Part shown: positions 1 to 64,000 of the stretch, piece by piece
Layout of the letters: each line of letters begins with the position of its first letter
How positions within the stretch are numbered: the first letter of the stretch is position 1
Assembly (NCBI GenBank): GCA_001683985.1
Contig: MAEO01000044.1
Coordinates: 18,850-82,849, forward strand
DNA length: 64,000 nucleotides
Direction of reading: 5' to 3'
From: Smithella sp. M82
GTDB lineage: Bacteria; Desulfobacterota; Syntrophia; Syntrophales; Smithellaceae
Notes under the pieces: model-generated
Told to the model about the DNA's origin: nothing
The model's input: only the letters and a program-made list of their open reading frames with translations
Database searches by the model: none
Program-made: the position numbers and the translations under genes

Positions 1-490
1 GCAATCAAATTTCGGAATCTATTCCCGTAAAGTTATTGATATAATCAAAAAAATGCATGAACAACCTCAAGTGTTTCCTTTGTTGGCTCGATGGGCCGGC
101 TTCGAAGCAATTCCGATTGATATAGAACATAGCAAACGAACAGAAGGTAAGTCTAGCTATAATTTCAGCCGGAGTGTTTCACTAGCAATCGATATCATTG
201 TTTTTCACTCCAACAAACCATTGAAGATGTGCATTCAATTCGGGTTTCTAATGGCTTTTGTAGCATTTTGTTTTGGAGTGTGGTTCTTTATACGGTATTT
301 TTTATTTGATTCCATACCTACCGGTTGGACTAGTGTAATAGTCTCATTATTCTTTTTGTCCGGCGTTATCCTGCTCGGGATGGGCATTCTGGGTATTTAC
401 ATAGGTTGCGTTTTTGATCAAGTAAAAGGAAGACCTCCTTACATAATAAAAGAACAGGCCAAGTTACTTGTTAAAGATAATTATTTATAA
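1..490 (+). CDS. Glycosyltransferase family 2 (GtrB/ArnC-like polyprenol-phosphate glycosyltransferase), 5'-truncated by the window edge
   Basis: The frame is open from base 2 (QSNFGIYSRKVIDIIKKM...). It has the RxxGKSSY and FHSNKPL motifs, two C-terminal TM helices (GWTSVIVSLFFLSG...LGILGIYIG) and the KGRPPYII tail. Confidence 0.85.
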   Translation, partial: QSNFGIYSRKVIDIIKKMHEQPQVFPLLARWAGFEAIPIDIEHSKRTEGKSSYNFSRSVSLAIDIIVFHSNKPLKMCIQFGFLMAFVAFCFGVWFFIRYFLFDSIPTGWTSVIVSLFFLSGVILLGMGILGIYIGCVFDQVKGRPPYIIKEQAKLLVKDNYL

Positions 491-718
491 AATTGTATTG
501 CAGCACCATTTGATGAATTATTAGCTATGCACGCTAGCAACTGGATAAAAGATGAATTGTAGATGATCATGCGGGTTTATAATAATATATAAACAAAACG
601 CTATTGACTTTTTCTCATTCAAGCTTATTGAAGAATCTTTCAAACGTGTAAGCTATTTAAATGTTTTCACAAATAACACCAAAGGATGTATTTAAAAAAT
701 ATTACATAAAGATTTTTT

Positions 719-958
719 ATGACTAACAAAGAAAAGTATGACCAAATTTTCATGGATTGCTTTTCTGTTGAGAAGAGCATGCTCAATGATAAATTTGTAT
801 ATCAGTGTATTCCATTGTGGGATTCTGTAGGACATATGAATATGGTTGCAGGGATAGAGGATACATTTAATATTATGATGGATACGGATGATATTATAGA
901 ATTTAGTTCATATACAAAAGGCATGGAAATCCTGGCAAAATATAAAATAGAAATTTAA
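719..958 (+). CDS. Acyl carrier protein (WDS-type, glycan-locus associated)
   Basis: 79-aa acidic protein with the phosphopantetheine-site motif WDSVGHMNMV. Confidence 0.85.
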   Translation: MTNKEKYDQIFMDCFSVEKSMLNDKFVYQCIPLWDSVGHMNMVAGIEDTFNIMMDTDDIIEFSSYTKGMEILAKYKIEI

Positions 959-1079
959 TTTCTACTGACGTTTTTTAATATTCGGGGAAAGATGTGATTG
1001 CTTAGAGTGTTTAATTGACGTTGATGTATATAGAGTCATAACGTAACTTATTTTAAAATTTAGAAAATATTTATTACTC

Positions 1080-1290
1080 ATACAGGATTAACGACTGCGG
1101 TCAACGCCTTGAAAGATAATGTAAAAAAAGATGTATGACATATTGTGTGTTTCAAAACAGCTTGGATTGGTAGTTAAGTATATTGGATTTCTACCCGTTT
1201 GCGCCGATTAAGTTTTGATTAATGATAGTATCCGTCAGAAAGCGATAACCTTTTGCTTGCTTATAAACCAGAGTATATCTGATTGCTATG
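1080..1290 (+). pseudogene. Eroded N-terminal fragment of an AMP-binding acyl-CoA ligase (paralog of 5748..7154)
   Basis: Pieces in shifting frames, KRCMTYCVFQNSLD* / KYIGFL / VLINDSI / NLLLAYKPEYI*, line up with ERCLAFILCRNTIGSLASYLACL..PLLLDSSL..NLQKTYKPQYIF of the intact gene. Boundaries are approximate. Confidence 0.6.
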
Positions 1291-1433
1291 AAAATTGACT
1301 CTGTGATGAATATCAATATTTTATAAAATTGGTATTATATTATGGAACAATTGATAAATATATTGTCGAAGTTAAGTAAAAATTATGGAAGAAGCTCAAT
1401 GATGGACCGTTTTTTATCTTTAAAGGCACCCAT

Positions 1434-2171
1434 ATGGAAATAATTGACGCTTACTGGGAAGAACGAAATCTCGGTGTAAAAAGTTATGAAGTTATATTGT
1501 CACAAGAAGATACCATGGAAGATTTTATCCTTCAGGAAAAAAGGCTGATTGAAAATGGCGCAAAATTTATCGTAGTAAAGTCACCCGTTAACGTTCCAGA
1601 CTTTATATTTGCACTGCCAAGCACAGGCTATCTTTTTATAGAAACAGCCTTTTCCCTAGTGCTAAAAAAAAATAATTTCAAATGCCCCACATATATTGCA
1701 AGACGTGATCATGATTTTAAAACTAGAAAGCTGCAAACTCCAGATATAATACAGCGCGTATATGATGAAATCGCTAAGGGAATTTTTAACTCTGATAGAA
1801 TTGCGTTAGATAAGCATTTTTCTCAACATATTGCAAACAATAGGTATATTAACTGGATAAAGGATCTAATAGCTCAAGGACATGATATTCATGAAGTTTA
1901 TTATAACGGTGACCCAGTCGGATTTTTCGTTTTTAAGAAACTTGATGATAAAAAAATAAAGGGAATACTGACCGGTATATACGAAAAATATCTCACTTCA
2001 GGGTTTGGGGCAGTAATTATGAATAAACTCTGCAATACGGTTTGGACATTGGGTTGTTCTTCTTTCTATGTAAACGTTGTATCTAATAACTTGAAAGCCT
2101 TGCGGACTAATCTATTATTTGGGTTTGAAATAGAAAACATTTCTTATCATTATGTTAAGCACATTATATAA
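1434..2171 (+). CDS. GNAT-fold acyl/acetyltransferase-like protein (WecD-like)
   Basis: C-terminal GIYEKYLTSGFG...VSNNLKALRTNLLFGF resembles GNAT motifs A/B. The DRIALD..F...RY..W segment is similar to WecD-type enzymes. Confidence 0.6.
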   Translation: MEIIDAYWEERNLGVKSYEVILSQEDTMEDFILQEKRLIENGAKFIVVKSPVNVPDFIFALPSTGYLFIETAFSLVLKKNNFKCPTYIARRDHDFKTRKLQTPDIIQRVYDEIAKGIFNSDRIALDKHFSQHIANNRYINWIKDLIAQGHDIHEVYYNGDPVGFFVFKKLDDKKIKGILTGIYEKYLTSGFGAVIMNKLCNTVWTLGCSSFYVNVVSNNLKALRTNLLFGFEIENISYHYVKHII

Positions 2172-2371
2172 AACAAAATGCAGACGAGTCGTCACAAAGG
2201 TAAAGTTGGATTAAAATTGTAGTGCGTGTCTTTAAGTGCGTTGGGATGGCGGATCTGAAAACCCGCATTATGTATCCAATAATATCGATAACTTAATTGT
2301 CTGTTTTCAAAGGAAATTAGTTAAAAAGTTGAATTTTTATCATTAAATTATATGAATAGGGGTGTTTAGTC

Positions 2372-2845
2372 ATGGAACAAGAAGTTATAAAAAATCTGGA
2401 TGTGTATGCTATTCAACAATACCAGCAGAATCGCTATCCATTATTATTTATCGATTATGTTGAAGAAGTTTTTCCGGGTAAGAGCGCCAAAGGTCATAAA
2501 AATTTTTCATTCAATGAGTGGTTTTTCCCTGTTCATTTTGCTGATGAGCCCAACGTTCCCGGCTTCGTTCAAATCGAGGTGCTTACGCAGCTTTTCCTTA
2601 TGACTTTTTTAACATTACCAGGAAATAAAGGAAAGAAGACAGGATTTATTTCTATCGAAAATGCCCGGTTTAGAAAGAAGATCATCCCTGGCGACAGACT
2701 GGATATACAAGCAGAACTAAAGTCATACCGTCGTGGGCTGGCTAAAGGTACTTCGACGGGTTACATCAATGGAGAAATTGCTTGTAGTGCTGATCTAGTA
2801 ATTGCCATTCCGGATATCCTGAATGAATTCATACCTACCAGATGA
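2372..2845 (+). CDS. 3-hydroxyacyl-ACP dehydratase, FabZ family
   Basis: NRYPLLFID, FFPVHFADEPNVPGFVQIE (His/Glu dyad) and ARFRKKIIPGD. Confidence 0.85.
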   Translation: MEQEVIKNLDVYAIQQYQQNRYPLLFIDYVEEVFPGKSAKGHKNFSFNEWFFPVHFADEPNVPGFVQIEVLTQLFLMTFLTLPGNKGKKTGFISIENARFRKKIIPGDRLDIQAELKSYRRGLAKGTSTGYINGEIACSADLVIAIPDILNEFIPTR

Positions 2846-2887
2846 GCATTAAATATTATGGCAAGACCCGAAAGGTAACTATATTTG

Positions 2888-4669
2888 ATGATTCGTGTTG
2901 CGGATTATATTATAGAAAGACTGTATAATGAAGGTGCGAAGCATATCTTCATGGTAACAGGTCGTGGTATCTTGTTTTTGTCTGATGCTGTTGCAAGACA
3001 CAAAGAACTCAAAGGGATTTCAGTGCACCATGAACAAGCGGGAGCTTTTGCAGCGACTGCATATGCTCAGTGTACGGAAAAGATTGGCGCTTGTCTGGTC
3101 TCAACAGGATGCGCAGGAACCAATGCAATCACAGGATTGCTTTGCGCATGGCAGGATGCCATCCCTTGCGTTTTTGTTTCCGGTCAGAACAAGCTTCAGG
3201 AAACGAAACGTTATTCCGGAATTCCGCTCCGTACTTTTGGACAACAGGAGGCTGATATTATTGGTATCGTAGAACCGATAACTAAATATGCCACTATGAT
3301 TACCAATCCAAATCAGATAGTATATGAAATGGACAAAGCTCTTTATCTGGCGAGTTCCGGAAGAAAAGGACCGGTTTGGATTGACGTACCACTGGATATT
3401 CAAAACATGAGGATAGAGCCAGACGAGTTGGAACATTTTCCGACTGTGATCGATTTTTATTTTGCACCACTTGCGGAAGATATGGCGTATGTAATAAATG
3501 CCTTACAACGTGCAGAACGTCCTGTTTTGCTGATTGGAAGCGGTATACGCTCGGCGGATGCTATTCCCGAGTTGGAGAAATTCGTTGAAAAGTATCGGAT
3601 ACCGGTCACTTATACAAGTTCTGCCACTGATGTATATGGGGCAAGCAATCAACTATCTATTGGTACTGTAGGAAGCCTGGGTGGAACACGATCGGGAAAT
3701 TTTGCCGTTCAAAATTCGGATTTATTATTGGTGTTGGGTTGTAGATTGTCGCCGGTAACTACCGGTCCTGACTACAAGAATTTTGCGCGGGGAGCAAAAG
3801 TGATTGTAGTTGATATTGATCAGGTTGAACATTCCAAAAATACGGTAAAAATTGATCGTTTGATTATCTCGGATGTAAAAAATTTTCTTGGTTCATTGAT
3901 AAAAGAAAATGCCCGCAGTGCCAGTAATGAATGGCAAAATAAGTGCATCCATTGGAAACAGGTATTCCCGTTATGTGAGGATAAGTACAAGCTTACAGAA
4001 AAGGTAGATCTTTATTATTTAGCAGAATGTCTTTCTGAAAGCTTATCTGATGAGGCTATTTTGCTTACCGATGCAGGCCTTGAGGAACTTATTATTCCTT
4101 CGGCCGTTTCCTTCAGAAAAGGGCAACGATGTATTCATCCTGCTTCACAAGGTGCAATGGGATATGCACTGCCGGGTGCAGTCGGTGCATACTTTGCGTA
4201 TGGTCATCAGACAGTTGCTGTAATCGGAGATGGATCGATTATGATGAATTTGCAGGAACTGCAAACAATAAGATATCACGATATTCCAATAAAAATAATT
4301 GTCGTTAACAATAATGCTTATGCCATTATCAGAAAAAGACAAATAGAACTTTTCAGGACACGGACAATTGGAACAGATCCGGGTAACGGCGTGGGGTATC
4401 CAAACTTTCAAAAAGTGGCGGAGTGTTTTGAAATTCCATATATACGAATAGAAAATAGCACAGATTTGAAATCAAGAATTGCATCGGTAATTAATATGAA
4501 TGGCCCTGTATTATGTGAAGTCCTGGGTGTAGAAGACCAGGATTATCTAAGAAGCTCATATGCTCATAATTCCAAAAGACGTATAATACAAAGACCGATT
4601 GAAGATCAGTCACCCTTCATGGAGCGTGATCTTTTCTTGGCTGAGATGATTATTGAACCTTTAGACTAA
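2888..4669 (+). CDS. Thiamine-diphosphate-dependent enzyme (acetolactate synthase/YerE-like carboligase)
   Basis: HHEQAGAFAA catalytic Glu, GPVWIDVPLD and the ThDP-binding motif GDGSIMMN...NNN. ATG at 2888 (in-frame TTG at 2885). Confidence 0.9.
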   Translation: MIRVADYIIERLYNEGAKHIFMVTGRGILFLSDAVARHKELKGISVHHEQAGAFAATAYAQCTEKIGACLVSTGCAGTNAITGLLCAWQDAIPCVFVSGQNKLQETKRYSGIPLRTFGQQEADIIGIVEPITKYATMITNPNQIVYEMDKALYLASSGRKGPVWIDVPLDIQNMRIEPDELEHFPTVIDFYFAPLAEDMAYVINALQRAERPVLLIGSGIRSADAIPELEKFVEKYRIPVTYTSSATDVYGASNQLSIGTVGSLGGTRSGNFAVQNSDLLLVLGCRLSPVTTGPDYKNFARGAKVIVVDIDQVEHSKNTVKIDRLIISDVKNFLGSLIKENARSASNEWQNKCIHWKQVFPLCEDKYKLTEKVDLYYLAECLSESLSDEAILLTDAGLEELIIPSAVSFRKGQRCIHPASQGAMGYALPGAVGAYFAYGHQTVAVIGDGSIMMNLQELQTIRYHDIPIKIIVVNNNAYAIIRKRQIELFRTRTIGTDPGNGVGYPNFQKVAECFEIPYIRIENSTDLKSRIASVINMNGPVLCEVLGVEDQDYLRSSYAHNSKRRIIQRPIEDQSPFMERDLFLAEMIIEPLD

Positions 4670-4691
4670 AAATTAATAGAGGAGAAAAGTT

Positions 4692-5726
4692 ATGGCAAAG
4701 TGTATCTTGCGTGATTCAACAGTGATTGGTGATTTCTTAAAACCATACATTGTTGCGGAAGTTAATACCAGCCATAACGGCAATATGGAAACAGCTAAGG
4801 AAATGATTGACCGGGCAAAAGAAGCGGGTTGCTCTTGTGTAAAATTTCAGTCATGGTCAAAGGAATCACTTTATTCCAAAACATACTATGACGAAAACCC
4901 GATTGTGAAACGCTTCGTGCAAAAATTCGCTCTTTCAGAAGCACAATTAATGGAAGTGGCTCAGTACTGCAAAGACCGCGGCATTGCCTTCACATCAACA
5001 CCCTACTCTGAAACAGAGGTAGATTTTCTTGTAAAGAAAAGTAACGCACCATACATCAAGGTCGCTTCCATGGATCTGGTTAACTATCCTTTCCTAGAAT
5101 ATATAGCGAGTTGCGGTGTGCCAATAATTTTGTCAACCGGAATGGGAACAATGGAAGAAGTGCAGAAAGCAGTGGCAACCATTGAGAAAGCCGGCAACCA
5201 GAATATATGCCTGTTGCATTGTATTTCCATTTATCCACCGGAGTTATCAACTATACGCTTAAACAATATTCTGGGGTTGCGTAAGGAATTCCCGAATTAT
5301 CCGGTTGGTTTCTCAGATCATTCCATAGGTACGGAAATGGCTGCCGCAGCGGTTGCGTTGGGCGCCGCTATGATTGAAAAGCATCTTACGCTTGACCGCA
5401 CAAAAATTGGGATGGACAATCAGATGGCAACGGAACCGGCGGAAATGGCACAATTAGTCCGAAATTGTCAAAACGTCCATATCGCACTTGGAGATACCGA
5501 AAGGATTGTCTTGCCTGCTGAGATGGAACAACGTAAGAAAATGCGGCGAAGTGTAGTTGCAACCAGGGATTTGCCGGCCGGAACAAAGCTGACAAAAAAT
5601 GATTTAGGCGCAAAGAGACCCGGAACTGGCCTTCCTTCCGAAAAAATCAACGAATTGGTTGGTAAAGTTTTGATTCGGGATGTTAAAGCAGATACTCTGA
5701 TTTTTGATTCTGATTTTTCTGAATAG
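4692..5726 (+). CDS. N-acetylneuraminate synthase family (NeuB/SpsE) with C-terminal SAF domain
   Basis: AEVNTSHNG, VKFQ, KVAS, LSTGM, LLHCISIYP, GFSDHS, IEKHLTLD and the SAF tail RRSVVATRDL...KRPGTG. Confidence 0.92.
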   Translation: MAKCILRDSTVIGDFLKPYIVAEVNTSHNGNMETAKEMIDRAKEAGCSCVKFQSWSKESLYSKTYYDENPIVKRFVQKFALSEAQLMEVAQYCKDRGIAFTSTPYSETEVDFLVKKSNAPYIKVASMDLVNYPFLEYIASCGVPIILSTGMGTMEEVQKAVATIEKAGNQNICLLHCISIYPPELSTIRLNNILGLRKEFPNYPVGFSDHSIGTEMAAAAVALGAAMIEKHLTLDRTKIGMDNQMATEPAEMAQLVRNCQNVHIALGDTERIVLPAEMEQRKKMRRSVVATRDLPAGTKLTKNDLGAKRPGTGLPSEKINELVGKVLIRDVKADTLIFDSDFSE

Positions 5727-5747
5727 GCATACCGAAAATACATTCTT

Positions 5748-7154
5748 ATGGATATATTTAAATTTAGTAATAAAATTGCCGCCTTGCAGGACGACGGGAA
5801 AGCAGTTACGTATAAAGAATTGGATAATTTCTCTCGGCAAGTCGGTCATATAATTGGTGAGCGCTGTCTGGCTTTTATATTGTGCAGAAATACAATTGGC
5901 TCATTGGCAAGTTACCTGGCCTGTCTGGATAATAAAATTGTACCGTTGCTTTTGGATTCTTCTTTGGACAGGGAATTACTTATAAATTTGCAAAAAACAT
6001 ACAAACCGCAATATATTTTTATGCCTGCCGACTTAACAAATGAAGATAACCTCGTCACTTTTGAGAAATACCTTTACACAATTATCAAAACAAACTTTGA
6101 TGAAAAATACTCATTAAATAATGACCTGGCATTGTTGCTCACTACATCGGGCAGTACGGGCAGTCCAAAGGTTGTTAGGCTGAGCTGTGAAAACATACGC
6201 TCTAATGCGGAATCTATAGTTCAGTATTTAGAATTGAATGATTCAGAGAGGCCGATTACAACCCTTCCGATGCATTATTCTTATGGCCTCTCAATAATTA
6301 ACAGCCATCTAGCGGTGGGTGCAACTATTTTATTGACCAGCAAGTCGCTAATGCAGAAGGAATTCTGGAATTTTTTAAAGACCGAAGGTGCTACGTCTTT
6401 TGGTGGTGTACCGTACACTTATGAGATTTTGAATAAATTGAGATTTATCCGCATGGATTTGCCATCTTTACGGTCAATGACCCAGGCAGGCGGCAAGCTG
6501 TCACTGGAATTGCACAGGCATTTTGCTCAGTATGCTTCTGAAAAAAGTAAACGTTTTTTTGTCATGTACGGTCAGACAGAGGCAACGGCTAGGATGGCAT
6601 ATTTGCCTTATGAAAAATCGCTCGAAAAGTGCGGAAGTATGGGTATAGCCGTACCGGGAGGCGAGCTTACGTTAATTGATACAGACGGTAAAGAAATTAT
6701 CGCATCGGATGTTATCGGCGAGCTTGTATATAGAGGGCCGAATGTTACGCTGGGATACGCTGAATGCGGCGCGGATTTAGCTAAAGGTAATGAAAGGCAT
6801 GGTGTATTGGCCACAGGGGATATGGCTAAACGCGACGCGGATGGTTTTTATTACATTCTCTACCGCAAAAAAAGATTTCTAAAGATATTCGGCAATCGCG
6901 TCAATCTAGACGAAATAGAGCATATGATAAAAAGTGCGTTCCCGAAGCTGGACTGCGCCTGCGCAGGAACAGATGATAACATGTATATTTTTCTCACCAA
7001 CAAGAAAATTGCTCCCGAAGTAAAGACATATATTTCTGAAAAGACAAAGTTAAACCCGTCGGCGTTCAAAACTGTGGTTATTGATAATATACCAAAGAAT
7101 GAAGCAGGGAAGACATTATATGTAAAACTGGCGAAGTATTATGATGGATTATAA
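5748..7154 (+). CDS. AMP-binding acyl-CoA/acyl-ACP ligase
   Basis: TTSGSTGSPK (A3), MYGQTEA (A5), TGD and the terminal GK (A10). Confidence 0.9.
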   Translation: MDIFKFSNKIAALQDDGKAVTYKELDNFSRQVGHIIGERCLAFILCRNTIGSLASYLACLDNKIVPLLLDSSLDRELLINLQKTYKPQYIFMPADLTNEDNLVTFEKYLYTIIKTNFDEKYSLNNDLALLLTTSGSTGSPKVVRLSCENIRSNAESIVQYLELNDSERPITTLPMHYSYGLSIINSHLAVGATILLTSKSLMQKEFWNFLKTEGATSFGGVPYTYEILNKLRFIRMDLPSLRSMTQAGGKLSLELHRHFAQYASEKSKRFFVMYGQTEATARMAYLPYEKSLEKCGSMGIAVPGGELTLIDTDGKEIIASDVIGELVYRGPNVTLGYAECGADLAKGNERHGVLATGDMAKRDADGFYYILYRKKRFLKIFGNRVNLDEIEHMIKSAFPKLDCACAGTDDNMYIFLTNKKIAPEVKTYISEKTKLNPSAFKTVVIDNIPKNEAGKTLYVKLAKYYDGL

Positions 7155-8235
7155 TGAAATATTAAATATACCGCCCTATTCTCTTAATAGAACTGAAAAA
7201 CACAGGCTATTGAATGAAAGACTTATAGCTTTGTCAAGGTTGCACTATGCTTCATGCAAAAGTTACAAAAGGATGGTCGATGCCTTGGCGTGTGATTTAG
7301 AACAAGTCAAAGATTATTATGACTTGCCATTTTTGCCGGTTAGTCTTTTTAAAGAATTTGATTTACTGAGCGTTGATAAAACAGAAGTTTTTAAAACCAT
7401 GACTTCTTCAGGCACAACGGGCAAGGCTGTATCGAAGATTTATCTTGACCGGGTAACTTCCAATAATCAGCAGAAGACTTTGATTAAGATAGTATCCGAT
7501 TTTACCGGTTCTGCCCGTATGCCGATGCTTATTATTGACAGTCCGTCTGTGGTTAAAAATAGAGTAATGTATTCCGCCAGAGGTGCCGGAATACTTGGAT
7601 TCTCAATGTTCGGCGTCGACAAAACTTATGCCCTGGATGATGATATGAATATTGATATTCAGGGAATTGCATCTTTTTTGGATAAACATAAAGACAAAAC
7701 TATTTTGCTGTTTGGCTTCACCTTTATGATTTGGCAGCATTTTTATAAAAAACTATTTAAACATTTTGACGAAAAAGGTCTTAAACTTGATTTATCAAAA
7801 GGAATACTGATTCATGGCGGTGGTTGGAAAAAACTTGTCAGCGATGCGATTTCACCGAAAGAATTTAAACGTTGTTTGAAAGAAATATGCGGTATCGTGA
7901 AGGTACATGACTACTATGGTATGGTAGAACAAACAGGATGCATATACATGGAATGCGAATATGGTCATTTGCATGCCAGTATATTTTCTGATGTAATCAC
8001 CAGACGGGCCATCGATTTTAAGCCTTGTGAACTTGGCGAGATGGGAATTATCCAAGTGGTATCCATGTTGCCTGAATCCTATCCCGGGCATTCATTGCTT
8101 ACCGAGGATGAAGGCATAATTTTGGGTGAGGATGATTGTTCGTGTGGAAGAAAAGGTAAATACTTTAGAGTGGAAGGTCGACTTAAAAATGCAGAGATGA
8201 GGGGATGCAGTGATACCTACGCAATTAAGTTTTGA
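7141..8235 (+). CDS. Acyl-protein synthetase, LuxE family
   Basis: PFLPVSLFK, TSSGTTG, GGGWKK, DYYGMVEQ, SYPGHSLLTED and a C-terminal GRLKNAEMRGCSD containing the acylated Cys. Confidence 0.88.
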   Translation: MMDYNEILNIPPYSLNRTEKHRLLNERLIALSRLHYASCKSYKRMVDALACDLEQVKDYYDLPFLPVSLFKEFDLLSVDKTEVFKTMTSSGTTGKAVSKIYLDRVTSNNQQKTLIKIVSDFTGSARMPMLIIDSPSVVKNRVMYSARGAGILGFSMFGVDKTYALDDDMNIDIQGIASFLDKHKDKTILLFGFTFMIWQHFYKKLFKHFDEKGLKLDLSKGILIHGGGWKKLVSDAISPKEFKRCLKEICGIVKVHDYYGMVEQTGCIYMECEYGHLHASIFSDVITRRAIDFKPCELGEMGIIQVVSMLPESYPGHSLLTEDEGIILGEDDCSCGRKGKYFRVEGRLKNAEMRGCSDTYAIKF

Positions 8236-9418
8236 TAACGTAACACTATTATTTCCGAAAAAATTGAACTGGGAAAAATGGAAACAACAAAAGAGTGATA
8301 TTCCTTTTTCGGATTCCGTTGTTGAATTTTTGAACGCTCTTTCTTCTTTGTTGCTGAAGGATAAAGGAATAAGAAATTATACCGATATAGTGACTTTTGC
8401 TTTTTTCTGTCGCAAGGCCAATATCTTGACATTAAAGAAGGAGCATAGCTCTGCGGAATTAAGGCTGGGAAGGGGGATTTTATTTCACGTTGCGCCCTCT
8501 AACGTCCCGATAAACTTTGGTTACTCCCTGGTTGCCGGCTTATTGAGTGGCAATCGTAACGTAGTGCGCGTCTCTGCAAAGGAATTTCCGCAGGTAGATA
8601 TTGTTGCACGCGCTATAGCATTGCTGTCAGAAAAATATCAAAATGTGACAGACAGGATAGTGTTGGTGCGGTACGAAAGATCCAGTAATGCTACGACGGC
8701 ATTTTCCGCCGTTTGCGATGTCCGGATAATATGGGGCGGTGATGAAACCATAGCGCAAATAAGGCAAAGCCCTATTCCTCCCCGTTCATTCGATGTGACG
8801 TTCGCCGACAGGTATTCTTTGGCAGTCATCAATGCAGATGAATTGATCCATGAACCGGAGATGAAAAAACTCGCTGCATCCTTCTACAACGACACCTATC
8901 TGTTCGATCAAAACGCCTGTTCGGCACCGCACCTGCTGATTTGGCTTGGAAACAGAGAAAATATTCAGGCTGCTCAGGAAAAGTTTTGGAACAGTGTGCA
9001 TGAGGTTGTTCGAGAAAAGTATGAACTTCAACCGGCATTGGCAGTGAATAAACTCACTGCGTTTTATCGTCAAGCAGTTGCGATGCCGGTTAAGAAAGAA
9101 GCCTCTCAAGATAACCTTGTTTGGCGAGTAGTGCTGGAAAAGTTACCTGATAACATAGATGAATTTCGCTGTGCGGGAGGATATTTCACAGAATTCATAG
9201 CGTCCTCAATTGATGAGATTGCCCCCATAATCAAAAATAAGTACCAGACGTTGGGTTATTATGGAATTAAACGGGATTTACTCACTAATTTTGTAATTGG
9301 CAATCGATTACCGGGATTAGATCGCCTTGTGCCCATTGGCGAAACGACAGCATTTGCTCTCACCTGGGATGGTTATGACCTGATCAAGACACTGACAAGA
9401 AGAGTATCTGTAATGTAA
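8210..9418 (+). CDS. Acyl-CoA reductase, LuxC family
   Basis: GRGILFHVAPSNVP, WGGDET, catalytic Cys in DQNACSAPH, and DRLVPIG...WDG. Confidence 0.88.
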   Translation: MIPTQLSFDNVTLLFPKKLNWEKWKQQKSDIPFSDSVVEFLNALSSLLLKDKGIRNYTDIVTFAFFCRKANILTLKKEHSSAELRLGRGILFHVAPSNVPINFGYSLVAGLLSGNRNVVRVSAKEFPQVDIVARAIALLSEKYQNVTDRIVLVRYERSSNATTAFSAVCDVRIIWGGDETIAQIRQSPIPPRSFDVTFADRYSLAVINADELIHEPEMKKLAASFYNDTYLFDQNACSAPHLLIWLGNRENIQAAQEKFWNSVHEVVREKYELQPALAVNKLTAFYRQAVAMPVKKEASQDNLVWRVVLEKLPDNIDEFRCAGGYFTEFIASSIDEIAPIIKNKYQTLGYYGIKRDLLTNFVIGNRLPGLDRLVPIGETTAFALTWDGYDLIKTLTRRVSVM

Positions 9419-9559
9419 GTTGTGTTTCACATAAGCAGTTATGCTGACTTAATAATGTGGATCGACGGCATCATGGATTGCGTATATTTTAAGTATTCGT
9501 TTTGTTAAATTTGTGGTCAAAGATGATATCTTGTTAAAGCATAATAAATTCGGTTAATT

Positions 9560-9900
9560 CAACACCAATATTTCAGTGTTTGGATGAAAGTAAAAATAAA
9601 TTAAAAAGCATATTATTAACTTCATATTCACTATGGCCATATATACGGCATTGACAATCTGCATGAGCGATTTCCCAACACAAAAAATATCGGTGAGGCA
9701 TTTCATCACTAAAGCACAAAATATTTAATGCCTTTTAGTGCAAAAAACATGGCTTTATTTGTGTTTCCGAAGGTACGCTGATATTATCTTGTGATAATTT
9801 ATTTGCAAAAGTTATTGAAACATCCGAGCATCATCCTAGCTGCTTGTGTTTTGCAGTCGTAAATGAGTTCTTTACAAGTAATTTATTAATGTCTGTAATC
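9560..9900 (+). pseudogene. Eroded MBL-fold metallo-hydrolase
   Basis: 9601-9621 LKSILLT, one extra base, then HIHYGHIYGIDNLHERFPNTK (HxHxDH-like). From 9808: KVIETSEHHPSCLCFAVVNEFFTSNLL (degenerate TPGH...LFTGD). No intact ORF; boundaries are approximate. Confidence 0.65.
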
Positions 9901-10023
9901 AAACATGAAAAAACAAATATGGTATGAAAATAGTTGCTTGATCTTGAAAAGAATGATTAATGTATGTAAAATATTGACTAAAATAAAACGGATCTCACCT
10001 TATAGAACCCTATTCGGAGCATT

Positions 10024-10962
10024 GTGAATAGTAAAAAGCTTATCGGCATAATAGTAAGCGCTATAATTTTTAGTCTTTGTGCGTACTACATTATTTATTG
10101 CTTCCAATGGCATGCTATCTCTCAACTTCTAGTGCATGTAGATTGGAAATTGATGCCGGTCGCAGTTATCGTAACGATTCTGTCTTTCTGGCTATTACGA
10201 ACAATGCGTTGGTTCACTCTGCTTAAAGCTTCTGGTATTAACGTTAATTTTTTTCACTTATATCTTGCAGGATCAATCTCCATTGCTTTTGCCACAATTA
10301 CACCGTTTCTGTCCGGTGAAGTATTGAAAGTGGAATTATTGAAAAAAACAGGCGATCTGGAAAGAATTCCCGGGTACGGCATCTTTATTACAGAGAGAAT
10401 TTTAGACTTATTAATTGTCTTGCTGATGGCTGTACTAAGTACTGTCTTCGGAGTTTCAAAATTTTTAGGCAGTGAGATTATATTCCCTGCGGCAGGACTA
10501 TTACTTATTTGTTTATTAATTTTCTTTATAATTATTCAGCGAATATCCCCGACCAATCCCATTGGTCATTTTTTTCAACCATTCAAGCAATGTGTTAGAA
10601 ATGGCGTTGTTATGACAACTGTTATTTTGCTTTCAATCGCAAGTTGGTTTATTATTATTTTAGGATGGTATGCATGCCTGCGCAGTATTTCCATTTCAAT
10701 TAATTTTCCGGAAATGATCGCGCTGACTACCATCACTACCGTAATCGGCATTTTAAGTCTGGTCCCCGGCGCTCTGGGAATAAGCGAAGTAAGCATTTCT
10801 TGTTTCCTTGTTTATCTCCATCAGGATATTACTTATGCTCAGGCAGGCGCGCTTATAATCAGATTTTACGGCGTTATGGCTTTGATTTTAGGATTTGTGC
10901 ATTTTTTCCCTTTTTGGAAGCTGATACGTGCCGAAAGACAAATATCTACTGATGTTGATTAA
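10024..10962 (+). CDS. Flippase-like membrane protein (lysylphosphatidylglycerol synthase TM / UPF0104 family)
   Basis: About 8 TM segments; LRTMRW, TPFLSGEVLK, ERILD, PGALGISE and R..FY motifs. GTG start. Confidence 0.8.
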   Translation: MNSKKLIGIIVSAIIFSLCAYYIIYCFQWHAISQLLVHVDWKLMPVAVIVTILSFWLLRTMRWFTLLKASGINVNFFHLYLAGSISIAFATITPFLSGEVLKVELLKKTGDLERIPGYGIFITERILDLLIVLLMAVLSTVFGVSKFLGSEIIFPAAGLLLICLLIFFIIIQRISPTNPIGHFFQPFKQCVRNGVVMTTVILLSIASWFIIILGWYACLRSISISINFPEMIALTTITTVIGILSLVPGALGISEVSISCFLVYLHQDITYAQAGALIIRFYGVMALILGFVHFFPFWKLIRAERQISTDVD

Positions 10963-10998
10963 ATGAATAAATTTATTTTTAAAAAGAGCCTTTAAAAA

Positions 10999-11874
10999 AT
11001 GAAGGTATGCCCCCGTTGCAATAATGAATTATTTAATGAATCATCATGTGGATTTTGCGGTTTTACTGCAAAAATGATTGATGGTTTTATGGCTTTTGCT
11101 CCGGAACTCGCTACAGGTAACGATAATTTTGAGTCTAATGCGCATGAAAGGCTATTTAAGAGTGAGAATAGCTGCTTCTGGTTTCCGGAACGGAACAAAT
11201 TACTAACCTGGGTAATGAAAAAATATTTTCCCTTTGCGGAATCTTTTTTGGAAGTAGGTTGCGGGACCGGTTATGTTCTCAGCGGATTGTCTTTAACATT
11301 TTCAGGAATCAGGTATACCGGAGCCGATATCTTTACAAGCGGTCTTAAATTTGCTGCATCAAGGGCACCGCAAGCAGAATTTATGCAAATGGATGCGCGT
11401 AGAATTCCCTTCAATAATGAATTCGACGTAATAGGTGCCTTCGATATGATCGAACATGTAGACGAAGATGAACAGGTGCTAAGTCAGATGTATAAGGCCT
11501 TACGGCCCGGAGGAGGAATAATCATCACGGTTCCTCAGCATGAATGGTTATGGAGCGCGGCAGATGATCAGGGTTTTCATAAAAGAAGGTATACCCGCAC
11601 TATACTGGGAGAAAAAGTAACAAAGAATGGATTTGAAGTTATCAGAATGATATCATTTATGAGTCTGTTGTTGCCCGTTATTATTTTACTCCGGTGGCGT
11701 TATTTATTTTATTCAAAAAAAGCTATAGAAAAAAGTGTCAAGAAAGAAATAAAGATTAATTCCGTTCTGAATTATTTATTCGGCGTTATTTGTAAATTGG
11801 AAACGCAAATGATAAAAACAGGTTTTTCATTTCCTGCAGGTGGTTCTTTGCTGTGCATAGCAAAAAAGAGGTGA
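10999..11874 (+). CDS. Class I SAM-dependent methyltransferase with N-terminal CxxC..CxxC knuckle
   Basis: LEVGCGTG, FDVIGAFDMIEH, LRPGG, ITVPQH..LWS..D...HKRRY. Confidence 0.88.
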   Translation: MKVCPRCNNELFNESSCGFCGFTAKMIDGFMAFAPELATGNDNFESNAHERLFKSENSCFWFPERNKLLTWVMKKYFPFAESFLEVGCGTGYVLSGLSLTFSGIRYTGADIFTSGLKFAASRAPQAEFMQMDARRIPFNNEFDVIGAFDMIEHVDEDEQVLSQMYKALRPGGGIIITVPQHEWLWSAADDQGFHKRRYTRTILGEKVTKNGFEVIRMISFMSLLLPVIILLRWRYLFYSKKAIEKSVKKEIKINSVLNYLFGVICKLETQMIKTGFSFPAGGSLLCIAKKR

Positions 11875-11879
11875 TATTT

Positions 11880-13028
11880 ATGACAAAAATTAAGATTCCA
11901 TTTAACAAACCATTTATTGCCGGGAAAGAACTTTTTTATATAGCACAGGCCGTTATTGATAATCACCATACAGCCGGCGACGGTCCCTTTACAAAAAAGT
12001 GCCATGCATGGCTGGAAGAACATCTGGGATGCCGTAAAGCGTTGCTGACACATTCCTGCACTGCGGCTTTGGAAATGGCGGCAATTCTGGCGAATATAGG
12101 ACCCGGTGATGAAATCATCATGCCTTCATATACATTTGTTTCTACGGCCAATGCTTTTGTACTGCGGGGAGGTGTACCGGTATTCGTGGATATCCGACCA
12201 GACACTCTTAACATAAACGAAAATCTGATTGAAAAAGCCATTACAACCAGAACCAAAGCCATTCTACCGGTTCATTATGCCGGTGTATCCTGCGAAATGG
12301 ATATAATAATGGATATTGCTGAAAGACATAAACTTCTTGTGATTGAAGATGCCGCTCAAGGAATCATGTCCACCTACAAAGGACGTCAATTGGGAACAAT
12401 CGGTCATTTCGGCGCCTGTTCATTTCATGAAACAAAAAATATCATTTCGGGAGAGGGTGGAGCATTACTTATCAATGACGAAAAATTTGCTGAACGGGCC
12501 GAAATTATCCGCGAAAAAGGCACCAATCGCAGTAAATTCTTTCGTGGACAGGTTGACAAATATACATGGGTTGATATCGGGTCATCCTATCTCCCCAGCG
12601 ACATAATAGCGGCTTTTCTTTACGCACAAATGGAAAATGCCGATCAGATTATCGCCAGACGAAATTTTATTTATGATTTGTACATGAAAGACTTAAAATC
12701 TCTTGCAGAAAAAGATTATATTCAGCTTCCTTATATACTCAATAATTGTAGCAGTAATGCCCATTTATTTTATGTAATAACAAGATCATTAAAAGAAAGA
12801 ATGAACTTAACTGAATTTTTAAAAGAGCGGGGCATACTAGCAGTGTTTCATTATGTACCACTTCACAGTTCTCCAGCCGGGAAATTGTATGGCCGGACAC
12901 ATGGAAATATGAATTTTACCGGGAGAGTAAGCGATTGCCTGTTGCGTCTGCCGCTATACTATGAAATGACGGATAACGATGTTCATTCTGTAACGGAGGC
13001 TATCATAGACTTCTATAAAAATAGCTGA
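11880..13028 (+). CDS. wecE: dTDP-4-amino-4,6-dideoxygalactose transaminase
   Basis: IPFNKP, SCTAALEMAA, EDAAQG, SFHETKN (PLP Lys), EKGTNRS.F.RGQVDKYTWVD and FHYVPLHSSPAG. GAGGTG RBS before ATG 11880. Confidence 0.92.
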   Translation: MTKIKIPFNKPFIAGKELFYIAQAVIDNHHTAGDGPFTKKCHAWLEEHLGCRKALLTHSCTAALEMAAILANIGPGDEIIMPSYTFVSTANAFVLRGGVPVFVDIRPDTLNINENLIEKAITTRTKAILPVHYAGVSCEMDIIMDIAERHKLLVIEDAAQGIMSTYKGRQLGTIGHFGACSFHETKNIISGEGGALLINDEKFAERAEIIREKGTNRSKFFRGQVDKYTWVDIGSSYLPSDIIAAFLYAQMENADQIIARRNFIYDLYMKDLKSLAEKDYIQLPYILNNCSSNAHLFYVITRSLKERMNLTEFLKERGILAVFHYVPLHSSPAGKLYGRTHGNMNFTGRVSDCLLRLPLYYEMTDNDVHSVTEAIIDFYKNS

Positions 13029-13130
13029 TAGAAATCCCCTGTAAGCATAATAAGTAAATGCTAAACTGGCAGATCAACTATATCGAACCTGGCGACATTT
13101 TGATATTTATTCATAAATAAAAAAGGGAGG

Positions 13131-15089
13131 ATGTTAATGAACGAAGAGAAAGAAGGCCAAGACATAACCATTCAACCAGTCACCGATCAGATTAACACTC
13201 AGAATAATCGTCCATCAATGTTACCTACTTTCTCCGCCTTTTCTGAAAAACTAGCTTCTTTCCGTTATCTGAAATGGATAATAATAATACTCCTGCCTGT
13301 CTTAATTCTGCTTAGAAATCCCGTGGAACAATTAGATACCGATTTATGGTGGCAAATGGCGCTTGGTAAATATTATATTACTCACCATACCCTTATCGCA
13401 GATCATTCGATATTTTCCTGGACACCAACAGACCCGACCTGGATTTACAACACTTGTTTGGGAAGTATTGCTTTCTATCTGGTCTACACCATCATGGGAG
13501 GATTCGGCTTGTGGACACTTCAATGGTCAATATTCCTCGGTGTTTTTCTTTCATTTTATTTTTTTCTTCGTTTGATTCAGCGGCAGCTCGACATAACCAG
13601 TGTTACTATTATTGCTGCCGTTGGTATAGTGTGTTCTCTTGCCTGCTGTTTCTATAAACCGGAAATATTCTCAGCACTTATGTTTTGCTGGACAGCATAT
13701 ATCTTCTTCCATGTCAAGATTACCCGTCGCATATTTCTTCTTTATTTTTATCCTTTAATCTTTGCCCTATGGGTTAATCTTCACGGTGCCTTCATTTTCG
13801 GAATATTTTTTCTTGCTCTTATCTCTGTAGGCGAGCTTTTAAATAGAATTTTTTTCCAAAAAGAATCTTTTACATTTAAAGAATTAGCTCATCTGGGTAC
13901 AGCTTGCGTTCTTTCTTTAGCAGCCACTTTGCTTAATCCTTACGGCATACATTACCTGCTGGATATTTATAATGGAATAACATCCAATGCTTATATGACC
14001 TTAATCAATAAATATATTCTGGCCTATTTGAGCTTGTGGCAATACCTGGTAGATTTCAGCGATTCCTTTTTCAGATTGGGGCAAACTGCCTGGATTATGA
14101 CCATAATGATATTTTTTATGGGCTGCCTTCTCCTCTATGAATTTATAAAAAAGAGATCTTTGGATTTTACACTGTTGATTGTAAACGTTGCCTTGTACTG
14201 GAAAGGTATGGAAACAAGTAGAGCATCTTATTTCTTTCCTGTCGCCTTTTTCTTCTCATTCTTTTACCTGCTTCACCGTTTGAAATTAAAAAATATTCTA
14301 AACAGAACAACCCTCTTATCTTTGCTGCTTTTCCTTTTCTTCTTTATCAATATTTCTTATTTTAATATCAGATACGGCGCCGGGTTTACATGGTTTGGCA
14401 CCGGTCTTGATAATTTCGTTCCGGTAAAAGAAGTATCTTTTCTGAAAAAGTACCATCCGGAAGGACCGATCTTCAACGACTATGTTATCGGCGGGTACCT
14501 GGTATGGGCTCTCTATCCAGACTACAAGGTTTTTATTGATCCACGTTGTAGTCCTTTCAGGAACCAGACTTTCCCCGACTATATGGCTTTTACCAACGTT
14601 CGTGTGACCGGTAAGGATATTGAGCGTTTCAGAGAAAAATACCCCTTTAAAATTGCAGTACTGCATTATCGGCAAATCGTCTTGATTTATGACTTCCTCA
14701 GAGCAGGAGGAGATTGGAGGCTACTGTACTTTGAACAAAATGCAGCTATTCTGATCCATAAATCATTACTTCCCTCTATCTCACCGGAAATGGGCGCTGT
14801 TGATCTCAGCCCGTTACGCTTCAGAAATGTTACAAACCCGCAGGTTCTACTTAATATTTTTCTTTTTTATCTTAATGTGAATCCGAAAGCCGCTCGGTTT
14901 ATTTACGACGTCTATAAAAACAATGTCAGCGACTATTACATAATGAAAAAAGAACATCTGCAAGGAATGGATGTTTCAATCCGATTGAAGGAAATTGAAG
15001 CTAAGGTCGCAAAAAAAGGACGTAAATTAGCTGCACCCCTTTCGGGCATTGCATCTGGAAAAACTGATATGAAATCTGTGCGAAATTAA
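13131..15089 (+). CDS. Polytopic membrane protein, probable GT-C-fold glycosyltransferase
   Basis: DTDLWWQ acidic motif after TM1, about 11-13 TMs, LWVNLHGAF, LLNPYG, and a soluble C-domain with IFNDY.IGGYL and VFIDPR. Confidence 0.6.
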   Translation: MLMNEEKEGQDITIQPVTDQINTQNNRPSMLPTFSAFSEKLASFRYLKWIIIILLPVLILLRNPVEQLDTDLWWQMALGKYYITHHTLIADHSIFSWTPTDPTWIYNTCLGSIAFYLVYTIMGGFGLWTLQWSIFLGVFLSFYFFLRLIQRQLDITSVTIIAAVGIVCSLACCFYKPEIFSALMFCWTAYIFFHVKITRRIFLLYFYPLIFALWVNLHGAFIFGIFFLALISVGELLNRIFFQKESFTFKELAHLGTACVLSLAATLLNPYGIHYLLDIYNGITSNAYMTLINKYILAYLSLWQYLVDFSDSFFRLGQTAWIMTIMIFFMGCLLLYEFIKKRSLDFTLLIVNVALYWKGMETSRASYFFPVAFFFSFFYLLHRLKLKNILNRTTLLSLLLFLFFFINISYFNIRYGAGFTWFGTGLDNFVPVKEVSFLKKYHPEGPIFNDYVIGGYLVWALYPDYKVFIDPRCSPFRNQTFPDYMAFTNVRVTGKDIERFREKYPFKIAVLHYRQIVLIYDFLRAGGDWRLLYFEQNAAILIHKSLLPSISPEMGAVDLSPLRFRNVTNPQVLLNIFLFYLNVNPKAARFIYDVYKNNVSDYYIMKKEHLQGMDVSIRLKEIEAKVAKKGRKLAAPLSGIASGKTDMKSVRN

Positions 15090-15180
15090 TTTTAAAACCT
15101 CAATATCTATTATAAAAATTTTTAAAAAAAATATATAAATCGTAAAAAATTAAAACTTTTATTTATTTTCCTTCTCGTTC

Positions 15181-15210
15181 CATAGTTCCCTTTTGCATAG
15201 GGAAACTATG
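15181..15210. terminator. Hairpin downstream of the membrane-protein gene, possible terminator
   Basis: Inverted repeat CATAGTTCCCT...AGGGAAACTATG; weak U-tract. Confidence 0.35.
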
Positions 15211-15397
15211 AGTGAAAATTATTATCTGTCAAAATAATTTTAAATTAGACTTTTTGCCGCATATATCAAGAATAAAAAAGTTGAATTTGATGATTAGTTG
15301 TGCAAGTCTTTGAAATAAAAAATTTGAATCACATACATTTTCAAAACACAAGATCAAATTTAATGTTCAGCCATAAAAATATTGACCAGGAGAATAA

Positions 15398-16138
15398 ATG
15401 AGTTCAGTCTCGTCCAACGTATTTCTTTCAGATATCGATAAGGAGCGGTTTGGTATCCAGACCGCAAGAGTTGTAGGAGTAACCGTTGAAAGCTTATCCT
15501 CTATATTGGAATTTTGCAGGATGGAACAGGTAAAGTTGCTGATTGCCCGTTGCAGTATGTTCGATCTGGAAACAGCCCAGACCATGGAAAGAGATGGCTT
15601 TCTGTTAATGGATACTCTTGTTTATTACACACTTGATCTCGCAAAGAAAAAGATTCCTTCTAATAATAGCGTAATCTATTTCAGACCCATACGCGCTGAT
15701 GAAGAGGAAGAAATGGCTTCTGTTGCCGTAGAATCATTTCGCGGCTATTTTGGACATTATCATGCTGATCAAAAACTGGACAAGTACAAGTGTGATGAAG
15801 CATATGTTGACTGGGCGCGTAAAGCCTTCGCCTCCAGAGGATCTGACGAAAACTTTCAGATTGCCGAAATAGATGGCAGGATAGTGGCATTTGGTGTTTT
15901 CAGGATAAACAGCCCGGATGAAGGTGAATTGTTTTTAGGCGGCATACATCCGGAATTTCACGGCCAGGGCATTTATCAGGCATTTTTATACAGAGCAATG
16001 GATTGGTGCTTATCAAAAAATGTTAAAAGGATAGTTATCTCTACCCAAATTAACAATATCGCCGTACAAAAAATTCTAACAAGATTCGGATTCGAGATTA
16101 CCAAAGGATACTATACTTTTCATAAATGGTTCGATTAG
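15398..16138 (+). CDS. GNAT acetyltransferase, dTDP-fucosamine acetyltransferase (WecD/RffC)-like
   Basis: DKERFG N-terminus, GHYHAD..L....DEAY.DW, HPEFHGQG, STQINNIAVQK...GF and FHKW end. Confidence 0.75.
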   Translation: MSSVSSNVFLSDIDKERFGIQTARVVGVTVESLSSILEFCRMEQVKLLIARCSMFDLETAQTMERDGFLLMDTLVYYTLDLAKKKIPSNNSVIYFRPIRADEEEEMASVAVESFRGYFGHYHADQKLDKYKCDEAYVDWARKAFASRGSDENFQIAEIDGRIVAFGVFRINSPDEGELFLGGIHPEFHGQGIYQAFLYRAMDWCLSKNVKRIVISTQINNIAVQKILTRFGFEITKGYYTFHKWFD

Positions 16139-16174
16139 CCGGTCATCATGGTTCAGTATTTAAATCTAAAGCGA

Positions 16175-16719
16175 TCAAACTATATCTTCATTCCTGAAAC
16201 GCCAGAATAATATCGTGCCCAAAGTTAAGCAGCAGAAAATAGCATTGATAAGTGTGTAGATATAGGAGAATCCCGGGAAACCATTAAACCCGACTATAAA
16301 CAAAGAAGCGAAATGCTGTAAACCGGAAAGTTTGGGCCACAAATAATAAATCGTTTCCCACCCTGCCGAACCTGACTGCAAAGGCACAAATTGGAATAGG
16401 TTCCTGCTTTAGTGTGTTCCCTGCCCTGCATGCCAATGCTTTCGACAATTCGCTGACATTGCTCCTGTGCATCGGACCGCTTTACATTCAACAGTTCCGC
16501 GCAACGTTGCAGATACTGCCATCCGGAAAGATAAGGAGGGATACGATAATTTTCCGCCAGGTAACCAACCGCAGCGCGACTGGCCGCGTTTGCGCTGGGA
16601 ACACCATTTACCGATAAGCTTCCTGACGTCGGCCGTGTAAAGTCAAGGAGCATTCTGACGACTGTGGTTTTTCCAGCACCGTTGGGTCCGAGTAGAGCAA
16701 AACAATCTCCCTTTTCCTC
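16175..16719 (-). pseudogene. Collapsed ABC transporter: ATPase N-half joined to a permease C-terminus
   Basis: Walker A LLGPNGAGKTT lies upstream of ORF 16294..16653. The match breaks at AGTYS, just before the signature motif. The overlapping ORF 16175..16387 ends like a permease (hydrophobic...FWRFRNEDIV). Confidence 0.75.
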
Positions 16720-16774
16720 TGAAAATACACATCTAAGTTATTGTTTATATTGTTATTTAAAAACTATCCTCATC

Positions 16775-16847
16775 AAATCCCCCCTCAATCCCCCTTTTCT
16801 AAAGGGGGAAGTTCCCCTCATGGGCAAAGAGGGGTTAGGGAAGATTT
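16775..16847. repeat. REP-like palindromic element (CCCCCTTT..AAAGGGGG type)
   Basis: AAATCCCCCCTCAATCCCCCTTTTCTAAAGGGGGAAGTTCCCCTCATGGGCAAAGAGGGGTTAGGGAAGATTT: two stem-loops with inverted ends. Confidence 0.7.
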
Positions 16848-16980
16848 TCATGCTCCTTTGTGACGGATACCGTCATGTGGGTTTCAACTGAAAAAGAAAT
16901 ATCATCAACGGCAATAAGCGTCCCATACATATTCGAAATATATTTACGCCGATCCGGTATGTCAATAAAGGAACATTTTT

Positions 16981-17226
16981 TTATTTTTCTTTTTCAGCGT
17001 CTTCGCTTAATTTTTTGTTTTCTTCTTCAGTAATTTTGTTAGCCCGGTTTACCAAATCGCTCGCCTTACGGGCATTTCCTATCGCCGATTGAGCCTGTTC
17101 AACACCACCCATCATCATCGTGGTCATCGGTTTGGCAAAATATTTCGACCATAAAATTACGGCACCGATGAGCGCCGCAATCAATAGAATTACAGCCCAC
17201 ACAGAAACACCTTTTTCGTTTTTCAT
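16981..17226 (-). CDS. Small single-TM protein with a pilin-like (class III signal-like) N-terminus
   Basis: MKNEKG|VSVWAVILLIAALIGAVILW followed by an amphipathic helix. GGAGGG RBS upstream. Confidence 0.6.
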   Translation of the reverse strand: MKNEKGVSVWAVILLIAALIGAVILWSKYFAKPMTTMMMGGVEQAQSAIGNARKASDLVNRANKITEEENKKLSEDAEKEK

Positions 17227-17361
17227 TATTTCGGCCCTCCATTATTAATAAGTTCCCTTAAAAACAATCTTTGATCAGGTAATGCCTGACTTCTACCTTT
17301 TAACTTGCTCTATCATTATACATAAAAAAGAAAAAGGTAGCGCAATGCAGAGTTTTTTTCT

Positions 17362-17649
17362 TTGTGGCTTGTAAGGACACACCATGTAGAATATTTACGC
17401 CCGGCGTTTATGGGAGAAGAAATAGCGGTTCTAACATGGGTATCCGATTTTCGCCGTGTACAATCCCTTCGCAAATATAGAGTCATTCGCGTCAAAGACA
17501 ATGCCATTCTGGTTGAAGGTGCAACCGATTGGGTCTTCGTTGACGCTCAAACCGGTCGACTGCGTTCAATACCAGAAAATGTTATGGCTGCATTCGAAAT
17601 ATTGCCTAAAGAAAAAGAAACAGAGATTTTAAAATACGAAAATAAATAA
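17362..17649 (+). pseudogene. 5'-truncated acyl-CoA thioesterase (4HBT/YbgC family)
   Basis: WLVRTHHVEYLRPAFMGEEI...GATDWVFVD..TGR...IP is the C-terminal hotdog half. The N-terminal D..GHVNN motif is missing. Confidence 0.65.
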
Positions 17650-17851
17650 TGACAGACTGAATATTTTTTGTTGAATAAAACGCCACAAACAAAATCAATA
17701 ATTCGTAAATAGCATAACGGTTATATATTTATCGGTGATTTACCTGTTAATTTTAGTTGTCATTTAATGTTTTAATGTATAATATTGCACAGCGGATAAA
17801 TTAATCTAACATTAGATAATCCAAATTTTTAATTTAATAAGGAGGTTTACC

Positions 17852-18235
17852 ATGGAAAAGAAATCCGTAATTTCAACAGGCATCTTTTGTGTATTGTTAT
17901 TTGCTTTAACGGTTTTTTGTCTTTTGCCGCAAACTTCTTATGCCGACGCACCAAAAGATGTAAAAATCGAATATGATTCCAACGCGCAAACCCTGGCCGT
18001 AACAATAACGCATAAATCATTATTCCCCGGTTTCCATCACATTAAAACTGTCGAGATCAAGAAAAATTCTGTCGTAATCAGCACAAATAATTATGACACA
18101 CAGCCAAAAGAAGCACCATTTACTTACACCTATAAAGTAAACGCCTCAGCAGGCGATAAACTGGATGCAACGGCAACCTGTAATTTGTCCGGAAGCAAAA
18201 CTGCAACTATTACAGTTTCCGGCACTGCAAAGTAA
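17852..18235 (+). CDS. Secreted small beta-rich hypothetical protein
   Basis: AGGAGG RBS, signal peptide ending SYA|DAP, and the motif ITH..HHIKTVEI...QP...F.Y.Y...GD...ATCNLSG. Confidence 0.75.
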   Translation: MEKKSVISTGIFCVLLFALTVFCLLPQTSYADAPKDVKIEYDSNAQTLAVTITHKSLFPGFHHIKTVEIKKNSVVISTNNYDTQPKEAPFTYTYKVNASAGDKLDATATCNLSGSKTATITVSGTAK

Positions 18236-18247
18236 AATTAATAACTA

Positions 18248-19585
18248 ATGCAAGAAAATAATTGGGATATAGCAATCACAGGCGGAACATTGATAACCAT
18301 GTCTGCCGGAATGGAAATCATTGAAGATTCTCTGGTCGGCATTAAAGATGGTTTAATTTCTGCGGTTGGACGAAATAATGACCCGAATTTCTCAACCTTC
18401 AAGGCAAAAGAGTTGATCAATGCATCCGGCTGTATCGTTATGCCCGGATTGGTCAATACGCATACGCACATTCCGATGGTATGCTTCCGGGGTATGGCTG
18501 ATGATTTGCAACTAATGGAGTGGCTGAGTAAGCATATTTGGCCGGTGGAGATGCGTTTCATCAGTAAAAAATTGGTCTATGACGGCGCTATGCTGGCCAT
18601 GGCCGAAATGATTCTTTCCGGCACGACAACTTTTTGTGACAGCTATTTTTTTGAAGATACCACTGCAGAAACGATCAGCCTTGTCGGAATGCGGGCTGTC
18701 GTATCGCAGGGATTTGCCGATATATTCATGTCGGATAAGGCCAAGGCCGACAAAATGATGAGAGTAGCCGGGCGCTTTGTAAATCGGTGGCAGCCTCATG
18801 CACCAATGATTACACCGGCATATTTTTGTCATTCTCCTTATACTTGTTCACCCGATACACTTACCCGGGTAAAGGAAGATGCCCGCGAAAAAGGTATTCT
18901 ATATCTGTTACATTTACTCGAAAATAAAGACGAGACAGATACCATTCTGGACCGATACGGCAAAAAACCTGTGCATCTTTTATATGATCTGGGTGTTCTG
19001 GATGAACAAACCATCGCCGTTCACTGCAACTGGCTTAGCAAAGAAGACATGGCTGTTTTTGCTGATCTTGGTGTTAAGGTTTCGCATAATCCGGAAAGTT
19101 CCATGAAATTGGCTTCAGGAGTTGCTCCTGTCCCTGGAATGTTGCGTCAAGGCATAACCGTGGGACTGGGGACTGACGGATGCGCCAGCAATAACGATCT
19201 GGACATGATTCGGGAAATGGATACGGCAGCAAAAATTCACAAAGTTACATCAATGGATCCTACGGTGATGAACGCGGAAACCGTTTTAAAAATGGCAACC
19301 ATCGAAGGATCAAAAGTATTGGGATTGGATAAATTTATTGGTTCTATTGAAACAGGTAAACAAGCTGATATTATTTTGGTAGATATGAATCAGCCTCATC
19401 TGACTCCGCTTTATAATTACTATTCCCAGCTTGTCTATGCTTCCAGAGGCGCCGATGTAAAGACCAGCATTATCAACGGCAAAATTGTTATGAAAAACAG
19501 GCAACTACTTACCATTGATTATGAAACCGCAATGGACAATGTAAACAATATTGCGGCTGAAATAATCAATCAGAAGTTGCGATAA
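18248..19585 (+). CDS. mtaD: Amidohydrolase, MTA/SAH (or 5'-deoxyadenosine) deaminase
   Basis: PGLVNTHTH, HSPYTCS, HLLE, AVHC, HNPESSMKLASG and LGTDGCASNNDLD. Confidence 0.85.
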   Translation: MQENNWDIAITGGTLITMSAGMEIIEDSLVGIKDGLISAVGRNNDPNFSTFKAKELINASGCIVMPGLVNTHTHIPMVCFRGMADDLQLMEWLSKHIWPVEMRFISKKLVYDGAMLAMAEMILSGTTTFCDSYFFEDTTAETISLVGMRAVVSQGFADIFMSDKAKADKMMRVAGRFVNRWQPHAPMITPAYFCHSPYTCSPDTLTRVKEDAREKGILYLLHLLENKDETDTILDRYGKKPVHLLYDLGVLDEQTIAVHCNWLSKEDMAVFADLGVKVSHNPESSMKLASGVAPVPGMLRQGITVGLGTDGCASNNDLDMIREMDTAAKIHKVTSMDPTVMNAETVLKMATIEGSKVLGLDKFIGSIETGKQADIILVDMNQPHLTPLYNYYSQLVYASRGADVKTSIINGKIVMKNRQLLTIDYETAMDNVNNIAAEIINQKLR

Positions 19586-19620
19586 TATTCAAACGTAGCG
19601 TTCTCAAATATAAAATGACA

Positions 19621-19649
19621 TTGACACAAAGGTTAATATTACCTATATT
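19621..19649 (+). promoter_or_regulatory. sigma70-type promoter for the kinase gene
   Basis: TTGACA-17 nt-TATATT, about 50 nt upstream of ATG 19699. Confidence 0.55.
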
Positions 19650-19698
19650 TTTCGGCGCAACAACTTATGTATAAACCCATGTTTAAAGGCTATTAATT

Positions 19699-20616
19699 AT
19701 GAATATTATCGTTTCCGGTTCCCTTGCCTATGACAGGATTATGGATTTCCCCGGACACTTCTCCGACCACATTCTTCCTGACAAAATTCACATGCTTAAC
19801 GTTTGCTTTCAGGTCAACGGCTTAAAAGAAAAATACGGCGGTACGGCAGGAAATATTGCCTATGCGCTTAAGCTGATGGGTGAAAATCCTCTTATCTGTG
19901 CAACGATTGGTCATGATTACCATAAATATTTTAAGTGGTTTGCAAAGAATGGAATATCGACGGAAGGCATAAAAATAATCGCCGATGAATTTACAGCCGG
20001 CGCATACATTACAACTGATCGCGCCGATAATCAAATAACGGGATTCAATCCGGGAGCAATGAAATATCAATCCGCATTGGACTTCAACAAGTTCAATACT
20101 CAGGAAACAATAGTTATCATTTCTCCCGGCAACTTCGACGATATGGTTAATTATCCGAGCGCGTGCAAAGCCAGATGTATCGACTATATTTTTGATCCCG
20201 GGCAATCTCTGCCCATGTGGAAGACGGAAAGTTTGATTCAGGTCATAAAAGGATGCAGAATATTAATTGTCAATGATTACGAACTTAGTTTGATCATCAA
20301 AAAAACCGGCTTAAATAAAGAAGCTCTGTTAAAAATGGCCGGAACAATTATTACCACTCTGGGCGAGCATGGTTCACAGGTGTCGACACAATTCAGCGAA
20401 ATTGCCATTCCCGCCTTTAAGCCAAAGAAAGTTGTCGATCCGACAGGCGCCGGAGATTCATATCGTGGCGGTCTTATCAGCGGATTGGCACGTGGTAAAA
20501 ACATCGAACAAAGCGCACTAATGGGCAGTGTTTGCGCCTCTTTTGCCGTAGAAAGTTATGGCACGCAGGAATATAGTTTCACTCCTGAAGAATTTAATGA
20601 GAGACTTAACGGCTGA
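19699..20616 (+). CDS. PfkB-family kinase (adenosine/nucleoside kinase-like)
   Basis: GSLAYDRIM, GGTAGNIAY, FDPGQ, NDYE and DPTGAGDSYRGG. Confidence 0.88.
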   Translation: MNIIVSGSLAYDRIMDFPGHFSDHILPDKIHMLNVCFQVNGLKEKYGGTAGNIAYALKLMGENPLICATIGHDYHKYFKWFAKNGISTEGIKIIADEFTAGAYITTDRADNQITGFNPGAMKYQSALDFNKFNTQETIVIISPGNFDDMVNYPSACKARCIDYIFDPGQSLPMWKTESLIQVIKGCRILIVNDYELSLIIKKTGLNKEALLKMAGTIITTLGEHGSQVSTQFSEIAIPAFKPKKVVDPTGAGDSYRGGLISGLARGKNIEQSALMGSVCASFAVESYGTQEYSFTPEEFNERLNG

Positions 20617-20642
20617 CAGAAAAAGAAAACCTGCAAGACAGA

Positions 20643-21227
20643 TCATCCGGAATTTTCATTTTTTATTTTCCGGTAATTGATAATATTTTTTCTATGATTA
20701 AACAAGATCAACAGGAAAGTAGCCAGCGCTCCGGATGTTGCGACAAATTGCCAGTCAAGAATTAAAGCCTGACCGCAAGCAAGCGTAAAAACCATAAAGA
20801 ACGATGCGATAAAAGTGATTCGGAAAATTCCGTAAACAATAAGCCAGACTGCTGCCGAAGCAAGAGCAGCCCATGGTGCGACAAGAAGCATAAAGCCCAA
20901 GTAATTGGCCACTCCCTTGCCGCCACGAAAACTATGAAAACAGGGAAAGCTGTTTCCTAAAACAAGAAAAAAACCAGCCCACGGCAGCAATTGTTTTTCT
21001 AAAAAATAAATTGCCACAGCCGCGACCGCTATTGCCCTGCCGATATCCAGCAGAAAAACAAATGCCGCCCAAGCAAATCCTGCCTGACGGTAAACATTTG
21101 TAGTTCCCGCATTGCCGCTGAAACTCAGGCGTGGATCCTTCCTGCCGGTCAGTTTAAAAAAAATAACAGCAAAATTTACGGAACCGGCAAGGTAAGCTGG
21201 CAGATAAATTAAAAATGTTTTACCCAT
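20643..21227 (-). CDS. plsY: Glycerol-3-phosphate acyltransferase PlsY family
   Basis: AYLAGS, DPR..SGNAGTTNVYR, FRGGKGVA and HRKNI motifs; 5 TMs. Confidence 0.85.
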   Translation of the reverse strand: MGKTFLIYLPAYLAGSVNFAVIFFKLTGRKDPRLSFSGNAGTTNVYRQAGFAWAAFVFLLDIGRAIAVAAVAIYFLEKQLLPWAGFFLVLGNSFPCFHSFRGGKGVANYLGFMLLVAPWAALASAAVWLIVYGIFRITFIASFFMVFTLACGQALILDWQFVATSGALATFLLILFNHRKNIINYRKIKNENSG

Positions 21228-21251
21228 ATCTTTTTCAGAGACCTTATAATA

Positions 21252-21412
21252 TCCTCCGCTGGCGCAAAGTCGGGCGAATATTCAGGAGGCGTAAGTCCGG
21301 CGAATGCCGGATGTCGCGTAGTGACGGAGGTGGATAAAGGATTACCTGTAACCTAAATGAAAATTACGGCTACATTAACGCTTCCACCCCCTTAATCCCC
21401 CGCCAACGGGGA
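21252..21412. repeat. Palindromic element, TGTCC(C/T)CCGCTGGCG family, copy 1
   Basis: TCCTCCGCTGGCG...GTAGTGACGGAGGTGGAT...CCACCCCCTTAATCCCCCGCCAACGGGGA; an inverted homolog of 27013..27168. Confidence 0.75.
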
Positions 21413-21432
21413 ATACGCAAAACAAATACTTT

Positions 21433-22296
21433 TTACAAATTTACCTTAATCCAATCTGGTGGATGCATCCTTCCCCTCGTCACATCCTTCATCTTAAGAC
21501 CTTTGATATATTCACACATTATATCCTCTTTATAAATCCAAGCGTCGAATATCAACATATCTCCGGTCATATTAACCGGTATAACCCGCCCCAGATATTC
21601 TTCTTTCTTTTTAGTTTTTTGATAAATTATTCTTTTTTCAAATCCTACGGGGAAAGAAACAATACCGGCAAAGCGCTGACCCCAGACACATGCCGCATGC
21701 ATTGTCGCATCCATTGGAAAAGGCGAACCGAGTAAATTTTCAGCGGCTTCATGGTCCCCGCCGGCAAGATAAGCCAACGCACCTTCAGAAGAAACCGATA
21801 GGTCACCCACAATATTCCGGTAAGCGGTCCCAAAAGGAACCAGTTCACGGTAAATAGTAGTCGAAGGTACGCTGATACATTCCCCTTTCAGTTTATCCAA
21901 CACACGAAAATGATGCGTAACAACCTCTTTCGGATTAATTGTACAGAACTCCACCCGCGCGTGTTCAACTTCGCGGCTGATGGTTCCTGTTTTTGATTTC
22001 ATGGAAGTTAAAAGTGTAGCTGCAATAATTCCACTCCCGGAATTTTCCACATCAACAATAACCGGTTGATTTTCGATATCCTGTGTGATTGTCAGAAAGC
22101 GAGAAAAGGCAGCGTTCTGCAGACAATTTATTTCTGTTCGCGGATAATTTTGTTTGACCGCCCGAGCCAGAAGAATAAGTGATTCTACTGCGGGCAGGAT
22201 CACCTTACCTTCCAGACAGTGATCCCTTAAATAGGAATGAATCTCTATTTCACAGAAATGCCTTTTCTTCTGATTTAAGCCGGAAATGATTTCCAT
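21433..22296 (-). CDS. Stand-alone polyketide-synthase-type dehydratase (double hotdog, PS-DH)
   Basis: HxxxGxxxxP motif (LRDHCLEGKVILPA), Y....FG..YR, and DxxxH (MDATMH). Likely start at ATG 22296, overlapping the thioesterase end. Confidence 0.75.
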   Translation of the reverse strand: MEIISGLNQKKRHFCEIEIHSYLRDHCLEGKVILPAVESLILLARAVKQNYPRTEINCLQNAAFSRFLTITQDIENQPVIVDVENSGSGIIAATLLTSMKSKTGTISREVEHARVEFCTINPKEVVTHHFRVLDKLKGECISVPSTTIYRELVPFGTAYRNIVGDLSVSSEGALAYLAGGDHEAAENLLGSPFPMDATMHAACVWGQRFAGIVSFPVGFEKRIIYQKTKKKEEYLGRVIPVNMTGDMLIFDAWIYKEDIMCEYIKGLKMKDVTRGRMHPPDWIKVNL

Positions 22297-22751
22297 AATT
22301 GAACCGTTTTCGGATCCACGGCCACGGGAGTGCCCGAAAGATTCAGTGCGCAATGTTTGGTAAAACCGGTACAGATTATGTGTCCTTTTTCCTGATGCGT
22401 GATCAGGTAGTCGAATTGCAGACGTACTCTTTCCAGATTGACCGGTCGCGTGTGAATATACATCAAATCATCATAATAAAGAGGCTGATAGAAACTGACA
22501 CCCAAATCAAAAATAGGATAAACATAACCGCTATTCTCGATTTCCTTGTAGGGATAAGCAAGATCGCGCATCAGCGACGTCCGGCCGAATTCAAAATAAC
22601 GCATATAATTGGAATGATACACCACTTGCGAACGATCCGTATCGATATACAAAACCCTGTACACCGAGCGATGCCAGACCAGACCGCTGGTGAGATCGCG
22701 CACATAACGTTCATCATTGTATATTTCAGGTTTAAAAGGTTTGGGCCTCAT
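22275..22751 (-). CDS. Acyl-CoA/acyl-ACP thioesterase, YbgC/4HBT family
   Basis: RVLYIDTDRSQVVYHSNYMRYFEFGR signature. Confidence 0.88.
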   Translation of the reverse strand: MRPKPFKPEIYNDERYVRDLTSGLVWHRSVYRVLYIDTDRSQVVYHSNYMRYFEFGRTSLMRDLAYPYKEIENSGYVYPIFDLGVSFYQPLYYDDLMYIHTRPVNLERVRLQFDYLITHQEKGHIICTGFTKHCALNLSGTPVAVDPKTVQLWKSFPA

Positions 22752-22754
22752 TTT

Positions 22755-24020
22755 CTATACTCCTCTGAAAATTACGCAGCAATTTGTTCCGCCAAATCCA
22801 AAAGCATTGGAAAGAGCAACCTCATATTTATGTTTGCGGGCTTCATTAGGAACGACGTCAATATCCGAAAACTCAGGATCAGGAATATGATTAATCGTCG
22901 GCAGGATGATGCCTTTTTTCATTCCTTCAATAGTCAGAGCCGCTTCGATAGCCGCCGTCGCTCCCAGAGTATGCCCGAGCTGAGACTTGTTTGATGAAAC
23001 GGGAATTTTTTCTATTTTTTTACCGAACACTTCCCTCAGACATTTTACTTCCGTGCTGTCGCCTTTAGGTGTGGAAGTGCCATGAGCATTTATATACTCG
23101 ATATTTTCCGGTTTCAATCCGGCATCATCGATAGTTTCGCGAATAGCCCTGATGATGGTCGGCATATTGGGGCTGGTATAATGATGAGCATCTGATGTCC
23201 ATCCGACACCTAGAATTTCGGCTTTTGGTTTAAGACCGTACATTTTCATAACTTCCTCAGCCGCCAGAACAACAACACCCGCGCCTTCCGAAAGAACAAA
23301 GCCCCTGCGGTCAACACTGAAAGGACGCGATGCCAGCGCCGGGTTATCATAAGCGCGATCTTTGGAATTAACTTTAATAGTGGCGTTCATATTGGCAAAA
23401 CCGTGAATCAGCTCCGGTAAAATGGGAGTATCGGCGCCTCCGGCCAGAACGAAATCGCAATCACCGTCTCTGATCATTCTTGCCCCTATGCCCATAGCGT
23501 GATTACCCGAAGCGCACGCGCCCTGCGGCGAAAAAATAGGCCCGGTAAACTTCAACAGCATTCCCGCCTTGCCGGACGGAAGGTTTGCGCACAAATTAGG
23601 CAACAGATACGGACTTACCCGGAGCGGGCCGCGATGTTCCAAATCGTGAACCGCGACTCGAAAAGCGTCAGAACCGTTAAGCGCTGAACCGATTAGGCAG
23701 GCCATTCGGGGCCCAATTTCGGCATTAATTTCAATTCCGGCATTCTGCAAAGCTTCCTTGCAGACCGCCATAGTCAAAATAACAAAAGCCGCGTTCCAAT
23801 TATACACTTCTTTTGCGTCGGTGAAATCAAGCTCCAGCGGATACCAGTTCGGTATTTCTCCGACGACATCGCAGGCAGATTCGACTTTACAGCGGGTTAC
23901 TTTGCGGAAACCAGCTTCTCCTTTAACCGCCCTTCTCCATGTCTTTTCAAAAGTACTGCCCAGCGGAGTGGCCGCACCGTAACCGACAACAAAGACTTTT
24001 CTGTTCTTGGGAGCTCTCAT
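22755..24020 (-). CDS. Beta-ketoacyl-ACP synthase (FabF-like) KAS-1
   Basis: Cys-His-His triad: GACASG, NAHGTST, GHTLGA; ends NAFGFGGTN. Confidence 0.92.
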   Translation of the reverse strand: MRAPKNRKVFVVGYGAATPLGSTFEKTWRRAVKGEAGFRKVTRCKVESACDVVGEIPNWYPLELDFTDAKEVYNWNAAFVILTMAVCKEALQNAGIEINAEIGPRMACLIGSALNGSDAFRVAVHDLEHRGPLRVSPYLLPNLCANLPSGKAGMLLKFTGPIFSPQGACASGNHAMGIGARMIRDGDCDFVLAGGADTPILPELIHGFANMNATIKVNSKDRAYDNPALASRPFSVDRRGFVLSEGAGVVVLAAEEVMKMYGLKPKAEILGVGWTSDAHHYTSPNMPTIIRAIRETIDDAGLKPENIEYINAHGTSTPKGDSTEVKCLREVFGKKIEKIPVSSNKSQLGHTLGATAAIEAALTIEGMKKGIILPTINHIPDPEFSDIDVVPNEARKHKYEVALSNAFGFGGTNCCVIFRGV

Positions 24021-24034
24021 AATTTACCTTTTTA

Positions 24035-24176
24035 TGTCACTTCAAATCCCGATTTATCGGGGTGGGAAATCTTATTTTCAATTCACAAATTTTAAGAAGA
24101 CAATGTAGTCCGAACCTTTAGGTTCGACTATTTAACTACACTTTCCTCACCCGCTTATAGCGGATTCGGAATGACA
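24035..24176. repeat. TGTCA...GGAATGACA palindromic element with a nested GTAG-REP hairpin
   Basis: Ends TGTCACTTC / CGGAATGACA. Internal hairpins CCCGATTTATCGGG, GTAGTCCGAACCTTTAGGTTCG and CCGCTTATAGCGG. Confidence 0.7.
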
Positions 24177-24187
24177 TTTTTTACAAA

Positions 24188-25441
24188 CTAACCATTCCTG
24201 CGCAAAACCAGGCAGGAGTTGCATCCGCCAAATCCAAAAGCGTTTTTCAGAACAAACTCCTGTTTTAATTTTCTTGCGCCCTCGGCAACACAGTCAATTT
24301 CAATTTCTTTATCCGGAATATAATTAATAGTGGGTAACAATGTGTCTCTTATCATGCCTTCCATAGCAAATATCGCCTCTATCGCACTGGATGCGCCCAT
24401 CGCATGGCCTAGCTGCGATTTATTCGCCGATACCGGTGGCACTTTATTACCGAAAATATTACGCAGCGCATCGGCCTCTACCTTATCTCCTATTTTTGTT
24501 GAAGTCGCGTGCGCGTTGACCGCGTCAATGTCTTGCGGCCGCAAGCCGGCATTGGCAATCGCCTCTTCCATACATCTTTGCACCGTTGTCAAATTCGGTG
24601 AAACAAAATGACCGGCATCCGATGTCATTGACCATCCGGCCATTTCAATATTTGATTTAAGCCCGTGAGCTTTGACGAATTCATCCGTTGCTAAAATAAT
24701 GCAACCCGCGCCTTCAGAAACCACAAACCCACGGCGGTTAACGGAAAACGGCCGGCTGGTTTTCTTCGGTAACTCTTCCGGCTGACCTTCTTTCGGACGA
24801 TATGCGCCGTTCATCGTGGCAAATCCCGCAACGATTGGCTCTACCAGAGGAAAATCCACCGCCCCGCCGATAACCACATCCGCCATGTTTCTTTGCAACA
24901 ACATCTCGCCCATGATGAGCGAAGTAATTCCCGTGGCACAAGCCGTTATCGTCGAACAAATCGGCCCTGTCGCTCCCGTAAGAATGGAAACCTTTCCGCC
25001 CACCATGTTAATACAGGAATTGGGATTGGTAAAAGGATGAGGCATTTTCCCTTCTTTAACCATCAAACGATCAGCCTGTAAAACAGCATCCACTCCTCCG
25101 ACCGCCGTACTGAAAGTAATTGCCACGCGCGGCGCTATTTCCGGAGTTATCTCAATTCCGCTTTTTTTAAGCGCCCGATGCACAACCAACAATGCATATT
25201 TGAAAATAGGTGATGTCCAGTGCGCCAAATCCCGCGGCTGCAAGAAAGGATATGAGCGGGTATCAATTTCTGCAACTTCACCGGCAACACGCACCGGAAA
25301 ACCGGGACTGAGCGGAAACCTAGTCAATTCCCCTATGCCGCAACCTCCGGTAACGGCCCTTTGCCATTGAGCCTCCAAATCCGTACCCAAAGAAGACACC
25401 GTGTCATAACCTAATATTAAAGTTTTCTTTGAACCCACCAC
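24188..25441 (-). CDS. Beta-ketoacyl-ACP synthase (FabF-like) KAS-2
   Basis: TACATG, NAHATST, GHAMGA, NAFGFGG. GTG start overlaps the GIY-YIG gene end. Confidence 0.92.
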   Translation of the reverse strand: MVGSKKTLILGYDTVSSLGTDLEAQWQRAVTGGCGIGELTRFPLSPGFPVRVAGEVAEIDTRSYPFLQPRDLAHWTSPIFKYALLVVHRALKKSGIEITPEIAPRVAITFSTAVGGVDAVLQADRLMVKEGKMPHPFTNPNSCINMVGGKVSILTGATGPICSTITACATGITSLIMGEMLLQRNMADVVIGGAVDFPLVEPIVAGFATMNGAYRPKEGQPEELPKKTSRPFSVNRRGFVVSEGAGCIILATDEFVKAHGLKSNIEMAGWSMTSDAGHFVSPNLTTVQRCMEEAIANAGLRPQDIDAVNAHATSTKIGDKVEADALRNIFGNKVPPVSANKSQLGHAMGASSAIEAIFAMEGMIRDTLLPTINYIPDKEIEIDCVAEGARKLKQEFVLKNAFGFGGCNSCLVLRRNG

Positions 25442-25721
25442 TTAAATCCCGCCAGCTTGGATTTTCTTGATTAACAAGTTTGTCCTTTTTTTCTCTACGC
25501 CAATTTTTAATTTCTTTTTCTCTTATTATTGCAACATTAATATCCCTTGTTTCTTCAAAGTAAACTAACTTACTCAAATTATACTTTTCAGAAAAGCCTG
25601 GAATCAATTTATTCTTGTGTTCATAAATTCTACGACTCAAATCATTAGTAACACCGACATAGATTACTTTATTATTCCAATTGGTCAACAAATAGACATA
25701 ATACTTCTTTGTGAAGACCAT
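25404..25721 (-). CDS. Small GIY-YIG nuclease family protein
   Basis: YYVYLL...IYVGVTNDLSRRIYEHK...F..KY...LVYFE...AI.REK.IK.WRREKK..L....NP.W.DL. Confidence 0.9.
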   Translation of the reverse strand: MVFTKKYYVYLLTNWNNKVIYVGVTNDLSRRIYEHKNKLIPGFSEKYNLSKLVYFEETRDINVAIIREKEIKNWRREKKDKLVNQENPSWRDLSGGFKENFNIRL

Positions 25722-25771
25722 TTGTTATTTCTTTCTAAGCAGAAGAATTAACGACCAAAGCTAATATCGTT

Positions 25772-25892
25772 TGTCATTTCGACCCGGCAAATGCCGGGGA
25801 GAAATCCATGTCCCGAGTGTAACGAGGGGTCTTCTAAGATTCCTCACCCGATAAATCGGGATTTACCCTTAAGGGCACTTCGCGGAATGACA
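25772..25892. repeat. TGTCATTTCGAC...CGGAATGACA palindromic element upstream of the GIY-YIG gene
   Basis: Terminal inverted repeats plus the internal core GGAGAAATC...GATTCCTC and hairpins CCCGGCAAATGCCGGG and CCCGATAAATCGGG. Confidence 0.8.
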
Positions 25893-25975
25893 TTGCTTAT
25901 AATATTCTCCGGAACAGTCCGGAAATGTTTGGAATCTGCCAATAAAGATGGGTTTATATCAGAATTCTAAAAGGA

Positions 25976-26974
25976 TTACCAAGAAATAAAGTGATACAGT
26001 TTGGCAAACATTTCATACACTTCGATCCAGTTTTGCAAATCTTTGGTCGACTTCAAATGTTCGCGTTTATTGACCATTACCCAGCTCATGTGCGCCGCAC
26101 CGTCTTTACATGTGGAGCAATCGCGCGTCGCCGACGTACAGCAGCGATGAACTGTTTTTAAATCGGATGCCCAGCGGACAAAGTGAATCAGGCGGCGGGG
26201 ACGATTTTCTCTATTGTCCAAGGATTCCGTAACGGAGGGACACTCACTCCAGCCGAAGCTGCGTCCCATCATTTTTCCGGTGGTAATGACTTCGTGATAA
26301 TATTTGCAGGAAATTACAGTTTGCGGATAATGGTCGAGCATTTCGTCCATTTCAAAACGCAGATCTTTCAGCTCGCCCTCTTGCCAGGAAAATCCGTCCA
26401 CACCCTCATCGTTCGATAAAAGCTGCAGATGAACTTTTAAACCGACGTCGGCGATTCTTTTGATTACCGGTTCAATTTTCCCCACCTGACGCGGTGTAAT
26501 CGTATAGAGATAATAAGTGTATTTGTCTCCTTCATAATTTTTACTGGAAACGGCAAAGGTATCGCGTCCCCGAAGAACCTTTTCATCTTCACTGTCGCCC
26601 CACAACGAAATTCCCACTATCATATCGGGAAATTTATCGCGGGGAACCTTAATCAGGCCGTTGGTGGCACAATACGTAGGCAGGCGTTTGTAGAAAGCCT
26701 CGACGCGCTCCATACACAAAGTCGGCTCGCCGCCGATGAGAATTGCCAGATTAACTCCCCGCTCTTTTTCACGATCAATGAATTCTTCCCACTTTTTGAT
26801 ATCCATTTCTTCCACTGCCGCCTGATGTTCTCCCGAAGAAAAGAAAAAACATCCCTTGCAGCGCAAATTGCAGCGGTTGGTTACATCATATATGGAACTG
26901 CGGATATTCAAGTTGGAAATCCGTCTGTATCTTTCATACCAATCTTTATCCAGTAATGAACTGACTGTTTTCAT
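25976..26974 (-). CDS. Radical SAM protein B (lipid cluster)
   Basis: CNLRCKGC, GGEP and a C-terminal Cys cluster C...CC-x6-C-x2-C. Confidence 0.9.
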   Translation of the reverse strand: MKTVSSLLDKDWYERYRRISNLNIRSSIYDVTNRCNLRCKGCFFFSSGEHQAAVEEMDIKKWEEFIDREKERGVNLAILIGGEPTLCMERVEAFYKRLPTYCATNGLIKVPRDKFPDMIVGISLWGDSEDEKVLRGRDTFAVSSKNYEGDKYTYYLYTITPRQVGKIEPVIKRIADVGLKVHLQLLSNDEGVDGFSWQEGELKDLRFEMDEMLDHYPQTVISCKYYHEVITTGKMMGRSFGWSECPSVTESLDNRENRPRRLIHFVRWASDLKTVHRCCTSATRDCSTCKDGAAHMSWVMVNKREHLKSTKDLQNWIEVYEMFAKLYHFISW

Positions 26975-27012
26975 CAGAACTTCCTAATTTATACTCGCAA
27001 TGACATTATGCG

Positions 27013-27168
27013 TGTCCCCCGCTGGCGGGGGATTAAGGGGATGGATAGTTTTATAGCTTTTGATTGCAGGGCATACTTTCCAAATGTACTGCAATTGGGA
27101 CTGCTCTTGTAACAGTCTTTACAACATCCACCTCCGTCACTACCTGACACCTCCGCCAGCGGAGGACA
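27013..27168. repeat. Palindromic element, TGTCCCCCGCTGGCG family, copy 2
   Basis: TGTCCCCCGCTGGCGGGGGATTAAGGGG...CACCTCCGTCACTAC..CCTCCGCCAGCGGAGGACA with terminal IRs. Confidence 0.8.
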
Positions 27169-27183
27169 AGTAATGACAAATTT

Positions 27184-28284
27184 TCATGTTGCTGCCGCAT
27201 GCGGCGGCTCTATAATATCATTACAAAGATTTTTGCCTTTTTCGTAACCCATTACCCAAACCGCCAGATAAGTATCCACATAATCCAGCCACGATTTAAA
27301 CGTATCCATACTATCTACATGCCTGTAAAGACGCGCCGTAACAACCGCAGAACCCGCGGCGTAATGACGGCAATCTACACAATCCGTATCCGGCACGCAA
27401 CAGGCAACAGACCTGTCCCAGTTCAAATCTGTCCGGTACTGCCTGAAAGACCTTCCCAGTCCGATATCCTGCGAAGGATTCTGACGGGGATACGAGCAGC
27501 CGTATAAATCGTGCAAACCTTTTTTATGAGTGTGCGCCACGGCATTATAAACTGAAAAAAGAACATTTTGCGGATATTTACCCAAAAGATCTATCATTGT
27601 CAATTGCATCCGTTTAAGAGAGTCATCATCATGCCGCAGATTTCCCGTATAACCGACCGGTGAGGAAAAAACATTAAAGGTCAATTTACAATTGTGGGCG
27701 ACAAGCTCTTCGGTGACTTCTTTTACTTCATCAATATTATTCCGCGTAAAGGTATAAACAAAAACTGCGCGCGGATCATTTTCGTAATTCTCGATCTGCT
27801 TCTTTAAAAGGTTTTTAGCCTTTCTAATTCTCAGGCTGGTTTCATCATTTCCCCAAACGGAAATATGCAGCTTATAGCCGACCGAGTCCGGTATTTTTTT
27901 AAAGCCGTTGGTGGCGATGCTACCCAGCGGCATTTCCTGATAACAAACATCGAGCAATTCCGGAACCAGAGAAGGTTCTGCTCCCGCCAGAACAACATAG
28001 GTAATGCCGCGCGCCTTCTCCGCCCGCATCAGTTCGCGCCATGCCTCAACATCGCCAATTTCTTTGGCAAATTGTTTTGTCCCTTCATAATAATAACACC
28101 CGTCGCAACGGATATTACAGCGGTTGGTCATATCGTAGGTCGATTCCCGAAGAAAAAAATATTTCCTCACTTTTTCCCAGCGCTCTTTAACTTCCGTCTG
28201 GGCTAAAAGCTCGGAAAATTTCGGTTTGTTTGATTCCGGATTTAATTTACGATTAACCTGCATAAATTTGACAGAACCCATCAA
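27184..28284 (-). CDS. Radical SAM protein A (lipid cluster), paralog of 25976..26974
   Basis: CNIRCDGC, AGAEP and a C-terminal CC-x5-C-x2-C. Shares the S.YD.TNRCN.RC, TNG..K.P and ISxWG motifs with B. Confidence 0.9.
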   Translation of the reverse strand: MMGSVKFMQVNRKLNPESNKPKFSELLAQTEVKERWEKVRKYFFLRESTYDMTNRCNIRCDGCYYYEGTKQFAKEIGDVEAWRELMRAEKARGITYVVLAGAEPSLVPELLDVCYQEMPLGSIATNGFKKIPDSVGYKLHISVWGNDETSLRIRKAKNLLKKQIENYENDPRAVFVYTFTRNNIDEVKEVTEELVAHNCKLTFNVFSSPVGYTGNLRHDDDSLKRMQLTMIDLLGKYPQNVLFSVYNAVAHTHKKGLHDLYGCSYPRQNPSQDIGLGRSFRQYRTDLNWDRSVACCVPDTDCVDCRHYAAGSAVVTARLYRHVDSMDTFKSWLDYVDTYLAVWVMGYEKGKNLCNDIIEPPHAAAT

Positions 28285-28560
28285 CTAATTTTTTGTGGCA
28301 AGTTTTTCTTCAATATATTCGGAAATAAGGCGTATGGTTTTTAATTTGGGATAATCATCTTCGTCTATTGTAATATCGTATTCATCCTGTAAGATCAATG
28401 CGACAGTCGCCAGATCCATACTGTCAATGCCCAGTTCATCCACCAGATCCATATCCGAATTAAAAGTATCTGCGGTAACGTCTTCCAATTTCAACTCATC
28501 AATAATAATTTCGGCCACGTGCCGTATAATGCCTTTGATATCTTGATTTACAGGCATCAC
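28285..28560 (-). CDS. Acyl carrier protein
   Basis: Acidic 91 aa with LGIDSMD. GGAGGA RBS. Abuts radical SAM A. Confidence 0.9.
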   Translation of the reverse strand: MMPVNQDIKGIIRHVAEIIIDELKLEDVTADTFNSDMDLVDELGIDSMDLATVALILQDEYDITIDEDDYPKLKTIRLISEYIEEKLATKN

Positions 28561-28593
28561 TATCCTCCTTAGAATAATTATTTATATTTACTT

Positions 28594-28989
28594 TTATCCA
28601 TTTATTTTTTTAGCAGTCATATGTCCGCTACTTACAATATTTTCTTTCTTCATTATTTTGAAAGAAAATGAAACATCATCACCCGCATCTTCAGAATTTA
28701 TACTTATTGACAATTTATCCCCCGGCCTTACCGGTTGCATAAATCTGACTCTTCTTAGCGAATGTAACTGAAGCTGCATTCCTTTTTTAAGCGCTTCCTC
28801 TAAAATAGCCTGTTTAACTGCGGCAACCAAGGCTACTCCGGGAAGAATCGGTTCTCCCGGAAAGTGACCGGAAAACCAGGGAGAATCAGCCGGCACATCC
28901 CCTAATGCCTCAATATGATTACCATTAGTTGCCTTTATTTCTTTTAATAAACTCCACTGATTGCCCAATAAATATACCTCATTGGCCAA
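28594..28989 (-). CDS. Single-hotdog dehydratase (FabZ/ApeI-like)
   Basis: SPWFSGHFPGEPILPGVAL and VRFMQPVRPGD. Confidence 0.8.
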   Translation of the reverse strand: MANEVYLLGNQWSLLKEIKATNGNHIEALGDVPADSPWFSGHFPGEPILPGVALVAAVKQAILEEALKKGMQLQLHSLRRVRFMQPVRPGDKLSISINSEDAGDDVSFSFKIMKKENIVSSGHMTAKKING

Positions 28990-29103
28990 TTTTTAATCAA
29001 ATGAATGCCAAAAGAACATAAATTCATATCATTGATTTTTTTTCAACTAAAAAATTAATGAGTCCCAAGTTTCAGAAGTGAAGCACGCTAAAACTTGCTG
29101 GAC

Positions 29104-29220
29104 GAATTATCCGGCGTATGCCGGATAATAAATCAACACCTACAGGGACGGACTCAGGCATGCGAACTATCCCAGGCGCTTAGCGCCGTGGTAAAACAAG
29201 CTGAGCGAAGCGAAGGGGGA
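29104..29220. repeat. Cluster of short REP-like hairpins
   Basis: ATTATCCGGCGTATGCCGGATAAT; CCCAGGCGCTTAGCGCCGTGG; CTGAGCGAAGCGAAGG. Confidence 0.5.
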
Positions 29221-29246
29221 TTTGTACCTTAGAAATATTTTTTGAA

Positions 29247-29275
29247 TTGACATTCAAAATCTATGTGCTTATAAA
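29247..29275 (+). promoter_or_regulatory. sigma70-type promoter
   Basis: TTGACA-17 nt-TATAAA upstream of the plus-strand membrane gene. Confidence 0.5.
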
Positions 29276-29465
29276 TACACATCTTAAAGAATTAAAAAAT
29301 CGTTTCATATATTTTTTACAAAGACAGTTTTCAAGTTTAAATATCTGAATTTTTTAAAAATGCATTTCAGGTCAATAAAAAAAGATATGAAAACTGCTAA
29401 CGAAACAGGATATTTGCCCCCCCTGAAAATTGATATTGCGCTTTCATTTAGGAGTAAGTCCAAAC

Positions 29466-30123
29466 ATGAAAAAACCTTCTCTGATAAACGTTACTGCAAT
29501 CATTATGATTGGTATTTATATTTATAGTATTATCAGCCAATTGTCATATTTGGCAGAGCATTATGATTCTGTCATGGTGGCTCTCACATCTGATTTTCGC
29601 ACCAATTACAACATAATGATAATTATTTTTCTGTATGCGGTGTTATTGCCGGAACTGGTTTATATTTCCATAAGAATTGGTCTCAATTCTTAGCTATCCT
29701 TATTGCTACATTGTTTGTCTTACAGTCCTTCCAGGGCCTTCTGGTAATTGCTTTTACGAACGAAAACGGCGATAAGATTAAGATTGCGACGGAACTTATC
29801 ATTTATTTATTATTCGCAGCCTGGTGCTTGTATTACCTAAATCTAACTGAAGTTGATGAAAAGTTAAAAAAAGCTTTTCCTTCTTTATATTGCCTCTGTC
29901 AGGTTTTGTATCCGGCATCAGCCTTTTGGGTAAAAAGAACTGGGCTCGTAAAATTGCGGTTATATTTTCAATGGTAGCAATCGCCTTCTATGTACAAAGT
30001 TTCTTTATTTATAATGATAGAATTATAAGAGTTGGAATTGCTTTATTGTTGCCTCTGCCTGTATGGTCTTTATATTATTTTACTCAACCGCATATAAAAG
30101 TGTTATTTGCACAAAAATTATAA
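29466..30123 (+). pseudogene. Frameshifted membrane protein (three consecutive hydrophobic ORFs)
   Basis: GGAG + ATG 29466. The off-frame GTGLYFHKNWSQFLAIL runs into ORF 29711, and the third ORF repeats the motif (GISLLGKKNWARKIAV; WCLYYL / WSLYYF). Confidence 0.55.
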
Positions 30124-30179
30124 CGTAAGAATAACAGAAGCCTCTTTTTGTCTCATTCTTAGCCGACAGTTAATCCGTT

Positions 30180-30983
30180 TTACCGTTTAATCGTCATTAC
30201 ATCTCTGCCAATCAAATCGGTAATCGGCACAACTCTCAAACATTTATCCACAAGTCCCTTCAGTATCTTTTCAATTTCCGTCAGTAAAGCAGCACTGTTT
30301 TTTTCACGGTGCGGATTAACATCGTGCAGCAAAATGATATCGTCCGCTTTTACTTTTTTAAGAATTCTCGAACTGAGATTCTTAATGTTACGGTTACCGG
30401 CATCACCGGCACGGCAACTGAATGTTACGCAAAACAATCCAAGTTTATTCAGCACCTGCGGCAGCTTGGGGCTGATTATGCCTACCGGCGGGCGGAAAGC
30501 CAGAACGTTTACGCCCATTTTTTTGAGAACTTCCTGCGCCCGTAACACTTCCTGATAGAGATAATTATAGCTTCCCAGCATCAAGAAAGGATTATGGTGA
30601 AAAGAATGATTGCCGATAGTGTGACCGCGGTTGATTATTTCTTTGATTATTTCAGGATATTTTAAAGCATTGACACCGGAGACAAAGAAAGTTGCTTTCA
30701 CGGCATACTTATCCAGCAACGCAAGTATTTGTCTTGTCGTCGGTTCATCGGGGCCGTCATCGAAAGTCAGGGCAACCATATTTTTACCGGTATTACCGCG
30801 GCTGATTACAGGCAGGTAAAAACTACTCCGATAACAAAATGACGCGACGACACAAAGTAAAATATAAAAAAGCGCGATTACTATGGCAAGCCATGAATTG
30901 ATAAAGAAAGCAGCCGCGGCGACAGACAAGAAAACTATTCCTGTGATTTGGGCCGGACTTAAGGATGAAGATTTGTTTTTCAT
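30180..30983 (-). CDS. Polysaccharide deacetylase (CE4/NodB) with N-terminal TM helices
   Basis: ALTFDDGP, ATFF, GHTIGNHSFHH, FRPPVG and ILLHD. Start at ATG 30983; the longer ORF start runs through a repeat. Confidence 0.88.
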   Translation of the reverse strand: MKNKSSSLSPAQITGIVFLSVAAAAFFINSWLAIVIALFYILLCVVASFCYRSSFYLPVISRGNTGKNMVALTFDDGPDEPTTRQILALLDKYAVKATFFVSGVNALKYPEIIKEIINRGHTIGNHSFHHNPFLMLGSYNYLYQEVLRAQEVLKKMGVNVLAFRPPVGIISPKLPQVLNKLGLFCVTFSCRAGDAGNRNIKNLSSRILKKVKADDIILLHDVNPHREKNSAALLTEIEKILKGLVDKCLRVVPITDLIGRDVMTIKR

Positions 30984-31003
30984 TGATACATCCTTTACCC
31001 ATT

Positions 31004-31179
31004 TGTCATGTCGAACCAAGAAAGACATCTTAAAGATGTTAAAAAAGATTTCTCGTCTCTTCGTTCCTCGAAATGACAAATAAAGCTAATGGATTCCGGC
31101 TGTTTACTCCGGAAGGGAACCCCGGCGCATGCCGGGCATGCTGGGTATGCCTGGGTATGTCGGATGCGCCGGAATGACG
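31004..31179. repeat. Two adjacent TGTCAT...AATGAC-family elements
   Basis: 31004-31078 TGTCATGTCGAAC...GATTTCTCG...CCTCGAAATGACA; 31091-31179 GGATTCCGGC...GCCGGAATGACG containing the GGGAACCCCGGC..GCCTGGGTATG module. Confidence 0.75.
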
Positions 31180-31208
31180 CCTCTTTGAAATTCACGCGAC
31201 TACGCGAG

Positions 31209-31353
31209 GAGCTGTTCAAAAGCTTGTCCCGTACTTGATACGGGATGCTCAGAGGCAAGGCGCGCAAAAATTGAACCGCGAGGCTTATATAGACATACGT
31301 CGAGCGGTGCGGTTTGCAGCGCAACACAGCATATGAGCGTTTTTCAACAGCCC
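31209..31353. mobile_element. MITE-like element with G(A/G)GCTGTT(C/G)AAAA terminal inverted repeats
   Basis: Left GAGCTGTTCAAAA, right TTTTCAACAGCCC; about 145 bp with no credible gene; nested hairpin TCCCGTACTTGATACGGGA. Confidence 0.65.
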
Positions 31354-31361
31354 CACTGTCT

Positions 31362-32711
31362 TTACTGGATTAGGTATTCCCACAGAGGCCCCGTAAATCC
31401 GCGCCTATACAATTTCGGCAAAATGCGCGTTGCCTTGGCTTCGCCGGCGCCGATAAGCCAGTTCACGCGACCGTTAGCCTTATTTTCCACCATCTTCATT
31501 ATCTCTTCAACCGATATTCCCGGCGAGCGGTAAAATACAGGCGGCAGGATATTTTCATCCGCCGTAATCTGCCCTTCTCGCAAAGCAATCTCATACAAGG
31601 CTGTGTGCGGATAGATGCGGACACCGCAAAAGAAGAAGAAAACCGCTTTTCCCAGAGAGTCTATTCCAGCCAAGGTATTTTGCAGAGTTTGTTTGTTTTC
31701 GCCAGGTCCGCCCAGCAAAAAATAATGGGCAACGTGCAACCCGGCATCAAGAGCATTTTTATGAGCTATAAAAACATTTTCCGACTTAAAAGGTTTGTGC
31801 AAGTTGGTCAGCACCGTATCCGATAAAGATTCCGTCCCGAATTCCACATGGGTCAATCCGGCTTCGGCCAACCGCTTAAAATAATCAGCCGGTGGAACTG
31901 TCGGAACAAAAAAACATCCCCAGGGAATGGAAACTTTTGCTTTAACAAAAGCCTCCGCGACCTCTCTACTGTGATCGTAACTGGCATTAAAGGCGGAATC
32001 GATGATGAAGATATATTTGGCGCCGGCATCCTGCAATTCGCGGGCGTTCTTAGCTATTTCCTGCGGAGGGTAAAACCGCATCCGACTGCCTTCAATGTGA
32101 GGATAAGTACAGTAACTGCACTGAAACGGACAACCTCTTTTTGTCTGCAGGTTAAGCATGCCGCCGTAAGAAAGATAAAAATTTGTATGTCGACCGGCCG
32201 GATCAAAATGCCTGTTGATCGCGCCGCTATACGGCTCGTAAACAATATTTGTCTTTTCCTTTGTCACAACACCGAGGATTTTTTTAATATCCGTTTTTTT
32301 CTCCAGAGCATCCAGAAGCTGCGCGAGCCTTTCACCTTCGCCGACAATTCCGTAATCGGCATCAAGCGCCTGCATGAACTCAACCGGAAAAATTGTAAAA
32401 CCGCTCCCGCCCAGAATTATTTTCGCCTGGGAATTTGTTTTTACCTGACGAATCAAATTCTGATATTCCGGCAAGAAGCTCCGGCAGTTGAGTACATCGG
32501 TATTGTCAATGTTTCTGATTGATATGCCGGCAAAATCAGGAGAAAATTCTTTGATCATCGCTTCCAGAGTTTCCGGATGGGAGAAATCGTTTAAATCAAC
32601 AATTTTTACCTGGTAACGGGAATCCAGAGAACCGGCTACATAATCCAGTCCCAGCGGATATACGGGGTAAGGAATTCTAAGAGTATTTGCTGAAATTAGC
32701 AGTATTTTCAT
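31362..32711 (-). CDS. Cobalamin-binding radical SAM protein, lipid-biosynthesis type (TIGR04072-like)
   Basis: N-terminal B12 domain (PYPVYPLGLDYV, GISIRNIDN, LGGSGF, GEGE), QTKRGCPFQCSYCTYPHIEG, and EFGTES; lies next to an ACP gene. Confidence 0.85.
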   Translation of the reverse strand: MKILLISANTLRIPYPVYPLGLDYVAGSLDSRYQVKIVDLNDFSHPETLEAMIKEFSPDFAGISIRNIDNTDVLNCRSFLPEYQNLIRQVKTNSQAKIILGGSGFTIFPVEFMQALDADYGIVGEGERLAQLLDALEKKTDIKKILGVVTKEKTNIVYEPYSGAINRHFDPAGRHTNFYLSYGGMLNLQTKRGCPFQCSYCTYPHIEGSRMRFYPPQEIAKNARELQDAGAKYIFIIDSAFNASYDHSREVAEAFVKAKVSIPWGCFFVPTVPPADYFKRLAEAGLTHVEFGTESLSDTVLTNLHKPFKSENVFIAHKNALDAGLHVAHYFLLGGPGENKQTLQNTLAGIDSLGKAVFFFFCGVRIYPHTALYEIALREGQITADENILPPVFYRSPGISVEEIMKMVENKANGRVNWLIGAGEAKATRILPKLYRRGFTGPLWEYLIQ

Positions 32712-32799
32712 AATCGGATAAAAGAACTTTAAACGCTGATGTTATATTAGTAAAAAGTTGTCATATCGACCAGCGGGGCTTTGTCGCAATTACTTTTCA

Positions 32800-32880
32800 T
32801 GTCATTTCGACCGCAGGGAGAAATCTTTCTGCATAATAATATCAAAGTTTTAAGATTCCTCGCATACGCTCGGAATGACA
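32800..32880. repeat. TGTCATTTCGAC...CGGAATGACA element (minimal form)
   Basis: TGTCATTTCGACCGCAGGGAGAAATCT...AGATTCCTCGCATACGCTCGGAATGACA. A partial copy, TGTCATATCGACC, is at about 32759. Confidence 0.8.
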
Positions 32881-32946
32881 TCTACTTTAAATGACATGTT
32901 TGAGGAGCTCCAGGCTAACATGTCATGACCAAATCAGAAATAAAAA

Positions 32947-33216
32947 TCAGCCTTTTTTACGGTTATTAGAAATATATGTAGCCAGAGCGCGCACTGATGC
33001 AAAAACCTTAACGCCCAGTTGTTTGTTATCTATTTTAACGCCGTAGTCTTTTTCAATCATCATCACCAGTTCCAGAATATCAATGGAATCAATTCCCAGA
33101 TCGCCCCCCACAAGACGTTCATCGTCTTTGATGTCTTCGGGGCCTACGTCAATCAAACCCAGTGTATCAATAATTTTAACTTTAAGTTCACTTATCATTT
33201 TCTCAATCTGACTCAT
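32947..33216 (-). CDS. Acyl carrier protein
   Basis: LGIDSIDILEL; AGGAG RBS. Confidence 0.9.
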   Translation of the reverse strand: MSQIEKMISELKVKIIDTLGLIDVGPEDIKDDERLVGGDLGIDSIDILELVMMIEKDYGVKIDNKQLGVKVFASVRALATYISNNRKKG

Positions 33217-33245
33217 TTGATACTCCTACTGTTTTATCAAGATTT

Positions 33246-33368
33246 ATGTCAAGTCGCATTCTTCAGCTAACTTTGTTGTCTGCGTTGTCGACTTCCTCAA
33301 CGTATTTAATATACGTCTGCGGAGCATCCTCCTTGCCGCTTCGTTATCTTTTGAATGTAACTCGACAT
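33246..33368. mobile_element. MITE-like element (CAAGTCGCATTC...GAATGT(A/G)ACT family), copy 1
   Basis: Terminal IR ATGTCAAGTCGCATTC / GAATGTAACTCGACAT; homologous in inverted orientation to 63509..63630. Confidence 0.65.
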
Positions 33369-33383
33369 TGCAAATTCGCTTTA

Positions 33384-33794
33384 TTATCCTGTTGCATTGT
33401 TTCTCTGGTTTTCCAGCGGATTTGATCTTATTGCATTAATCTCATCACCCAGAACTTTTTCCAGCACAATTCTGACAACCCAACGTCCCAGCGCCTTGCT
33501 GTATTTGGGACCGGCAAGATAAATTCCCAACATCAAAAGCAGCCACGAGACACCGTAAATCAGCGGAATTCCCACGACTCCAAACATTGGCGATTTCAGC
33601 CAGGCGGCAATTCCACCTACTATGAATACTGCCGGTATGCCAAGAAAATAACCGCAAAAAATCAAAACAAGACCAACAATCACGGTGGCCGTAAGTTTTT
33701 CCCTGAAAATACTTAAGTCAGCGTGTTCACATATTGCGTTTCGGCAAAATTCCTTCCGGGCAAAATAAAGCGCCGCCTTTTTTATTATGCTCAA
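33384..33794 (-). CDS. Hypothetical membrane protein (2-3 TMs)
   Basis: 136-aa ORF co-oriented between fabA and the ACP gene; hydrophobic, with ADLSIFR and GIYLAG. Confidence 0.7.
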   Translation of the reverse strand: MSIIKKAALYFARKEFCRNAICEHADLSIFREKLTATVIVGLVLIFCGYFLGIPAVFIVGGIAAWLKSPMFGVVGIPLIYGVSWLLLMLGIYLAGPKYSKALGRWVVRIVLEKVLGDEINAIRSNPLENQRNNATG

Positions 33795-33876
33795 AATATT
33801 TCCTGTAAAACAATATATGTCAATATTTTAAAATGATATTTCCGGCAGTGTCAGGTAAACAGCTCTTATAAGCTGA

Positions 33877-34467
33877 TTACTTTTCCATGATACCGCCTAT
33901 AGAATATTTTGAACGAAGCGGATAATCTTTGTAGGCGATATCCTTAAAAACTCCCGTCCGCGCCTGTCCTACAGTGGCAATCAATTCATTATCTATGTAA
34001 ATGCGGCCGTCACCAATTACTATACTCGCGCCCGATTCCTTCAAAAGAGAATAACGCCGCACATCAACTTCAAAACGAACACATTTGTTAAACGGACGAA
34101 TCTGACCGTTAAAAGCTACTTCTCCGCAACCCAATGCCCTGCCCGTACCCAGCGAACCTTTCCAAACGCAGAAAAAACCAAGTAATTGCCAGATAGCGTC
34201 TACTCCCAGGCATCCGGGCTGTACCGGATCACCCGAAAAATGGCATTGAAAATACCATGCATCCAGACGAATGTCCTGTTCAGCTATTATCTTTCCCTGC
34301 TTTCCGTCACTTTCTATCAACAGTATACGATCAACCATAAGAAAGGGAGGCGCAGGAAGTTTCGCGTCAAAATGTTCCGGAGGATCGGTTATCAGCCGGC
34401 CATAAGAAAAAGCAAGAAGCTCTTCAAAGTTGAAATGATCGCGCTTTAAAAATTCCTGATATTTCAT
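33877..34467 (-). CDS. fabA: 3-hydroxydecanoyl-ACP dehydratase/isomerase
   Basis: LPAPPFLMVDRI, WYFQCHFSGDPVQPGCLGVDAIWQLLGFF (His/Asp dyad of FabA) and GRALG.G.V.F.GQ. Confidence 0.9.
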   Translation of the reverse strand: MKYQEFLKRDHFNFEELLAFSYGRLITDPPEHFDAKLPAPPFLMVDRILLIESDGKQGKIIAEQDIRLDAWYFQCHFSGDPVQPGCLGVDAIWQLLGFFCVWKGSLGTGRALGCGEVAFNGQIRPFNKCVRFEVDVRRYSLLKESGASIVIGDGRIYIDNELIATVGQARTGVFKDIAYKDYPLRSKYSIGGIMEK

Positions 34468-34915
34468 AAGTATTCTGCTCTTTCCGCATACTAAAAGTGC
34501 GATAATGCAATGATTTCCAATAATTTAAGACAAATATAAGAAATGAACTCTTTTGTCAAAAGAAAAATGCCCAAATTAATATTTGAATCATCATGATTCT
34601 AATTAATCCATTAGTCCCACTCCGCTTCGCTACGGGGATAATTCCCAATCCCGACAAATTAGAATTGGATAGTTCGACCAACGCTTTAATGAGCCTTTAT
34701 TTTCCGAAACGTAGTGATCGGAAAATATTAGAGCGAATTATCCCGCCACTTCCAAGTGGCAGGGTCAAACTTCATCCCGATTCGTCGGGATTCGTTTTCA
34801 GAGAGACTCACTATATTTTTAATGGCTTTGAAAATGAATTTGCGTTATAAGGTTGCGCAATATAATAATACGGGGCTACGCAATAGAAGAAGATGAACCC
34901 TTCTGAAATTGTTTT

Positions 34916-35085
34916 TGTCATTTCGACCAAAGGCGAAAGCCCGGCAGGGAACCCCGGCAGATCCCCGGCGTATGCCTGGGTATGCTCGGGGAGAAATCTT
35001 TAGTAAACGAAAATGATAAAGATTTCTCGTCGTCTCGATACCTTACATTTGCCGGGCAAGAGTATCGGGACTCCTCGAAATGACA
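34916..35085. repeat. TGTCATTTCGAC...CGAAATGACA element with nested insertions
   Basis: Same termini and GGAGAAATCT/AGATTTCTC core as 32800. Contains the GGGAACCCCGGC...GCCTGGGTATG module also seen at about 31115. Confidence 0.8.
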
Positions 35086-35147
35086 GATTTGATTTTCTTA
35101 AAAGTCTATTGTTTATTCTGGGATAATCCAAAATCAGGAAAACAAAA

Positions 35148-35837
35148 ATGAACAAGGCCGCCCTTCATAAAATCAGTTATGGTTTATATATCGTCACATC
35201 CGGGCAAGGAGATAAATTCAACGGTCAGATTGCCAACTCCATGTTTCAGGTAACCTCCAATCCGGCAACAATCGCCATAAGCATAAACAAAGAAAACTAT
35301 AGTCATGAATTGATAAGATTCAGCCGCAAATTTGCGGTTTCCATTTTGTCGGAAGCAACGCCAATGACTTTCATCGGTCTTTTCGGCTTCAAAAGCGGAC
35401 GCGATGTAAATAAACTTCAAAATGTAAAGACAAAAACAGGAATAACAGGCGTTCCTATAGTGGTGGAAAATACGGTTTCCTATATAGAGGTGGAACTGGA
35501 AAAAGAAATGGATTGCGGCACACACACGATTTTCGTGGGTAACATTGTCGATTGTGACGTGGTAAGCAGTGACGAACCCATGACTTACGCTTATTACCAG
35601 AAGGTCAAGGGAGGAAAATCACCGAAAACTGCACCTACTTACATCAAAGACGAACCTGCCGCCGGTGCGCAACCCTCTTCCAGATATGTTTGCAGTGTCT
35701 GCGGTTATGTTTATGACCCAGCTATAGGTGATCCCGATAACGGAATTGCTGCGGGAACAAAGTTTGAAGACTTGCCGGACTCATGGACGTGCCCTATCTG
35801 CGACGCGGATAAATCGAAATTCGAAAAAGAAAAATAA
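35148..35837 (+). CDS. Flavin reductase-rubredoxin fusion (high-molecular-weight rubredoxin)
   Basis: ISYGLYIV..., [14 protein letters not shown] and MTYAYY, followed by the rubredoxin [12 protein letters not shown]...F.DLP.SW.CPIC. Confidence 0.9.
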
Positions 35838-36053
35838 TAACTACGGAACATATAATATTATTGCAAATGCTTCGTTGCATTTTTCATTAAAAGCTACTAT
35901 TAATAACATCCTAAACTTGTTAATCCTAAACTTGTTAATTGACGAATTTTTAAAATTATGCAAGATTAAAACAGTTAATGTTTAAATATTGTGACATTAC
36001 TGGAAAAACCAGTCTATAAACAAAATTTATATAGATAGAGGAGCTAACAGCTA

Positions 36054-37214
36054 ATGAAAAAGTCATTAGGAATTATAGTAGCGATAATGGTAACGGCTAT
36101 TATATCAGGACTTTTTACTATGGCAAAGTACTCCAACGCAGTAGAGATTGGGGAAAATAGCCGTTTTATTGCCTATGATAACGGAACAGCACTGGATACA
36201 AAAACGAATCTGATGTGGGCAACCAAAGACAATGGAAGTAATATAAACTGGTCGGATGCAAAATCCTATTGCGAAAATTACAGAGGAGGGGGTTACACAG
36301 ATTGGCGAATGCCGACAAAGTTTGAACTAAAAAGTTTATATGACGACTCAATTTTTGGAAACAATGGTTATCATCTGACAAAACTGATAAATCTAACAGG
36401 GGCTTTCGTTTGGTCATCGGAAACGACCGGCACCAATCCCTTCGTTACCAGTTTCCAGTATGGTTTGGCATACGAGGAGCCTTCTTCCAACACCAGAAGA
36501 AATCGAGCGCTTCCGGTGCGATCTTTAAGTGGAGAAATGACAACCGTAGTATCAGGTGCCGCTGTTGCTTCTTCTATTACTCCTGCCGGCGATGCTACTG
36601 AGGCTACAGGGCAATGGTGGGAAAAAAGATATGCTCCCAAGGTTGAACCACCAGCCGCTTCGGTGGAAGTAACTCCTACTCCGGCGGAAGTGACTGTTTC
36701 CTCAGCTGAGGCACCAGTTGCTCCAGCAGAAGCAGCCGCTCCTCCGGTTGAGGCACCCGTTGCCCCCACCGAAGCAGTAACTCCCCCAGTCGAAGCGCCG
36801 GTTGCTCCCGTGGAAGTAGCTGTTCCTAAGGCTGAAAAACCGGTAACGGAAAAGATTGTCATACCTCTTAATATAAAATTCGATACGGCCAAGTCCGATA
36901 TAAAGAAAAAATATGATAAGGACATCAAAAACGTAGCCGATTTTCTGAAAGCGAACCCGGAGGCTACAGCAGTAATCGAAGGTCATACCGATAATGTTGA
37001 TATACATAACGAACCGGAAAGAAATATGCGATTGTCTCAGGCCCGTGCCGACAGTGTCAGGCAGTATCTGATTGATGATTTCGGCATTGATGCATCGCGT
37101 ATCAGCGCTGTTGGTTATGGACCGAATAAACCGATTGCCAACAATGACACCATAGAAGGAAGAATGAAGAATCGCAGAGTTGAAGCTATCATCGAAATGG
37201 TGAAGATGAAATAA
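36054..37214 (+). CDS. Secreted DUF1566 (Lcl-like) domain + Pro/Ala linker + OmpA-like peptidoglycan-binding domain protein
   Basis: Signal/TM; D..TNLMW..., W.DA..YC.....GGY.DWRMPT..EL, VWSS; IKFDTAKS, IEGHTD, N.RLSQARA, GYG...P and NRRVE. Confidence 0.82.
   Translation: MKKSLGIIVAIMVTAIISGLFTMAKYSNAVEIGENSRFIAYDNGTALDTKTNLMWATKDNGSNINWSDAKSYCENYRGGGYTDWRMPTKFELKSLYDDSIFGNNGYHLTKLINLTGAFVWSSETTGTNPFVTSFQYGLAYEEPSSNTRRNRALPVRSLSGEMTTVVSGAAVASSITPAGDATEATGQWWEKRYAPKVEPPAASVEVTPTPAEVTVSSAEAPVAPAEAAAPPVEAPVAPTEAVTPPVEAPVAPVEVAVPKAEKPVTEKIVIPLNIKFDTAKSDIKKKYDKDIKNVADFLKANPEATAVIEGHTDNVDIHNEPERNMRLSQARADSVRQYLIDDFGIDASRISAVGYGPNKPIANNDTIEGRMKNRRVEAIIEMVKMK
36708..36826 (+). repeat. Three 42-bp (14-aa) tandem repeats in the linker
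   Basis: EAPVAPAEAAAPPV / EAPVAPTEAVTPPV / EAPVAPVEVAVP. Confidence 0.75.
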
Positions 37215-37243
37215 TTCTTTAACATAACCATCGTTTAATAATT

Positions 37244-37281
37244 AAGGCCTCGTAACTCGTACAAAGTTACGAGGCCTTTTC
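37244..37281 (+). terminator. Intrinsic terminator between convergent genes
   Basis: AAGGCCTCGTAAC-loop-GTTACGAGGCCTTTT; a second hairpin CAAATTTCAC...GTGAAATTTG follows. Confidence 0.8.
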
Positions 37282-37334
37282 TTAACGAGACTCAAATTTC
37301 ACAAGCATAGCGTAGGTGAAATTTGTAAGTCGAA

Positions 37335-39023
37335 TTATCCTACAGCTTTTCGGTATTCACTTACCAGCGCTTCTTTGGAAACGCCAAGATCAATGATATC
37401 CCACGGCAGAATTTCATCGAATTGCTTTTGGCGGTAAACGTAGAAATCCGGATTTACATTCACTTCTTTTAACGCCTGCGCCCAATTTTCTTCCAGACGG
37501 TTTACAGCCAGTAATAATTCACCCACCCGACGATCACCTAAAGAAAGCAGGGCCTGAATATAGTTCCACTTCGGAACGTCGTGGATAACTTTGATCTGCT
37601 TATCCTTACTAAAAGCATTCTTGATTTTTTTGATTTTTTTGCCGGCTTCATGGACATCGGCCAGCGCGCACCACTGCAAAGGTGTTTTAGGCTTTGGAAT
37701 AAATTGATTAATACTCAGCGTAATACGCCGGAACTTTTTTTTACCTTTAAAATAATGCAGGATATGGCTCTGAACTTTTTTTACAAGTTCAATTATGGCA
37801 TCGATATCTTTTTCTTCTTCTTCAGCCAGTCCCACCATAAAATAGAGCCTCAAACTGGTAATTTCTTTTTTTACCAATAATTCTATCGCATGAATTATCT
37901 CCGCTTCAGTTATGCCTTTACGCAAAAGGTCACGCATTCTCTGACTGCCCGCCTCCGGGGCAAGCGCGACCGTTTCAATGCCATTGGCTTTTATTAAATC
38001 AACAGTTTCTTCATTTATCCGGTCAATTCGCAGAGAACCAAAACCGGCCTGTGCCCTTTGTGCAATTATATGTCCACAAATATGTATCAGATCGGGATGA
38101 TCGGAAACAGCCGTACCGACAAGACCTATTTTCTTTTTTCTTTCCAATCCACGGTTAATAGAAGCAGTAATTTCAGCTTTGTTACGAAAACGCGGTGGGC
38201 AATAAACGAAACTAGCCGCACAAAAACGACAGCTTCTGGCGCAACCTCTGTTTACTTCCACCAGAAACATATCTTCCATTTCGGTTTGAGGCGCACTAAT
38301 AATTTCTTCTGTAGAAAATGAATTAATGTCTCTTACATGTTGTATTTTTATTTTGTCAGGCAAATCAACTTCACAAGGCTTTATTGACTGAATCCTGCCT
38401 TCTATAGAATAATTTACCTTATAAAGGCTGGGAACATAAATATTGCTTGTTTTTCTTTGTAGATTTTTTAGCAACTCCTGCCGTTCAAGAGCAAGAAGGC
38501 GTGCCTCTTCAAAGTAACGGCAGAACTGTGGTAACGCTTCTTCGGCTTCACCTAAAATAAACAAATCAAAGAAATCAGCCAGCGGTTCGGGATTGAGCGT
38601 AGGAGCAATACCACCACCGACAATCAAAGGATAATGCTCTGAACGATCCTTTGCCAACAAGGGTATCCCCGCAAAATCCAGCATTTTTAATATATTGGGA
38701 TAATCGTTTTCGAACGATAAAGAAAATGCCAAAATGTCAAATTCGATTATTGGTTTTTGATTTTCCAGGCTAAATATTTCTGCCGTTCCGGAAGTGTATT
38801 CGGCGTCGTTTCCGGGATCCGGCAGAAATACTCTCTCACATAGGAAGGAAGATTGCTCATTAAATATTTTATATACCGTTTGAAAGCCCAGGTTTGCCAT
38901 GCCTGTACGATAATAATTCGGGTATGCCAGACAAACCGTATTGTATGTGCCCCAAACTTTTCTTATATATCCAGTCTCTCTTTCTAGAACGGCAGCATGT
39001 TTTCTTCTAACTTTCCAATCCAT
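37335..39023 (-). CDS. B12-binding-like/radical SAM protein (TIGR03960-like), downstream of ftsZ
   Basis: LAYPNYY..GMANLG, FS..FE.DY, NPEPLADF, EVNRGCARSCRFC, APEAGS and YFMVGL. Confidence 0.82.
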   Translation of the reverse strand: MDWKVRRKHAAVLERETGYIRKVWGTYNTVCLAYPNYYRTGMANLGFQTVYKIFNEQSSFLCERVFLPDPGNDAEYTSGTAEIFSLENQKPIIEFDILAFSLSFENDYPNILKMLDFAGIPLLAKDRSEHYPLIVGGGIAPTLNPEPLADFFDLFILGEAEEALPQFCRYFEEARLLALERQELLKNLQRKTSNIYVPSLYKVNYSIEGRIQSIKPCEVDLPDKIKIQHVRDINSFSTEEIISAPQTEMEDMFLVEVNRGCARSCRFCAASFVYCPPRFRNKAEITASINRGLERKKKIGLVGTAVSDHPDLIHICGHIIAQRAQAGFGSLRIDRINEETVDLIKANGIETVALAPEAGSQRMRDLLRKGITEAEIIHAIELLVKKEITSLRLYFMVGLAEEEEKDIDAIIELVKKVQSHILHYFKGKKKFRRITLSINQFIPKPKTPLQWCALADVHEAGKKIKKIKNAFSKDKQIKVIHDVPKWNYIQALLSLGDRRVGELLLAVNRLEENWAQALKEVNVNPDFYVYRQKQFDEILPWDIIDLGVSKEALVSEYRKAVG

Positions 39024-39054
39024 TACTTCTCATGGCCTGTATCTAATAATCTTT

Positions 39055-40209
39055 CTAATCGGCCTGACGGCGTAAAAACGTCGGAACCTGTATATCGGTC
39101 ATATTGTCGGCTTCATCGCTAATATTAACATTCGTAAAATTCAGATTGTTTTGTCCCTTCCCCCGGCGTATGAAAGCAGGTGTCGATAAATCATCCCGAC
39201 GGAAACCTCCCAAATGTGTTACGTTTCCCAGTGATTCCTTTTTCTTTGATATATTATCAAAACCGGTGGCGATGACTGTGATACGAATTTCATCCTTCAT
39301 ATTCTGATCAATTACAGTTCCGAAAATAATATTCGCTTCTTCATCTGCTTCTTCTTGAATCAACGACGAAGCTTCATTAACCTCACAAAGGCTCATATCC
39401 GGTCCACCTGTAATATTGAGCAAAATTCCCCGTGCGCCCTGGATGGTATTGTTTTCCAACAAAGGAGATGAAATCGCTTTCTGGGCTGCTTCTACCGCCC
39501 GGTTTTCGCCGCTTGCCGCGCCTGTACCCATAATGGCTATGCCCATGTTGGTCATGACACTCTTTACATCGGCAAAATCAAGGTTGATCAGTCCCGGAAC
39601 CAGTATCAGATCCGATATGCCTTTAACCGCCTGATAAAGAATATCATCCGCCTTTTTGAACGCTTCCAAAAGCGACAAATTGCGGCCACCCAAACTTAGA
39701 AGTCGTTGGTTGGGAACAACAATAAGCGTATCTACAATATCCCGCAATTGTGCGATACCCTCTTCAGCCTGAATATTACGTTTTTTACCTTCAAACTGGA
39801 AAGGTTTGGTAACTACAGCAATGGTCAGAATGCTGCATTCACGGGCTATCTCCGCAATCACAGGGGCCGCGCCTGTTCCGGTTCCTCCTCCCATCCCGGC
39901 GGTGATAAAAATCATGTCCGCACCTTCCAGAAACGGCCTGATTTCATCGCGCGATTCCAGCGCCGCCTGTTTGCCGATTTCAGGATTGGAACCGGCTCCC
40001 AGACCTTTCGTTATCTGTGAACCGATTTGAAGCTTAATTGGCGCATTGGACACGCCGAGTGCCTGCGCGTCCGTATTGGCGTTGATGAAATCGACTCCTC
40101 CCAGAGACGACGCAATCATTGTATTAACGGCGTTTCCGCCGCCGCCGCCTACGCCGATCACCTTTATTTTCGCCAAATTTTCACTGCATACTTCTGTTAA
40201 TTCAAACAT
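39055..40209 (-). CDS. ftsZ: Cell division protein FtsZ
   Basis: [18 protein letters not shown] tubulin signature, NLDFAD and C-terminal PTFLRRQAD. Confidence 0.98.
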
Positions 40210-40224
40210 GTTCTCTCCTTCCTT

Positions 40225-41451
40225 TCAAAAAAATTCTGAAAACATTTTTTTTGCCGTTCTTATCATTTTACCAAAAACATTCGTTGTATTTCTGTAGATC
40301 GAATCACCGCCCAACTGATTATTTCCATATATAATTAAACCGACACCTATAGCATGTGCCGGTGAATTTACTATATCGGAAAGACCTCCTATACCGATAG
40401 GAATGCCTTTGCGAGCCGGCATATCAAAGATTTGTTCGGCAAGTTCGGTAATGCCGTACAAAAGCGACGTTCCTCCGGTCAAAACAACTCCGGCTGCCAG
40501 TAAATCTTCGAAACCGAAACGGACAACTTCCTTGTAAGCAAGATTTAAAATTTCCTCCATTCTCGGCTCTATTATTCGCCCCAGTATCTGACGCGATACT
40601 TCACGGTCTTCTCTGCCGCCCAAACTGGGCACATTGATGGTTTCATCCTTGGGAATCATGGAAGTCAGGGCACATCCGTATTTCAGTTTAATCTTTTCAG
40701 CATCGCCCAGCGGTGTTCGTAACCCGGTGGAAATATCCGATGTAAGATAATTTCCGCCAACCGGTAAAATCGCCGTATGCTTGATGCTGCCTTCAGAAAA
40801 AATCGTAACAGAAGTATTGGCTCCGCCAATATCAAGAAGAACTACTCCCAAATCTTTTTCATCGGAACTTAACACTGCCTCCCCTGCTGCCAATTGTTCC
40901 AGGACAACATCATCAATATCCAAACCTACTCTGTTGACGGATTTTACAATGTCCTGAATAGCCGAAGTAGCTCCGGTAACAATATGTACTTTAGCTTCCA
41001 GTCGAACACCGGACATTCCTATGGGATCTTTAATTCCCTCCTGACCGTCAATCACATAACTCTGCGGAAGAATGTGCATGATTTCCCTGCCAACGGGAAT
41101 AGCAATGGCTTTGGCAGCTTCGATTGCTCTTTGTACATCGCTTTCGCTAACTTCCCTGCCTTTTATGGAGACTATACTCAACGAATTCTGTCCTTTAATA
41201 TGACTGCCGGATATCCCGACGTAGACAGAATTGATGCGGCATCCGGACATGTGTTCAGCTTCATCCACCGCTGTTTTTATTGATTCCACCATGCCGTCAA
41301 TATTGACAACAGTTCCCTTCCTTATTTCCTTGGTCAGAGATGTTCCGACACCGATTATGTTAACGCCGGGTTCGGCAACCTCTCCTACAATAGCCGTGGT
41401 TTTTGTCGATCCGATGTCGAGTCCAACTATGACATTGCTTCTTTTTCCCAT
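40225..41451 (-). CDS. ftsA: Cell division protein FtsA
   Basis: GLDIGSTK, GMSGVRLE, DIGG and VLTGG. ATG 41451 (alternative GTG 41463). Confidence 0.96.
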   Translation of the reverse strand: MGKRSNVIVGLDIGSTKTTAIVGEVAEPGVNIIGVGTSLTKEIRKGTVVNIDGMVESIKTAVDEAEHMSGCRINSVYVGISGSHIKGQNSLSIVSIKGREVSESDVQRAIEAAKAIAIPVGREIMHILPQSYVIDGQEGIKDPIGMSGVRLEAKVHIVTGATSAIQDIVKSVNRVGLDIDDVVLEQLAAGEAVLSSDEKDLGVVLLDIGGANTSVTIFSEGSIKHTAILPVGGNYLTSDISTGLRTPLGDAEKIKLKYGCALTSMIPKDETINVPSLGGREDREVSRQILGRIIEPRMEEILNLAYKEVVRFGFEDLLAAGVVLTGGTSLLYGITELAEQIFDMPARKGIPIGIGGLSDIVNSPAHAIGVGLIIYGNNQLGGDSIYRNTTNVFGKMIRTAKKMFSEFF

Positions 41452-41500
41452 CAGCCCTCTCACCTCATTTTAAATTTTACCATTTAAAAAACTTTTCTCT

Positions 41501-42355
41501 TCATATCAGATACTGCTGACCTTTAATGTTCTGCTCTATGCGGCCAGGAATACTCTTACGTTGTATTGTAACCTTCGATTCATCAGATAAATCTATGCAC
41601 AAATAGCCGCTTTTTATTCCTCGTCTTTCCAAATCCGCCATAATCATAGTTAATTGTCCCAGCTTTTTTTCGAAATCTCCTTTGCCCAGCTTCAAATAAA
41701 GGCCTGTACCGGAAATTAAGGATAATCCAAACACATCATCAATATGAATCTCGGAAATTGTACCAAGGTAAGCGTATTTACTGGAATCCGCTATAGTCTT
41801 CAATAATTTAAGTGAACTTAAAAAAAGCGGGGATTTAGTTTTATCTTTCACTGTGACACCTATAAATATCGGAAGATCTACTTCATCGCTTTTAGCCAGT
41901 CTTTTAAATACAAAACCTTCCCCGTCCATCAAATAAAAACCATTAGACTGTTTGACTAAAGCCAATGGATTCCTTTCTTCCACTTCCAGAACAAGTTTGT
42001 TCGGCAGTTCCCTGCCAACATAAACATTTTTCACCCATTGATTTGAAGTAACCCTGCGCACTACGGCATCCGTATTTATCGCCAATAGATTTTGTGCAGG
42101 TTTTATGTCCGCTAACTCCAGGACATCCTTTTCTGTCAGTTCCTTTACACCACGTACGGAAATTTCTTTTATTTCAAAATATGATCTGCTTATAATGAAA
42201 CTGTAAGCGTAAACAAAGAAAGTGGTCAGAACTGTGACGGCTGACAATACACCAACAGCGGTAAAAAAATCTCCCGACATACCGACAAGACGTCGTCGCA
42301 CCCGGTTTTTTTTCGCTTTCAAACCCGATTTTTTCAAATTAATTTTCTCCAACAA
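41501..42355 (-). CDS. ftsQ: Cell division protein FtsQ/DivIB
   Basis: Basic N-terminus, TM, POTRA domain (WVKNV.V.RELP..L...VEER); dcw position. Confidence 0.88.
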   Translation of the reverse strand: MLEKINLKKSGLKAKKNRVRRRLVGMSGDFFTAVGVLSAVTVLTTFFVYAYSFIISRSYFEIKEISVRGVKELTEKDVLELADIKPAQNLLAINTDAVVRRVTSNQWVKNVYVGRELPNKLVLEVEERNPLALVKQSNGFYLMDGEGFVFKRLAKSDEVDLPIFIGVTVKDKTKSPLFLSSLKLLKTIADSSKYAYLGTISEIHIDDVFGLSLISGTGLYLKLGKGDFEKKLGQLTMIMADLERRGIKSGYLCIDLSDESKVTIQRKSIPGRIEQNIKGQQYLI

Positions 42356-43262
42356 TCACTACTTCTGTTTCCAATTTCACACCCTTTTCTTTTTCGGCTT
42401 TTGATTGAATAAGCGCAATCAGTTCCAAAACATCGGAAGCCGACGCACTACCTCTGTTAACAATAAAATTGGCGTGCTTCGTCGATATTTGCGCGCCTCC
42501 CACACTCATTCCTTTCATTCCCATGTCTTCAATAAGTTTGCCGGCTATTTGCATGGGCAAATTTTTAAAAACGGATCCGGCATTAGGAAATTCCAAGGGA
42601 TGTTTTTTCTGTCGCCATTGCAGAATTTCATTTATTTTTTTCTTAATCTTCTCGCGTTCGCCTTTTTTCAGCTTGAATTGGGCACCCAGTATTATTGTGT
42701 CGGGAGGCAACAATGTCCTACGGTAGCTGAAAGATATTTCTTCTCTCTTCATTGTTTTGATTCCCTCTTCAGGATCAAGCAAATATATTGCTTTTATAAC
42801 GTCTTTCATCTCTTTCCCGTAAGCTCCGGCATTCATCCATAGGGCGCCGCCCACAGTACCAGGAATCCCGGCGCAGAATTCCAGCCCTGTTAGTTCATTC
42901 GACACCGACATGTTGACAACCTTTACCAATGCCGCACCTGCCTGAGCAGAAATAAGATAACCGACTTCCGGTGTATATTCGTAACTTATTTTTTTCATCC
43001 CGGTCATCAGCAAAATCGCTCCCCGGTATCCGCCATCCCGCACAATAATATTGGTCAGATTACCTACCGGCAAAAAATTAATTTCTTTTTCTTTAAGCTT
43101 TTTTATAATCTCAACCAGTTGATTCTCACTTTTTATTAATACGAGAGCATCGGCATTCCCGCCAACAGCGAGTGATGTGTGTTGTGACATCGGCTCATCG
43201 TATAATATTTCCCCGGCTACTACATCGCTCAGAGCTTTTTTGATTTCATTTTTGCCGGTCAT
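42339..43262 (-). CDS. murB: UDP-N-acetylenolpyruvoylglucosamine reductase
   Basis: HTS..VGG, GIPGTVGGA..MNAGAYG, GSVFKN, KHANF and LETE. Confidence 0.95.
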   Translation of the reverse strand: MTGKNEIKKALSDVVAGEILYDEPMSQHTSLAVGGNADALVLIKSENQLVEIIKKLKEKEINFLPVGNLTNIIVRDGGYRGAILLMTGMKKISYEYTPEVGYLISAQAGAALVKVVNMSVSNELTGLEFCAGIPGTVGGALWMNAGAYGKEMKDVIKAIYLLDPEEGIKTMKREEISFSYRRTLLPPDTIILGAQFKLKKGEREKIKKKINEILQWRQKKHPLEFPNAGSVFKNLPMQIAGKLIEDMGMKGMSVGGAQISTKHANFIVNRGSASASDVLELIALIQSKAEKEKGVKLETEVVIVGEN

Positions 43263-44673
43263 TCTTTTTTATTTTCCTTATCCTCAATTGTTTTAAGAAA
43301 TTTTCGCCAATTTTATAAATACTGCCTGCTCCCAGAGTCAAAACAACGTCTTTTTCTTTTACTGTCTTTAATAAGTATTTAATAATACTTTCCGCCTGCG
43401 AAATATATTTGACATGCTGTTGTCCGGTTTGTCTGATCGCTTCGCAAAGCGCTGCGGAATTAATTCCTGCAACAGGCTCCTCACTGGCCGGATATATGTC
43501 GTTTATAATTAACATGTCGACATTCCTGAACGCTTTGGTAAACTCATCAAAGAGAGCCTTTGTCCTGCTATACCTGTGCGGCTGAAAAACTACAATTAGC
43601 CTGCCTTTCCATATTTGACGTATAGCAGCCAGTGTCTCTTTGATTTCGGTCGGATGATGACCATAATCATCAACCACTGTGATATCATTTACTTTTCCTT
43701 TAACTTCCAGGCGGCGCTGCACTCCCGAAAAACGTTGCAAACCTTTCTTGATTGTTGCAAAATCAAGATTCAATTCACGTGCTACCGCTATTGCCGCCAA
43801 TGAATTATAAACATTAAACATACCCGGAACGGTTAATTCGATTTTGCCTAAAATCGTTCCTTTATACGCAAGCGTGTAACTTGTTTTTTTCTTCAAAAAT
43901 TTTATTTCTCTGGCGCTATAGTCCGCCGGTGATTCAATGCCGTAAGTTATAACCCTACGCTTAATCAATGGAGTAATTTCCTGCGCGTGAATATTATCGT
44001 TGCAAATAACCGTGCACCCGTAAAAGGGAACGATATTGGCAAATTTTAGAAACGCTTCTTTGATTTCAGCAATGTCTGCATAAAAATCCAAATGTTCACG
44101 GTCGATATTTGTAATTACGGCAATTGTAGGCGACAATTTTAAGAATGATCCGTCACTTTCATCCGCTTCCGCCACAATAACCTCTCCATCGCCTAATCGG
44201 GCATTGCTGCCGATGCCGGCCAGTTTTCCTCCGATAACCATTGTCGGATCCAGGCCACCTCGTGCCAGGATCATAGAAATCATTGAGGTCGTCGTAGTTT
44301 TGCCGTGACTACCGGAAATAGCGACAGAAAATTTCATTTTGAGTAGCTCCGCCAGCATTTCCGCCCGCGGAATTACCGGAATACCTCTTCTGTGCGCTTC
44401 CATAACTTCCGGGTTATTTGTCTTTACCGCTGTAGAAGTCACAACTACATCGGCATTGCCGATGTTTTCCGCAGCATGCCCTATGACCACATGCGCGCCA
44501 AGTTTTTGCAATCGTTTCGTCGTTTCCGAACGCTGAATGTCTGATCCGCTTATGTTGTAACCGAGATTAACAAGAACCTCGGCAATCCCGCTCATACCGA
44601 TGCCCCCAATTCCCACAAAATGGATGCATTTTATTTTGTGTTGCATTGAACTGTTTCTTTTATCTGATTTCAT
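43246..44673 (-). CDS. murC: UDP-N-acetylmuramate-L-alanine ligase
   Basis: HFVGIGGIGMSG, GSHGKTTTT, EADESD, DDYGHHPTE and FQPHRYSR. Confidence 0.97.
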   Translation of the reverse strand: MKSDKRNSSMQHKIKCIHFVGIGGIGMSGIAEVLVNLGYNISGSDIQRSETTKRLQKLGAHVVIGHAAENIGNADVVVTSTAVKTNNPEVMEAHRRGIPVIPRAEMLAELLKMKFSVAISGSHGKTTTTSMISMILARGGLDPTMVIGGKLAGIGSNARLGDGEVIVAEADESDGSFLKLSPTIAVITNIDREHLDFYADIAEIKEAFLKFANIVPFYGCTVICNDNIHAQEITPLIKRRVITYGIESPADYSAREIKFLKKKTSYTLAYKGTILGKIELTVPGMFNVYNSLAAIAVARELNLDFATIKKGLQRFSGVQRRLEVKGKVNDITVVDDYGHHPTEIKETLAAIRQIWKGRLIVVFQPHRYSRTKALFDEFTKAFRNVDMLIINDIYPASEEPVAGINSAALCEAIRQTGQQHVKYISQAESIIKYLLKTVKEKDVVLTLGAGSIYKIGENFLKQLRIRKIKKNDRQK

Positions 44674-44691
44674 TTACACTGCCATTTTTTC

Positions 44692-45822
44692 TCAATTTTT
44701 ATGAACCCCTGATAAATTTATTTTTTTCAGGATCAATTTAATACAGTTATCAACTATTGTTTTTGCCGCATCAATCTTGCTTAACTTTAATGAATTTTCT
44801 TCCATCTGACGCAGTTTTTGCTCATTTCGCAACAGTTCTTCAATCACATCAAATAATTTGCCGCCAATAAGTTCCTTTTCCTGAATCAGGATAGCCGCGC
44901 CTCCGGAAGCCATAGCTTCTGCGTTTTTCAATTGGTGATCATTCGCCGCCCGGGGATACGGAATTAAAATTGCTGCTTTGCCCGCTGCTGTAATTTCCGC
45001 AAGTGATGTTGCGCCGGCACGACAAATAATTAAATCTGCAGACGCATAAGCAGCGGCCATATCAACAATAAACGGTTCTACCTTTGCTTGAATTCCAAAT
45101 TGTTCATAAGCCTTTGTTACTTCTTCCAGTTGCCTTGTCCCTGTTTGATGCACAACGTGAATCTCTTTTTTTATACCCTGCAATCGAGGCAGCATATCAA
45201 TGATGCCGTTATTAATTGCTTCAGCACCCTGCGATCCGCCGAAAACCAGCAACTGTCGATAATCTTTTTCCCCTTTTCCCTCATGGCGTTTCGCAGTAAG
45301 TACAGCCCTAACTGGATTACCGCTGACAACAACCTTTGTTTGAGGAAAAAATGTCTGTGTTTGCGAATATGTTACGAATATTTTATCGGCAAAATAACCC
45401 AGAATTTTATTGGTAATTCCCGGGATGGCATTCTGCTCCGCAATTGCTGTGGGTATACCCATGAAGTGAGCAGCGAGCACTGCAGGTCCTGAAGCATAGC
45501 CGCCCACACCCACTACAATATCTGGACGAAACTGCTTCAAAATTTGCCTTGATTGCCACATGCTTAGTGGAATCTGATAAGCGCCTCTTATCAATGCTTT
45601 GCCTCCCCGTCCTTTTACTCCTTCAACATCAATTATCCTGAGTTCATAACCAAGCCGGCCAAGCAGTTTGCTTTCAATGCCTCTCTTTGTTCCAATGAAA
45701 ATAATACCTGTTCTACTATCTCTTCTCAAAAATTCTTCAGCTATGGCAATGCCAGGGAACAGGTGGCCCCCTGTTCCTCCTCCCGCAATTGCAACGTGCC
45801 TTTCTGCTTCAGACAAATTCAA
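44692..45822 (-). CDS. murG: MurG glycosyltransferase
   Basis: GGGTGGH, GGYAS, EQN, GNPVR, GGSQGA, RAGA and HQ..NA. Confidence 0.97.
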   Translation of the reverse strand: MNLSEAERHVAIAGGGTGGHLFPGIAIAEEFLRRDSRTGIIFIGTKRGIESKLLGRLGYELRIIDVEGVKGRGGKALIRGAYQIPLSMWQSRQILKQFRPDIVVGVGGYASGPAVLAAHFMGIPTAIAEQNAIPGITNKILGYFADKIFVTYSQTQTFFPQTKVVVSGNPVRAVLTAKRHEGKGEKDYRQLLVFGGSQGAEAINNGIIDMLPRLQGIKKEIHVVHQTGTRQLEEVTKAYEQFGIQAKVEPFIVDMAAAYASADLIICRAGATSLAEITAAGKAAILIPYPRAANDHQLKNAEAMASGGAAILIQEKELIGGKLFDVIEELLRNEQKLRQMEENSLKLSKIDAAKTIVDNCIKLILKKINLSGVHKN

Positions 45823-45875
45823 ACCCCTTTTAACTTTTTTTCAGCAAACAGCTGAGCTTCCTCAACTTTCTTTCA

Positions 45876-46982
45876 TCAGGTCTGGCTGGAAATATTCAAC
45901 AAAATACCCACTGCCGTCATAGTCATGATCAATGCAGTACCGCCATAACTCAAAAAAGGCAGCACTAATCCTTTCAGCGGTATAAGTCCCATCACTCCTG
46001 CAATATTTATGAATGCTTCCATTGCAATTACCATGGTCAATCCGGCAGCCAACAATGTCCCGAAAAGATCGGGCGCCTTCAATGCAATCATAAAACCGCG
46101 AAAGGCAAAAACAGCAAACATGACTATTACAATAGTCACTCCAATAAAACCGCTTTCCTCCGCAATAATAGAAAGAATAAAATCGGTATGCGGTTCGGGT
46201 AAATAAAATAATTTTTGCATACCGTCTCCTATTCCGACGCCAAAAGTTCCACCGGAACCGAAAGAAAGCAGCGATTGAATAATCTGAAAACCAGTATTAT
46301 TGGCATCTTTCCACGGGTCTAAAAAAGCAGTCAATCGGGTCAACCGGTATTCCTTATATAGAATCAAAGCCACGCCGACCGGTATAAAAGCCGCCACCAA
46401 AAAGGATAGATGCTTTATCCGAGCTCCGGCTATAAAAAGCATTAAGAGTAAGATTGCGGCAATAATCACGGCCGTACCGAAATCGGGTTCCAGCAAAATC
46501 AGCAAAATAGCAATAGAAGGAACAGATAAAGGAACCAGAACTCCTTTGCTGAAATCCTTCAGTTGATGAGCCTTTCTGGTCAACAAGTGCGCCAGAAAAA
46601 TAACTATTGTAATTTTTACCAATTCAGTCACCTGAAAGGAAAAACCTCCCAAATTCAGCCAGCGAGTCGCTCCCCCACGTCTCAGTCCCAGATTCGGCAC
46701 CAGCAGGAGCGAAAGCAAAACAAAAGATAATAACATCCCCGGATAGGCCCATTTCTTTAACTGCGAGTAAGGAGTTCTGGTCATAATAATCATGGCAGCC
46801 ATGCCCACAAATACAAAAAAAAGCTGTTTTTTCAAAAAATATTGTCCATCTTTAAACTTTTCCAGCGCAATAATGGAACTGGATGAATAAATCATCGTCG
46901 TGCCCACAGTCACTAAAATCAAAGTAACTAACAGCAAAATAATGTCCGGAAATTTATCTTCATTTTTGAACGCAGCATCCAT
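45876..46982 (-). CDS. ftsW: Peptidoglycan polymerase FtsW
   Basis: GATRW, FQ..E..K, EPDFGT, FLDPW, LPEPHTDFI and PFLSYGG. Confidence 0.96.
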   Translation of the reverse strand: MDAAFKNEDKFPDIILLLVTLILVTVGTTMIYSSSSIIALEKFKDGQYFLKKQLFFVFVGMAAMIIMTRTPYSQLKKWAYPGMLLSFVLLSLLLVPNLGLRRGGATRWLNLGGFSFQVTELVKITIVIFLAHLLTRKAHQLKDFSKGVLVPLSVPSIAILLILLEPDFGTAVIIAAILLLMLFIAGARIKHLSFLVAAFIPVGVALILYKEYRLTRLTAFLDPWKDANNTGFQIIQSLLSFGSGGTFGVGIGDGMQKLFYLPEPHTDFILSIIAEESGFIGVTIVIVMFAVFAFRGFMIALKAPDLFGTLLAAGLTMVIAMEAFINIAGVMGLIPLKGLVLPFLSYGGTALIMTMTAVGILLNISSQT

Positions 46983-46983
46983 T

Positions 46984-48327
46984 TTAAAGATTTCTTACTA
47001 CCTCCTTAAAGAAATTGCCCCGTTCTTTATAATTGGCAAATTCATCAAAGCTGGCGCAACCCGGTGATAGTAAAATTACATCGCCGGGTTGCGCATTTTT
47101 ATACGCGGTTTCAACAGCCTCCTTTAATTTAGCTTCTTTCAATATCGGCACATTATTACCAATCAAAGACACAATACGATCACGTGCTTCGCCAAACAGT
47201 ATTACCTTTTTTGCTTTTGTCGGCAGCACTGGTTTTAAAGTTTCAAAATCACCTTCTTTATCGCGACCGCCCATAAGCAGAACTACGGGCTTATCAAATG
47301 TTTCCAGCGCCCTCAAAACGGAGCCGACATTTGTTCCTTTAGAATCATCGTAAAACTTGACTGAGTTCTTCTCCCCGGCAAATTCAATCCGATGCGGCAG
47401 CCCACGGAAAGCGGTAATCGCATCAATGATAGTCTCCCTTGCGCAACCGCAGAAACGCGCTGCCATTATAGAAGCCATGATGTTTTCCACATTATGTAAT
47501 CCGGGAATCGAAATAATGCCAAGAGGATATTGTTCTTCTTCTCTTTCCGGCATTTTAAAAATTATTTTGTCGCTTTTAACGAATATCCCCTCTTGCAGGA
47601 TTTTCCTTGAACTAAATCCGGCAACTCTTGACAAGATGCTTCTGGATATTTCTTGCTGCGCCGGATCAGCGGCATTCAGAATCGCAAAATCATTTTTTGT
47701 TTGATTTGCAAATATATTGAACTTAATACGCCGATATTCCTCAAAAGAACCGTGATAATCAATATGATCACTGGTAATATTCAGAAGCGCCGCAATAAAC
47801 GGCCGGAATTTTCTTATCCATTGAAGCTGGAAACTGCTGATTTCAGCAACAACAAATTCCGCTTCCTGCAAACTGCCGGCATATTCAATTAAGGGATTGC
47901 CAATATTTCCACCCACAAAAGTTTTCCTGCCCGAACTTTTCAGAATTTCACCCAGTAATGTCGTTACCGTCGTTTTACCATTGGTGCCGGTTACAGCAAT
48001 CATAGGAGTTTTTATAAACCTGTAAGCCAGTTCAATTTCGCTGACAACAGGTATATTCTTTCTCAGCGCATCAACCAGTAATTCATTGTAAGGAGGCACA
48101 CCGGGAGAAGGAATAACCATATCCGCATCTTTTAGAATGTTTTTGTTATAGTTTCCGACTTCCAGCCATTTTGCTTTGGCAATTCCTTTAAAACCTTCGC
48201 CCCATTGATCAGATGATTTTTCATCTGTAACCGATACTTTTACACCTCTTTCCCCCAGAAAGCCGGCAACAGCAATGCCTGTTTTACCCATGCCGATTAC
48301 AACTATTTTTTTACCGTTAAAATCCAT
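46984..48327 (-). CDS. murD: UDP-MurNAc-L-Ala-D-glutamate ligase
   Basis: SPG, TGTNGKTT, EISSFQL, DDSKGTN and LSPGCASFD. Confidence 0.97.
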   Translation of the reverse strand: MDFNGKKIVVIGMGKTGIAVAGFLGERGVKVSVTDEKSSDQWGEGFKGIAKAKWLEVGNYNKNILKDADMVIPSPGVPPYNELLVDALRKNIPVVSEIELAYRFIKTPMIAVTGTNGKTTVTTLLGEILKSSGRKTFVGGNIGNPLIEYAGSLQEAEFVVAEISSFQLQWIRKFRPFIAALLNITSDHIDYHGSFEEYRRIKFNIFANQTKNDFAILNAADPAQQEISRSILSRVAGFSSRKILQEGIFVKSDKIIFKMPEREEEQYPLGIISIPGLHNVENIMASIMAARFCGCARETIIDAITAFRGLPHRIEFAGEKNSVKFYDDSKGTNVGSVLRALETFDKPVVLLMGGRDKEGDFETLKPVLPTKAKKVILFGEARDRIVSLIGNNVPILKEAKLKEAVETAYKNAQPGDVILLSPGCASFDEFANYKERGNFFKEVVRNL

Positions 48328-48334
48328 GGGTCAT

Positions 48335-49414
48335 CTATCGCAGTTTCAAGGTACTTATGGCCATTAAAGCCAATAAAATAGAAATAATCCAAAACCGTAC
48401 AATCACCTTAGGTTCCGCCCATCCTTTCAATTCAAAATGATGATGCAAAGGAGCCATCCGCAGGATGCGTTTCCCTCCGGTCATTTTAAAATAACCGACC
48501 TGAAAAATAACCGAAAAGGTTTCCACAACAAATATACCGCCGACAATAGCCAGTAATATTTCCTGTTTGGTTAGAATCGCTACCGTTCCCAATGCTCCGC
48601 CAAGGGAAAGCGAACCGACATCCCCCATAAAAATTTCTGCCGGATATGCGTTAAACCATAGAAAGCCCAAGCCTGCACCTACAAGAGCTCCGCAAAATAC
48701 CGCCAATTCGCCTGCGCCGCTAATATGAGCAACCCGCAGGTAATAAGCAACTTTCACGTTTCCGGCAAAATAAGCAAAAAGTAAATAAGCAGCAAAACAG
48801 ATTATTGCGGGACCTATGGCGAGACCGTCCAAGCCATCAGTCAGATTTACGGCATTGGCCGCGCCGACAATGATAAACGTAGAAAACAGAATATATCCCC
48901 AGCCCAGGTCAGGTAATATAGTTTTGAAGAAAGGAACCGTTATCTGCAAATTAAATTCAGGCTTCAAATAAAGTATGACACTGACGAACAAGGCGATTAT
49001 AATTTCTGCGATCAGTCTTACCTTACTTGAAATACCCCTGGAACTTTTGCCGGTGAATTTACTGTAATCGTCAACAAATCCTATCAATCCATAACCGACT
49101 GTAACCAGTAATATCAGCCAGACATAATTGATGGAAAGATTCGTCCAAAGCAAAGTGGAAAACACCACTGCAAAGATGATCAAAACCCCTCCCATCGTGG
49201 GGGTGCCTTTTTTGGTTAAGTGGCTTTGCGGACCATCCTCTCTGATCTGCTGCCCTATCTGCATTTCCTGCAGTTTCCGAATCACCCAGGGGCCGATCAC
49301 CAGGCAAATCAAGAGCGCCGTGATTGAAGCAAATATCGTCCGGAAAGTTATATAACGAAATACATTAAAGAACGAAATCGTTGTGTGTAACGGATATAAC
49401 AAATGGTAAATCAC
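48335..49414 (-). CDS. mraY: Phospho-MurNAc-pentapeptide transferase
   Basis: [31 protein letters not shown] and APLHHHFE. Confidence 0.98.
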
Positions 49415-49432
49415 TTTTTAATTCACTCCTGT

Positions 49433-50878
49433 TTAATGAACCGTTTTATTGTTTCCGTTCGTTTTATCACTGCCGAATTTCTCGCATATTTGATTCACAA
49501 TTTCTTCCATTTTCATTCCGCGCGAACCTTTTACCAGAATCCAGTCACCCTTTTTTAAATTTTCCTTCAAATAATTAATCCCGTTATCTTCATCGGAAAG
49601 AAAAAAAATTTTTTCCGGCAACAGACCTCCTTCCATCGCTCCGGCGGCTGTCACCCTGGAAAAATCGCCCTGAAGAAAAAGGGCCTTGATCCCTATAGTC
49701 GCTATCAGCATTCCTATTTTACGATGCATTTCTTCCGATTGCGTCCCTAACTCCAGCATGTCACCTAAGAATACGTAACCATTATGATGAACTTTTAAAT
49801 CCTTCAGTGTCATCAGCGCTTCCCTTACCGAAGCAGGATTGGCATTGTACGAATCATCCAAGAGAAAAGACCCGTTACGCAGTTTAATCATTTCCATACG
49901 TCCGCTGAACGGACGAAATTCCGCCAGACCTTCCGCTATCGTTTTGATGTCCACACCAACAGCAAAAGCTGCCGCTGCCGCCGCCATGGCATTATTAACA
50001 TGATGAAGACCAACTATTTTCATTTCCACTTTTTGCGTATTCTCACCGATGACTAAATTAAAACTCATCCCCTTGATGCCGTTGATTTTTATATCCTTGA
50101 CTGTAACATCGGCATTAGGACCCATACTGAAAGTAACTTTTCGGCCGGTCCATCTTTCAGCACAAAATGCAACTGCTTCATCGTCTATATTAACGATGAC
50201 AGTTCCCGAAGGCGACATGTTCAGAAATAAATCCCCCTTTTCCTCCCGGACAACATCTACGGAGCCAAATCCCGCAAGATGTGCCTGACCGATATTAGTA
50301 ATCAAGCCTATATCCGGTGCGGCAATCTGTGTGAGTCTTTTTATCTCCCCTCGTGTATTTGTTCCCATTTCCAGAACAGCCAAATCATGCTGTCCTGTAA
50401 GATGAAATATAGTCTGAGGCAATCCGATCAAATTGTTTAAATTCCCCTCGGTTTTTAAAACATTTTTCTTCCGGCCTACAATCGCCGCAATCATTTCCTT
50501 GGTTGTTGTTTTTCCGGAAGACCCCGTTAATCCGATTACAGTGACGGGAAAACGCTTTCTCCATTCATGAGCCAGATCCCCCAGCGCGATTAAAGTATCG
50601 GAAACCTTAATTACAGCGACACCTTTATCCGTCAGGTTTTCACCAACTTTTGGATCGCTTACTATAATGCCGGCAGCTCCCCGTTGCATCGCTTGTTTTA
50701 TAAAATCATGCCCATTATACTTCTCACCTTTCAATGCGATAAAAAGATTCCCCTCTTTTACCAGACGGGAATCAGTGGAAATTCCATAAAATGTTCCTTC
50801 CGAAGCCCCGGCAATCAAATCTCCGGTGGCCGCCTTTAATACGTCATGTAATAAGAATTTTGGCGAATCATAATTCAT
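49433..50878 (-). CDS. murF: UDP-MurNAc-tripeptide-D-Ala-D-Ala ligase
   Basis: TDSR, TGSSGKTTTK, NNLIGLP, DDSYNANP, GDMLELG and KGSRG. Confidence 0.97.
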   Translation of the reverse strand: MNYDSPKFLLHDVLKAATGDLIAGASEGTFYGISTDSRLVKEGNLFIALKGEKYNGHDFIKQAMQRGAAGIIVSDPKVGENLTDKGVAVIKVSDTLIALGDLAHEWRKRFPVTVIGLTGSSGKTTTKEMIAAIVGRKKNVLKTEGNLNNLIGLPQTIFHLTGQHDLAVLEMGTNTRGEIKRLTQIAAPDIGLITNIGQAHLAGFGSVDVVREEKGDLFLNMSPSGTVIVNIDDEAVAFCAERWTGRKVTFSMGPNADVTVKDIKINGIKGMSFNLVIGENTQKVEMKIVGLHHVNNAMAAAAAAFAVGVDIKTIAEGLAEFRPFSGRMEMIKLRNGSFLLDDSYNANPASVREALMTLKDLKVHHNGYVFLGDMLELGTQSEEMHRKIGMLIATIGIKALFLQGDFSRVTAAGAMEGGLLPEKIFFLSDEDNGINYLKENLKKGDWILVKGSRGMKMEEIVNQICEKFGSDKTNGNNKTVH

Positions 50879-50882
50879 CGAT

Positions 50883-52412
50883 TTAATTTAAGCAGCTTCC
50901 TGATTCCAAAGTTTGTTTTACAATAACACAATCATCAAATGGTACTTTATCTGTTCCCAGAATCTGATAATCTTCATGACCCTTCCCTGCGATTAGAATT
51001 ATATCTTCTCTTTGTGCCACACTTATAGCGGTCTCAATTGCTTTTCTTCGATCGGGTATTACCGTATAGCTATGAGCGCCGTTATTCAGCTGCAAATTGT
51101 CGGGCGATCTCTTCTGTATTTTGCTTTGATCAATGCCGGCTTCTATTTCGGCTATAATCGCCAACGGATCTTCCAGACGGGGATTATCTGAAGTTACAAT
51201 AGTCAAATTACTGTATGTTGTGGCGGCTTCACCCATCAGCGGCCTTTTGCCGTGATCCCTGTTTCCGCCACAACCGAAAACTGTAATAATTTTTTTCTTT
51301 TTGAATTCCGAAAGATTTTGCAGAACCTGCTTTAGCGCGTCCGGTTTATGCGCGTAATCTACGAAAATTGTAAAACCGGAAGAAGAATCAATCCTTTCGA
51401 GGCGTCCCGGCACATAAGACAAATTCTCTATTCCTGCCTTAATCGACGTTGAAGAAATTTGCAGAGCTTTCGCCGCTGCCGCAGCGGCAAGAATGTTATA
51501 AATATTGAACTTGCCTACGAGCGGAGTCTGAATGGAAATGTTTTCTCCGGCCAGATTGATTACGGCTTTTATCCCAGACAAGGATAATTCATAGTTTTCG
51601 GCCATAACTATATTATTCCCCTCCATTCCGTAAGATAATGAAGGTAAAATTACATCCTTCAGAATAATTTGGCCCCATTTATCATCGCCGTTAATTATAA
51701 TCTTCTGCGGGTAAACTTTTTTGCTTTGAGGTAATACTTCTGTAAAAAATCGTTTCTTGGCCTGAAAATAATTTTCCATCGTTAAGTGATAATCAAGATG
51801 CTCGTGGGAGAGATTGGTGAATATACCCAAATCAAAATCACAATCATCAATTCTTTTTAAATCAAGGGCATGTGAAGAAACTTCTGCAATGACATGAGTA
51901 ATACCTTCATCAACCATTGTACGCAGTATTTTTTGCATTTCATAAGATTCCGGAGTAGTGTTAGGCGCAGGGAATATTTTATTATTATAACGGTAATTAA
52001 CTGTGCCCAAAACTCCGCATTTACAACCCTCCCGGGTAAGAATCGACTCCAGAAAATATGTAGTAGTCGTCTTACCGTTTGTGCCGGTAACTCCTATCAG
52101 GCATAATTGAGCGGATGGATCTCTGAAATAATTTTTGGCCAATATCCCCAATGCTCTTCTGCTGTTCGTTACCTTAATTGCAGTTACCTCAGATGAAGTT
52201 TTAATATTCTTCTCATGAACAACACAACGTGCGCCTCTATCAATTGCCTGCGTAATATAATTATGCCCGTCGTGTTTTAATCCGGTAATAGCCACAAACA
52301 GAGCCCCTTCTTCGCATTTATCCGCAGAATAACAGACAGAAGATATCTCTTGACAAGAGTCTCCGAAAATATCGATTACATTTAATCCTTCAATTAAGCT
52401 GCTTAGTTTCAT
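50883..52412 (-). CDS. murE: UDP-MurNAc-dipeptide-mDAP ligase
   Basis: TGTNGKTT, TTPES, EVSSH, DYAHKPD, DNPR (mDAP-specific) and AGKGHE. Confidence 0.97.
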   Translation of the reverse strand: MKLSSLIEGLNVIDIFGDSCQEISSVCYSADKCEEGALFVAITGLKHDGHNYITQAIDRGARCVVHEKNIKTSSEVTAIKVTNSRRALGILAKNYFRDPSAQLCLIGVTGTNGKTTTTYFLESILTREGCKCGVLGTVNYRYNNKIFPAPNTTPESYEMQKILRTMVDEGITHVIAEVSSHALDLKRIDDCDFDLGIFTNLSHEHLDYHLTMENYFQAKKRFFTEVLPQSKKVYPQKIIINGDDKWGQIILKDVILPSLSYGMEGNNIVMAENYELSLSGIKAVINLAGENISIQTPLVGKFNIYNILAAAAAAKALQISSTSIKAGIENLSYVPGRLERIDSSSGFTIFVDYAHKPDALKQVLQNLSEFKKKKIITVFGCGGNRDHGKRPLMGEAATTYSNLTIVTSDNPRLEDPLAIIAEIEAGIDQSKIQKRSPDNLQLNNGAHSYTVIPDRRKAIETAISVAQREDIILIAGKGHEDYQILGTDKVPFDDCVIVKQTLESGSCLN

Positions 52413-52419
52413 CAAAACC

Positions 52420-54393
52420 TCAATTGCTCAGCTCAAAAACAACATTACACACCCGCTCTTCTCCAAGTGGAGTGTGGGCCGGGGGATATTGACGTACGGC
52501 CCAACCATTACCGGATATTTTAAGTTCTATTGATTCAGCCCTTGCTTTTTTCATTGCTTCCCTGATCGTCAAACCCGCAAAATTAGGCATGGTCGATTCA
52601 TCATCGCTGATATCCTCTTGCGGAGTTAAGGTTTGTTGTGTTGAAACCAGTTCTACTTTATTTGGATTTTCTTCAAAGACAGGAGTCTCTCTGATATTCG
52701 TCTTGAAACAATTGAGTATCTGATCACCGATATTTTTGAACACCGGAGCGGCGGCTACGCCACCCCATTTATCTCTCTGCGGTTCATCAAGCATTACCAG
52801 GATAGCAACTTGCGGATTGTCGGCGGGAAAGAATCCTATGAAAGATGTACGAACTTTCTCCGATGAATACACACCACGCTTAAAATCGAATTTTTGTGAA
52901 GTTCCTGTTTTACCGGCAACAGCAACATTAACAATACGCGCGCTTTTACCAGTTCCATCCGGAGCACCGACTACTTCCGTAAGCATATGGGTAAGACGTT
53001 TAGCCACATTAGGAGAGATAACCTTACGTATGACCGTTGGCGTATATAACTTAACCAGGCGATTATTTTTGTCGGCAAAGCCCCGCACAACATAAGGTTT
53101 CATTAAAACGCCGTTGTTCGCAATGGCTGATACGGCAGTAATTAACTGAATTGCCGTAACTGAAATGCCCTGACCGAAAGCAATCATGGCCGTATCGACC
53201 GGCACCCACTTATTAACCGGCCTAACCAAGCCCGAGGACTCACCCAGCAAATCTATTCCCGTCTTCTCACCAAAACCAAATTTTTGGATATAATTATAGA
53301 ATTTTTCTTTCCCCATCTTTTGAGCGATTTTTACCGCACCAATATTACTGGAATATTTTAATATCTCAGGAACGCCTAAATATCCGTGGCGTTTTTTCTG
53401 TGCTTCATGAATAACCCGATTAGCCACTCTATAATTTCCATTTTCACAGTAAAACTTGTCTGACTCCTTAATGATTCTTTCCTCCAAAGCAGCAGCTACC
53501 AAAAAAGGCTTGAAGGTTGATCCCGGATCAAAATTATCGGTAATGGCATGATTACGCCATCTCTCTGCCGTAAGCCCTTCGATGTTATTGGGATTGAAAC
53601 TTCTCTGGTTGGCAAGTGCCAAAATTTCTCCCGTCTTGGGATCCATTACAATGGCCACGCCCCCCTTTGCACCCTTGTCGAGAACAGCTTCTCTTAAATG
53701 GGTTTCCACAAGATATTGAATCCTGTTATCTATGGTTAATACCAGATTTTCATTTTCACTTTTTTTTGTTTCACTCTTTTCCACCCGTAAAAACAATTTT
53801 TTTCCTTTGGCATCCCTGGCCCATGCCAGCTTCTCCGGCTTTCCCTTCAAAGATTCATCATATTTTTTTTCCAGTCCTTCCAATCCGCCGGCGTCCAATC
53901 CCACAAACCCCAGCAAATGTGCAGCCAGTTCACCGTTAGGGTAAAAGCGTTTAGGTTCTTTGACTAAAAAAATACCTTCGATGTCCGCACTTTCCACTAC
54001 GGCAGCTTGTTGCGGAGAAATTTTTCTTGCCAGCCAGCAAAAGTTTTTCGGTGAGGATATCTTTTTGTAAACCAACTGGTTATCCAAACTAAGCATTTCG
54101 GCAACTTGTCTGGATATTTTTACCGGATCAGCAATCTTTGAAGGATCGGCGCAAACCGAATCGGCCATGACCGACACGGCAAGTTTCTCGCCGTTGCGAT
54201 CAAAGATTATTCCTCTTTCCGGCTGCAATTGCAAAACAGTAGTATGCTGCCTTTGTGCCAATGATTTCAGTTTTTGACCGGATAAAACCTGCAACTGGAA
54301 AGCGCGTGATATTAAAGCAATAAAGAACACCAGGAACACCGAGAAAATAATGACTATTCTTACTTTCAGCCATTTTTTTGATTGGACTGCCAT
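52420..54393 (-). CDS. ftsI: Division transpeptidase PBP3 with a C-terminal PASTA domain
   Basis: RG.I.DRNG, SxxK (GSTFK), SSN and KTG; C-terminal MPNFAGL PASTA. Confidence 0.93.
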   Translation of the reverse strand: MAVQSKKWLKVRIVIIFSVFLVFFIALISRAFQLQVLSGQKLKSLAQRQHTTVLQLQPERGIIFDRNGEKLAVSVMADSVCADPSKIADPVKISRQVAEMLSLDNQLVYKKISSPKNFCWLARKISPQQAAVVESADIEGIFLVKEPKRFYPNGELAAHLLGFVGLDAGGLEGLEKKYDESLKGKPEKLAWARDAKGKKLFLRVEKSETKKSENENLVLTIDNRIQYLVETHLREAVLDKGAKGGVAIVMDPKTGEILALANQRSFNPNNIEGLTAERWRNHAITDNFDPGSTFKPFLVAAALEERIIKESDKFYCENGNYRVANRVIHEAQKKRHGYLGVPEILKYSSNIGAVKIAQKMGKEKFYNYIQKFGFGEKTGIDLLGESSGLVRPVNKWVPVDTAMIAFGQGISVTAIQLITAVSAIANNGVLMKPYVVRGFADKNNRLVKLYTPTVIRKVISPNVAKRLTHMLTEVVGAPDGTGKSARIVNVAVAGKTGTSQKFDFKRGVYSSEKVRTSFIGFFPADNPQVAILVMLDEPQRDKWGGVAAAPVFKNIGDQILNCFKTNIRETPVFEENPNKVELVSTQQTLTPQEDISDDESTMPNFAGLTIREAMKKARAESIELKISGNGWAVRQYPPAHTPLGEERVCNVVFELSN

Positions 54394-54394
54394 A

Positions 54395-54742
54395 TCATTC
54401 TCCCGATTTCTTCAAAACAATTACCTGACTGCTATCAGGATACGACATTTGCAATTTATTTCTTACAATGCTTTCAATCCTCTGTGGTGATTTGAGCATT
54501 GCATATTCCAATTTTAATTTTTTTTGTTCCTCCAGTTTCTGTTCTCTGACGCTCAGCTCCGCAGCTATCTTATATTCCAATTCAGTCATGCGAATATGGG
54601 ATCCGACGTAGACTAAAGCAACAAACATGAACACAATCGCAAAAATAATAAATGTCGAATACCTGATTCCGAAAGAACTTTCTTTGGCTTCCTGAAAACG
54701 AGGGACGGCTCTTGTTTCAACAGACTGTGCAGATTGTGACAT
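54395..54742 (-). CDS. ftsL: Cell division protein FtsL
   Basis: TM plus coiled coil, L.SP.RIE..; lies between rsmH and ftsI. Confidence 0.85.
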   Translation of the reverse strand: MSQSAQSVETRAVPRFQEAKESSFGIRYSTFIIFAIVFMFVALVYVGSHIRMTELEYKIAAELSVREQKLEEQKKLKLEYAMLKSPQRIESIVRNKLQMSYPDSSQVIVLKKSGE

Positions 54743-54743
54743 C

Positions 54744-55679
54744 TTAAACTCTCCGGGCTACGCGCAACTTAGCGCTGCGAGCGCGTGGATTCGCTTTGAT
54801 CTCCTGTTCTGTGGGAATCAGTGCTTTCCTGGTAATATTCTCGAGCTTTGCTTCTTTCTGACAAACACAAAACGGCATATCTTTAGGACAAACACATTCT
54901 CCAGCCAAAGCACGAAATTCATTTTTTACAATACGATCTTCCAACGAATGAAAGGAAATTACACAAAGACGCCCACCGGATTTCAGCGCATCAACAGCGG
55001 CATCAATTGCCAGTTTGATATTCTCCAATTCGTTGTTGACAGCGATTCTTATTGCTTGAAATGTTTTCGTAGCAGGATGAATCTTTTGCCTTTTCGATCT
55101 TACAGGCATGCAAGAGGCAACTATTGCCGCTAATTCTGTCGTAGTTTCAATCGGTGACAATCGCCTTTTCTTTGATATTGTCCCTGCTATTTTTGCGGCC
55201 ATTTTTTCTTCTCCGTAAAACCTGATGATGTTCTCTAACTCGTTTTGCGCGAAGCCATTGACAATATCGTAAGCGCTCAATTTCAGACTGCGATCCATAC
55301 GCATATCAAGCGGCGCCTGTTGACTAAAACTAAAACCTCTTCCAGCGGCATCCAGTTGACGAGAAGAGACTCCCAAATCCAGAAGAATGCCGTCAACTTT
55401 TTTTATATTTAAGTTTTCCAGCACTTTGCCTAAATCGGCAAAATTGGCTTTTACTAAAACTTTGCGTGAACCAAATCCAACAAGCCGCGACTCCGCAAAC
55501 TGCAAGGCTTCATCATCACAATCAATTCCTACCAGAAACGCGTCCGTTTCTTTGAGTATCGCGTAAGAATGACCTGCACCACCTATGGTGCAATCCACAT
55601 AAACGCCCGTTTTACTAACTAAAAGCAACTCTATAACTTCTTTAACCATTACCGGCTCGTGATAAAAGTCGGCAATCAT
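54744..55679 (-). CDS. rsmH: 16S rRNA m4C1402 methyltransferase
   Basis: HEPVM, DCT.GGAGH, DLGVSS, PLDMRM, FQAIRI, SFHSLEDR and NPRARSAKLR. Confidence 0.97.
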   Translation of the reverse strand: MIADFYHEPVMVKEVIELLLVSKTGVYVDCTIGGAGHSYAILKETDAFLVGIDCDDEALQFAESRLVGFGSRKVLVKANFADLGKVLENLNIKKVDGILLDLGVSSRQLDAAGRGFSFSQQAPLDMRMDRSLKLSAYDIVNGFAQNELENIIRFYGEEKMAAKIAGTISKKRRLSPIETTTELAAIVASCMPVRSKRQKIHPATKTFQAIRIAVNNELENIKLAIDAAVDALKSGGRLCVISFHSLEDRIVKNEFRALAGECVCPKDMPFCVCQKEAKLENITRKALIPTEQEIKANPRARSAKLRVARRV

Positions 55680-55682
55680 GAT

Positions 55683-56129
55683 TTAAATTCCAAGGTCAGC
55701 TATAAAGTCAGCGCATTTGTCAATTTCGCTGGCGGCCCGTTTCATTCTTTCTTCGAAACGTTCTTTCGACCAGATTTCAATATTCTTCAGCATGCCGGCC
55801 AGAACAATATCTTTTTCCAACTGAGCATATTCACGCAAGGTCGGCGGTATAAGCACACGCCCTTGTCCGTCGATACTGCAATCAACAGCTCCAGACATAA
55901 AGAAGCGTTGAAATGAACGCACTTCTTTACGCAATTTGGATTGATGGGCTACCTTCTCCTCAATTATCAACCACTCATCGTAAGGAAAAACCATCAAGTA
56001 CTGATCCCAGTTCGTAATCACGATCCGGTTTTCGTACTCCTCCGCAAAAATTTCACGGAACTTGGAGGGGAAAATTATTCTTCCCTTTTCATCAATAGTA
56101 TGATGATATTGTCCCCGGAAAACAGACAT
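55683..56129 (-). CDS. mraZ: Transcriptional regulator MraZ
   Basis: FRG.Y.H.IDEKGRI..P and second repeat DGQGRVLIP..LR. ATG 56129. Confidence 0.95.
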   Translation of the reverse strand: MSVFRGQYHHTIDEKGRIIFPSKFREIFAEEYENRIVITNWDQYLMVFPYDEWLIIEEKVAHQSKLRKEVRSFQRFFMSGAVDCSIDGQGRVLIPPTLREYAQLEKDIVLAGMLKNIEIWSKERFEERMKRAASEIDKCADFIADLGI

Positions 56130-56166
56130 CACTTTACCTCCACAATAAGCCACTTTACTCCACTGG
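56130..56166 (-). promoter_or_regulatory. MraZ-binding direct repeats
   Basis: Minus strand AGTGGagtaa AGTGGcttat TGTGGaggta aAGTG: three GTGG at 10-nt periodicity directly upstream of mraZ. Confidence 0.75.
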
Positions 56167-56170
56167 CTCG

Positions 56171-56199
56171 ACTATAAAGGCGACAATTGCCTTTGTCAA
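56171..56199 (-). promoter_or_regulatory. sigma70 promoter of the dcw operon
   Basis: Minus strand TTGACA-17 nt-TATAGT immediately upstream of the MraZ boxes. Confidence 0.75.
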
Positions 56200-56342
56200 G
56201 CAAAAAATTTAACTTTTTTCCGGGTTAAGTAACTTAAAATTACTGGGGAAATCCTGAAATAACAGGAGAGATTTCTTATTAAATGAAAAAACAGCCGATA
56301 TAAAAAAATAATCTGGTAATTAAAGGCTTTTTTCAGTATTTT

Positions 56343-57425
56343 TTACTTTTGTTGTGACACATTAAGTTGCCGGATTGACTCATTATTAATACATCGATAG
56401 CGATTTACAGCTTTAATGTGCTCCATCAATGAAGCTGAAAAAAAGTGTGAACCGTTATTTTTGGAAACAAAGTAAAGATGCTTTACAGGCGCCGGATATA
56501 GCACAGCCTTTAAGGACGACAAGCCGGGATTGGCAATTGGTCCCGGCGGCAGACCTCTTATTAAATAAGTATTATAAGGAGATTTTCTTCTTAAATGACT
56601 ACGTAAAATTTTACCTCCAAAATTATCCAAATCATAAACGGCCGTGGGATCGCTTTGTAAACGCATTTTCTTCTTGAGTCTATTGTGGAATACAGCTGAA
56701 ATCATATTTTTTTCCGCATCACAACTTGATTCTTTTCCAATAATAGAAGCAAAAGTAACAAGCTGATGAATGTCTAATTTCATCTCTTCAGCTTTTTTAA
56801 TCATTTCCGGGGTAACTTTTTTCCAAAACTGATTCACCATTATTTTCATAATCTGGCGAGTACTCATTGAACGGTCAAAGAAATAAGTATCAGGGAAAAG
56901 ATAACCTTCTATTGAGTCCGCTTCAATACCTAAAGATTCAAGAAATTCCTTGTCGCCGGCCAGTTCAAGGAAATTTTCTTTATTAATCAATTTTTCATTC
57001 ATCAAAACCGTCGCTATTTCCCGCACAGATAAATCCTCGCGGATAACAACTTTATGAATTTTTATTTCTCCGCGCAATAATTTATCAATAATTGCTATAG
57101 GAGTCAGAGAGGTATTGAATTCATACTCACCTGAACGAATGGAACGTGTGGCCCTTTTCATAATGGCCAGACTGTAAAAGAAAACACGGTTTTTGATCAA
57201 TCCCGCCTGATTGAGTATTTCCGTGATTTTTAAAAAACCGGAGCCTGTTGGTATATCAACAACTACATTCACGTTTCTTTTATCAATAGAACTGGTTGAA
57301 TAATTTATCAAAAGCACAAAAAAAAGTGCAATAGCCAAAAAAGATATCAAAACAAAGCGACTAATTTTGTTTATAAAAAAATCTCTCTTAAAAAATCCGG
57401 ACGAAAAAAATTTATTCACTTGCAT
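56343..57425 (-). CDS. mltG: Endolytic transglycosylase MltG
   Basis: EGYLFPDTY, ASIIGKE, VFHNRL..MRLQSDPT, SPYNTY..GLPPGPIANPG. Confidence 0.95.
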   Translation of the reverse strand: MQVNKFFSSGFFKRDFFINKISRFVLISFLAIALFFVLLINYSTSSIDKRNVNVVVDIPTGSGFLKITEILNQAGLIKNRVFFYSLAIMKRATRSIRSGEYEFNTSLTPIAIIDKLLRGEIKIHKVVIREDLSVREIATVLMNEKLINKENFLELAGDKEFLESLGIEADSIEGYLFPDTYFFDRSMSTRQIMKIMVNQFWKKVTPEMIKKAEEMKLDIHQLVTFASIIGKESSCDAEKNMISAVFHNRLKKKMRLQSDPTAVYDLDNFGGKILRSHLRRKSPYNTYLIRGLPPGPIANPGLSSLKAVLYPAPVKHLYFVSKNNGSHFFSASLMEHIKAVNRYRCINNESIRQLNVSQQK

Positions 57426-57516
57426 CTTCTCTACTCTTTTTCTGTTTATATAACGTCTGATTCATCATAAGTATTATTTCTCTTTATTTTCTACTTCTTG
57501 TGAAATTAATTTTTAA

Positions 57517-57930
57517 TTATTTGGCTATAGAGTCGAGATATTCTTGAAGAATCAGACAGGCGGCTATTTTATCAATTTTCTCTTTTCTTTTTTTCCAATG
57601 TATACCGGATTTGATTAATATTTCTTCAGCTTCTTTGGTAGAAAGGGTTTCCGGCCATTTAATAACCGGTAAGGAAAAAGTCTTTTTCAGCTGCGCAGAA
57701 AAACGATTTACTTTTTCGCACTGGACACCTTCCGAACCATCAAGACGAACAGGATAACCTACCACAATCTTCTCAACGTTGTAACTTTTAATCAGATTAT
57801 CCAGGATATCCCAATCATGTTTCCTGCTTTTTCTGATGATTGTGGGCAATCCCTGCGCTGTCATTCCCAGTTCATCACAAATGGCAGCTCCAATTTTCTT
57901 TTCACCGTAATCTAAACCTAGTATACGCAA
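57517..57930 (-). CDS. ruvX: YqgF/RuvX pre-16S rRNA nuclease
   Basis: LGLDYGEKKIG.A..D, VVGYP, ETLST and D..AA..ILQ.YLD. Confidence 0.92.
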   Translation of the reverse strand: MRILGLDYGEKKIGAAICDELGMTAQGLPTIIRKSRKHDWDILDNLIKSYNVEKIVVGYPVRLDGSEGVQCEKVNRFSAQLKKTFSLPVIKWPETLSTKEAEEILIKSGIHWKKRKEKIDKIAACLILQEYLDSIAK

Positions 57931-58117
57931 ACATAACCTCTTAGTGCGACACCTCTAGCAATTTACGCCGATATTTTCAATCATTAAATCGCCTGATACT
58001 TTCTTGTGTTAATATAACCCTTTACGCACTCAAACCTCATAACAAATTATAATGTTGTGAAAAATTGAAGAGTTTGTTATTTTCTTAAAGCATTGATCAA
58101 ATCAAACAGGCAAATTT

Positions 58118-60031
58118 ATGAAACATTTTGTTCTCGGCACCGCCGGCCATGTCGATCATGGAAAAACGGCATTAATCAAAGCGCTTACCGGAACAGACAC
58201 AGATCGTTTGAAAGAGGAAAAAAAAAGAGGTATTACCATTGAACTCGGGTTCGCTTCCCTTGCTCTTCCTTCCGGTCAAACACTCGGTATTGTTGATGTT
58301 CCCGGCCATGAAAAATTCATAAAAAACATGGTTTCCGGCGCGGCTGGCATTGATTTAGTCATGATGGTCATAGCCGCCGATGAAGGTATCATGCCGCAAA
58401 CGAAGGAACATTTACAAATTTGCTCTCTGTTGGGAATTTCCAAAGGTCTTGTTGCTTTGACCAAAATTGATCTTGTTGAAGAGGAATGGTTGGAATTGGT
58501 TCAATCGGAAATTACCGAATTTTTGAAAGGAACTTTTTTAGAAGACGCACCGATCGTGCCGGTATCTGCCACAAAACAAAAAGGCCTTTCTGATCTTGTA
58601 AAAGCAATATATACTACTGTAAGTAAAATTGATGAAAAAGCAAATGATGGAATTTTTAGGCTTCCCGTAGACCGCGTATTTACGATGAAAGGTTTCGGCA
58701 CCGTCGTTACCGGCACGCTTGTCTCCGACCATATTAAAACCAATGAAGAAGTGGAAATATTACCCCGGAATACCACCGTCCGTATCAGAGGCCTGCAGGT
58801 ACACAATCAGCCGGTTGATGAAGCATGGGTCGGTCAACGCACGGCTATAAATCTTCAAGGCATCGAAAAATCGGCTATTGAACGCGGCAATGTTCTTGTT
58901 CGCCCTAAAACAGTATGGCCATCTCAGAGATTAGATATTTATGTCGAATTTCTTGCTTCCAATTCTAAAAGCATAAAAAATCGGGCACTTGTTCGTCTAC
59001 ATACGGGAACAAGCGAAATTATCGCCCGTATAACATTACTGGATAAAGATGAACTTGCACCGGGGCAAGATGGATTTGCGCAGCTGGTTTTGGCTAGTAA
59101 AGGTGTCGTTGTTGCCGGTGATCATTTTGTTTTACGAAGTTATTCTCCTGTTACAACAATCGGTGGAGGACGGATTATTGATCCCCTACCCTTAAAACAC
59201 AAAAGGCAAAATAAAAAAATCATTGCCGATCTTAATATATTACGAAACGGACCACTTCCGGAGAGAATTTCCGTAATTATGGAAAGAACAGGTTTTTCCG
59301 GTATCAATTTGTGCGGACTTAATTTTCGTCTTGGCGTACACACGAAGAAAATCCGTGATGCATTGGAAAGTCTTTTTTCCAACAGAAAAGCGATCCTTCT
59401 GGATAGCGAGGACACAACTGTTATATCCGCTTTATTTTACAATCAGTTGGAAGAACTTATAGGTAAAAATCTTGCCACCCATCATACAGAAAACCCTTTG
59501 CTGGAGGGCATCTCCAAAGAGCAGCTCAAAGAAACACTTGGTCGTTCCATTTCTTCAAAACTCTTTAATTTAGTATTGAAGAATCTTGTTAAAAAAGAAA
59601 TTATTGTCGTCGATAAAGACAATGTTCGTTTGGCAAAGCATAAGGTGCAACTTGCCGATGATCTGAATTCTCTGCGCAAAGACATTGCGCGGATTTATAA
59701 TGACGCGGGACTCACACCTCCTTACCTTACCGATGTCATAAACAACTTCAACGATCAAAAAGCCAAAGCGCAAAGTATTATCAAATTGATGCTCAAAGAC
59801 GGAGATCTAATTAAAATCAATGAAGATCTCTATTTTGCCCGCGGACCACTCAATAAATTATATGACGATTATAAAGAAATGCTGAAGAAAGATGGTAAAG
59901 CAACACCGGCAACATTCAAAGATTTAACCGGTCTTTCCCGCAAATATATAATCCCTTTGATGGAATATTTTGATATGAGCAAACTTACTGTCCGGGTTGG
60001 TGATCACCGCATATTAAGAGAAAAAATATGA
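58118..60031 (+). CDS. selB: Selenocysteine-specific translation elongation factor
   Basis: [32 protein letters not shown] and the winged-helix end [13 protein letters not shown]...R.GD.R. Confidence 0.96.
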
Positions 60032-60200
60032 GCAATTAATACCATAAAGAATTATTGCTTCCAGCGTAACATGTGATAAAAACATTAATTAAAGTCTATC
60101 TGTGCTGTTATATGCTTAAGGAAAATTAATTTCTAAAAAATTTTTTCGTTATTGTAACAATAATGAACGGGTATTTATAAGCAGGAAAGGCAGGGGAAAA

Positions 60201-61154
60201 TTGAAGAACAAAGAAATTTATCTTAAAGACATCAAACAGGGGGATAAGGTAGCTTCAACCTTTTTAGCTACAGAAAAAAATATGGCCTTTTCTTTGAAAG
60301 GTTCTCCGTATTTGAATGTACGCCTGAAGGATAAAACCGGTGAACTTGACGGCAAGGTATGGGATAACGCGGCCGAGTTAGATCAGCAATTTAAAAAAGG
60401 TGATGTAATTTTTATTGAAGGAAAAGCTGCCAATTATAAAAACTCCATTCAAATATCCATTATCAAAATCAAAAAAATCGCTTGGGAAGATGTTGAACCC
60501 ACCGATTATTTGCCGGCAGTCAAAAGCGATGTCGTTGATATGTTTAATGAAATACTGACATACGCCGATAAAATTCAGATCAAACCACTGAAAGACCTAC
60601 TTTATGCTTTTCTGCATGATCAGAAAAGCGCAGAGCTTTTTCAGCGTGCACCTGCAGCTAAAGGTTTTCACCACATTTATCTAGGCGGACTTTTGGAACA
60701 TACACTTTCGGTCGTACGTTTACTTGAAAAAGTATGCGAACATTATCCTATTCTCAATAAAGACATGGTTATTGCCGGAGGAATTTTACATGACATAGGA
60801 AAAATATATGAATTTTCTTACGATCACATGATCGACTACAGCGATGAAGGAAGACTGATCGGCCATATTGTTATGGGAGTGGAAATGATCGATAAAAAAA
60901 TCGCTGCCATTGATGACTTTCCTCATCAATTAGCTCTGGAATTACGCCATATTATCCTAAGTCATCATGGAGAATTTGAATTCGGTTCCCCAAAGCGACC
61001 AAAGACTGTGGAAGCTCTGGTCGTCCATTACATCGATGATCTTGATGCTAAATTCAACGCATTTCAAACATTTATCAACGATTCTACCAATGATGATTCC
61101 GACTGGACAAACTACAACCGCTTTTTGGACCGTTTTATCTATAAAAAGAAATGA
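60201..61154 (+). CDS. yhaM: OB-fold + HD-domain 3'-5' exoribonuclease YhaM family
   Basis: L.DKTG....KVW; APAAKGFHH...GGLLEHT, LHDIGK, SHHG..EFGSPK.P. Confidence 0.88.
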   Translation: MKNKEIYLKDIKQGDKVASTFLATEKNMAFSLKGSPYLNVRLKDKTGELDGKVWDNAAELDQQFKKGDVIFIEGKAANYKNSIQISIIKIKKIAWEDVEPTDYLPAVKSDVVDMFNEILTYADKIQIKPLKDLLYAFLHDQKSAELFQRAPAAKGFHHIYLGGLLEHTLSVVRLLEKVCEHYPILNKDMVIAGGILHDIGKIYEFSYDHMIDYSDEGRLIGHIVMGVEMIDKKIAAIDDFPHQLALELRHIILSHHGEFEFGSPKRPKTVEALVVHYIDDLDAKFNAFQTFINDSTNDDSDWTNYNRFLDRFIYKKK

Positions 61155-61327
61155 TATTCATTCAAGCTTATCCGTTTATCAATGAATTTGATCTTGATTT
61201 TTTAGAAAAAAAGATATTATGAAACATCTATCATAAAAATGTAACTAAAGAGCAATCAAACGCTCTTTTTTATATAATTGTAGTTATTTACAAGAAAAAA
61301 TCGTTTACAAGAAAAAAGGATGGAATC

Positions 61328-63337
61328 ATGGCTTACAGAACGGATACTTTATGCGGGATATTCCATAATCAGGCTTTGCGTTATGGAGATCAGGTCGAAC
61401 TGCTTAGAGCCAAATTAAACAAAAATGGAGACCCCGGCAGTGAATGGCATTCGCGAACATGGAAAGAAACACGCGACGAAGCGATAGGGCTTGCCAAAGG
61501 CTTACTTGTTTTAGGATTGAAAAAAGGCGACAGGATAGTAATCTTTTCTGAAAGCAGACCAAGATGGATAATAGCCGATCAAGCTATTCAGGCCTGCGGT
61601 GCTGTTGGTGTTCCCCTTTACCCAACTTTAACTGTTGAAGAATTAGGATATATGACATCAGATAGCGGATCGAAAATTGTCATTGCCTCTTCTCAGGATA
61701 GGGGAGAAATGGCTCTCAAGGCAAAAGCGCATGGTGTTCCTATAGAAAAAATTATTACAATGTGTTCATGGAACGGCACAAAGCCGGAAGGTGTATATAC
61801 TTTTGCCGAAGTAATTGCTTTAGGCAAGGGAAAAGTAAGTGATGAAGAAATAGAAAAGATGATAAACAGTGTTGTTCCCGATGACATAGCTTCCATAATC
61901 TATACTTCAGGAACTACGGGAAAACAAAAAGGTGCTATACTTACACAGAAAAACTGGATTTCCAATCTTCATCAATGTTCCAATTCTACCCTTCTGCGCC
62001 GCCAGCGGGAATTGGGACTTCATCTGACACATTTGGTTCACCTGCCTCTGTGTCATGTTTTTGGTCGGACAAGTGATTATCATACTGGAGCTCTTCAGCA
62101 AGGCGGTATTATGGTTTTCGCGGAAAGCTTTGAAAAAATACCGAAAAATCTTACAGAAGTCAGACCAAATGTAGTGATCAGCATTCCCCGATTATGGGAA
62201 AAGATATATGATACCACCAGATCAATAGTTTCAAGACAAAGCGAAACCACCCAATCCATTTTTAATTGGGCTATAAAACTGGGCGAAAAATACTGCGATG
62301 CCATGGCAACTGCCACAAGAATGGGTCAACTTGATCTGCTTCAATTCGCACTCGCCAATGTTCTGGTTTTCAATAAAATCAAAAAGACCGCGGGGTTGGA
62401 TCATGTCGTGCTTGGAATATCCGGCGGCGGTAAACTTTCCAAAGAAGTTTGCATATTTATCCGCGCTCTGGGCATTCAACTAAGCGAGGGATACGGCCTT
62501 ACCGAAACGTCACCGGTTATTAATTTCAATGAACCGGAATTCTCCAAAAGTTATGATCCAAGCAAGGCCGGCTGGTTTGGCAATAAAATGATCGATTTGA
62601 CAATGGATCTGATGATTACCAGGCAGGCAAAGGGACTTTCACCTTATACCAATCCGATTCGGTCGCTGGGTCTTTACTTAGCGTATAATACTGTTGCCCA
62701 TAAACTTCAGATCAAACCCGGTACAGTCGGAAAACCGGTTCTCTGGACGGAAGAAAAAATAGCAGAAGATGGTGAAATTCTTGTAAAGGGCCCTCAGGTA
62801 TTCAAAGGATACTGGAATTTACCCGAAGCAACAGCAGAGGCATTTACCGAGGACGGCTGGTTTAAGACCGGTGATATCGGTGAATTTGATAAAGAAGGAT
62901 TTCTTACTATTACTGATCGTAAAAAGGAACTTTTTGTCACTTCTGGCGGCAAGAATGTAGCACCACATCCCATTGAACTCGCTATTACCGCCAAGCCTTA
63001 TATAGATCAGGCATGCCTTATTGGTGACGCCGAAAAATATTTAACTGCGCTTATAGTACCTGATTTCCCGGAAATCCAGCGTTATGCCAAACATAACGGC
63101 ATTACTGCCGGTTCCGATAAAGAACTGATCGAAAATGATCAGGTTAAAGAACTAATCAAAAAACAGGTGGACGCAGTCAACGAAACACTGCCTCGTTACG
63201 AACAGATAAAGTATTATAAAGTTCTCGATAAACCTTTCAGCGTTGAGTCAGGTGAACTGACGCCTACATTAAAACTGAAACGCAGGATTGTTTTTGAGAA
63301 ATTCAAAGACGATATCGAAAAAATGTACACCAATTAA
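61328..63337 (+). CDS. Long-chain fatty acid-CoA ligase (FadD/ACSBG-like)
   Basis: YTSGTTGKQKG, LPLCH, EGYGLTETSP, GW.KTGD.G, DRKKE...SGGKNVAP and ELTPTLKLKR. Confidence 0.92.
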   Translation: MAYRTDTLCGIFHNQALRYGDQVELLRAKLNKNGDPGSEWHSRTWKETRDEAIGLAKGLLVLGLKKGDRIVIFSESRPRWIIADQAIQACGAVGVPLYPTLTVEELGYMTSDSGSKIVIASSQDRGEMALKAKAHGVPIEKIITMCSWNGTKPEGVYTFAEVIALGKGKVSDEEIEKMINSVVPDDIASIIYTSGTTGKQKGAILTQKNWISNLHQCSNSTLLRRQRELGLHLTHLVHLPLCHVFGRTSDYHTGALQQGGIMVFAESFEKIPKNLTEVRPNVVISIPRLWEKIYDTTRSIVSRQSETTQSIFNWAIKLGEKYCDAMATATRMGQLDLLQFALANVLVFNKIKKTAGLDHVVLGISGGGKLSKEVCIFIRALGIQLSEGYGLTETSPVINFNEPEFSKSYDPSKAGWFGNKMIDLTMDLMITRQAKGLSPYTNPIRSLGLYLAYNTVAHKLQIKPGTVGKPVLWTEEKIAEDGEILVKGPQVFKGYWNLPEATAEAFTEDGWFKTGDIGEFDKEGFLTITDRKKELFVTSGGKNVAPHPIELAITAKPYIDQACLIGDAEKYLTALIVPDFPEIQRYAKHNGITAGSDKELIENDQVKELIKKQVDAVNETLPRYEQIKYYKVLDKPFSVESGELTPTLKLKRRIVFEKFKDDIEKMYTN

Positions 63338-63399
63338 TTAACACACATTATCCAGACTTTCACTGGTATGTAAAAACAGTGAATGTCCTAAAGGTAAAT

Positions 63400-63440
63400 A
63401 AAAGCGGCTCGTTTCATCTGAGATGTGCCGCTTTTTCTTT
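63400..63440 (+). terminator. Intrinsic terminator
   Basis: AAAGCGGC...GCCGCTTTTTCTTT. Confidence 0.7.
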
Positions 63441-63508
63441 TCCCTGTATCATGCTGTTTTAACGGATGACAAAATTAATGTATCATTATCTTTTCATCCT
63501 TCCATTAT

Positions 63509-63630
63509 CCAAGTCACATTCAAAAAGAAAGGGTACGTGGAACAAGAATGAGGCGACGAGGCGTATTGAACATACGTTGAGGAAGCCGACGACGCCAACA
63601 AAGATAGCCGAATGAAGGCCGACTTGGCAC
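63509..63630. mobile_element. MITE-like element, copy 2 of the 33246 family (inverted)
   Basis: Its reverse complement GTGCCAAGTCGG...GCTATCTTTGTTG..GTCGGCTTCCTCAACGTA...TTTTGAATGTGACTTGG matches 33246..33368. Confidence 0.65.
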
Positions 63631-63717
63631 TTACTTTCCTTTAAAATCCGGCTTCCTCTTCTCCAGAAAAGCGATGACGGCTTCTTTCATGTCATCCGTT
63701 GTAATTAAAAACATATT
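63631..63717 (-). pseudogene. Remnant C-terminus of an enoyl-CoA hydratase (crotonase)
   Basis: Minus strand reads NMFLITTDDMKEAVIAFLEKRKPDFKGK*, the typical crotonase tail. There is no upstream body before nadD. Confidence 0.7.
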
Positions 63718-63744
63718 TTTAAAATTATGTCACTTCTTATCTCC

Positions 63745-64000
63745 TTATGATTTTTTGTAGAGAGAATTTTTAATTATGTATTGCCGGACCTTATCCGGTG
63801 TCAGATATTTTATCGATTTCCCTTTTTGAATCATTTCCTTCATCCGTGATGAGGAAATATCCAGAAAACTCACATGACGGAAATATATGGCATGTCCTGT
63901 CGGACCATTAAATCCGTCATTTTTTTTATTATAGGTAAATTGTGCCGCAAATTCTTTTGGTAAGATTTTATCCAATCTCATATCGTCATAACCGGGACGG
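63745..64000 (-). CDS. nadD: Nicotinate-nucleotide adenylyltransferase, 3' part (cut by the window edge)
   Basis: LDISSSRM...I..GKSIKYL.P..V..YI....LY C-terminal signature. Confidence 0.85.

Follow-up and report, generated by a model that had tools for sequence, protein, structure and literature searches.

The 12.8-kb segment running from the ACP1 gene to the PlsY gene (20.62-33.38 kb of the window, by which we mean the whole 64,000-nucleotide stretch analysed) is, with a probability of roughly 0.55, a horizontally mobile accessory island that codes for one section of a wider aryl-polyene-like ("ladderane-type") pathway of lipid synthesis; the other genes of this pathway lie on contigs C129 and C5 of the same Smithella genome. 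The island is one part of a widespread family of "ladderane-type"/aryl-polyene-like lipid gene clusters; its kind is already known, without a characterised pathway, and this one is a further example. The ORF listing and the Pfam and NCBIfam scans located 14 minus-strand genes and a GIY-YIG gene between positions 20643 and 34467 (Table 1), and gene identities, island borders, synteny and co-occurrence were all observed directly. The 14 co-oriented genes lie exactly where the sequence-only reading had placed them, and the gene families bear out the kind of system it described: FAS/PKS-like, equipped with ACPs of its own and with three radical SAM enzymes, one of them a B12-binding enzyme (B12-rSAM) of the TIGR04072 type.

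Table 1 Features of the island and its flank, in window coordinates
Feature	Position	Strand	Basis and remarks
Cluster-type PlsY	20643..21227	-	PF02660 130.1 bits; last island gene
PKS-type double-hotdog dehydratase (PKS-type DH)	21433..22353	-	PKS_DH_N 25.3 bits, cut-off 27 narrowly missed
YbgC/FadM-type 4HBT thioesterase	22275..22751	-	TIGR00051 79.8 bits, cut-off 68.7; 4HBT_2 48.2 bits
KAS1, FabF-like ketosynthase	22755..24020	-	Cys-His-His triad intact
KAS2, second FabF-like ketosynthase	24188..25441	-	40.6% identity to KAS1
Small GIY-YIG nuclease gene	25404..25721	-	PF01541 55.1 bits; three genome copies
rSAM_B	25976..26974	-	Radical_SAM 31.6 bits, cut-off 29.5
rSAM_A	27184..28284	-	Radical_SAM 31.4 bits, cut-off 29.5
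ACP2	28285..28560	-	PP-binding 37.3 bits; dedicated to rSAM_A/B block; position conserved
FabZ/ApeI-like single-hotdog dehydratase	28594..28989	-	FabA-like domain 47.6 bits; starts second block
Spacer, low GC (0.369), dispersed short repeats	28990..30179		~1.2 kb, non-conserved
Membrane-anchored polysaccharide (NodB-type) deacetylase	30180..31079	-	Polysacc_deac_1 108.3 bits
B12-binding radical SAM enzyme (B12-rSAM)	31362..32711	-	TIGR04072 (NCBIfam) 402.7 bits, cut-off 360
ACP1	32947..33216	-	PP-binding 39.7 bits; first island gene, paired with B12-rSAM
REP-like dispersed repeat	33266..33348		Right island border; ~8 partial genome copies
Small three-helix membrane protein	33384..33794	-	Flank, not island
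FabA-type dehydratase/isomerase	33877..34467	-	PRK05174 199.2 bits, cut-off 124

The extent of the island is given by the empty site of G185, a 98% complete genome of the same genus, from which the segment 20618-33428 is absent and where PfkB is followed by 850 bp and then by the membrane protein and FabA genes; a related copy of the REP-like border repeat lies inside this site. The membrane protein, which has no Pfam or NCBIfam match, is thus kept beside FabA in cluster-less G185 (76% identity), and homologues that are 30-42% identical to it adjoin the cluster in L084, L087, L089, L093, L094, G204, G241 and G021. FabA, a single-copy gene in the Smithella genome, was found in 8/8 cluster-less but 2/5 cluster-bearing genomes of the window's order and is a housekeeping neighbour of the lineage. 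Both had initially been counted as cluster members; they belong to the flank and, since FabA lies outside the indel and is kept in cluster-less relatives, the island holds two dehydratase types, not three as first thought. The GIY-YIG gene, found among 80 related loci only in L019 and at a different position, is a mobile passenger outside the pathway. The distribution of the cluster is patchy: rSAM_B is carried by 29 of the 401 genomes surveyed in the phylum, all matches having at least 70% identity, and within the window's order by 5/6 genomes of its own family and 0/7 of other families. In a quick tree the Spirochaetota copies are nested within a Desulfobacterales clade (SH-aLRT 99/100).

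Loci of Smithellaceae, Desulfobacterales and Spirochaetota share the core order, namely ACP, B12-rSAM, FabZ-like dehydratase, ACP, rSAM_A, rSAM_B, KAS2, KAS1, thioesterase, PKS-type DH and often PlsY, and because it recurs in loci of three phyla the arrangement is not a matter of chance. ACP1 lies upstream of the B12-rSAM gene in 53/54 Smithellaceae-type and 18/19 Desulfobacterales-type loci, and the deacetylase gene follows the latter in 52/53 Smithellaceae-type, 3/3 Spirochaetota and 0/19 Desulfobacterales-type loci. Among loci whose downstream flank measured 1.8 kb or more, the FabZ-like gene was not found after B12-rSAM in 3/50 of the Smithellaceae-type and 4/19 of the Desulfobacterales-type ones; in L030, L046, L082 and L092 the downstream block was not found within their flank. 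Among loci with enough flank, rSAM_A is present in 44/46 Smithellaceae-type, 3/3 Spirochaetota and 13/15 Desulfobacterales-type ones. The spacer that divides the island genes into two blocks is an insertion hot spot: its ORFs gave no family match in the Pfam and NCBIfam scans, its conservation is limited to the first 140 nt in L019, a 60-nt repeat from it also occurs on contigs C8, C147 and C60, and its length in relatives ranges from 0 to 3.5 kb.

Three genomes (G204, G241 and G021) carry homologues of the island genes and of the C129 genes as one contiguous set, the C129 genes coding for an ammonia-lyase, a thioesterase, FakAB, a GT2, an MMPL::methyltransferase fusion and an LpxL-like acyltransferase, and in L094 genes for an ApeP-like dehydratase, a ketoreductase (KR) and LolA lie directly upstream of the cluster. 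The partner genes in the Smithella genome (ammonia-lyase, KR, ApeP-like dehydratase, LolA, MMPL, GT2 and LpxL-like acyltransferase) are found on C129 and C5, the system being split over these two contigs and C206, which bears the island. The island is therefore half of a larger aryl-polyene-like system and not the self-contained cluster described from the window alone. Aryl-polyene lipids have a glycerol-phosphate-GalNAc backbone, and their assembly employs two ACPs together with an acyltransferase dedicated to it (10.1101/2020.12.19.423268). The whole system resembles the aryl polyene (APE/APEL) ones in its two ACPs, several ketosynthases (KS), ApeI- and ApeP-like dehydratases, KR, 4HBT thioesterase, acyltransferases onto glycerol-phosphate, glycosyltransferase, MMPL/RND and LolA-like export and an aromatic ammonia-lyase as starter enzyme. 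It differs in that radical SAM enzymes, PlsY and Fak are not listed among the ape genes (10.1101/2020.12.19.423268), and in that the catalytic triad is intact in both ketosynthases, which sets them apart from the KS/CLF pairs found in aryl-polyene and anammox clusters. The island's gene content includes no KR, enoyl reductase (ER), malonyl-loading acyltransferase, chain-length factor (CLF), PPTase or transporter, so the window alone falls outside the aryl-polyene core-gene definition, and a chain made without an enoyl reductase should be unsaturated or conjugated. A gene-for-gene match to aryl polyene, which the sequence-only reading had named as fatal to its proposal, is not what is seen; the relation to aryl polyene is a partial one and concerns the system as a whole.

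KAS1 scored 381 bits against TIGR03150, under the cut-off of 493.75, with FabF 2gqd as its top solved-structure match (283 bits), and the ACASG, HGTST and KSxxGH motifs are present in 46/46 orthologues. KAS2 orthologues keep the active-site cysteine in 54/54 cases and HATST or HGTST in 48/54; the triad of KAS2 being intact, a role as chain-length factor was ruled out. A canonical FabF is encoded on contig C8 (191 bits). The FabZ/ApeI-like dehydratase exceeded the cut-off of the ApeI-like family (32.2 against 28.5 bits) and matched generic FabZ and 3esi among solved structures. The PKS-type DH, whose real start is probably an internal ATG near 22296, carries the HxxxGxxxxP and DAxxH motifs, which are kept in most orthologues (the former in 36/39); its longer relatives score 39.1 bits against PS-DH, above the threshold, and its Desulfobacterales and Spirochaetota counterparts carry a fused 4'-phosphopantetheinyl transferase (DH::ACPS in L081 and L075). 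The thioesterase has a conserved position across related loci. ACP1 came close to the NF006617 cut-off (68 against 70 bits).

The genome has 26 B12-rSAM-like matches, of which the island's alone exceeds the TIGR04072 cut-off; the runner-up families of this enzyme are methyltransferases (BzaD, 156 bits; TsrM-type, 114; PhpK, 106). rSAM_B, the most conserved cluster gene (70-96% identity across phyla), codes for a protein with an N-terminal CX3CX2C motif and an invariant C-terminal CC...C..C motif; rSAM_A is its paralogue (28% identity) with Cys motifs identical in type and starts directly after ACP2 with zero gap. The AF2 model of rSAM_B (pLDDT 74.3) comes nearest to the SPASM/twitch enzyme anSME (4k38; E 4.5e-6, TM 0.44), a weak fold match which names no reaction, with CteB and PqqE, likewise peptide-modifying, as the other nearest folds. 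The top NCBIfam matches of rSAM_A, Tes (32.9 bits) and PapB (32.5 bits), are weak and far under the cut-offs. Tes and Mss, the tetraether and membrane-spanning lipid synthases, are lipid-modifying radical SAM enzymes and as such offer a parallel of radical chemistry on lipid chains in anaerobes, but rSAM_A falls far short of the 450-bit Tes cut-off and has another architecture, and rSAM_A and rSAM_B lie beside an ACP.

PlsY scored 105.6 bits against TIGR00023, under the cut-off of 137.2, and matched Aquifex PlsY 5xj5 over its full length (74 bits); the genome has no other PF02660 gene. Both PlsY and FakAB, a 568-residue protein in which the N and middle parts of FakA are fused to a DegV/FakB domain, occur in 6/6 cluster-bearing and 0/8 cluster-less genomes of the window's order, a pattern that amounts to about one gain and one loss, so the relatives are not independent. 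Within this order PlsY is dedicated to the cluster, as had been proposed. PlsX was not found in any of nine searched genomes of the order, and the 9/9 PlsX-less cluster-bearing genomes have the cluster-type PlsY only. Cluster-bearing genomes of the phylum do not all carry this type of PlsY: of 28, 10 have a canonical PlsY only and one has none. FakAB is present in 23/23 further cluster-bearing genomes, at most 25 kb from rSAM_B in 16 of them, and in a 151-genome sample of the phylum the fusion was found in 9/9 cluster-bearing genomes and 1/142 others. In the FakA/FakB-PlsY route of Firmicutes a free fatty acid is turned into acyl-phosphate by fatty-acid kinase and used by PlsY; a thioesterase bypass of PlsX is known, and PlsX is dispensable in this route. 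The co-occurrence of PlsY, FakAB and the cluster, with PlsX not found, suggests a comparable route here, from thioesterase to Fak, acyl-phosphate and PlsY, although FakA and FakB form one protein tied to a biosynthetic cluster and not to uptake of external fatty acids. Glycerol-phosphate is probably loaded in this way and not directly from ACP; of the earlier claim that PlsY does the loading, the link of PlsY to the cluster stands, and the direct transfer probably gives way to an acyl-phosphate route. FakAB adjoins the C129-type thioesterase and not the island's own one, and the chain it activates may differ from that released by the latter.

We infer all chemical steps of the proposed pathway. 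Both dedicated ACPs would be loaded and the chain extended by the two FabF-like ketosynthases, predicted to be catalytically intact, with processing by a ketoreductase encoded elsewhere and by the FabZ/ApeI-like and PKS-type dehydratases. C-methylation is the most likely role of the TIGR04072 enzyme, and the paralogous SPASM/twitch-type rSAM_A and rSAM_B may alter the chain independently of O2. The 4HBT thioesterase would free the acid, the fused kinase would convert it to acyl-phosphate, and the cluster-type PlsY would transfer the acyl group onto glycerol-3-phosphate. Completion and export of a specialised glycerophospholipid, similar in kind to the aryl-polyene lipids, might then fall to the LpxL-like acyltransferase, GT2, deacetylase, MMPL and LolA-like proteins.

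The sequence-only reading pointed to a novel membrane lipid, which may be the product; clusters of the island's type have already been published from non-anammox bacteria (PMC2649909, PMC9902471), including deltaproteobacterial FAS-like clusters described by Rattray et al. in 2009 as syntenic with lipid clusters of Kuenenia stuttgartiensis (PMC2649909) and antiSMASH "ladderane" calls in non-anammox phyla (PMC9902471). They share with the present system extra FabF paralogues and ACPs, a radical SAM pair, a B12-radical SAM, a polysaccharide-deacetylase-domain protein, a phytoene-desaturase-like gene, a small membrane protein and anaerobic hosts; rSAM_A and rSAM_B are candidate orthologues of Kuste3343/3342 (DP1855/1853). 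The available parts of these accounts make no mention of a FakAB fusion, a cluster-type PlsY or island borders. Anammox Cluster I (KustE3603-3608), as outlined in 10.64898/2026.05.19.726425, comprises amxACP, amxFabZ, PDH, amxFabF2/amxFabFmut and a B12-rSAM. As there, a TIGR04072-type enzyme here has an ACP, a FabZ-like dehydratase and a side-by-side pair of FabF homologues as neighbours, and a PDH-like gene occurs in relatives and on C5; in contrast, both KAS proteins keep Cys-His-His, which amxFabFmut does not, and two extra SPASM-like radical SAMs, the thioesterase, the PKS-type DH and PlsY are present.

It is unlikely that the 14 genes are instead a self-contained type II FAS offshoot sending a radical-SAM-modified chain straight into bulk phospholipid via PlsY. 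Such a role would suit the position of PlsY at the 3' end of the island, its co-occurrence with the cluster, its being the sole PlsY-family gene in 5/6 cluster genomes first examined and the lack of export genes in the Smithella island, but FabA and the membrane protein are flank, KR, ER and PPTase are missing from the island, the genes elsewhere sit amid genes for LolA, MMPL, GT2 and ammonia-lyase, as is typical where aryl-polyene lipids are exported, and a direct transfer from ACP to PlsY is hard to square with the thioesterase and the strict co-occurrence of FakAB. Decidedly improbable is a ladderane or another cyclobutane or carbocyclic fatty acid made by three radical SAMs cyclising a polyene-ACP. 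Hydrazine synthase was not found in the Smithella genome, KAS2 does not qualify as a mutated CLF-like partner, the B12-rSAM has its nearest characterised relatives among methyltransferases, and the FabZ-like protein, ACPs and KAS copies are no nearer to structures that we take to be of anammox origin than to generic FASII proteins. Membership in TIGR04072 and the presence of two dehydratases with no enoyl reductase speak for this reading. The phytoene-desaturase-like gene, located beside B12-rSAM in Spirochaetota loci and on C5 in Smithella, does match the content given for anammox Cluster I (10.64898/2026.05.19.726425), but Desulfotalea psychrophila is reported by Rattray et al. to have a syntenic cluster in which case ladderanes were not found (PMC2649909).

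We regard it as very improbable that the product is a secondary metabolite other than a lipid (a free polyene pigment, for instance) or a peptide matured by the SPASM-like pair, with PlsY incidental: the peptide-modifying folds nearest to rSAM_B and a possible release of free acid by the thioesterase would fit, yet rSAM_A abuts ACP2, a conserved precursor-like ORF was not found, non-family ORFs being confined to the non-conserved spacer, and independent lineages show PlsY and FakAB together with the cluster. That ordinary housekeeping fatty-acid and phospholipid genes are neighbours by chance is scarcely credible, even though FabA and PlsY are single-copy and both KAS proteins FabF-like, given the canonical FabF on another contig and the absence of PlsY otherwise from the whole order; this explanation is contradicted by the indel at the empty site and by the patchy phyletic pattern.

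All 14 genes that the sequence-only reading had placed on the minus strand between 20643 and 34467 were recovered in the ORF list and in the Pfam and NCBIfam scans. The genes on either side are unrelated to the island, with a convergent PfkB kinase gene and an amidohydrolase gene at one flank and genes for a flavin reductase-rubredoxin, an OmpA protein and the dcw cell-division cluster at the opposite one. In genome G185, a cluster-less member of the same genus which is 98% complete, the amidohydrolase and PfkB genes are followed, after about 850 bp, by Memb and FabA, and nothing corresponds to the region from PlsY to ACP1. FabA is found in all eight cluster-less genomes of the order but only in two of the five cluster-bearing relatives. 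The empty site and this distribution identify fabA and the membrane protein gene as conserved neighbours, and the three dehydratase types counted initially are reduced to two, since fabA lies outside the island.

Coordinates and gene content of the island, its surroundings and the related contigs of the Smithella sp. M82 genome (G000); positions refer to the window unless a contig is named
Feature	Position	Strand	Description
PlsY	20643-21227	minus	
DH		minus	PKS-type dehydratase
Thioesterase		minus	YbgC/4HBT type
KAS1	22755-24020	minus	FabF-like ketosynthase
KAS2	24188-25441	minus	FabF-like ketosynthase
GIY-YIG gene	25404-25721		105 residues, overlaps the KAS2 start
rSAM_B	25976-26974	minus	non-B12 radical SAM protein
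rSAM_A	27184-28284	minus	non-B12 radical SAM protein
ACP2	28285-28560	minus	carrier protein
FabZ-like		minus	FabZ/ApeI-like hotdog protein
Deacetylase		minus	NodB type
B12-rSAM	31362-32711	minus	B12-radical SAM protein
ACP1	32947-33216	minus	carrier protein
Memb	33384-33794	minus	small family-less membrane protein
FabA	33877-34467	minus	
Region without G185 counterpart	20618-33428		PlsY to ACP1, 12.8 kb
Deacetylase/FabZ-like spacer	28990-30179		
REP-like GC-rich palindromes	21383-21422, 24044-24068, 25840-25864, 27006-27045, 31109-31137, 34941-34980		
Radical_SAM_N2 protein	37335-39023	minus	562-residue radical SAM protein, next gene downstream of ftsZ, where the dcw cluster ends
X1 record 1	18500-31126		contig of DNA run X1
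X1 record 6	31302-34930		contig of DNA run X1
C129 (loci L099, L100)	23.6 kb		aryl-polyene-like cluster with aromatic ammonia-lyase, 4HBT thioesterase, 568-residue FakA(N,M)-DegV fusion, FkbM methyltransferase, GT2, MMPL::methyltransferase fusion (1021 residues), LpxL-like acyltransferase, BtrH_N/DUF4872 protein, ABC-2 transporter, ACP, KS and 338-residue partner, two B12-binding rSAM proteins, ferredoxin-nitroreductase fusion, alpha/beta hydrolase
C5	about 1.6-7.9 kb		PF01553 acyltransferase, KAS, phytoene-desaturase-like gene, LolA, KR, ApeP-like dehydratase

Both borders of the island are spanned by contigs of X1, one of the four DNA runs compared and possibly the source sample. The FabA-Memb-ACP1 junction recurs in many Smithella MAGs, including the 2.78-Mb contig L022, which makes a mis-assembly unlikely. 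No tRNA gene was found at the island borders and no Rfam family matched in the window. The window contains 43 promoter-like sites (32.6±5.3 in shuffles) and 17 terminator-like sites (16.2±3.9 in shuffles), both counts being uninformative on operons. Several unusually long intergenic spacers of the island are occupied by REP-like elements forming inverted or direct repeat families, and metagenome contigs show breaks and three- to four-fold peaks in depth at these elements. The GIY-YIG gene is probably a small mobile nuclease gene; two further copies are present in G000, on contigs C149 (51% identity) and C10 (43%), and in the closest relative, locus L019, it is located after KAS2 instead.

The G000 genome, rated 100% complete, consists of 236 contigs with a total of 2.75 Mb. 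The nearest homologues of the B12-rSAM (identity up to 92%) come from sources named, for example, Smithella sp. and Syntrophaceae, and the DNA runs containing this stretch are labelled as wastewater, sludge and oil-facility metagenomes. An alignment-based scan with one genome per species gave at least 597 stretches encoding B12-rSAM relatives, of which the best 80 were kept and searched with the window proteins by tblastn. Among these best 80, the nearest loci in named genomes belong to Smithella and Smithellaceae MAGs, and the conserved gene order is ACP1, B12-rSAM, (deacetylase), FabZ-like, ACP2, rSAM_A, rSAM_B, KAS2, KAS1, thioesterase, DH and (PlsY). Where the flank of a kept locus was long enough, rSAM_A was found downstream in 44 of 46 Smithellaceae-type, 3/3 Spirochaetota and 13 of 15 Desulfobacterales-type loci, and PlsY at the cluster end in 26/34, 2/2 and 2/10 of them, respectively.

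The most conserved gene is rSAM_B, with 70-96% identity across phyla and a patchy distribution: it is present in 29 of the 401 phylum genomes sampled, in five of six genomes of its own family and in none of seven from other families of the order. TIGR04072 is above its cut-off in 78 of the 401 genomes and is thus more widespread, so that the form with rSAM_A and rSAM_B represents a subtype. In a quick tree of rSAM_B, with SH-aLRT as the sole support measure and rooted for drawing on the rSAM_A paralogues, the three Spirochaetota copies fall within a Desulfobacterales clade (SH-aLRT 99/100), a pattern that fits horizontal transfer under strong purifying selection. Locus L080, from a record labelled as a Gammaproteobacteria MAG, carries a Desulfobacterales-type cluster, and its rSAM_B groups with those of loci L089 and L095 (SH-aLRT 99); either the binning or label is wrong, or the cluster was transferred recently.

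There are several differences in organization among the loci. The DH of Desulfobacterales and Spirochaetota carries a fused 4'-phosphopantetheinyl transferase (ACPS 41.9 and 50.5 bits), the Desulfobacterales loci have a 718-residue KS/CLF-like fusion between ACP1 and the B12-rSAM, and in the Spirochaetota loci a phytoene-desaturase-like amine oxidase is located in front of the B12-rSAM. The deacetylase and FabZ-like genes are separated by a non-conserved spacer ranging from 0 to 3.5 kb, and in some loci the B12 block is present with no rSAM_A/B block nearby, which shows that the island consists of two separable blocks.

In genomes G204 and G241 and in the single-contig genome G021, all from other families, a second gene set adjoins the homologues of the island genes; it codes for an aromatic ammonia-lyase, a second 4HBT thioesterase, a FakA-FakB fusion, GT2, an MMPL::methyltransferase, an LpxL-like acyltransferase, further B12-binding rSAM proteins, KR, an ApeP-like dehydratase and LolA. 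In locus L094, the ApeP-like, KR and LolA genes are situated immediately upstream of ACP1. These second-set genes are hallmarks of aryl-polyene (APE) clusters. In G000 they are split onto contigs C129 and C5, the latter being the third piece of the same system, whose phytoene-desaturase-like gene shares 42% identity with that of Spirochaetota; the two contigs may be adjacent in the real chromosome.

The core genes of APE clusters are KS, ACP, CLF, DH (ApeI/P), KR and the transporter ApeM (10.1101/2020.12.19.423268). The island possesses KS genes, two ACPs and an ApeI-like DH (32.2 bits, cut-off 28.5), whereas CLF, KR and an RND/MMPL transporter are absent from the window, all being located on C129 and C5 in G000 and contiguous with the island homologues in G204, G241 and G021. 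The window alone thus falls short of the core-gene list, while the system as a whole contains it. Of the proposed self-contained novel cluster, it holds that the locus is real and non-trivial, but it is both less novel and less self-contained than suggested, with the rest of the genes on C129 and C5.

As for the radical SAM enzymes, the TIGR04072 assignment of the B12-rSAM was upheld by the HMM search (402.7 bits over model positions 1-443, cut-off 360), and none of the other B12-rSAM-like matches in G000, 26 in total with this one, exceeds the cut-off. Its setting is FAS-like, the gene being flanked by those for ACP, KAS and dehydratases. The best-scoring curated families after TIGR04072 are BzaD, tryptophan 2-C-methyltransferase and PhpK, and since these are methyltransferases, C-methylation would be the most economical guess for its reaction. 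The rSAM_A and rSAM_B proteins are paralogues with 28% identity, unique in G000, and possess an invariant CX3CX2C motif (C35, C39, C42) together with a C-terminal Cys-rich motif of the auxiliary-cluster kind, CC...C..C (C278, C279, C286 and C289), across 36 sequences. Neither matched Pfam SPASM, and none of the NCBIfam families fits, the best matches (Tes, PapB, ScmE) all scoring at most 33 bits against cut-offs of 180-855. The AlphaFold model of rSAM_B (pLDDT 74.3, pTM 0.79) gave loose, generic SPASM/twitch matches in Foldseek, led by anSME (E 4.5e-6, TM 0.44) and followed by CteB, PqqE and AbmM, and the Atlas search returned the query's own family, mostly from Thermodesulfobacteriota.

The ketosynthases KAS1 and KAS2 are 40.6% identical and closer to one another than to the canonical FabF on contig C8. 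Both align end to end with FabF and retain the Cys-His-His triad, with the active-site Cys kept in 46/46 KAS1 and 54/54 KAS2 orthologues. In the region of about 23-48 kb of C8, the canonical FabF gene (191 bits) lies near five B12-rSAM-like genes at 28.6, 35.9, 37.5, 43.4 and 46.8 kb.

The PlsY protein of the island matches PF02660 with 130.1 bits and aligns over the full length to residues 1-183 of the solved PlsY 5xj5, with the SGNxGxTN and GGKGVA stretches kept; its score is below the NCBIfam equivalog cut-off (TIGR00023, 105.6 against 137.2 bits). Such cluster-type copies form a separate group; they share at least 46% identity with one another and 26-37% with canonical ones. The 14 genomes of the order compared are G000, G087, G245, G273, G301, G351, G185, G049, G121, G154, G215, G327, G375 and G399. 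The gene is the sole PF02660 gene of G000, and the sequence-only proposal of a dedicated PlsY agrees with its occurrence within the order, where G000 and five members of its family, the six genomes with the cluster, all have the cluster-type copy and protein and family searches found no PlsY in the eight cluster-less ones (97-100% complete, including G185), counts that, kin not being independent, correspond to about one gain and one loss. A housekeeping role of a single-copy PlsY was dropped as an explanation on account of these eight genomes.

A search of nine genomes of the order, G000 included, found no PlsX, while it is present in 113 of 151 genomes sampled across the phylum. It was also considered whether the cluster replaces PlsX; this was rejected, as PlsX was missing from the genomes of the order searched, with or without the cluster, and is present in 19 of 28 cluster-bearing genomes of the phylum. 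Its absence, being independent of the cluster, is therefore a lineage trait, and from these searches the order appears to have no PlsX/PlsY system unless the cluster is present. Seventeen of the 28 further cluster-bearing genomes have a cluster-type PlsY at least 46% identical to that of the window, located within 14 kb of rSAM_B in 11 of the 17, and 10 have canonical PlsY only. All nine cluster-bearing genomes without PlsX have the cluster-type PlsY only, and PlsX is found in every one of the 16 with a canonical PlsY.

The 568-residue protein of C129 consists of the N-terminal and middle parts of FakA joined to a full DegV/FakB domain (FakAB). In all 28 other cluster-bearing genomes DegV matches occur in long open frames, of 566-723 residues where the match is complete (in three genomes it is split or truncated by the end of a contig), and the frame lies within 25 kb of rSAM_B in 16 of 23. 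No fused FakAB was found in the eight cluster-less genomes of the order, and in the 151-genome phylum sample it is present in 9/9 cluster-bearing genomes against 1/142 others, kin again not being independent in these counts. In Firmicutes, the fatty-acid kinase supplies acyl-phosphate to PlsY. The simplest reading of this gene content is a route in which the thioesterase would release the free acid from acyl-ACP, FakAB would convert it to acyl-phosphate and PlsY would use the latter to form 1-acyl-glycerol-3-phosphate. FakAB adjoins the other, C129-type thioesterase, not that of the island. The G000 genome also contains eight PF01553 acyltransferases, including frames of 875, 758 and 647 residues.

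An aryl-polyene-like glycerolipid loaded through the thioesterase-Fak-PlsY route is the main reading of the system, with a probability of roughly 0.55. In Xenorhabdus, the end products of the aryl-polyene pathway are glycerol-phosphate-GalNAc lipids that combine a conjugated C26:5 acyl chain with an aryl polyene and are built on two ACPs (10.1101/2020.12.19.423268). Alternatively, the strictly conserved rSAM_A/rSAM_B pair and the TIGR04072 enzyme might cyclise or cross-link a conjugated polyene bound to ACP, giving a ladderane-like chain or a new ring system, before its activation by the dedicated FakAB and its esterification by the PlsX-independent PlsY subfamily. This version is considered quite unlikely, as is a ladderane-like or other carbocyclic product as such. 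According to the 2009 description (PMC2649909), clusters with extra FabF, ACP, radical SAM, deacetylase-domain and phytoene-desaturase-like genes occur in K. stuttgartiensis, Desulfotalea psychrophila, Geobacter and Pelobacter, and the same paper reports that no ladderanes were found in D. psychrophila. The anammox Cluster I, the putative ladderane cluster, has a phytoene-dehydrogenase-like gene and a KS/CLF-like FabF pair in which one partner has lost the triad (10.64898/2026.05.19.726425), whereas both KAS copies are intact here, and no phytoene-dehydrogenase-like gene is present in the window, one being on C5 and one beside the B12-rSAM in the Spirochaetota loci. The hydrazine synthase alpha domain (PF18582) has no matches in G000, rated 100% complete, so that this host, by contrast, is not an anammox bacterium. 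Possible orthology with amxACP, amxFabZ and amxFabF2 was approached by searching solved structures with both ACPs, the FabZ-like protein and the two KAS; generic FASII proteins were their best or equal matches, and they were no closer than this to 7qv0, 8ayb and 9s5h, entries that we take to be anammox proteins.

'Ladderane' BGC calls with function unknown are reported for Desulfobacterota and other non-anammox phyla (PMC9902471), and a 2026 review (PMC13459092) describes ladderane biosynthesis as still unresolved. Because the literature search found no paper naming the product of such clusters in non-anammox bacteria, the locus is regarded as a further case of an already described kind of cluster. 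The question of which chemistry TIGR04072-type lipid clusters, including the putative anammox ladderane cluster, carry out dates back to 2009. The present locus is a module that is compact, has sharp borders, is shared horizontally and contains three radical SAM enzymes; for this module the co-occurrence data point to the thioesterase, the fused fatty-acid kinase and the PlsX-independent PlsY as the likely entry into glycerolipids. As far as the literature searches show, the present analysis adds where exactly the island begins and ends, its division into two blocks, its connection with aryl-polyene-type genes on other contigs and the joint occurrence of FakAB and PlsY. If the carbocyclic alternative were true, Smithellaceae, Desulfobacterales and Spirochaetota, all non-anammox anaerobes, would make undescribed oxygen-independent cyclised glycerolipids, and tractable carriers would open the long-sought ladderane-type radical chemistry. 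Faster-growing Desulfobacterota carriers are suggested as models.

A fusion of a ferredoxin (2x4Fe-4S) with a nitroreductase is encoded near the cluster in a Spirochaetota locus (L075:4310-5197) and on C129 (C129:1247-2098), and might serve the pathway as a reductase or as an electron donor. Longer forms of B12-rSAM proteins, with N-terminal extensions of about 270-360 residues, are represented by P0132 (807 aa), P0134 (754 aa) and L081:1022-3232 (736 aa).

Follow-up and report, generated by a model that had tools for sequence, protein, structure and literature searches.

The question raised by this locus is what two adjacent, related radical SAM genes do within a fatty-acid-type operon that provides them with an acyl carrier protein (ACP). 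In the window, i.e. the whole 64,000-nt stretch of Smithella sp. M82 DNA that was analyzed (MAEO01000044.1:18850-82849, positions being counted from its first letter), radical SAM A (27184..28284, 366 aa in its longest frame) and radical SAM B (25976..26974, 332 aa) are encoded on the minus strand directly behind the dedicated carrier protein ACP1 (28285..28560). An earlier note on this DNA had described the ACP stop codon as abutting A, with B following after a repeat, and the open reading frames lie at the coordinates it gave. The reading favored here is that A and B probably serve a lipid pathway in which they tailor, by radical chemistry, a chain bound to ACP1. That their chemistry is net-oxidative is a tentative guess based on the fold class and the neighboring genes, and the whole explanation, in which the tailoring picture and the oxidative chemistry are blended, is held with slightly less than even confidence.

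All genes of the operon lie on the minus strand. The block starts with a FabA-type 3-hydroxyacyl-ACP dehydratase/isomerase (33877..34467; PF07977 132.7 bits; NF003509 199.2 bits, cut-off 124), followed by a small membrane protein with a hydrophobic translation (33384..33794), which had zero matches in Pfam and NCBIfam searches and whose position is kept in related loci, a second carrier protein, ACP2 (32947..33216; PF00550 39.7 bits; GIDSID serine motif), a B12-binding radical SAM protein of the TIGR04072 'rSAM_ladder_B12' model (31362..32711; 402.7 bits, cut-off 360; PF02310 and PF04055) and a membrane-anchored protein of the polysaccharide deacetylase family (30180..31079; PF01522 108.3 bits). 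A FabZ/ApeI-like single hot-dog dehydratase with an HFPGEPILPG motif (28594..28989; PF07977 47.6 bits; PF22818 ApeI-like 32.2 bits, cut-off 28.5) precedes ACP1 (PF00550 37.3 bits; GIDSMD serine motif), A (PF04055 31.4 bits, cut-off 29.5) and B (PF04055 31.6 bits, same cut-off). Downstream of B are two FabF-like ketosynthases, KS1 (24188..25441; PF00109 and PF02801) and KS2 (22755..24020; PF00109 124.8 bits), a hot-dog thioesterase of the 4HBT, YbgC/FadM type (22275..22751; PF13279 48.2 bits; TIGR00051 79.8 bits, cut-off 68.7), a PKS-type double hot-dog dehydratase of 306 aa (21433..22353; weak PF21089 and PF14765 matches) and, as the last gene, the acyl-phosphate:glycerol-3-phosphate acyltransferase PlsY (20643..21227; PF02660 130.1 bits). 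The double hot-dog protein keeps H26..G30..P35 and D196..H200 invariant in 20 orthologs, which we take to be the catalytic motifs of PKS dehydratases; its assignment as a phosphopantetheinyl transferase was rejected on account of these motifs. Pfam and NCBIfam searches found no ketoreductase (KR) or enoyl reductase (ER) gene in the operon, which weighs against the favored explanation. A separate FabF-AcpP pair is located on another contig (C8) of the same genome, together with further ketosynthase matches elsewhere, so that the two ACPs and two ketosynthases of the operon stand beside the housekeeping fatty acid synthase, a trait of ladderane-type clusters. The gene arrangement is not an assembly artefact, since an independent metagenome contig (run X2) covers 24100-29000 in one unbroken piece, with 28 differing letters.

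Regarding the gene junctions, the TAG stop of ACP1 (28287-28285) runs straight into the TTG ATG of the longest A frame. Because most A homologs in the database measure 357-361 aa and their alignment with A begins at its residue 7-8, the true start may be Met8, which would give a protein of 359 aa and a gap of 21 nt behind ACP1. In 77 loci the ACP stop is separated from the closest in-frame start of A by a median of 18 nt, and by 0 nt in 7 of them; ACP1 and A are tightly linked whichever start holds. The 209-nt spacer between A and B (26975..27183) contains an inverted repeat with arms of 26 nt (27013-27038 and 27143-27168) that were found again at 10 other places in the genome. As the A-B spacer of other loci has a median of 47 nt, this repeat is regarded as an insertion that does not belong to the system.

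A and B are true paralogs of a single radical SAM family, aligning over 310 residues with 28% identity (E 2e-38). Both translations contain the motifs that had been listed for them, S.YD.TNRCN.RC..C, TNG..K.P and ISxWG, with AGAEP in A versus GGEP in B, and end in a cysteine cluster of the form CC-x5-C-x2-C in A and CC-x6-C-x2-C in B. The match to the Pfam radical SAM domain PF04055 is confined to the N-terminal third of A and of B. The CX3CX2C motif of this domain (C56/C60/C63 in A, C35/C39/C42 in B) was invariant in alignments of 40, 32 and 27 sequences. Among the 40 diverse family members C56-x3-C60-x2-C63 was accompanied by invariant C295, C302 and C305 (A numbering); in A-type sequences C295, C296, C302 and C305 are invariant, and in the B clade (27 sequences) C35, C39, C42, C245, C278, C279, C286 and C289 are all invariant, the last five being C-terminal. 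An auxiliary Fe-S site, as had been supposed, is thus plausible in both proteins, judging from these residues and from the twitch/SPASM-like predicted structures. With only 4-5 conserved C-terminal cysteines in A and B, and no match at E<=0.01 in either to PF13186 (SPASM, seven cysteines, two auxiliary clusters), a twitch-like single site would fit better than a full SPASM domain.

A quick tree places A and B as sister clades that derive from an old duplication. Such a history, together with the strict tandem co-occurrence of the two genes, is also what would be expected if A and B formed an obligate heteromer with a single catalytic subunit and a partner that serves as a scaffold or docks the ACP, and a pairing of active and inactive homologs is known from the anammox FabF pair, according to the available text of the source (10.64898/2026.05.19.726425). 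Nevertheless, the CX3CX2C motif, the GGE-type glutamate and the C-terminal cysteines are present throughout both clades, which is unexpected in a dead subunit and makes this arrangement clearly improbable. Prediction of an A + B complex scored 0.00 in both runs, a value rated 'no answer' by the method.

The family to which A and B belong is small and has no name; the earlier note had likewise placed them in no named family. A search of 1.84 billion representatives retrieved 505 clusters at E<=1e-3, of which 87 reached E<=1e-30, and no NCBIfam model came near its cut-off for A or for B (for B, among the best 25 of 42 matches). Searches of literature and databases found no characterized member. 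AlphaFold2 models (pLDDT 89.4 for A and 90.5 for B) and sequence profiles place both proteins within the radical SAM superfamily, in its SPASM/twitch-like subclass. The closest folds to the A model were SkfB (6efn; Z 17.5, rmsd 2.4, 223 aligned residues), BlsE (7vob; Z 17.5) and anSMEcpe (4k36; Z 17.4), and those to the B model BlsE (Z 17.6) and SkfB (Z 17.2); the family sequence profile likewise retrieved SkfB (E 8.6e-18). With these enzymes and SuiB (5v1q), the predicted structures share a partial TIM-barrel core and a Cys-bearing C-terminal extension. Sequence identity to twitch/SPASM structures is just 13-21%, and A reaches 28.9 bits against the SkfB model TIGR04403, whose cut-off is 300. 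Auxiliary clusters in twitch/SPASM enzyme classes commonly accept an electron or bind the substrate.

The nearest solved relatives act on peptides, proteins, nucleosides or nucleotides and not on lipids, whereas A and B belong to an acyl-chain operon; this counts against the favored explanation. It is also the basis for considering ACP1 as a protein substrate that A and B, as maturases, would cross-link or modify, given that the closest relatives in both sequence and fold (SkfB, SuiB, anSME and CteB) are peptide or protein maturases. Such a role for ACP1 is most improbable, as the protein retains the phosphopantetheine serine motif and scores as an ACP, and its conserved neighbors (ketosynthases, dehydratases and thioesterase) all act on acyl chains. 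LipA/BioB-like sulfur insertion into the acyl chain, the auxiliary cluster serving as sulfur donor, would suit a likely auxiliary cluster and a probably carrier-bound acyl substrate, and lipoyl synthase structures do occur among the fold matches (Z 11.5-11.7). They rank only about 42nd, far under the twitch/SPASM enzymes, neither LipA nor BioB appeared among the NCBIfam matches for A or B (for B, the best 25 of 42), and the downstream ketosynthases imply a further elongation that would be hard to square with a thiolated chain; this chemistry is considered highly improbable.

Radical SAM enzymes that modify lipids provide another comparison. The available text of recent reports attributes C-C coupling, cyclopropanation and oxygen-free desaturation of inert lipid carbon to Tes/GDGT-MAS, Mss, Jaw5 and Ted (PMC13459092; 10.1101/2025.10.20.683597), Ted being a B12 radical SAM enzyme that desaturates inert lipid carbons without oxygen (10.1101/2025.10.20.683597) and so a precedent for the favored chemistry. 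Since enzymes that join lipid tails are established in this way (PMC13459092), A and B could form C-C bonds between chains or add a carbon unit, by Tes/GDGT-MAS- or Mss-like coupling or radical addition and with no oxidation. A weak likeness exists: the tetraether synthase model NF045702 gives 32.9 bits for A and 28.0 for B, and GDGT-MAS structures match with Z 13.0 (7tom) for A and 12.6-12.7 (7tol/7tom) for B. These bit scores lie far under the cut-off of 450, placing A and B outside that family, and other radical SAM folds outscore GDGT-MAS. In addition, Tes, Mss and Ted are described in the text available as acting on lipid tails and not on carrier-bound intermediates (PMC13459092; 10.1101/2025.10.20.683597), whereas A and B are tied to an ACP and ketosynthases. 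Coupling of this kind is distinctly unlikely.

In related loci A and B are very strongly tied to the carrier protein and to genes of fatty-acid type. Among the best 80 of 515 loci, all of them close relatives with at least 65% identity, B follows A at a distance of at most 700 nt in 73/73 cases, an ACP gene lies upstream of A in 76/77, a FabZ-like gene upstream of the ACP in 67/75 and KS1 downstream of B in 63/66. The common order is FabZ-like gene, ACP, A, B, two ketosynthases, thioesterase, PKS-type dehydratase and often PlsY; a FabA-type gene with 72-95% identity occupies the same upstream place in 25 related loci. The earlier note would have given up its proposal had homologs occurred mostly singly and outside fatty-acid contexts; orthologs instead occur as pairs in lipid-type contexts. 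Across loci the median identity of KS2, at 84%, exceeds that of every other gene of the block; B reaches 82% and A 78%. These values indicate that the three genes are under strong purifying selection as judged from these alignments. Of 401 sampled genomes of the host phylum, 31 had a match and 29 of these carry the A-B tandem (~7% hold the pair); in a second phylum (labelled Spirochaetota) 8/201 genomes hold it, in tandem in all 8. A TIGR04072 match over the cut-off was present in 21 of the 29 pair-holding genomes versus 78 of the 401 in the host-phylum sample.

Within the favored explanation, we infer not only that ACP1 carries the substrate but also in which order the steps occur, what kind of reaction takes place and where the product ends up. 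A and B would be anciently duplicated enzymes, both catalytically competent, each with a predicted SAM-cleaving [4Fe-4S] site and one predicted Cys-ligated auxiliary Fe-S site. Their substrate would be a chain attached to the dedicated ACP1, within an operon of type-II FAS/PKS-like character. The FabA, FabZ/ApeI-like and PKS-type dehydratases would supply a 2-enoyl or acyl intermediate, on which A and B would carry out two successive oxygen-free, net-oxidative steps: a 5'-deoxyadenosyl radical would abstract a hydrogen from an unactivated C-H bond and the resulting substrate radical would lose an electron to the auxiliary cluster, whereby a C=C bond would be formed or a C-C ring closed onto the enoyl thioester. 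The chain would next be elongated by KS1 and KS2. Alignment to the housekeeping FabF of the genome showed that C164, H304 and H341 are kept in both ketosynthases; elongation after tailoring is possible because this Cys-His-His triad is intact, and the idea of a KS/CLF pair in which one partner is inactive was rejected for the same reason. Finally, the thioesterase and then PlsY would pass the product to membrane phospholipid. The link to membrane lipids is drawn from the operon ending in the only PlsY of the cell, the sole PF02660 match in this 100%-complete genome; on the other hand, the adjacency of PlsY could be mere housekeeping gene order, which counts against the explanation.

The same genes bear on whether the product is instead a specialized secondary lipid or pigment, polyene or aryl-polyene-like and tailored by A and B, rather than a bulk membrane fatty acid. 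The over-cut-off ApeI-like match of the FabZ-like dehydratase is in line with this, as are the combination of hot-dog thioesterase, two ketosynthases and PKS-type dehydratase with no ER in the operon, and the presence of the pair in only ~7% of genomes in the phylum sample. In a Desulforhopalus locus, moreover, the neighbors of the A-B block include an LPLAT acyltransferase, a glycosyltransferase-like gene and an MMPL transporter, which correspond to the gene set of aryl-polyene clusters. An aryl-polyene type II PKS is nevertheless defined by a starter-activating adenylation enzyme and a dedicated ketoreductase in the cluster, and the 15 operon proteins gave no AMP-binding or short-chain-dehydrogenase match. 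The block also ends in PlsY in 30 loci (this genome, where it is the only one, and 29 others, those of Desulfobacterales included), and its conservation equals that of housekeeping genes. A polyene-type product is regarded as unlikely.

The operon has precedents in gene content. Clusters that combine a type II FAS with radical SAM genes have been known since 2009, the available text describing them for Kuenenia and Desulfotalea (PMC2649909), and antiSMASH 'ladderane' clusters were reported in Desulfobacterota (PMC9902471). The gene content of the Smithella operon matches that of Kuenenia stuttgartiensis kuste3335-3352 and Desulfotalea psychrophila, compared by published descriptions alone and as far as their available text goes (PMC2649909; PMC4790861): kuste3342/3343 and DP1853/DP1855 are given there as two adjacent 'SAM radical' genes after FabZ and ACP, a likeness to A and B that concerns gene order. 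Several FabF paralogs, a second ACP and a deacetylase-like protein are also common to kuste3335-3352 and the Smithella operon in that text (PMC2649909; PMC4790861), Kuste3351 being described, like the protein at 30180..31079, as similar to the polysaccharide deacetylase family (PMC2649909). The kind of B12 radical SAM protein represented by kuste2803 is present through the TIGR04072 gene. In Desulforhopalus MAGs, which belong to the same family as Desulfotalea, the A-B block adjoins MMPL-type and glycosyltransferase-like genes, kinds of gene that Rattray described for D. psychrophila, according to the text available (PMC2649909). The gene-cluster kind is therefore already known, and the operon that carries A and B matches it. 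The proposal of a candidate new class holds only in part; it was overstated in that the operon carries TIGR04072 and is of a kind, a type II FAS with radical SAM genes, that had been described, as far as the available text shows (PMC2649909; PMC9902471).

Differences from the anammox systems were also observed. Unlike kuste3335-3352, the Smithella operon had no FabG, phytoene-desaturase-like, SAM-methyltransferase or CoA-ligase gene in Pfam and NCBIfam searches. The host is a Smithella-like syntroph (best matches Smithella) and not an anammox bacterium, and we know of no unusual lipid in Smithella. For D. psychrophila, which has a similar cluster, the available text reports no ladderanes and only acyclic polyunsaturated compounds (PMC2649909), which counts against the favored explanation. 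Anammox Cluster I (kuste3603-3608: amxACP, amxFabZ, amxFabF2/amxFabFmut, PDH and a B12 radical SAM), as described in the text available (PMC10139942; 10.64898/2026.05.19.726425), shares with the Smithella operon a B12 radical SAM protein, paired FabF homologs, a variant FabZ and an ACP of its own. One FabF of Cluster I is mutated according to the same text (10.64898/2026.05.19.726425), whereas KS1 and KS2 both keep Cys-His-His; the phytoene-dehydrogenase homolog of Cluster I is absent from the Smithella operon, and a tandem pair of A/B type does not appear in the available parts of the Cluster I descriptions (PMC10139942; 10.64898/2026.05.19.726425).

A ladderane route in which rings are formed step by step as the chain grows has been proposed on paper (PMC10139942). 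By analogy, A and B might be iterative radical cyclases that close a small carbocycle onto 2-enoyl-ACP1 after each FabZ-like dehydration, prior to extension by KS1 and KS2. This reading is very unlikely; if it were true, non-anammox anaerobes (Desulfobacterota and the phylum labelled Spirochaetota) would make an undetected class of cyclic membrane fatty acids and the A/B family would represent the missing enzymology for strained-ring lipids. Independently of this, the pair is a sharply defined and highly conserved candidate supplied with its own carrier protein, in an operon that is compact and widespread among anaerobes. Solving its function would show how fatty chains can be functionalized without oxygen, might yield a lipid biomarker, so far lacking, of syntrophs and sulfate reducers, and would reveal what the many 'ladderane' matches of genome mining outside anammox bacteria really encode.

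As to the wider family, names were examined in the clusters of 30 representatives, only 10 of which had any named member, and these belong to Alphaproteobacteria (Ponticaulis, Sphingomonadaceae, Beijerinckia), Blastocatellia/Pyrinomonadaceae, Desulfobacterales or 'Bacteroidales'; Brocadiales were absent from the names of these 10 clusters, most clusters being nameless. A protein atlas contained family clusters from Thermodesulfobacteriota and Pseudomonadota only. A third weak radical SAM match in the Smithella genome (contig C10) lies among heme-synthesis genes, is of SPASM type and was set aside as unrelated to the A/B family. A third, larger clade of distant homologs also exists, one member of which is solitary and adjoins DNA-repair genes in the one neighborhood examined. 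Anaerobes that hold the operon come from oil facilities, wastewater and sediments.

[quoted passage not shown] The dedicated carrier protein gene ACP1 (28285-28560) ends in a TAG stop codon and the longest frame of radical SAM A (27184-28284, minus strand, 366 aa) starts at the very next base. As database homologs of A are mostly 357-361 aa long, the true start may be Met8, 21 nt downstream of the longest-frame start, a distance that corresponds to the usual spacing (across 77 loci the ACP and A are separated by a median of 18 nt, with no gap at all in 7). A and radical SAM B (25976-26974, minus strand, 332 aa) are paralogs, aligning end to end with 28% identity (E 2e-38) and sharing the motifs that had been quoted for the pair. 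The spacer between them, 209 nt here, is unusually long compared with a median of 47 nt in other loci and carries an inverted-repeat element, the arms of which are found again at 10 further sites in the genome. Since one contig from an unrelated metagenome run spans 24100-29000 unbroken, with 28 differences, the ACP1-A-B layout is real.

Palindromic repeat units occur in both intergenic stretches flanking B (25740-25975 and 26975-27183), where contig depth is raised in other metagenomes, and one metagenome run contained a variant with 27046-27124 replaced by 33 other letters. Between B and KS1, the first of two FabF-like ketosynthases, lies a small gene (25404-25721, minus strand, 105 aa) with a GIY-YIG nuclease domain, with 38 nt at its 3' end shared with the longest KS1 frame. 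Two further copies (51% and 42% identity) are present in the genome, and among related loci the gene takes the same spot in L013 and lies between KS1 and the second ketosynthase, KS2, in L063; it resembles a small mobile gene inserting time and again into the spaces between the operon's genes.

The Pfam Radical_SAM match covers only the N-terminal third of A and of B, just over threshold, and no NCBIfam model was approached by either protein, the best being Tes (32.9 bits vs 450) followed by PapB, ScmE and SkfB. When 1.84 billion representatives were scanned in full, related clusters numbered only 505 at E<=1e-3, of which 87 passed E<=1e-30. In 40 diverse family members the cysteines of CX3CX2C, the GGE-type glutamate, the NG pair and an arginine are invariant, as are the C-terminal C295, C302 and C305 (A numbering); A-type sequences conserve C295, C296, C302 and C305, and the B clade C245, C278, C279, C286 and C289. 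In a quick tree the A and B clades form sister groups, with a third, larger clade lying outside them. AlphaFold models of both proteins are confident (pLDDT 89.4 for A, 90.5 for B), with SkfB, BlsE and anSME tied as closest folds (Z 17.2-17.6) and viperins, SuiB, MoaA and GDGT-MAS below them. The SPASM Pfam model has no match in A or B. Taken together, the family, cysteine, fold and SPASM results lead to a reading of A and B as twitch-like radical SAM proteins with one predicted auxiliary cluster each, in agreement with the auxiliary Fe-S site that had been proposed. LipA ranks far below the other fold matches; sulfur insertion by A and B is among the rival activities. Neither clade has lost any motif, and therefore both proteins should be catalytically competent, a reading preferred here over that of a heteromer with a single active subunit.

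The spread of the arrangement was followed in a scan of one genome per species, in which 515 loci encode a relative; the counts that follow refer to the best 80 of these (65-89% identity to A) and, for gene order, to those whose contig extends far enough. Record titles in this set comprise Smithella, Syntrophaceae/Syntrophales, Desulfobacterales, Desulforhopalus, one Spirochaetota MAG and one Gammaproteobacteria MAG. B follows A in 73/73 loci and ACP1 precedes A in 76/77, and the fatty-acid-type context that the proposal relied on recurs as well, with a FabZ-like gene in 67/75 and KS1 downstream in 63/66. Median identity to the window proteins is 84% for KS2, 82% for B and 78% each for A, KS1, ACP1 and the thioesterase of the block; the PKS-type dehydratase (50%) and the FabZ-like protein (47%) have lower values. 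The ACP1-A-B feature is thus well defined and strongly conserved. Of 401 genomes sampled evenly from the window's phylum, 31 hold a match and 29 of the 31 have the A-B tandem; in the phylum of the Spirochaetota MAG, 8 of 201 genomes have a match, all of them tandem pairs (identity of A 55-75%). Values this high between phyla suggest that the pair was transferred laterally among anaerobes. The NCBIfam model TIGR04072 is matched over its cut-off in 21/29 pair-holding genomes vs 78/401 overall in the sample of the window's phylum, so that the B12 radical SAM enzyme is associated with the A-B pair yet separable from it. A single distant homolog (34%), in the one neighbourhood examined, has DnaE2/ImuB-type, sorbosone-dehydrogenase and TamB genes for neighbours instead of lipid genes. 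In a Desulforhopalus MAG (L007, 1-7100) the A-B block is preceded by a further ketosynthase, an LPLAT acyltransferase, a second B12 radical SAM (only 23% identity to that of the window) and a true SPASM radical SAM (PF13186), and followed by an MMPL-type transporter; in other lineages the block is therefore embedded in a larger, variable lipid cluster.

Based on ORF, Pfam and NCBIfam analyses, A and B belong to a single minus-strand gene block (34467 to 20643) that begins with FabA, a small membrane protein, a second carrier protein (ACP2), a B12-binding radical SAM protein (TIGR04072, 'rSAM_ladder_B12', 402.7 bits vs a cut-off of 360) and a membrane-anchored polysaccharide-deacetylase-family protein. 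After an AT-rich gap of 1.2 kb (28990-30179) it continues with a FabZ/ApeI-like dehydratase, ACP1, A, B, the GIY-YIG gene, KS1 and KS2, a 4HBT thioesterase, a double hot-dog dehydratase (21433-22353, 306 aa) and PlsY. Within the gap (GC 0.37 for the bin 28001-30000) are three short ORFs on the plus strand, in differing frames and with hydrophobic translations. Its flanking genes adjoin in several related loci and lie several kb apart in others; the gap could be a hot spot for insertions or a gene that has decayed.

In the 306-aa dehydratase the motifs H..G....P and D...H, characteristic of PKS dehydratases, are invariant in 20 orthologs. The Cys-His-His triad found in the genome's housekeeping FabF is preserved in KS1 as well as in KS2, in contrast to the FabF pair described for anammox bacteria in a preprint (10.64898/2026.05.19.726425), one partner of which is mutated. 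PlsY is the only one in a genome rated 100% complete, and it follows the block in 30 loci, Desulfobacterales ones among them. By Pfam and NCBIfam searches the block lacks genes for a ketoreductase, an enoyl reductase and a malonyl transferase; either these steps are borrowed, therefore, or the chain stays unsaturated. A polyene-pigment pathway is among the alternative readings of the operon. Outside the block, the genome encodes a FabF-AcpP pair together with several additional ketosynthases and ACPs. In its 2.75 Mb, 11 ketosynthase-domain and 6 ACP-type matches were counted (contigs C18, C5, C129 and C112), with an adjacent ketosynthase pair on C18 and ketosynthase-plus-ACP pairs on C5 and C129, and thus several accessory FAS/PKS-like modules exist besides this operon.

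One conserved block hence unites two intact radical SAM paralogs and a dedicated ACP positioned for translation together with both, along with dehydratases, ketosynthases, a thioesterase and the phospholipid acyltransferase of the cell. In the mechanism envisaged, ACP1 would carry an acyl or 2-enoyl intermediate, A and B would each abstract a hydrogen from the bound chain, and the resulting radical would be resolved via the auxiliary cluster; the modified chain would then be extended and incorporated into a membrane lipid. This general picture, radical tailoring of an ACP1-bound chain in a lipid pathway, is reasonably probable and is preferred to a modification of the ACP protein itself by A and B. 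In this fold class, net oxidation is the usual role of auxiliary clusters. A preprint newly describes oxygen-free desaturation of an inert lipid carbon by the radical SAM enzyme Ted (10.1101/2025.10.20.683597). On both grounds, a net oxidation, either by desaturation or by ring closure, is favoured over C-C coupling as the specific chemistry, an assignment that is itself only tentative.

Extended FAS-II clusters carrying 'SAM radical' genes, among them the neighbours kuste3342 and kuste3343, were described in Kuenenia; the synteny of these clusters with Desulfotalea psychrophila (DP1853, DP1855) is striking, and clusters of a similar kind were noted in Geobacter and Pelobacter (Rattray et al., PMC2649909). 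In Kuenenia, kuste3339 encodes FabZ, 3340 an ACP, 3341 FabG and 3342/3343 the radical SAM proteins, neither of which was detectable on expression in E. coli (Javidpour et al., PMC4790861). The published gene order and the finding of the A-B block in MAGs of Desulforhopalus, which belongs to the same family as Desulfotalea, make it likely that A-B is the same pair as kuste3342/3343 and DP1853/DP1855, the comparison being one of gene order. 'Ladderane' clusters of antiSMASH have been reported from Desulfobacterota and other phyla, with function unknown (PMC9902471). The cluster type is therefore not new, and the window holds another copy of a known, unsolved one. Apart from Jaw5 and the ladderane proposals, a 2026 review (PMC13459092) mentions no radical SAM enzyme that has been characterised as acting on chains of the fatty-acid type, and our literature search found no paper characterising the A/B family; these enzymes are still an attractive target for biochemistry.

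The best protein matches of the window are to Smithella, that of A being a 'Smithella sp. SDB' protein (97% identity), and the block is surrounded by ordinary chromosomal genes, with a complete cell-division cluster from mraZ to ftsZ (37335-56153) among them. Directly after ftsZ, at the end of this cluster, lies a gene for a 562-aa radical SAM protein with a Radical_SAM_N2 domain (37335-39023, minus strand). On the plus strand, 4692-9418 encodes a NeuB-type sugar synthase followed by an AMP-binding enzyme, a LuxE-like acyl-protein synthetase and a LuxC-like acyl-CoA reductase, within a sugar-modification cluster that includes a DegT aminotransferase and a methyltransferase; this pairing of fatty-aldehyde-type enzymes with nonulosonic-acid genes is unusual.
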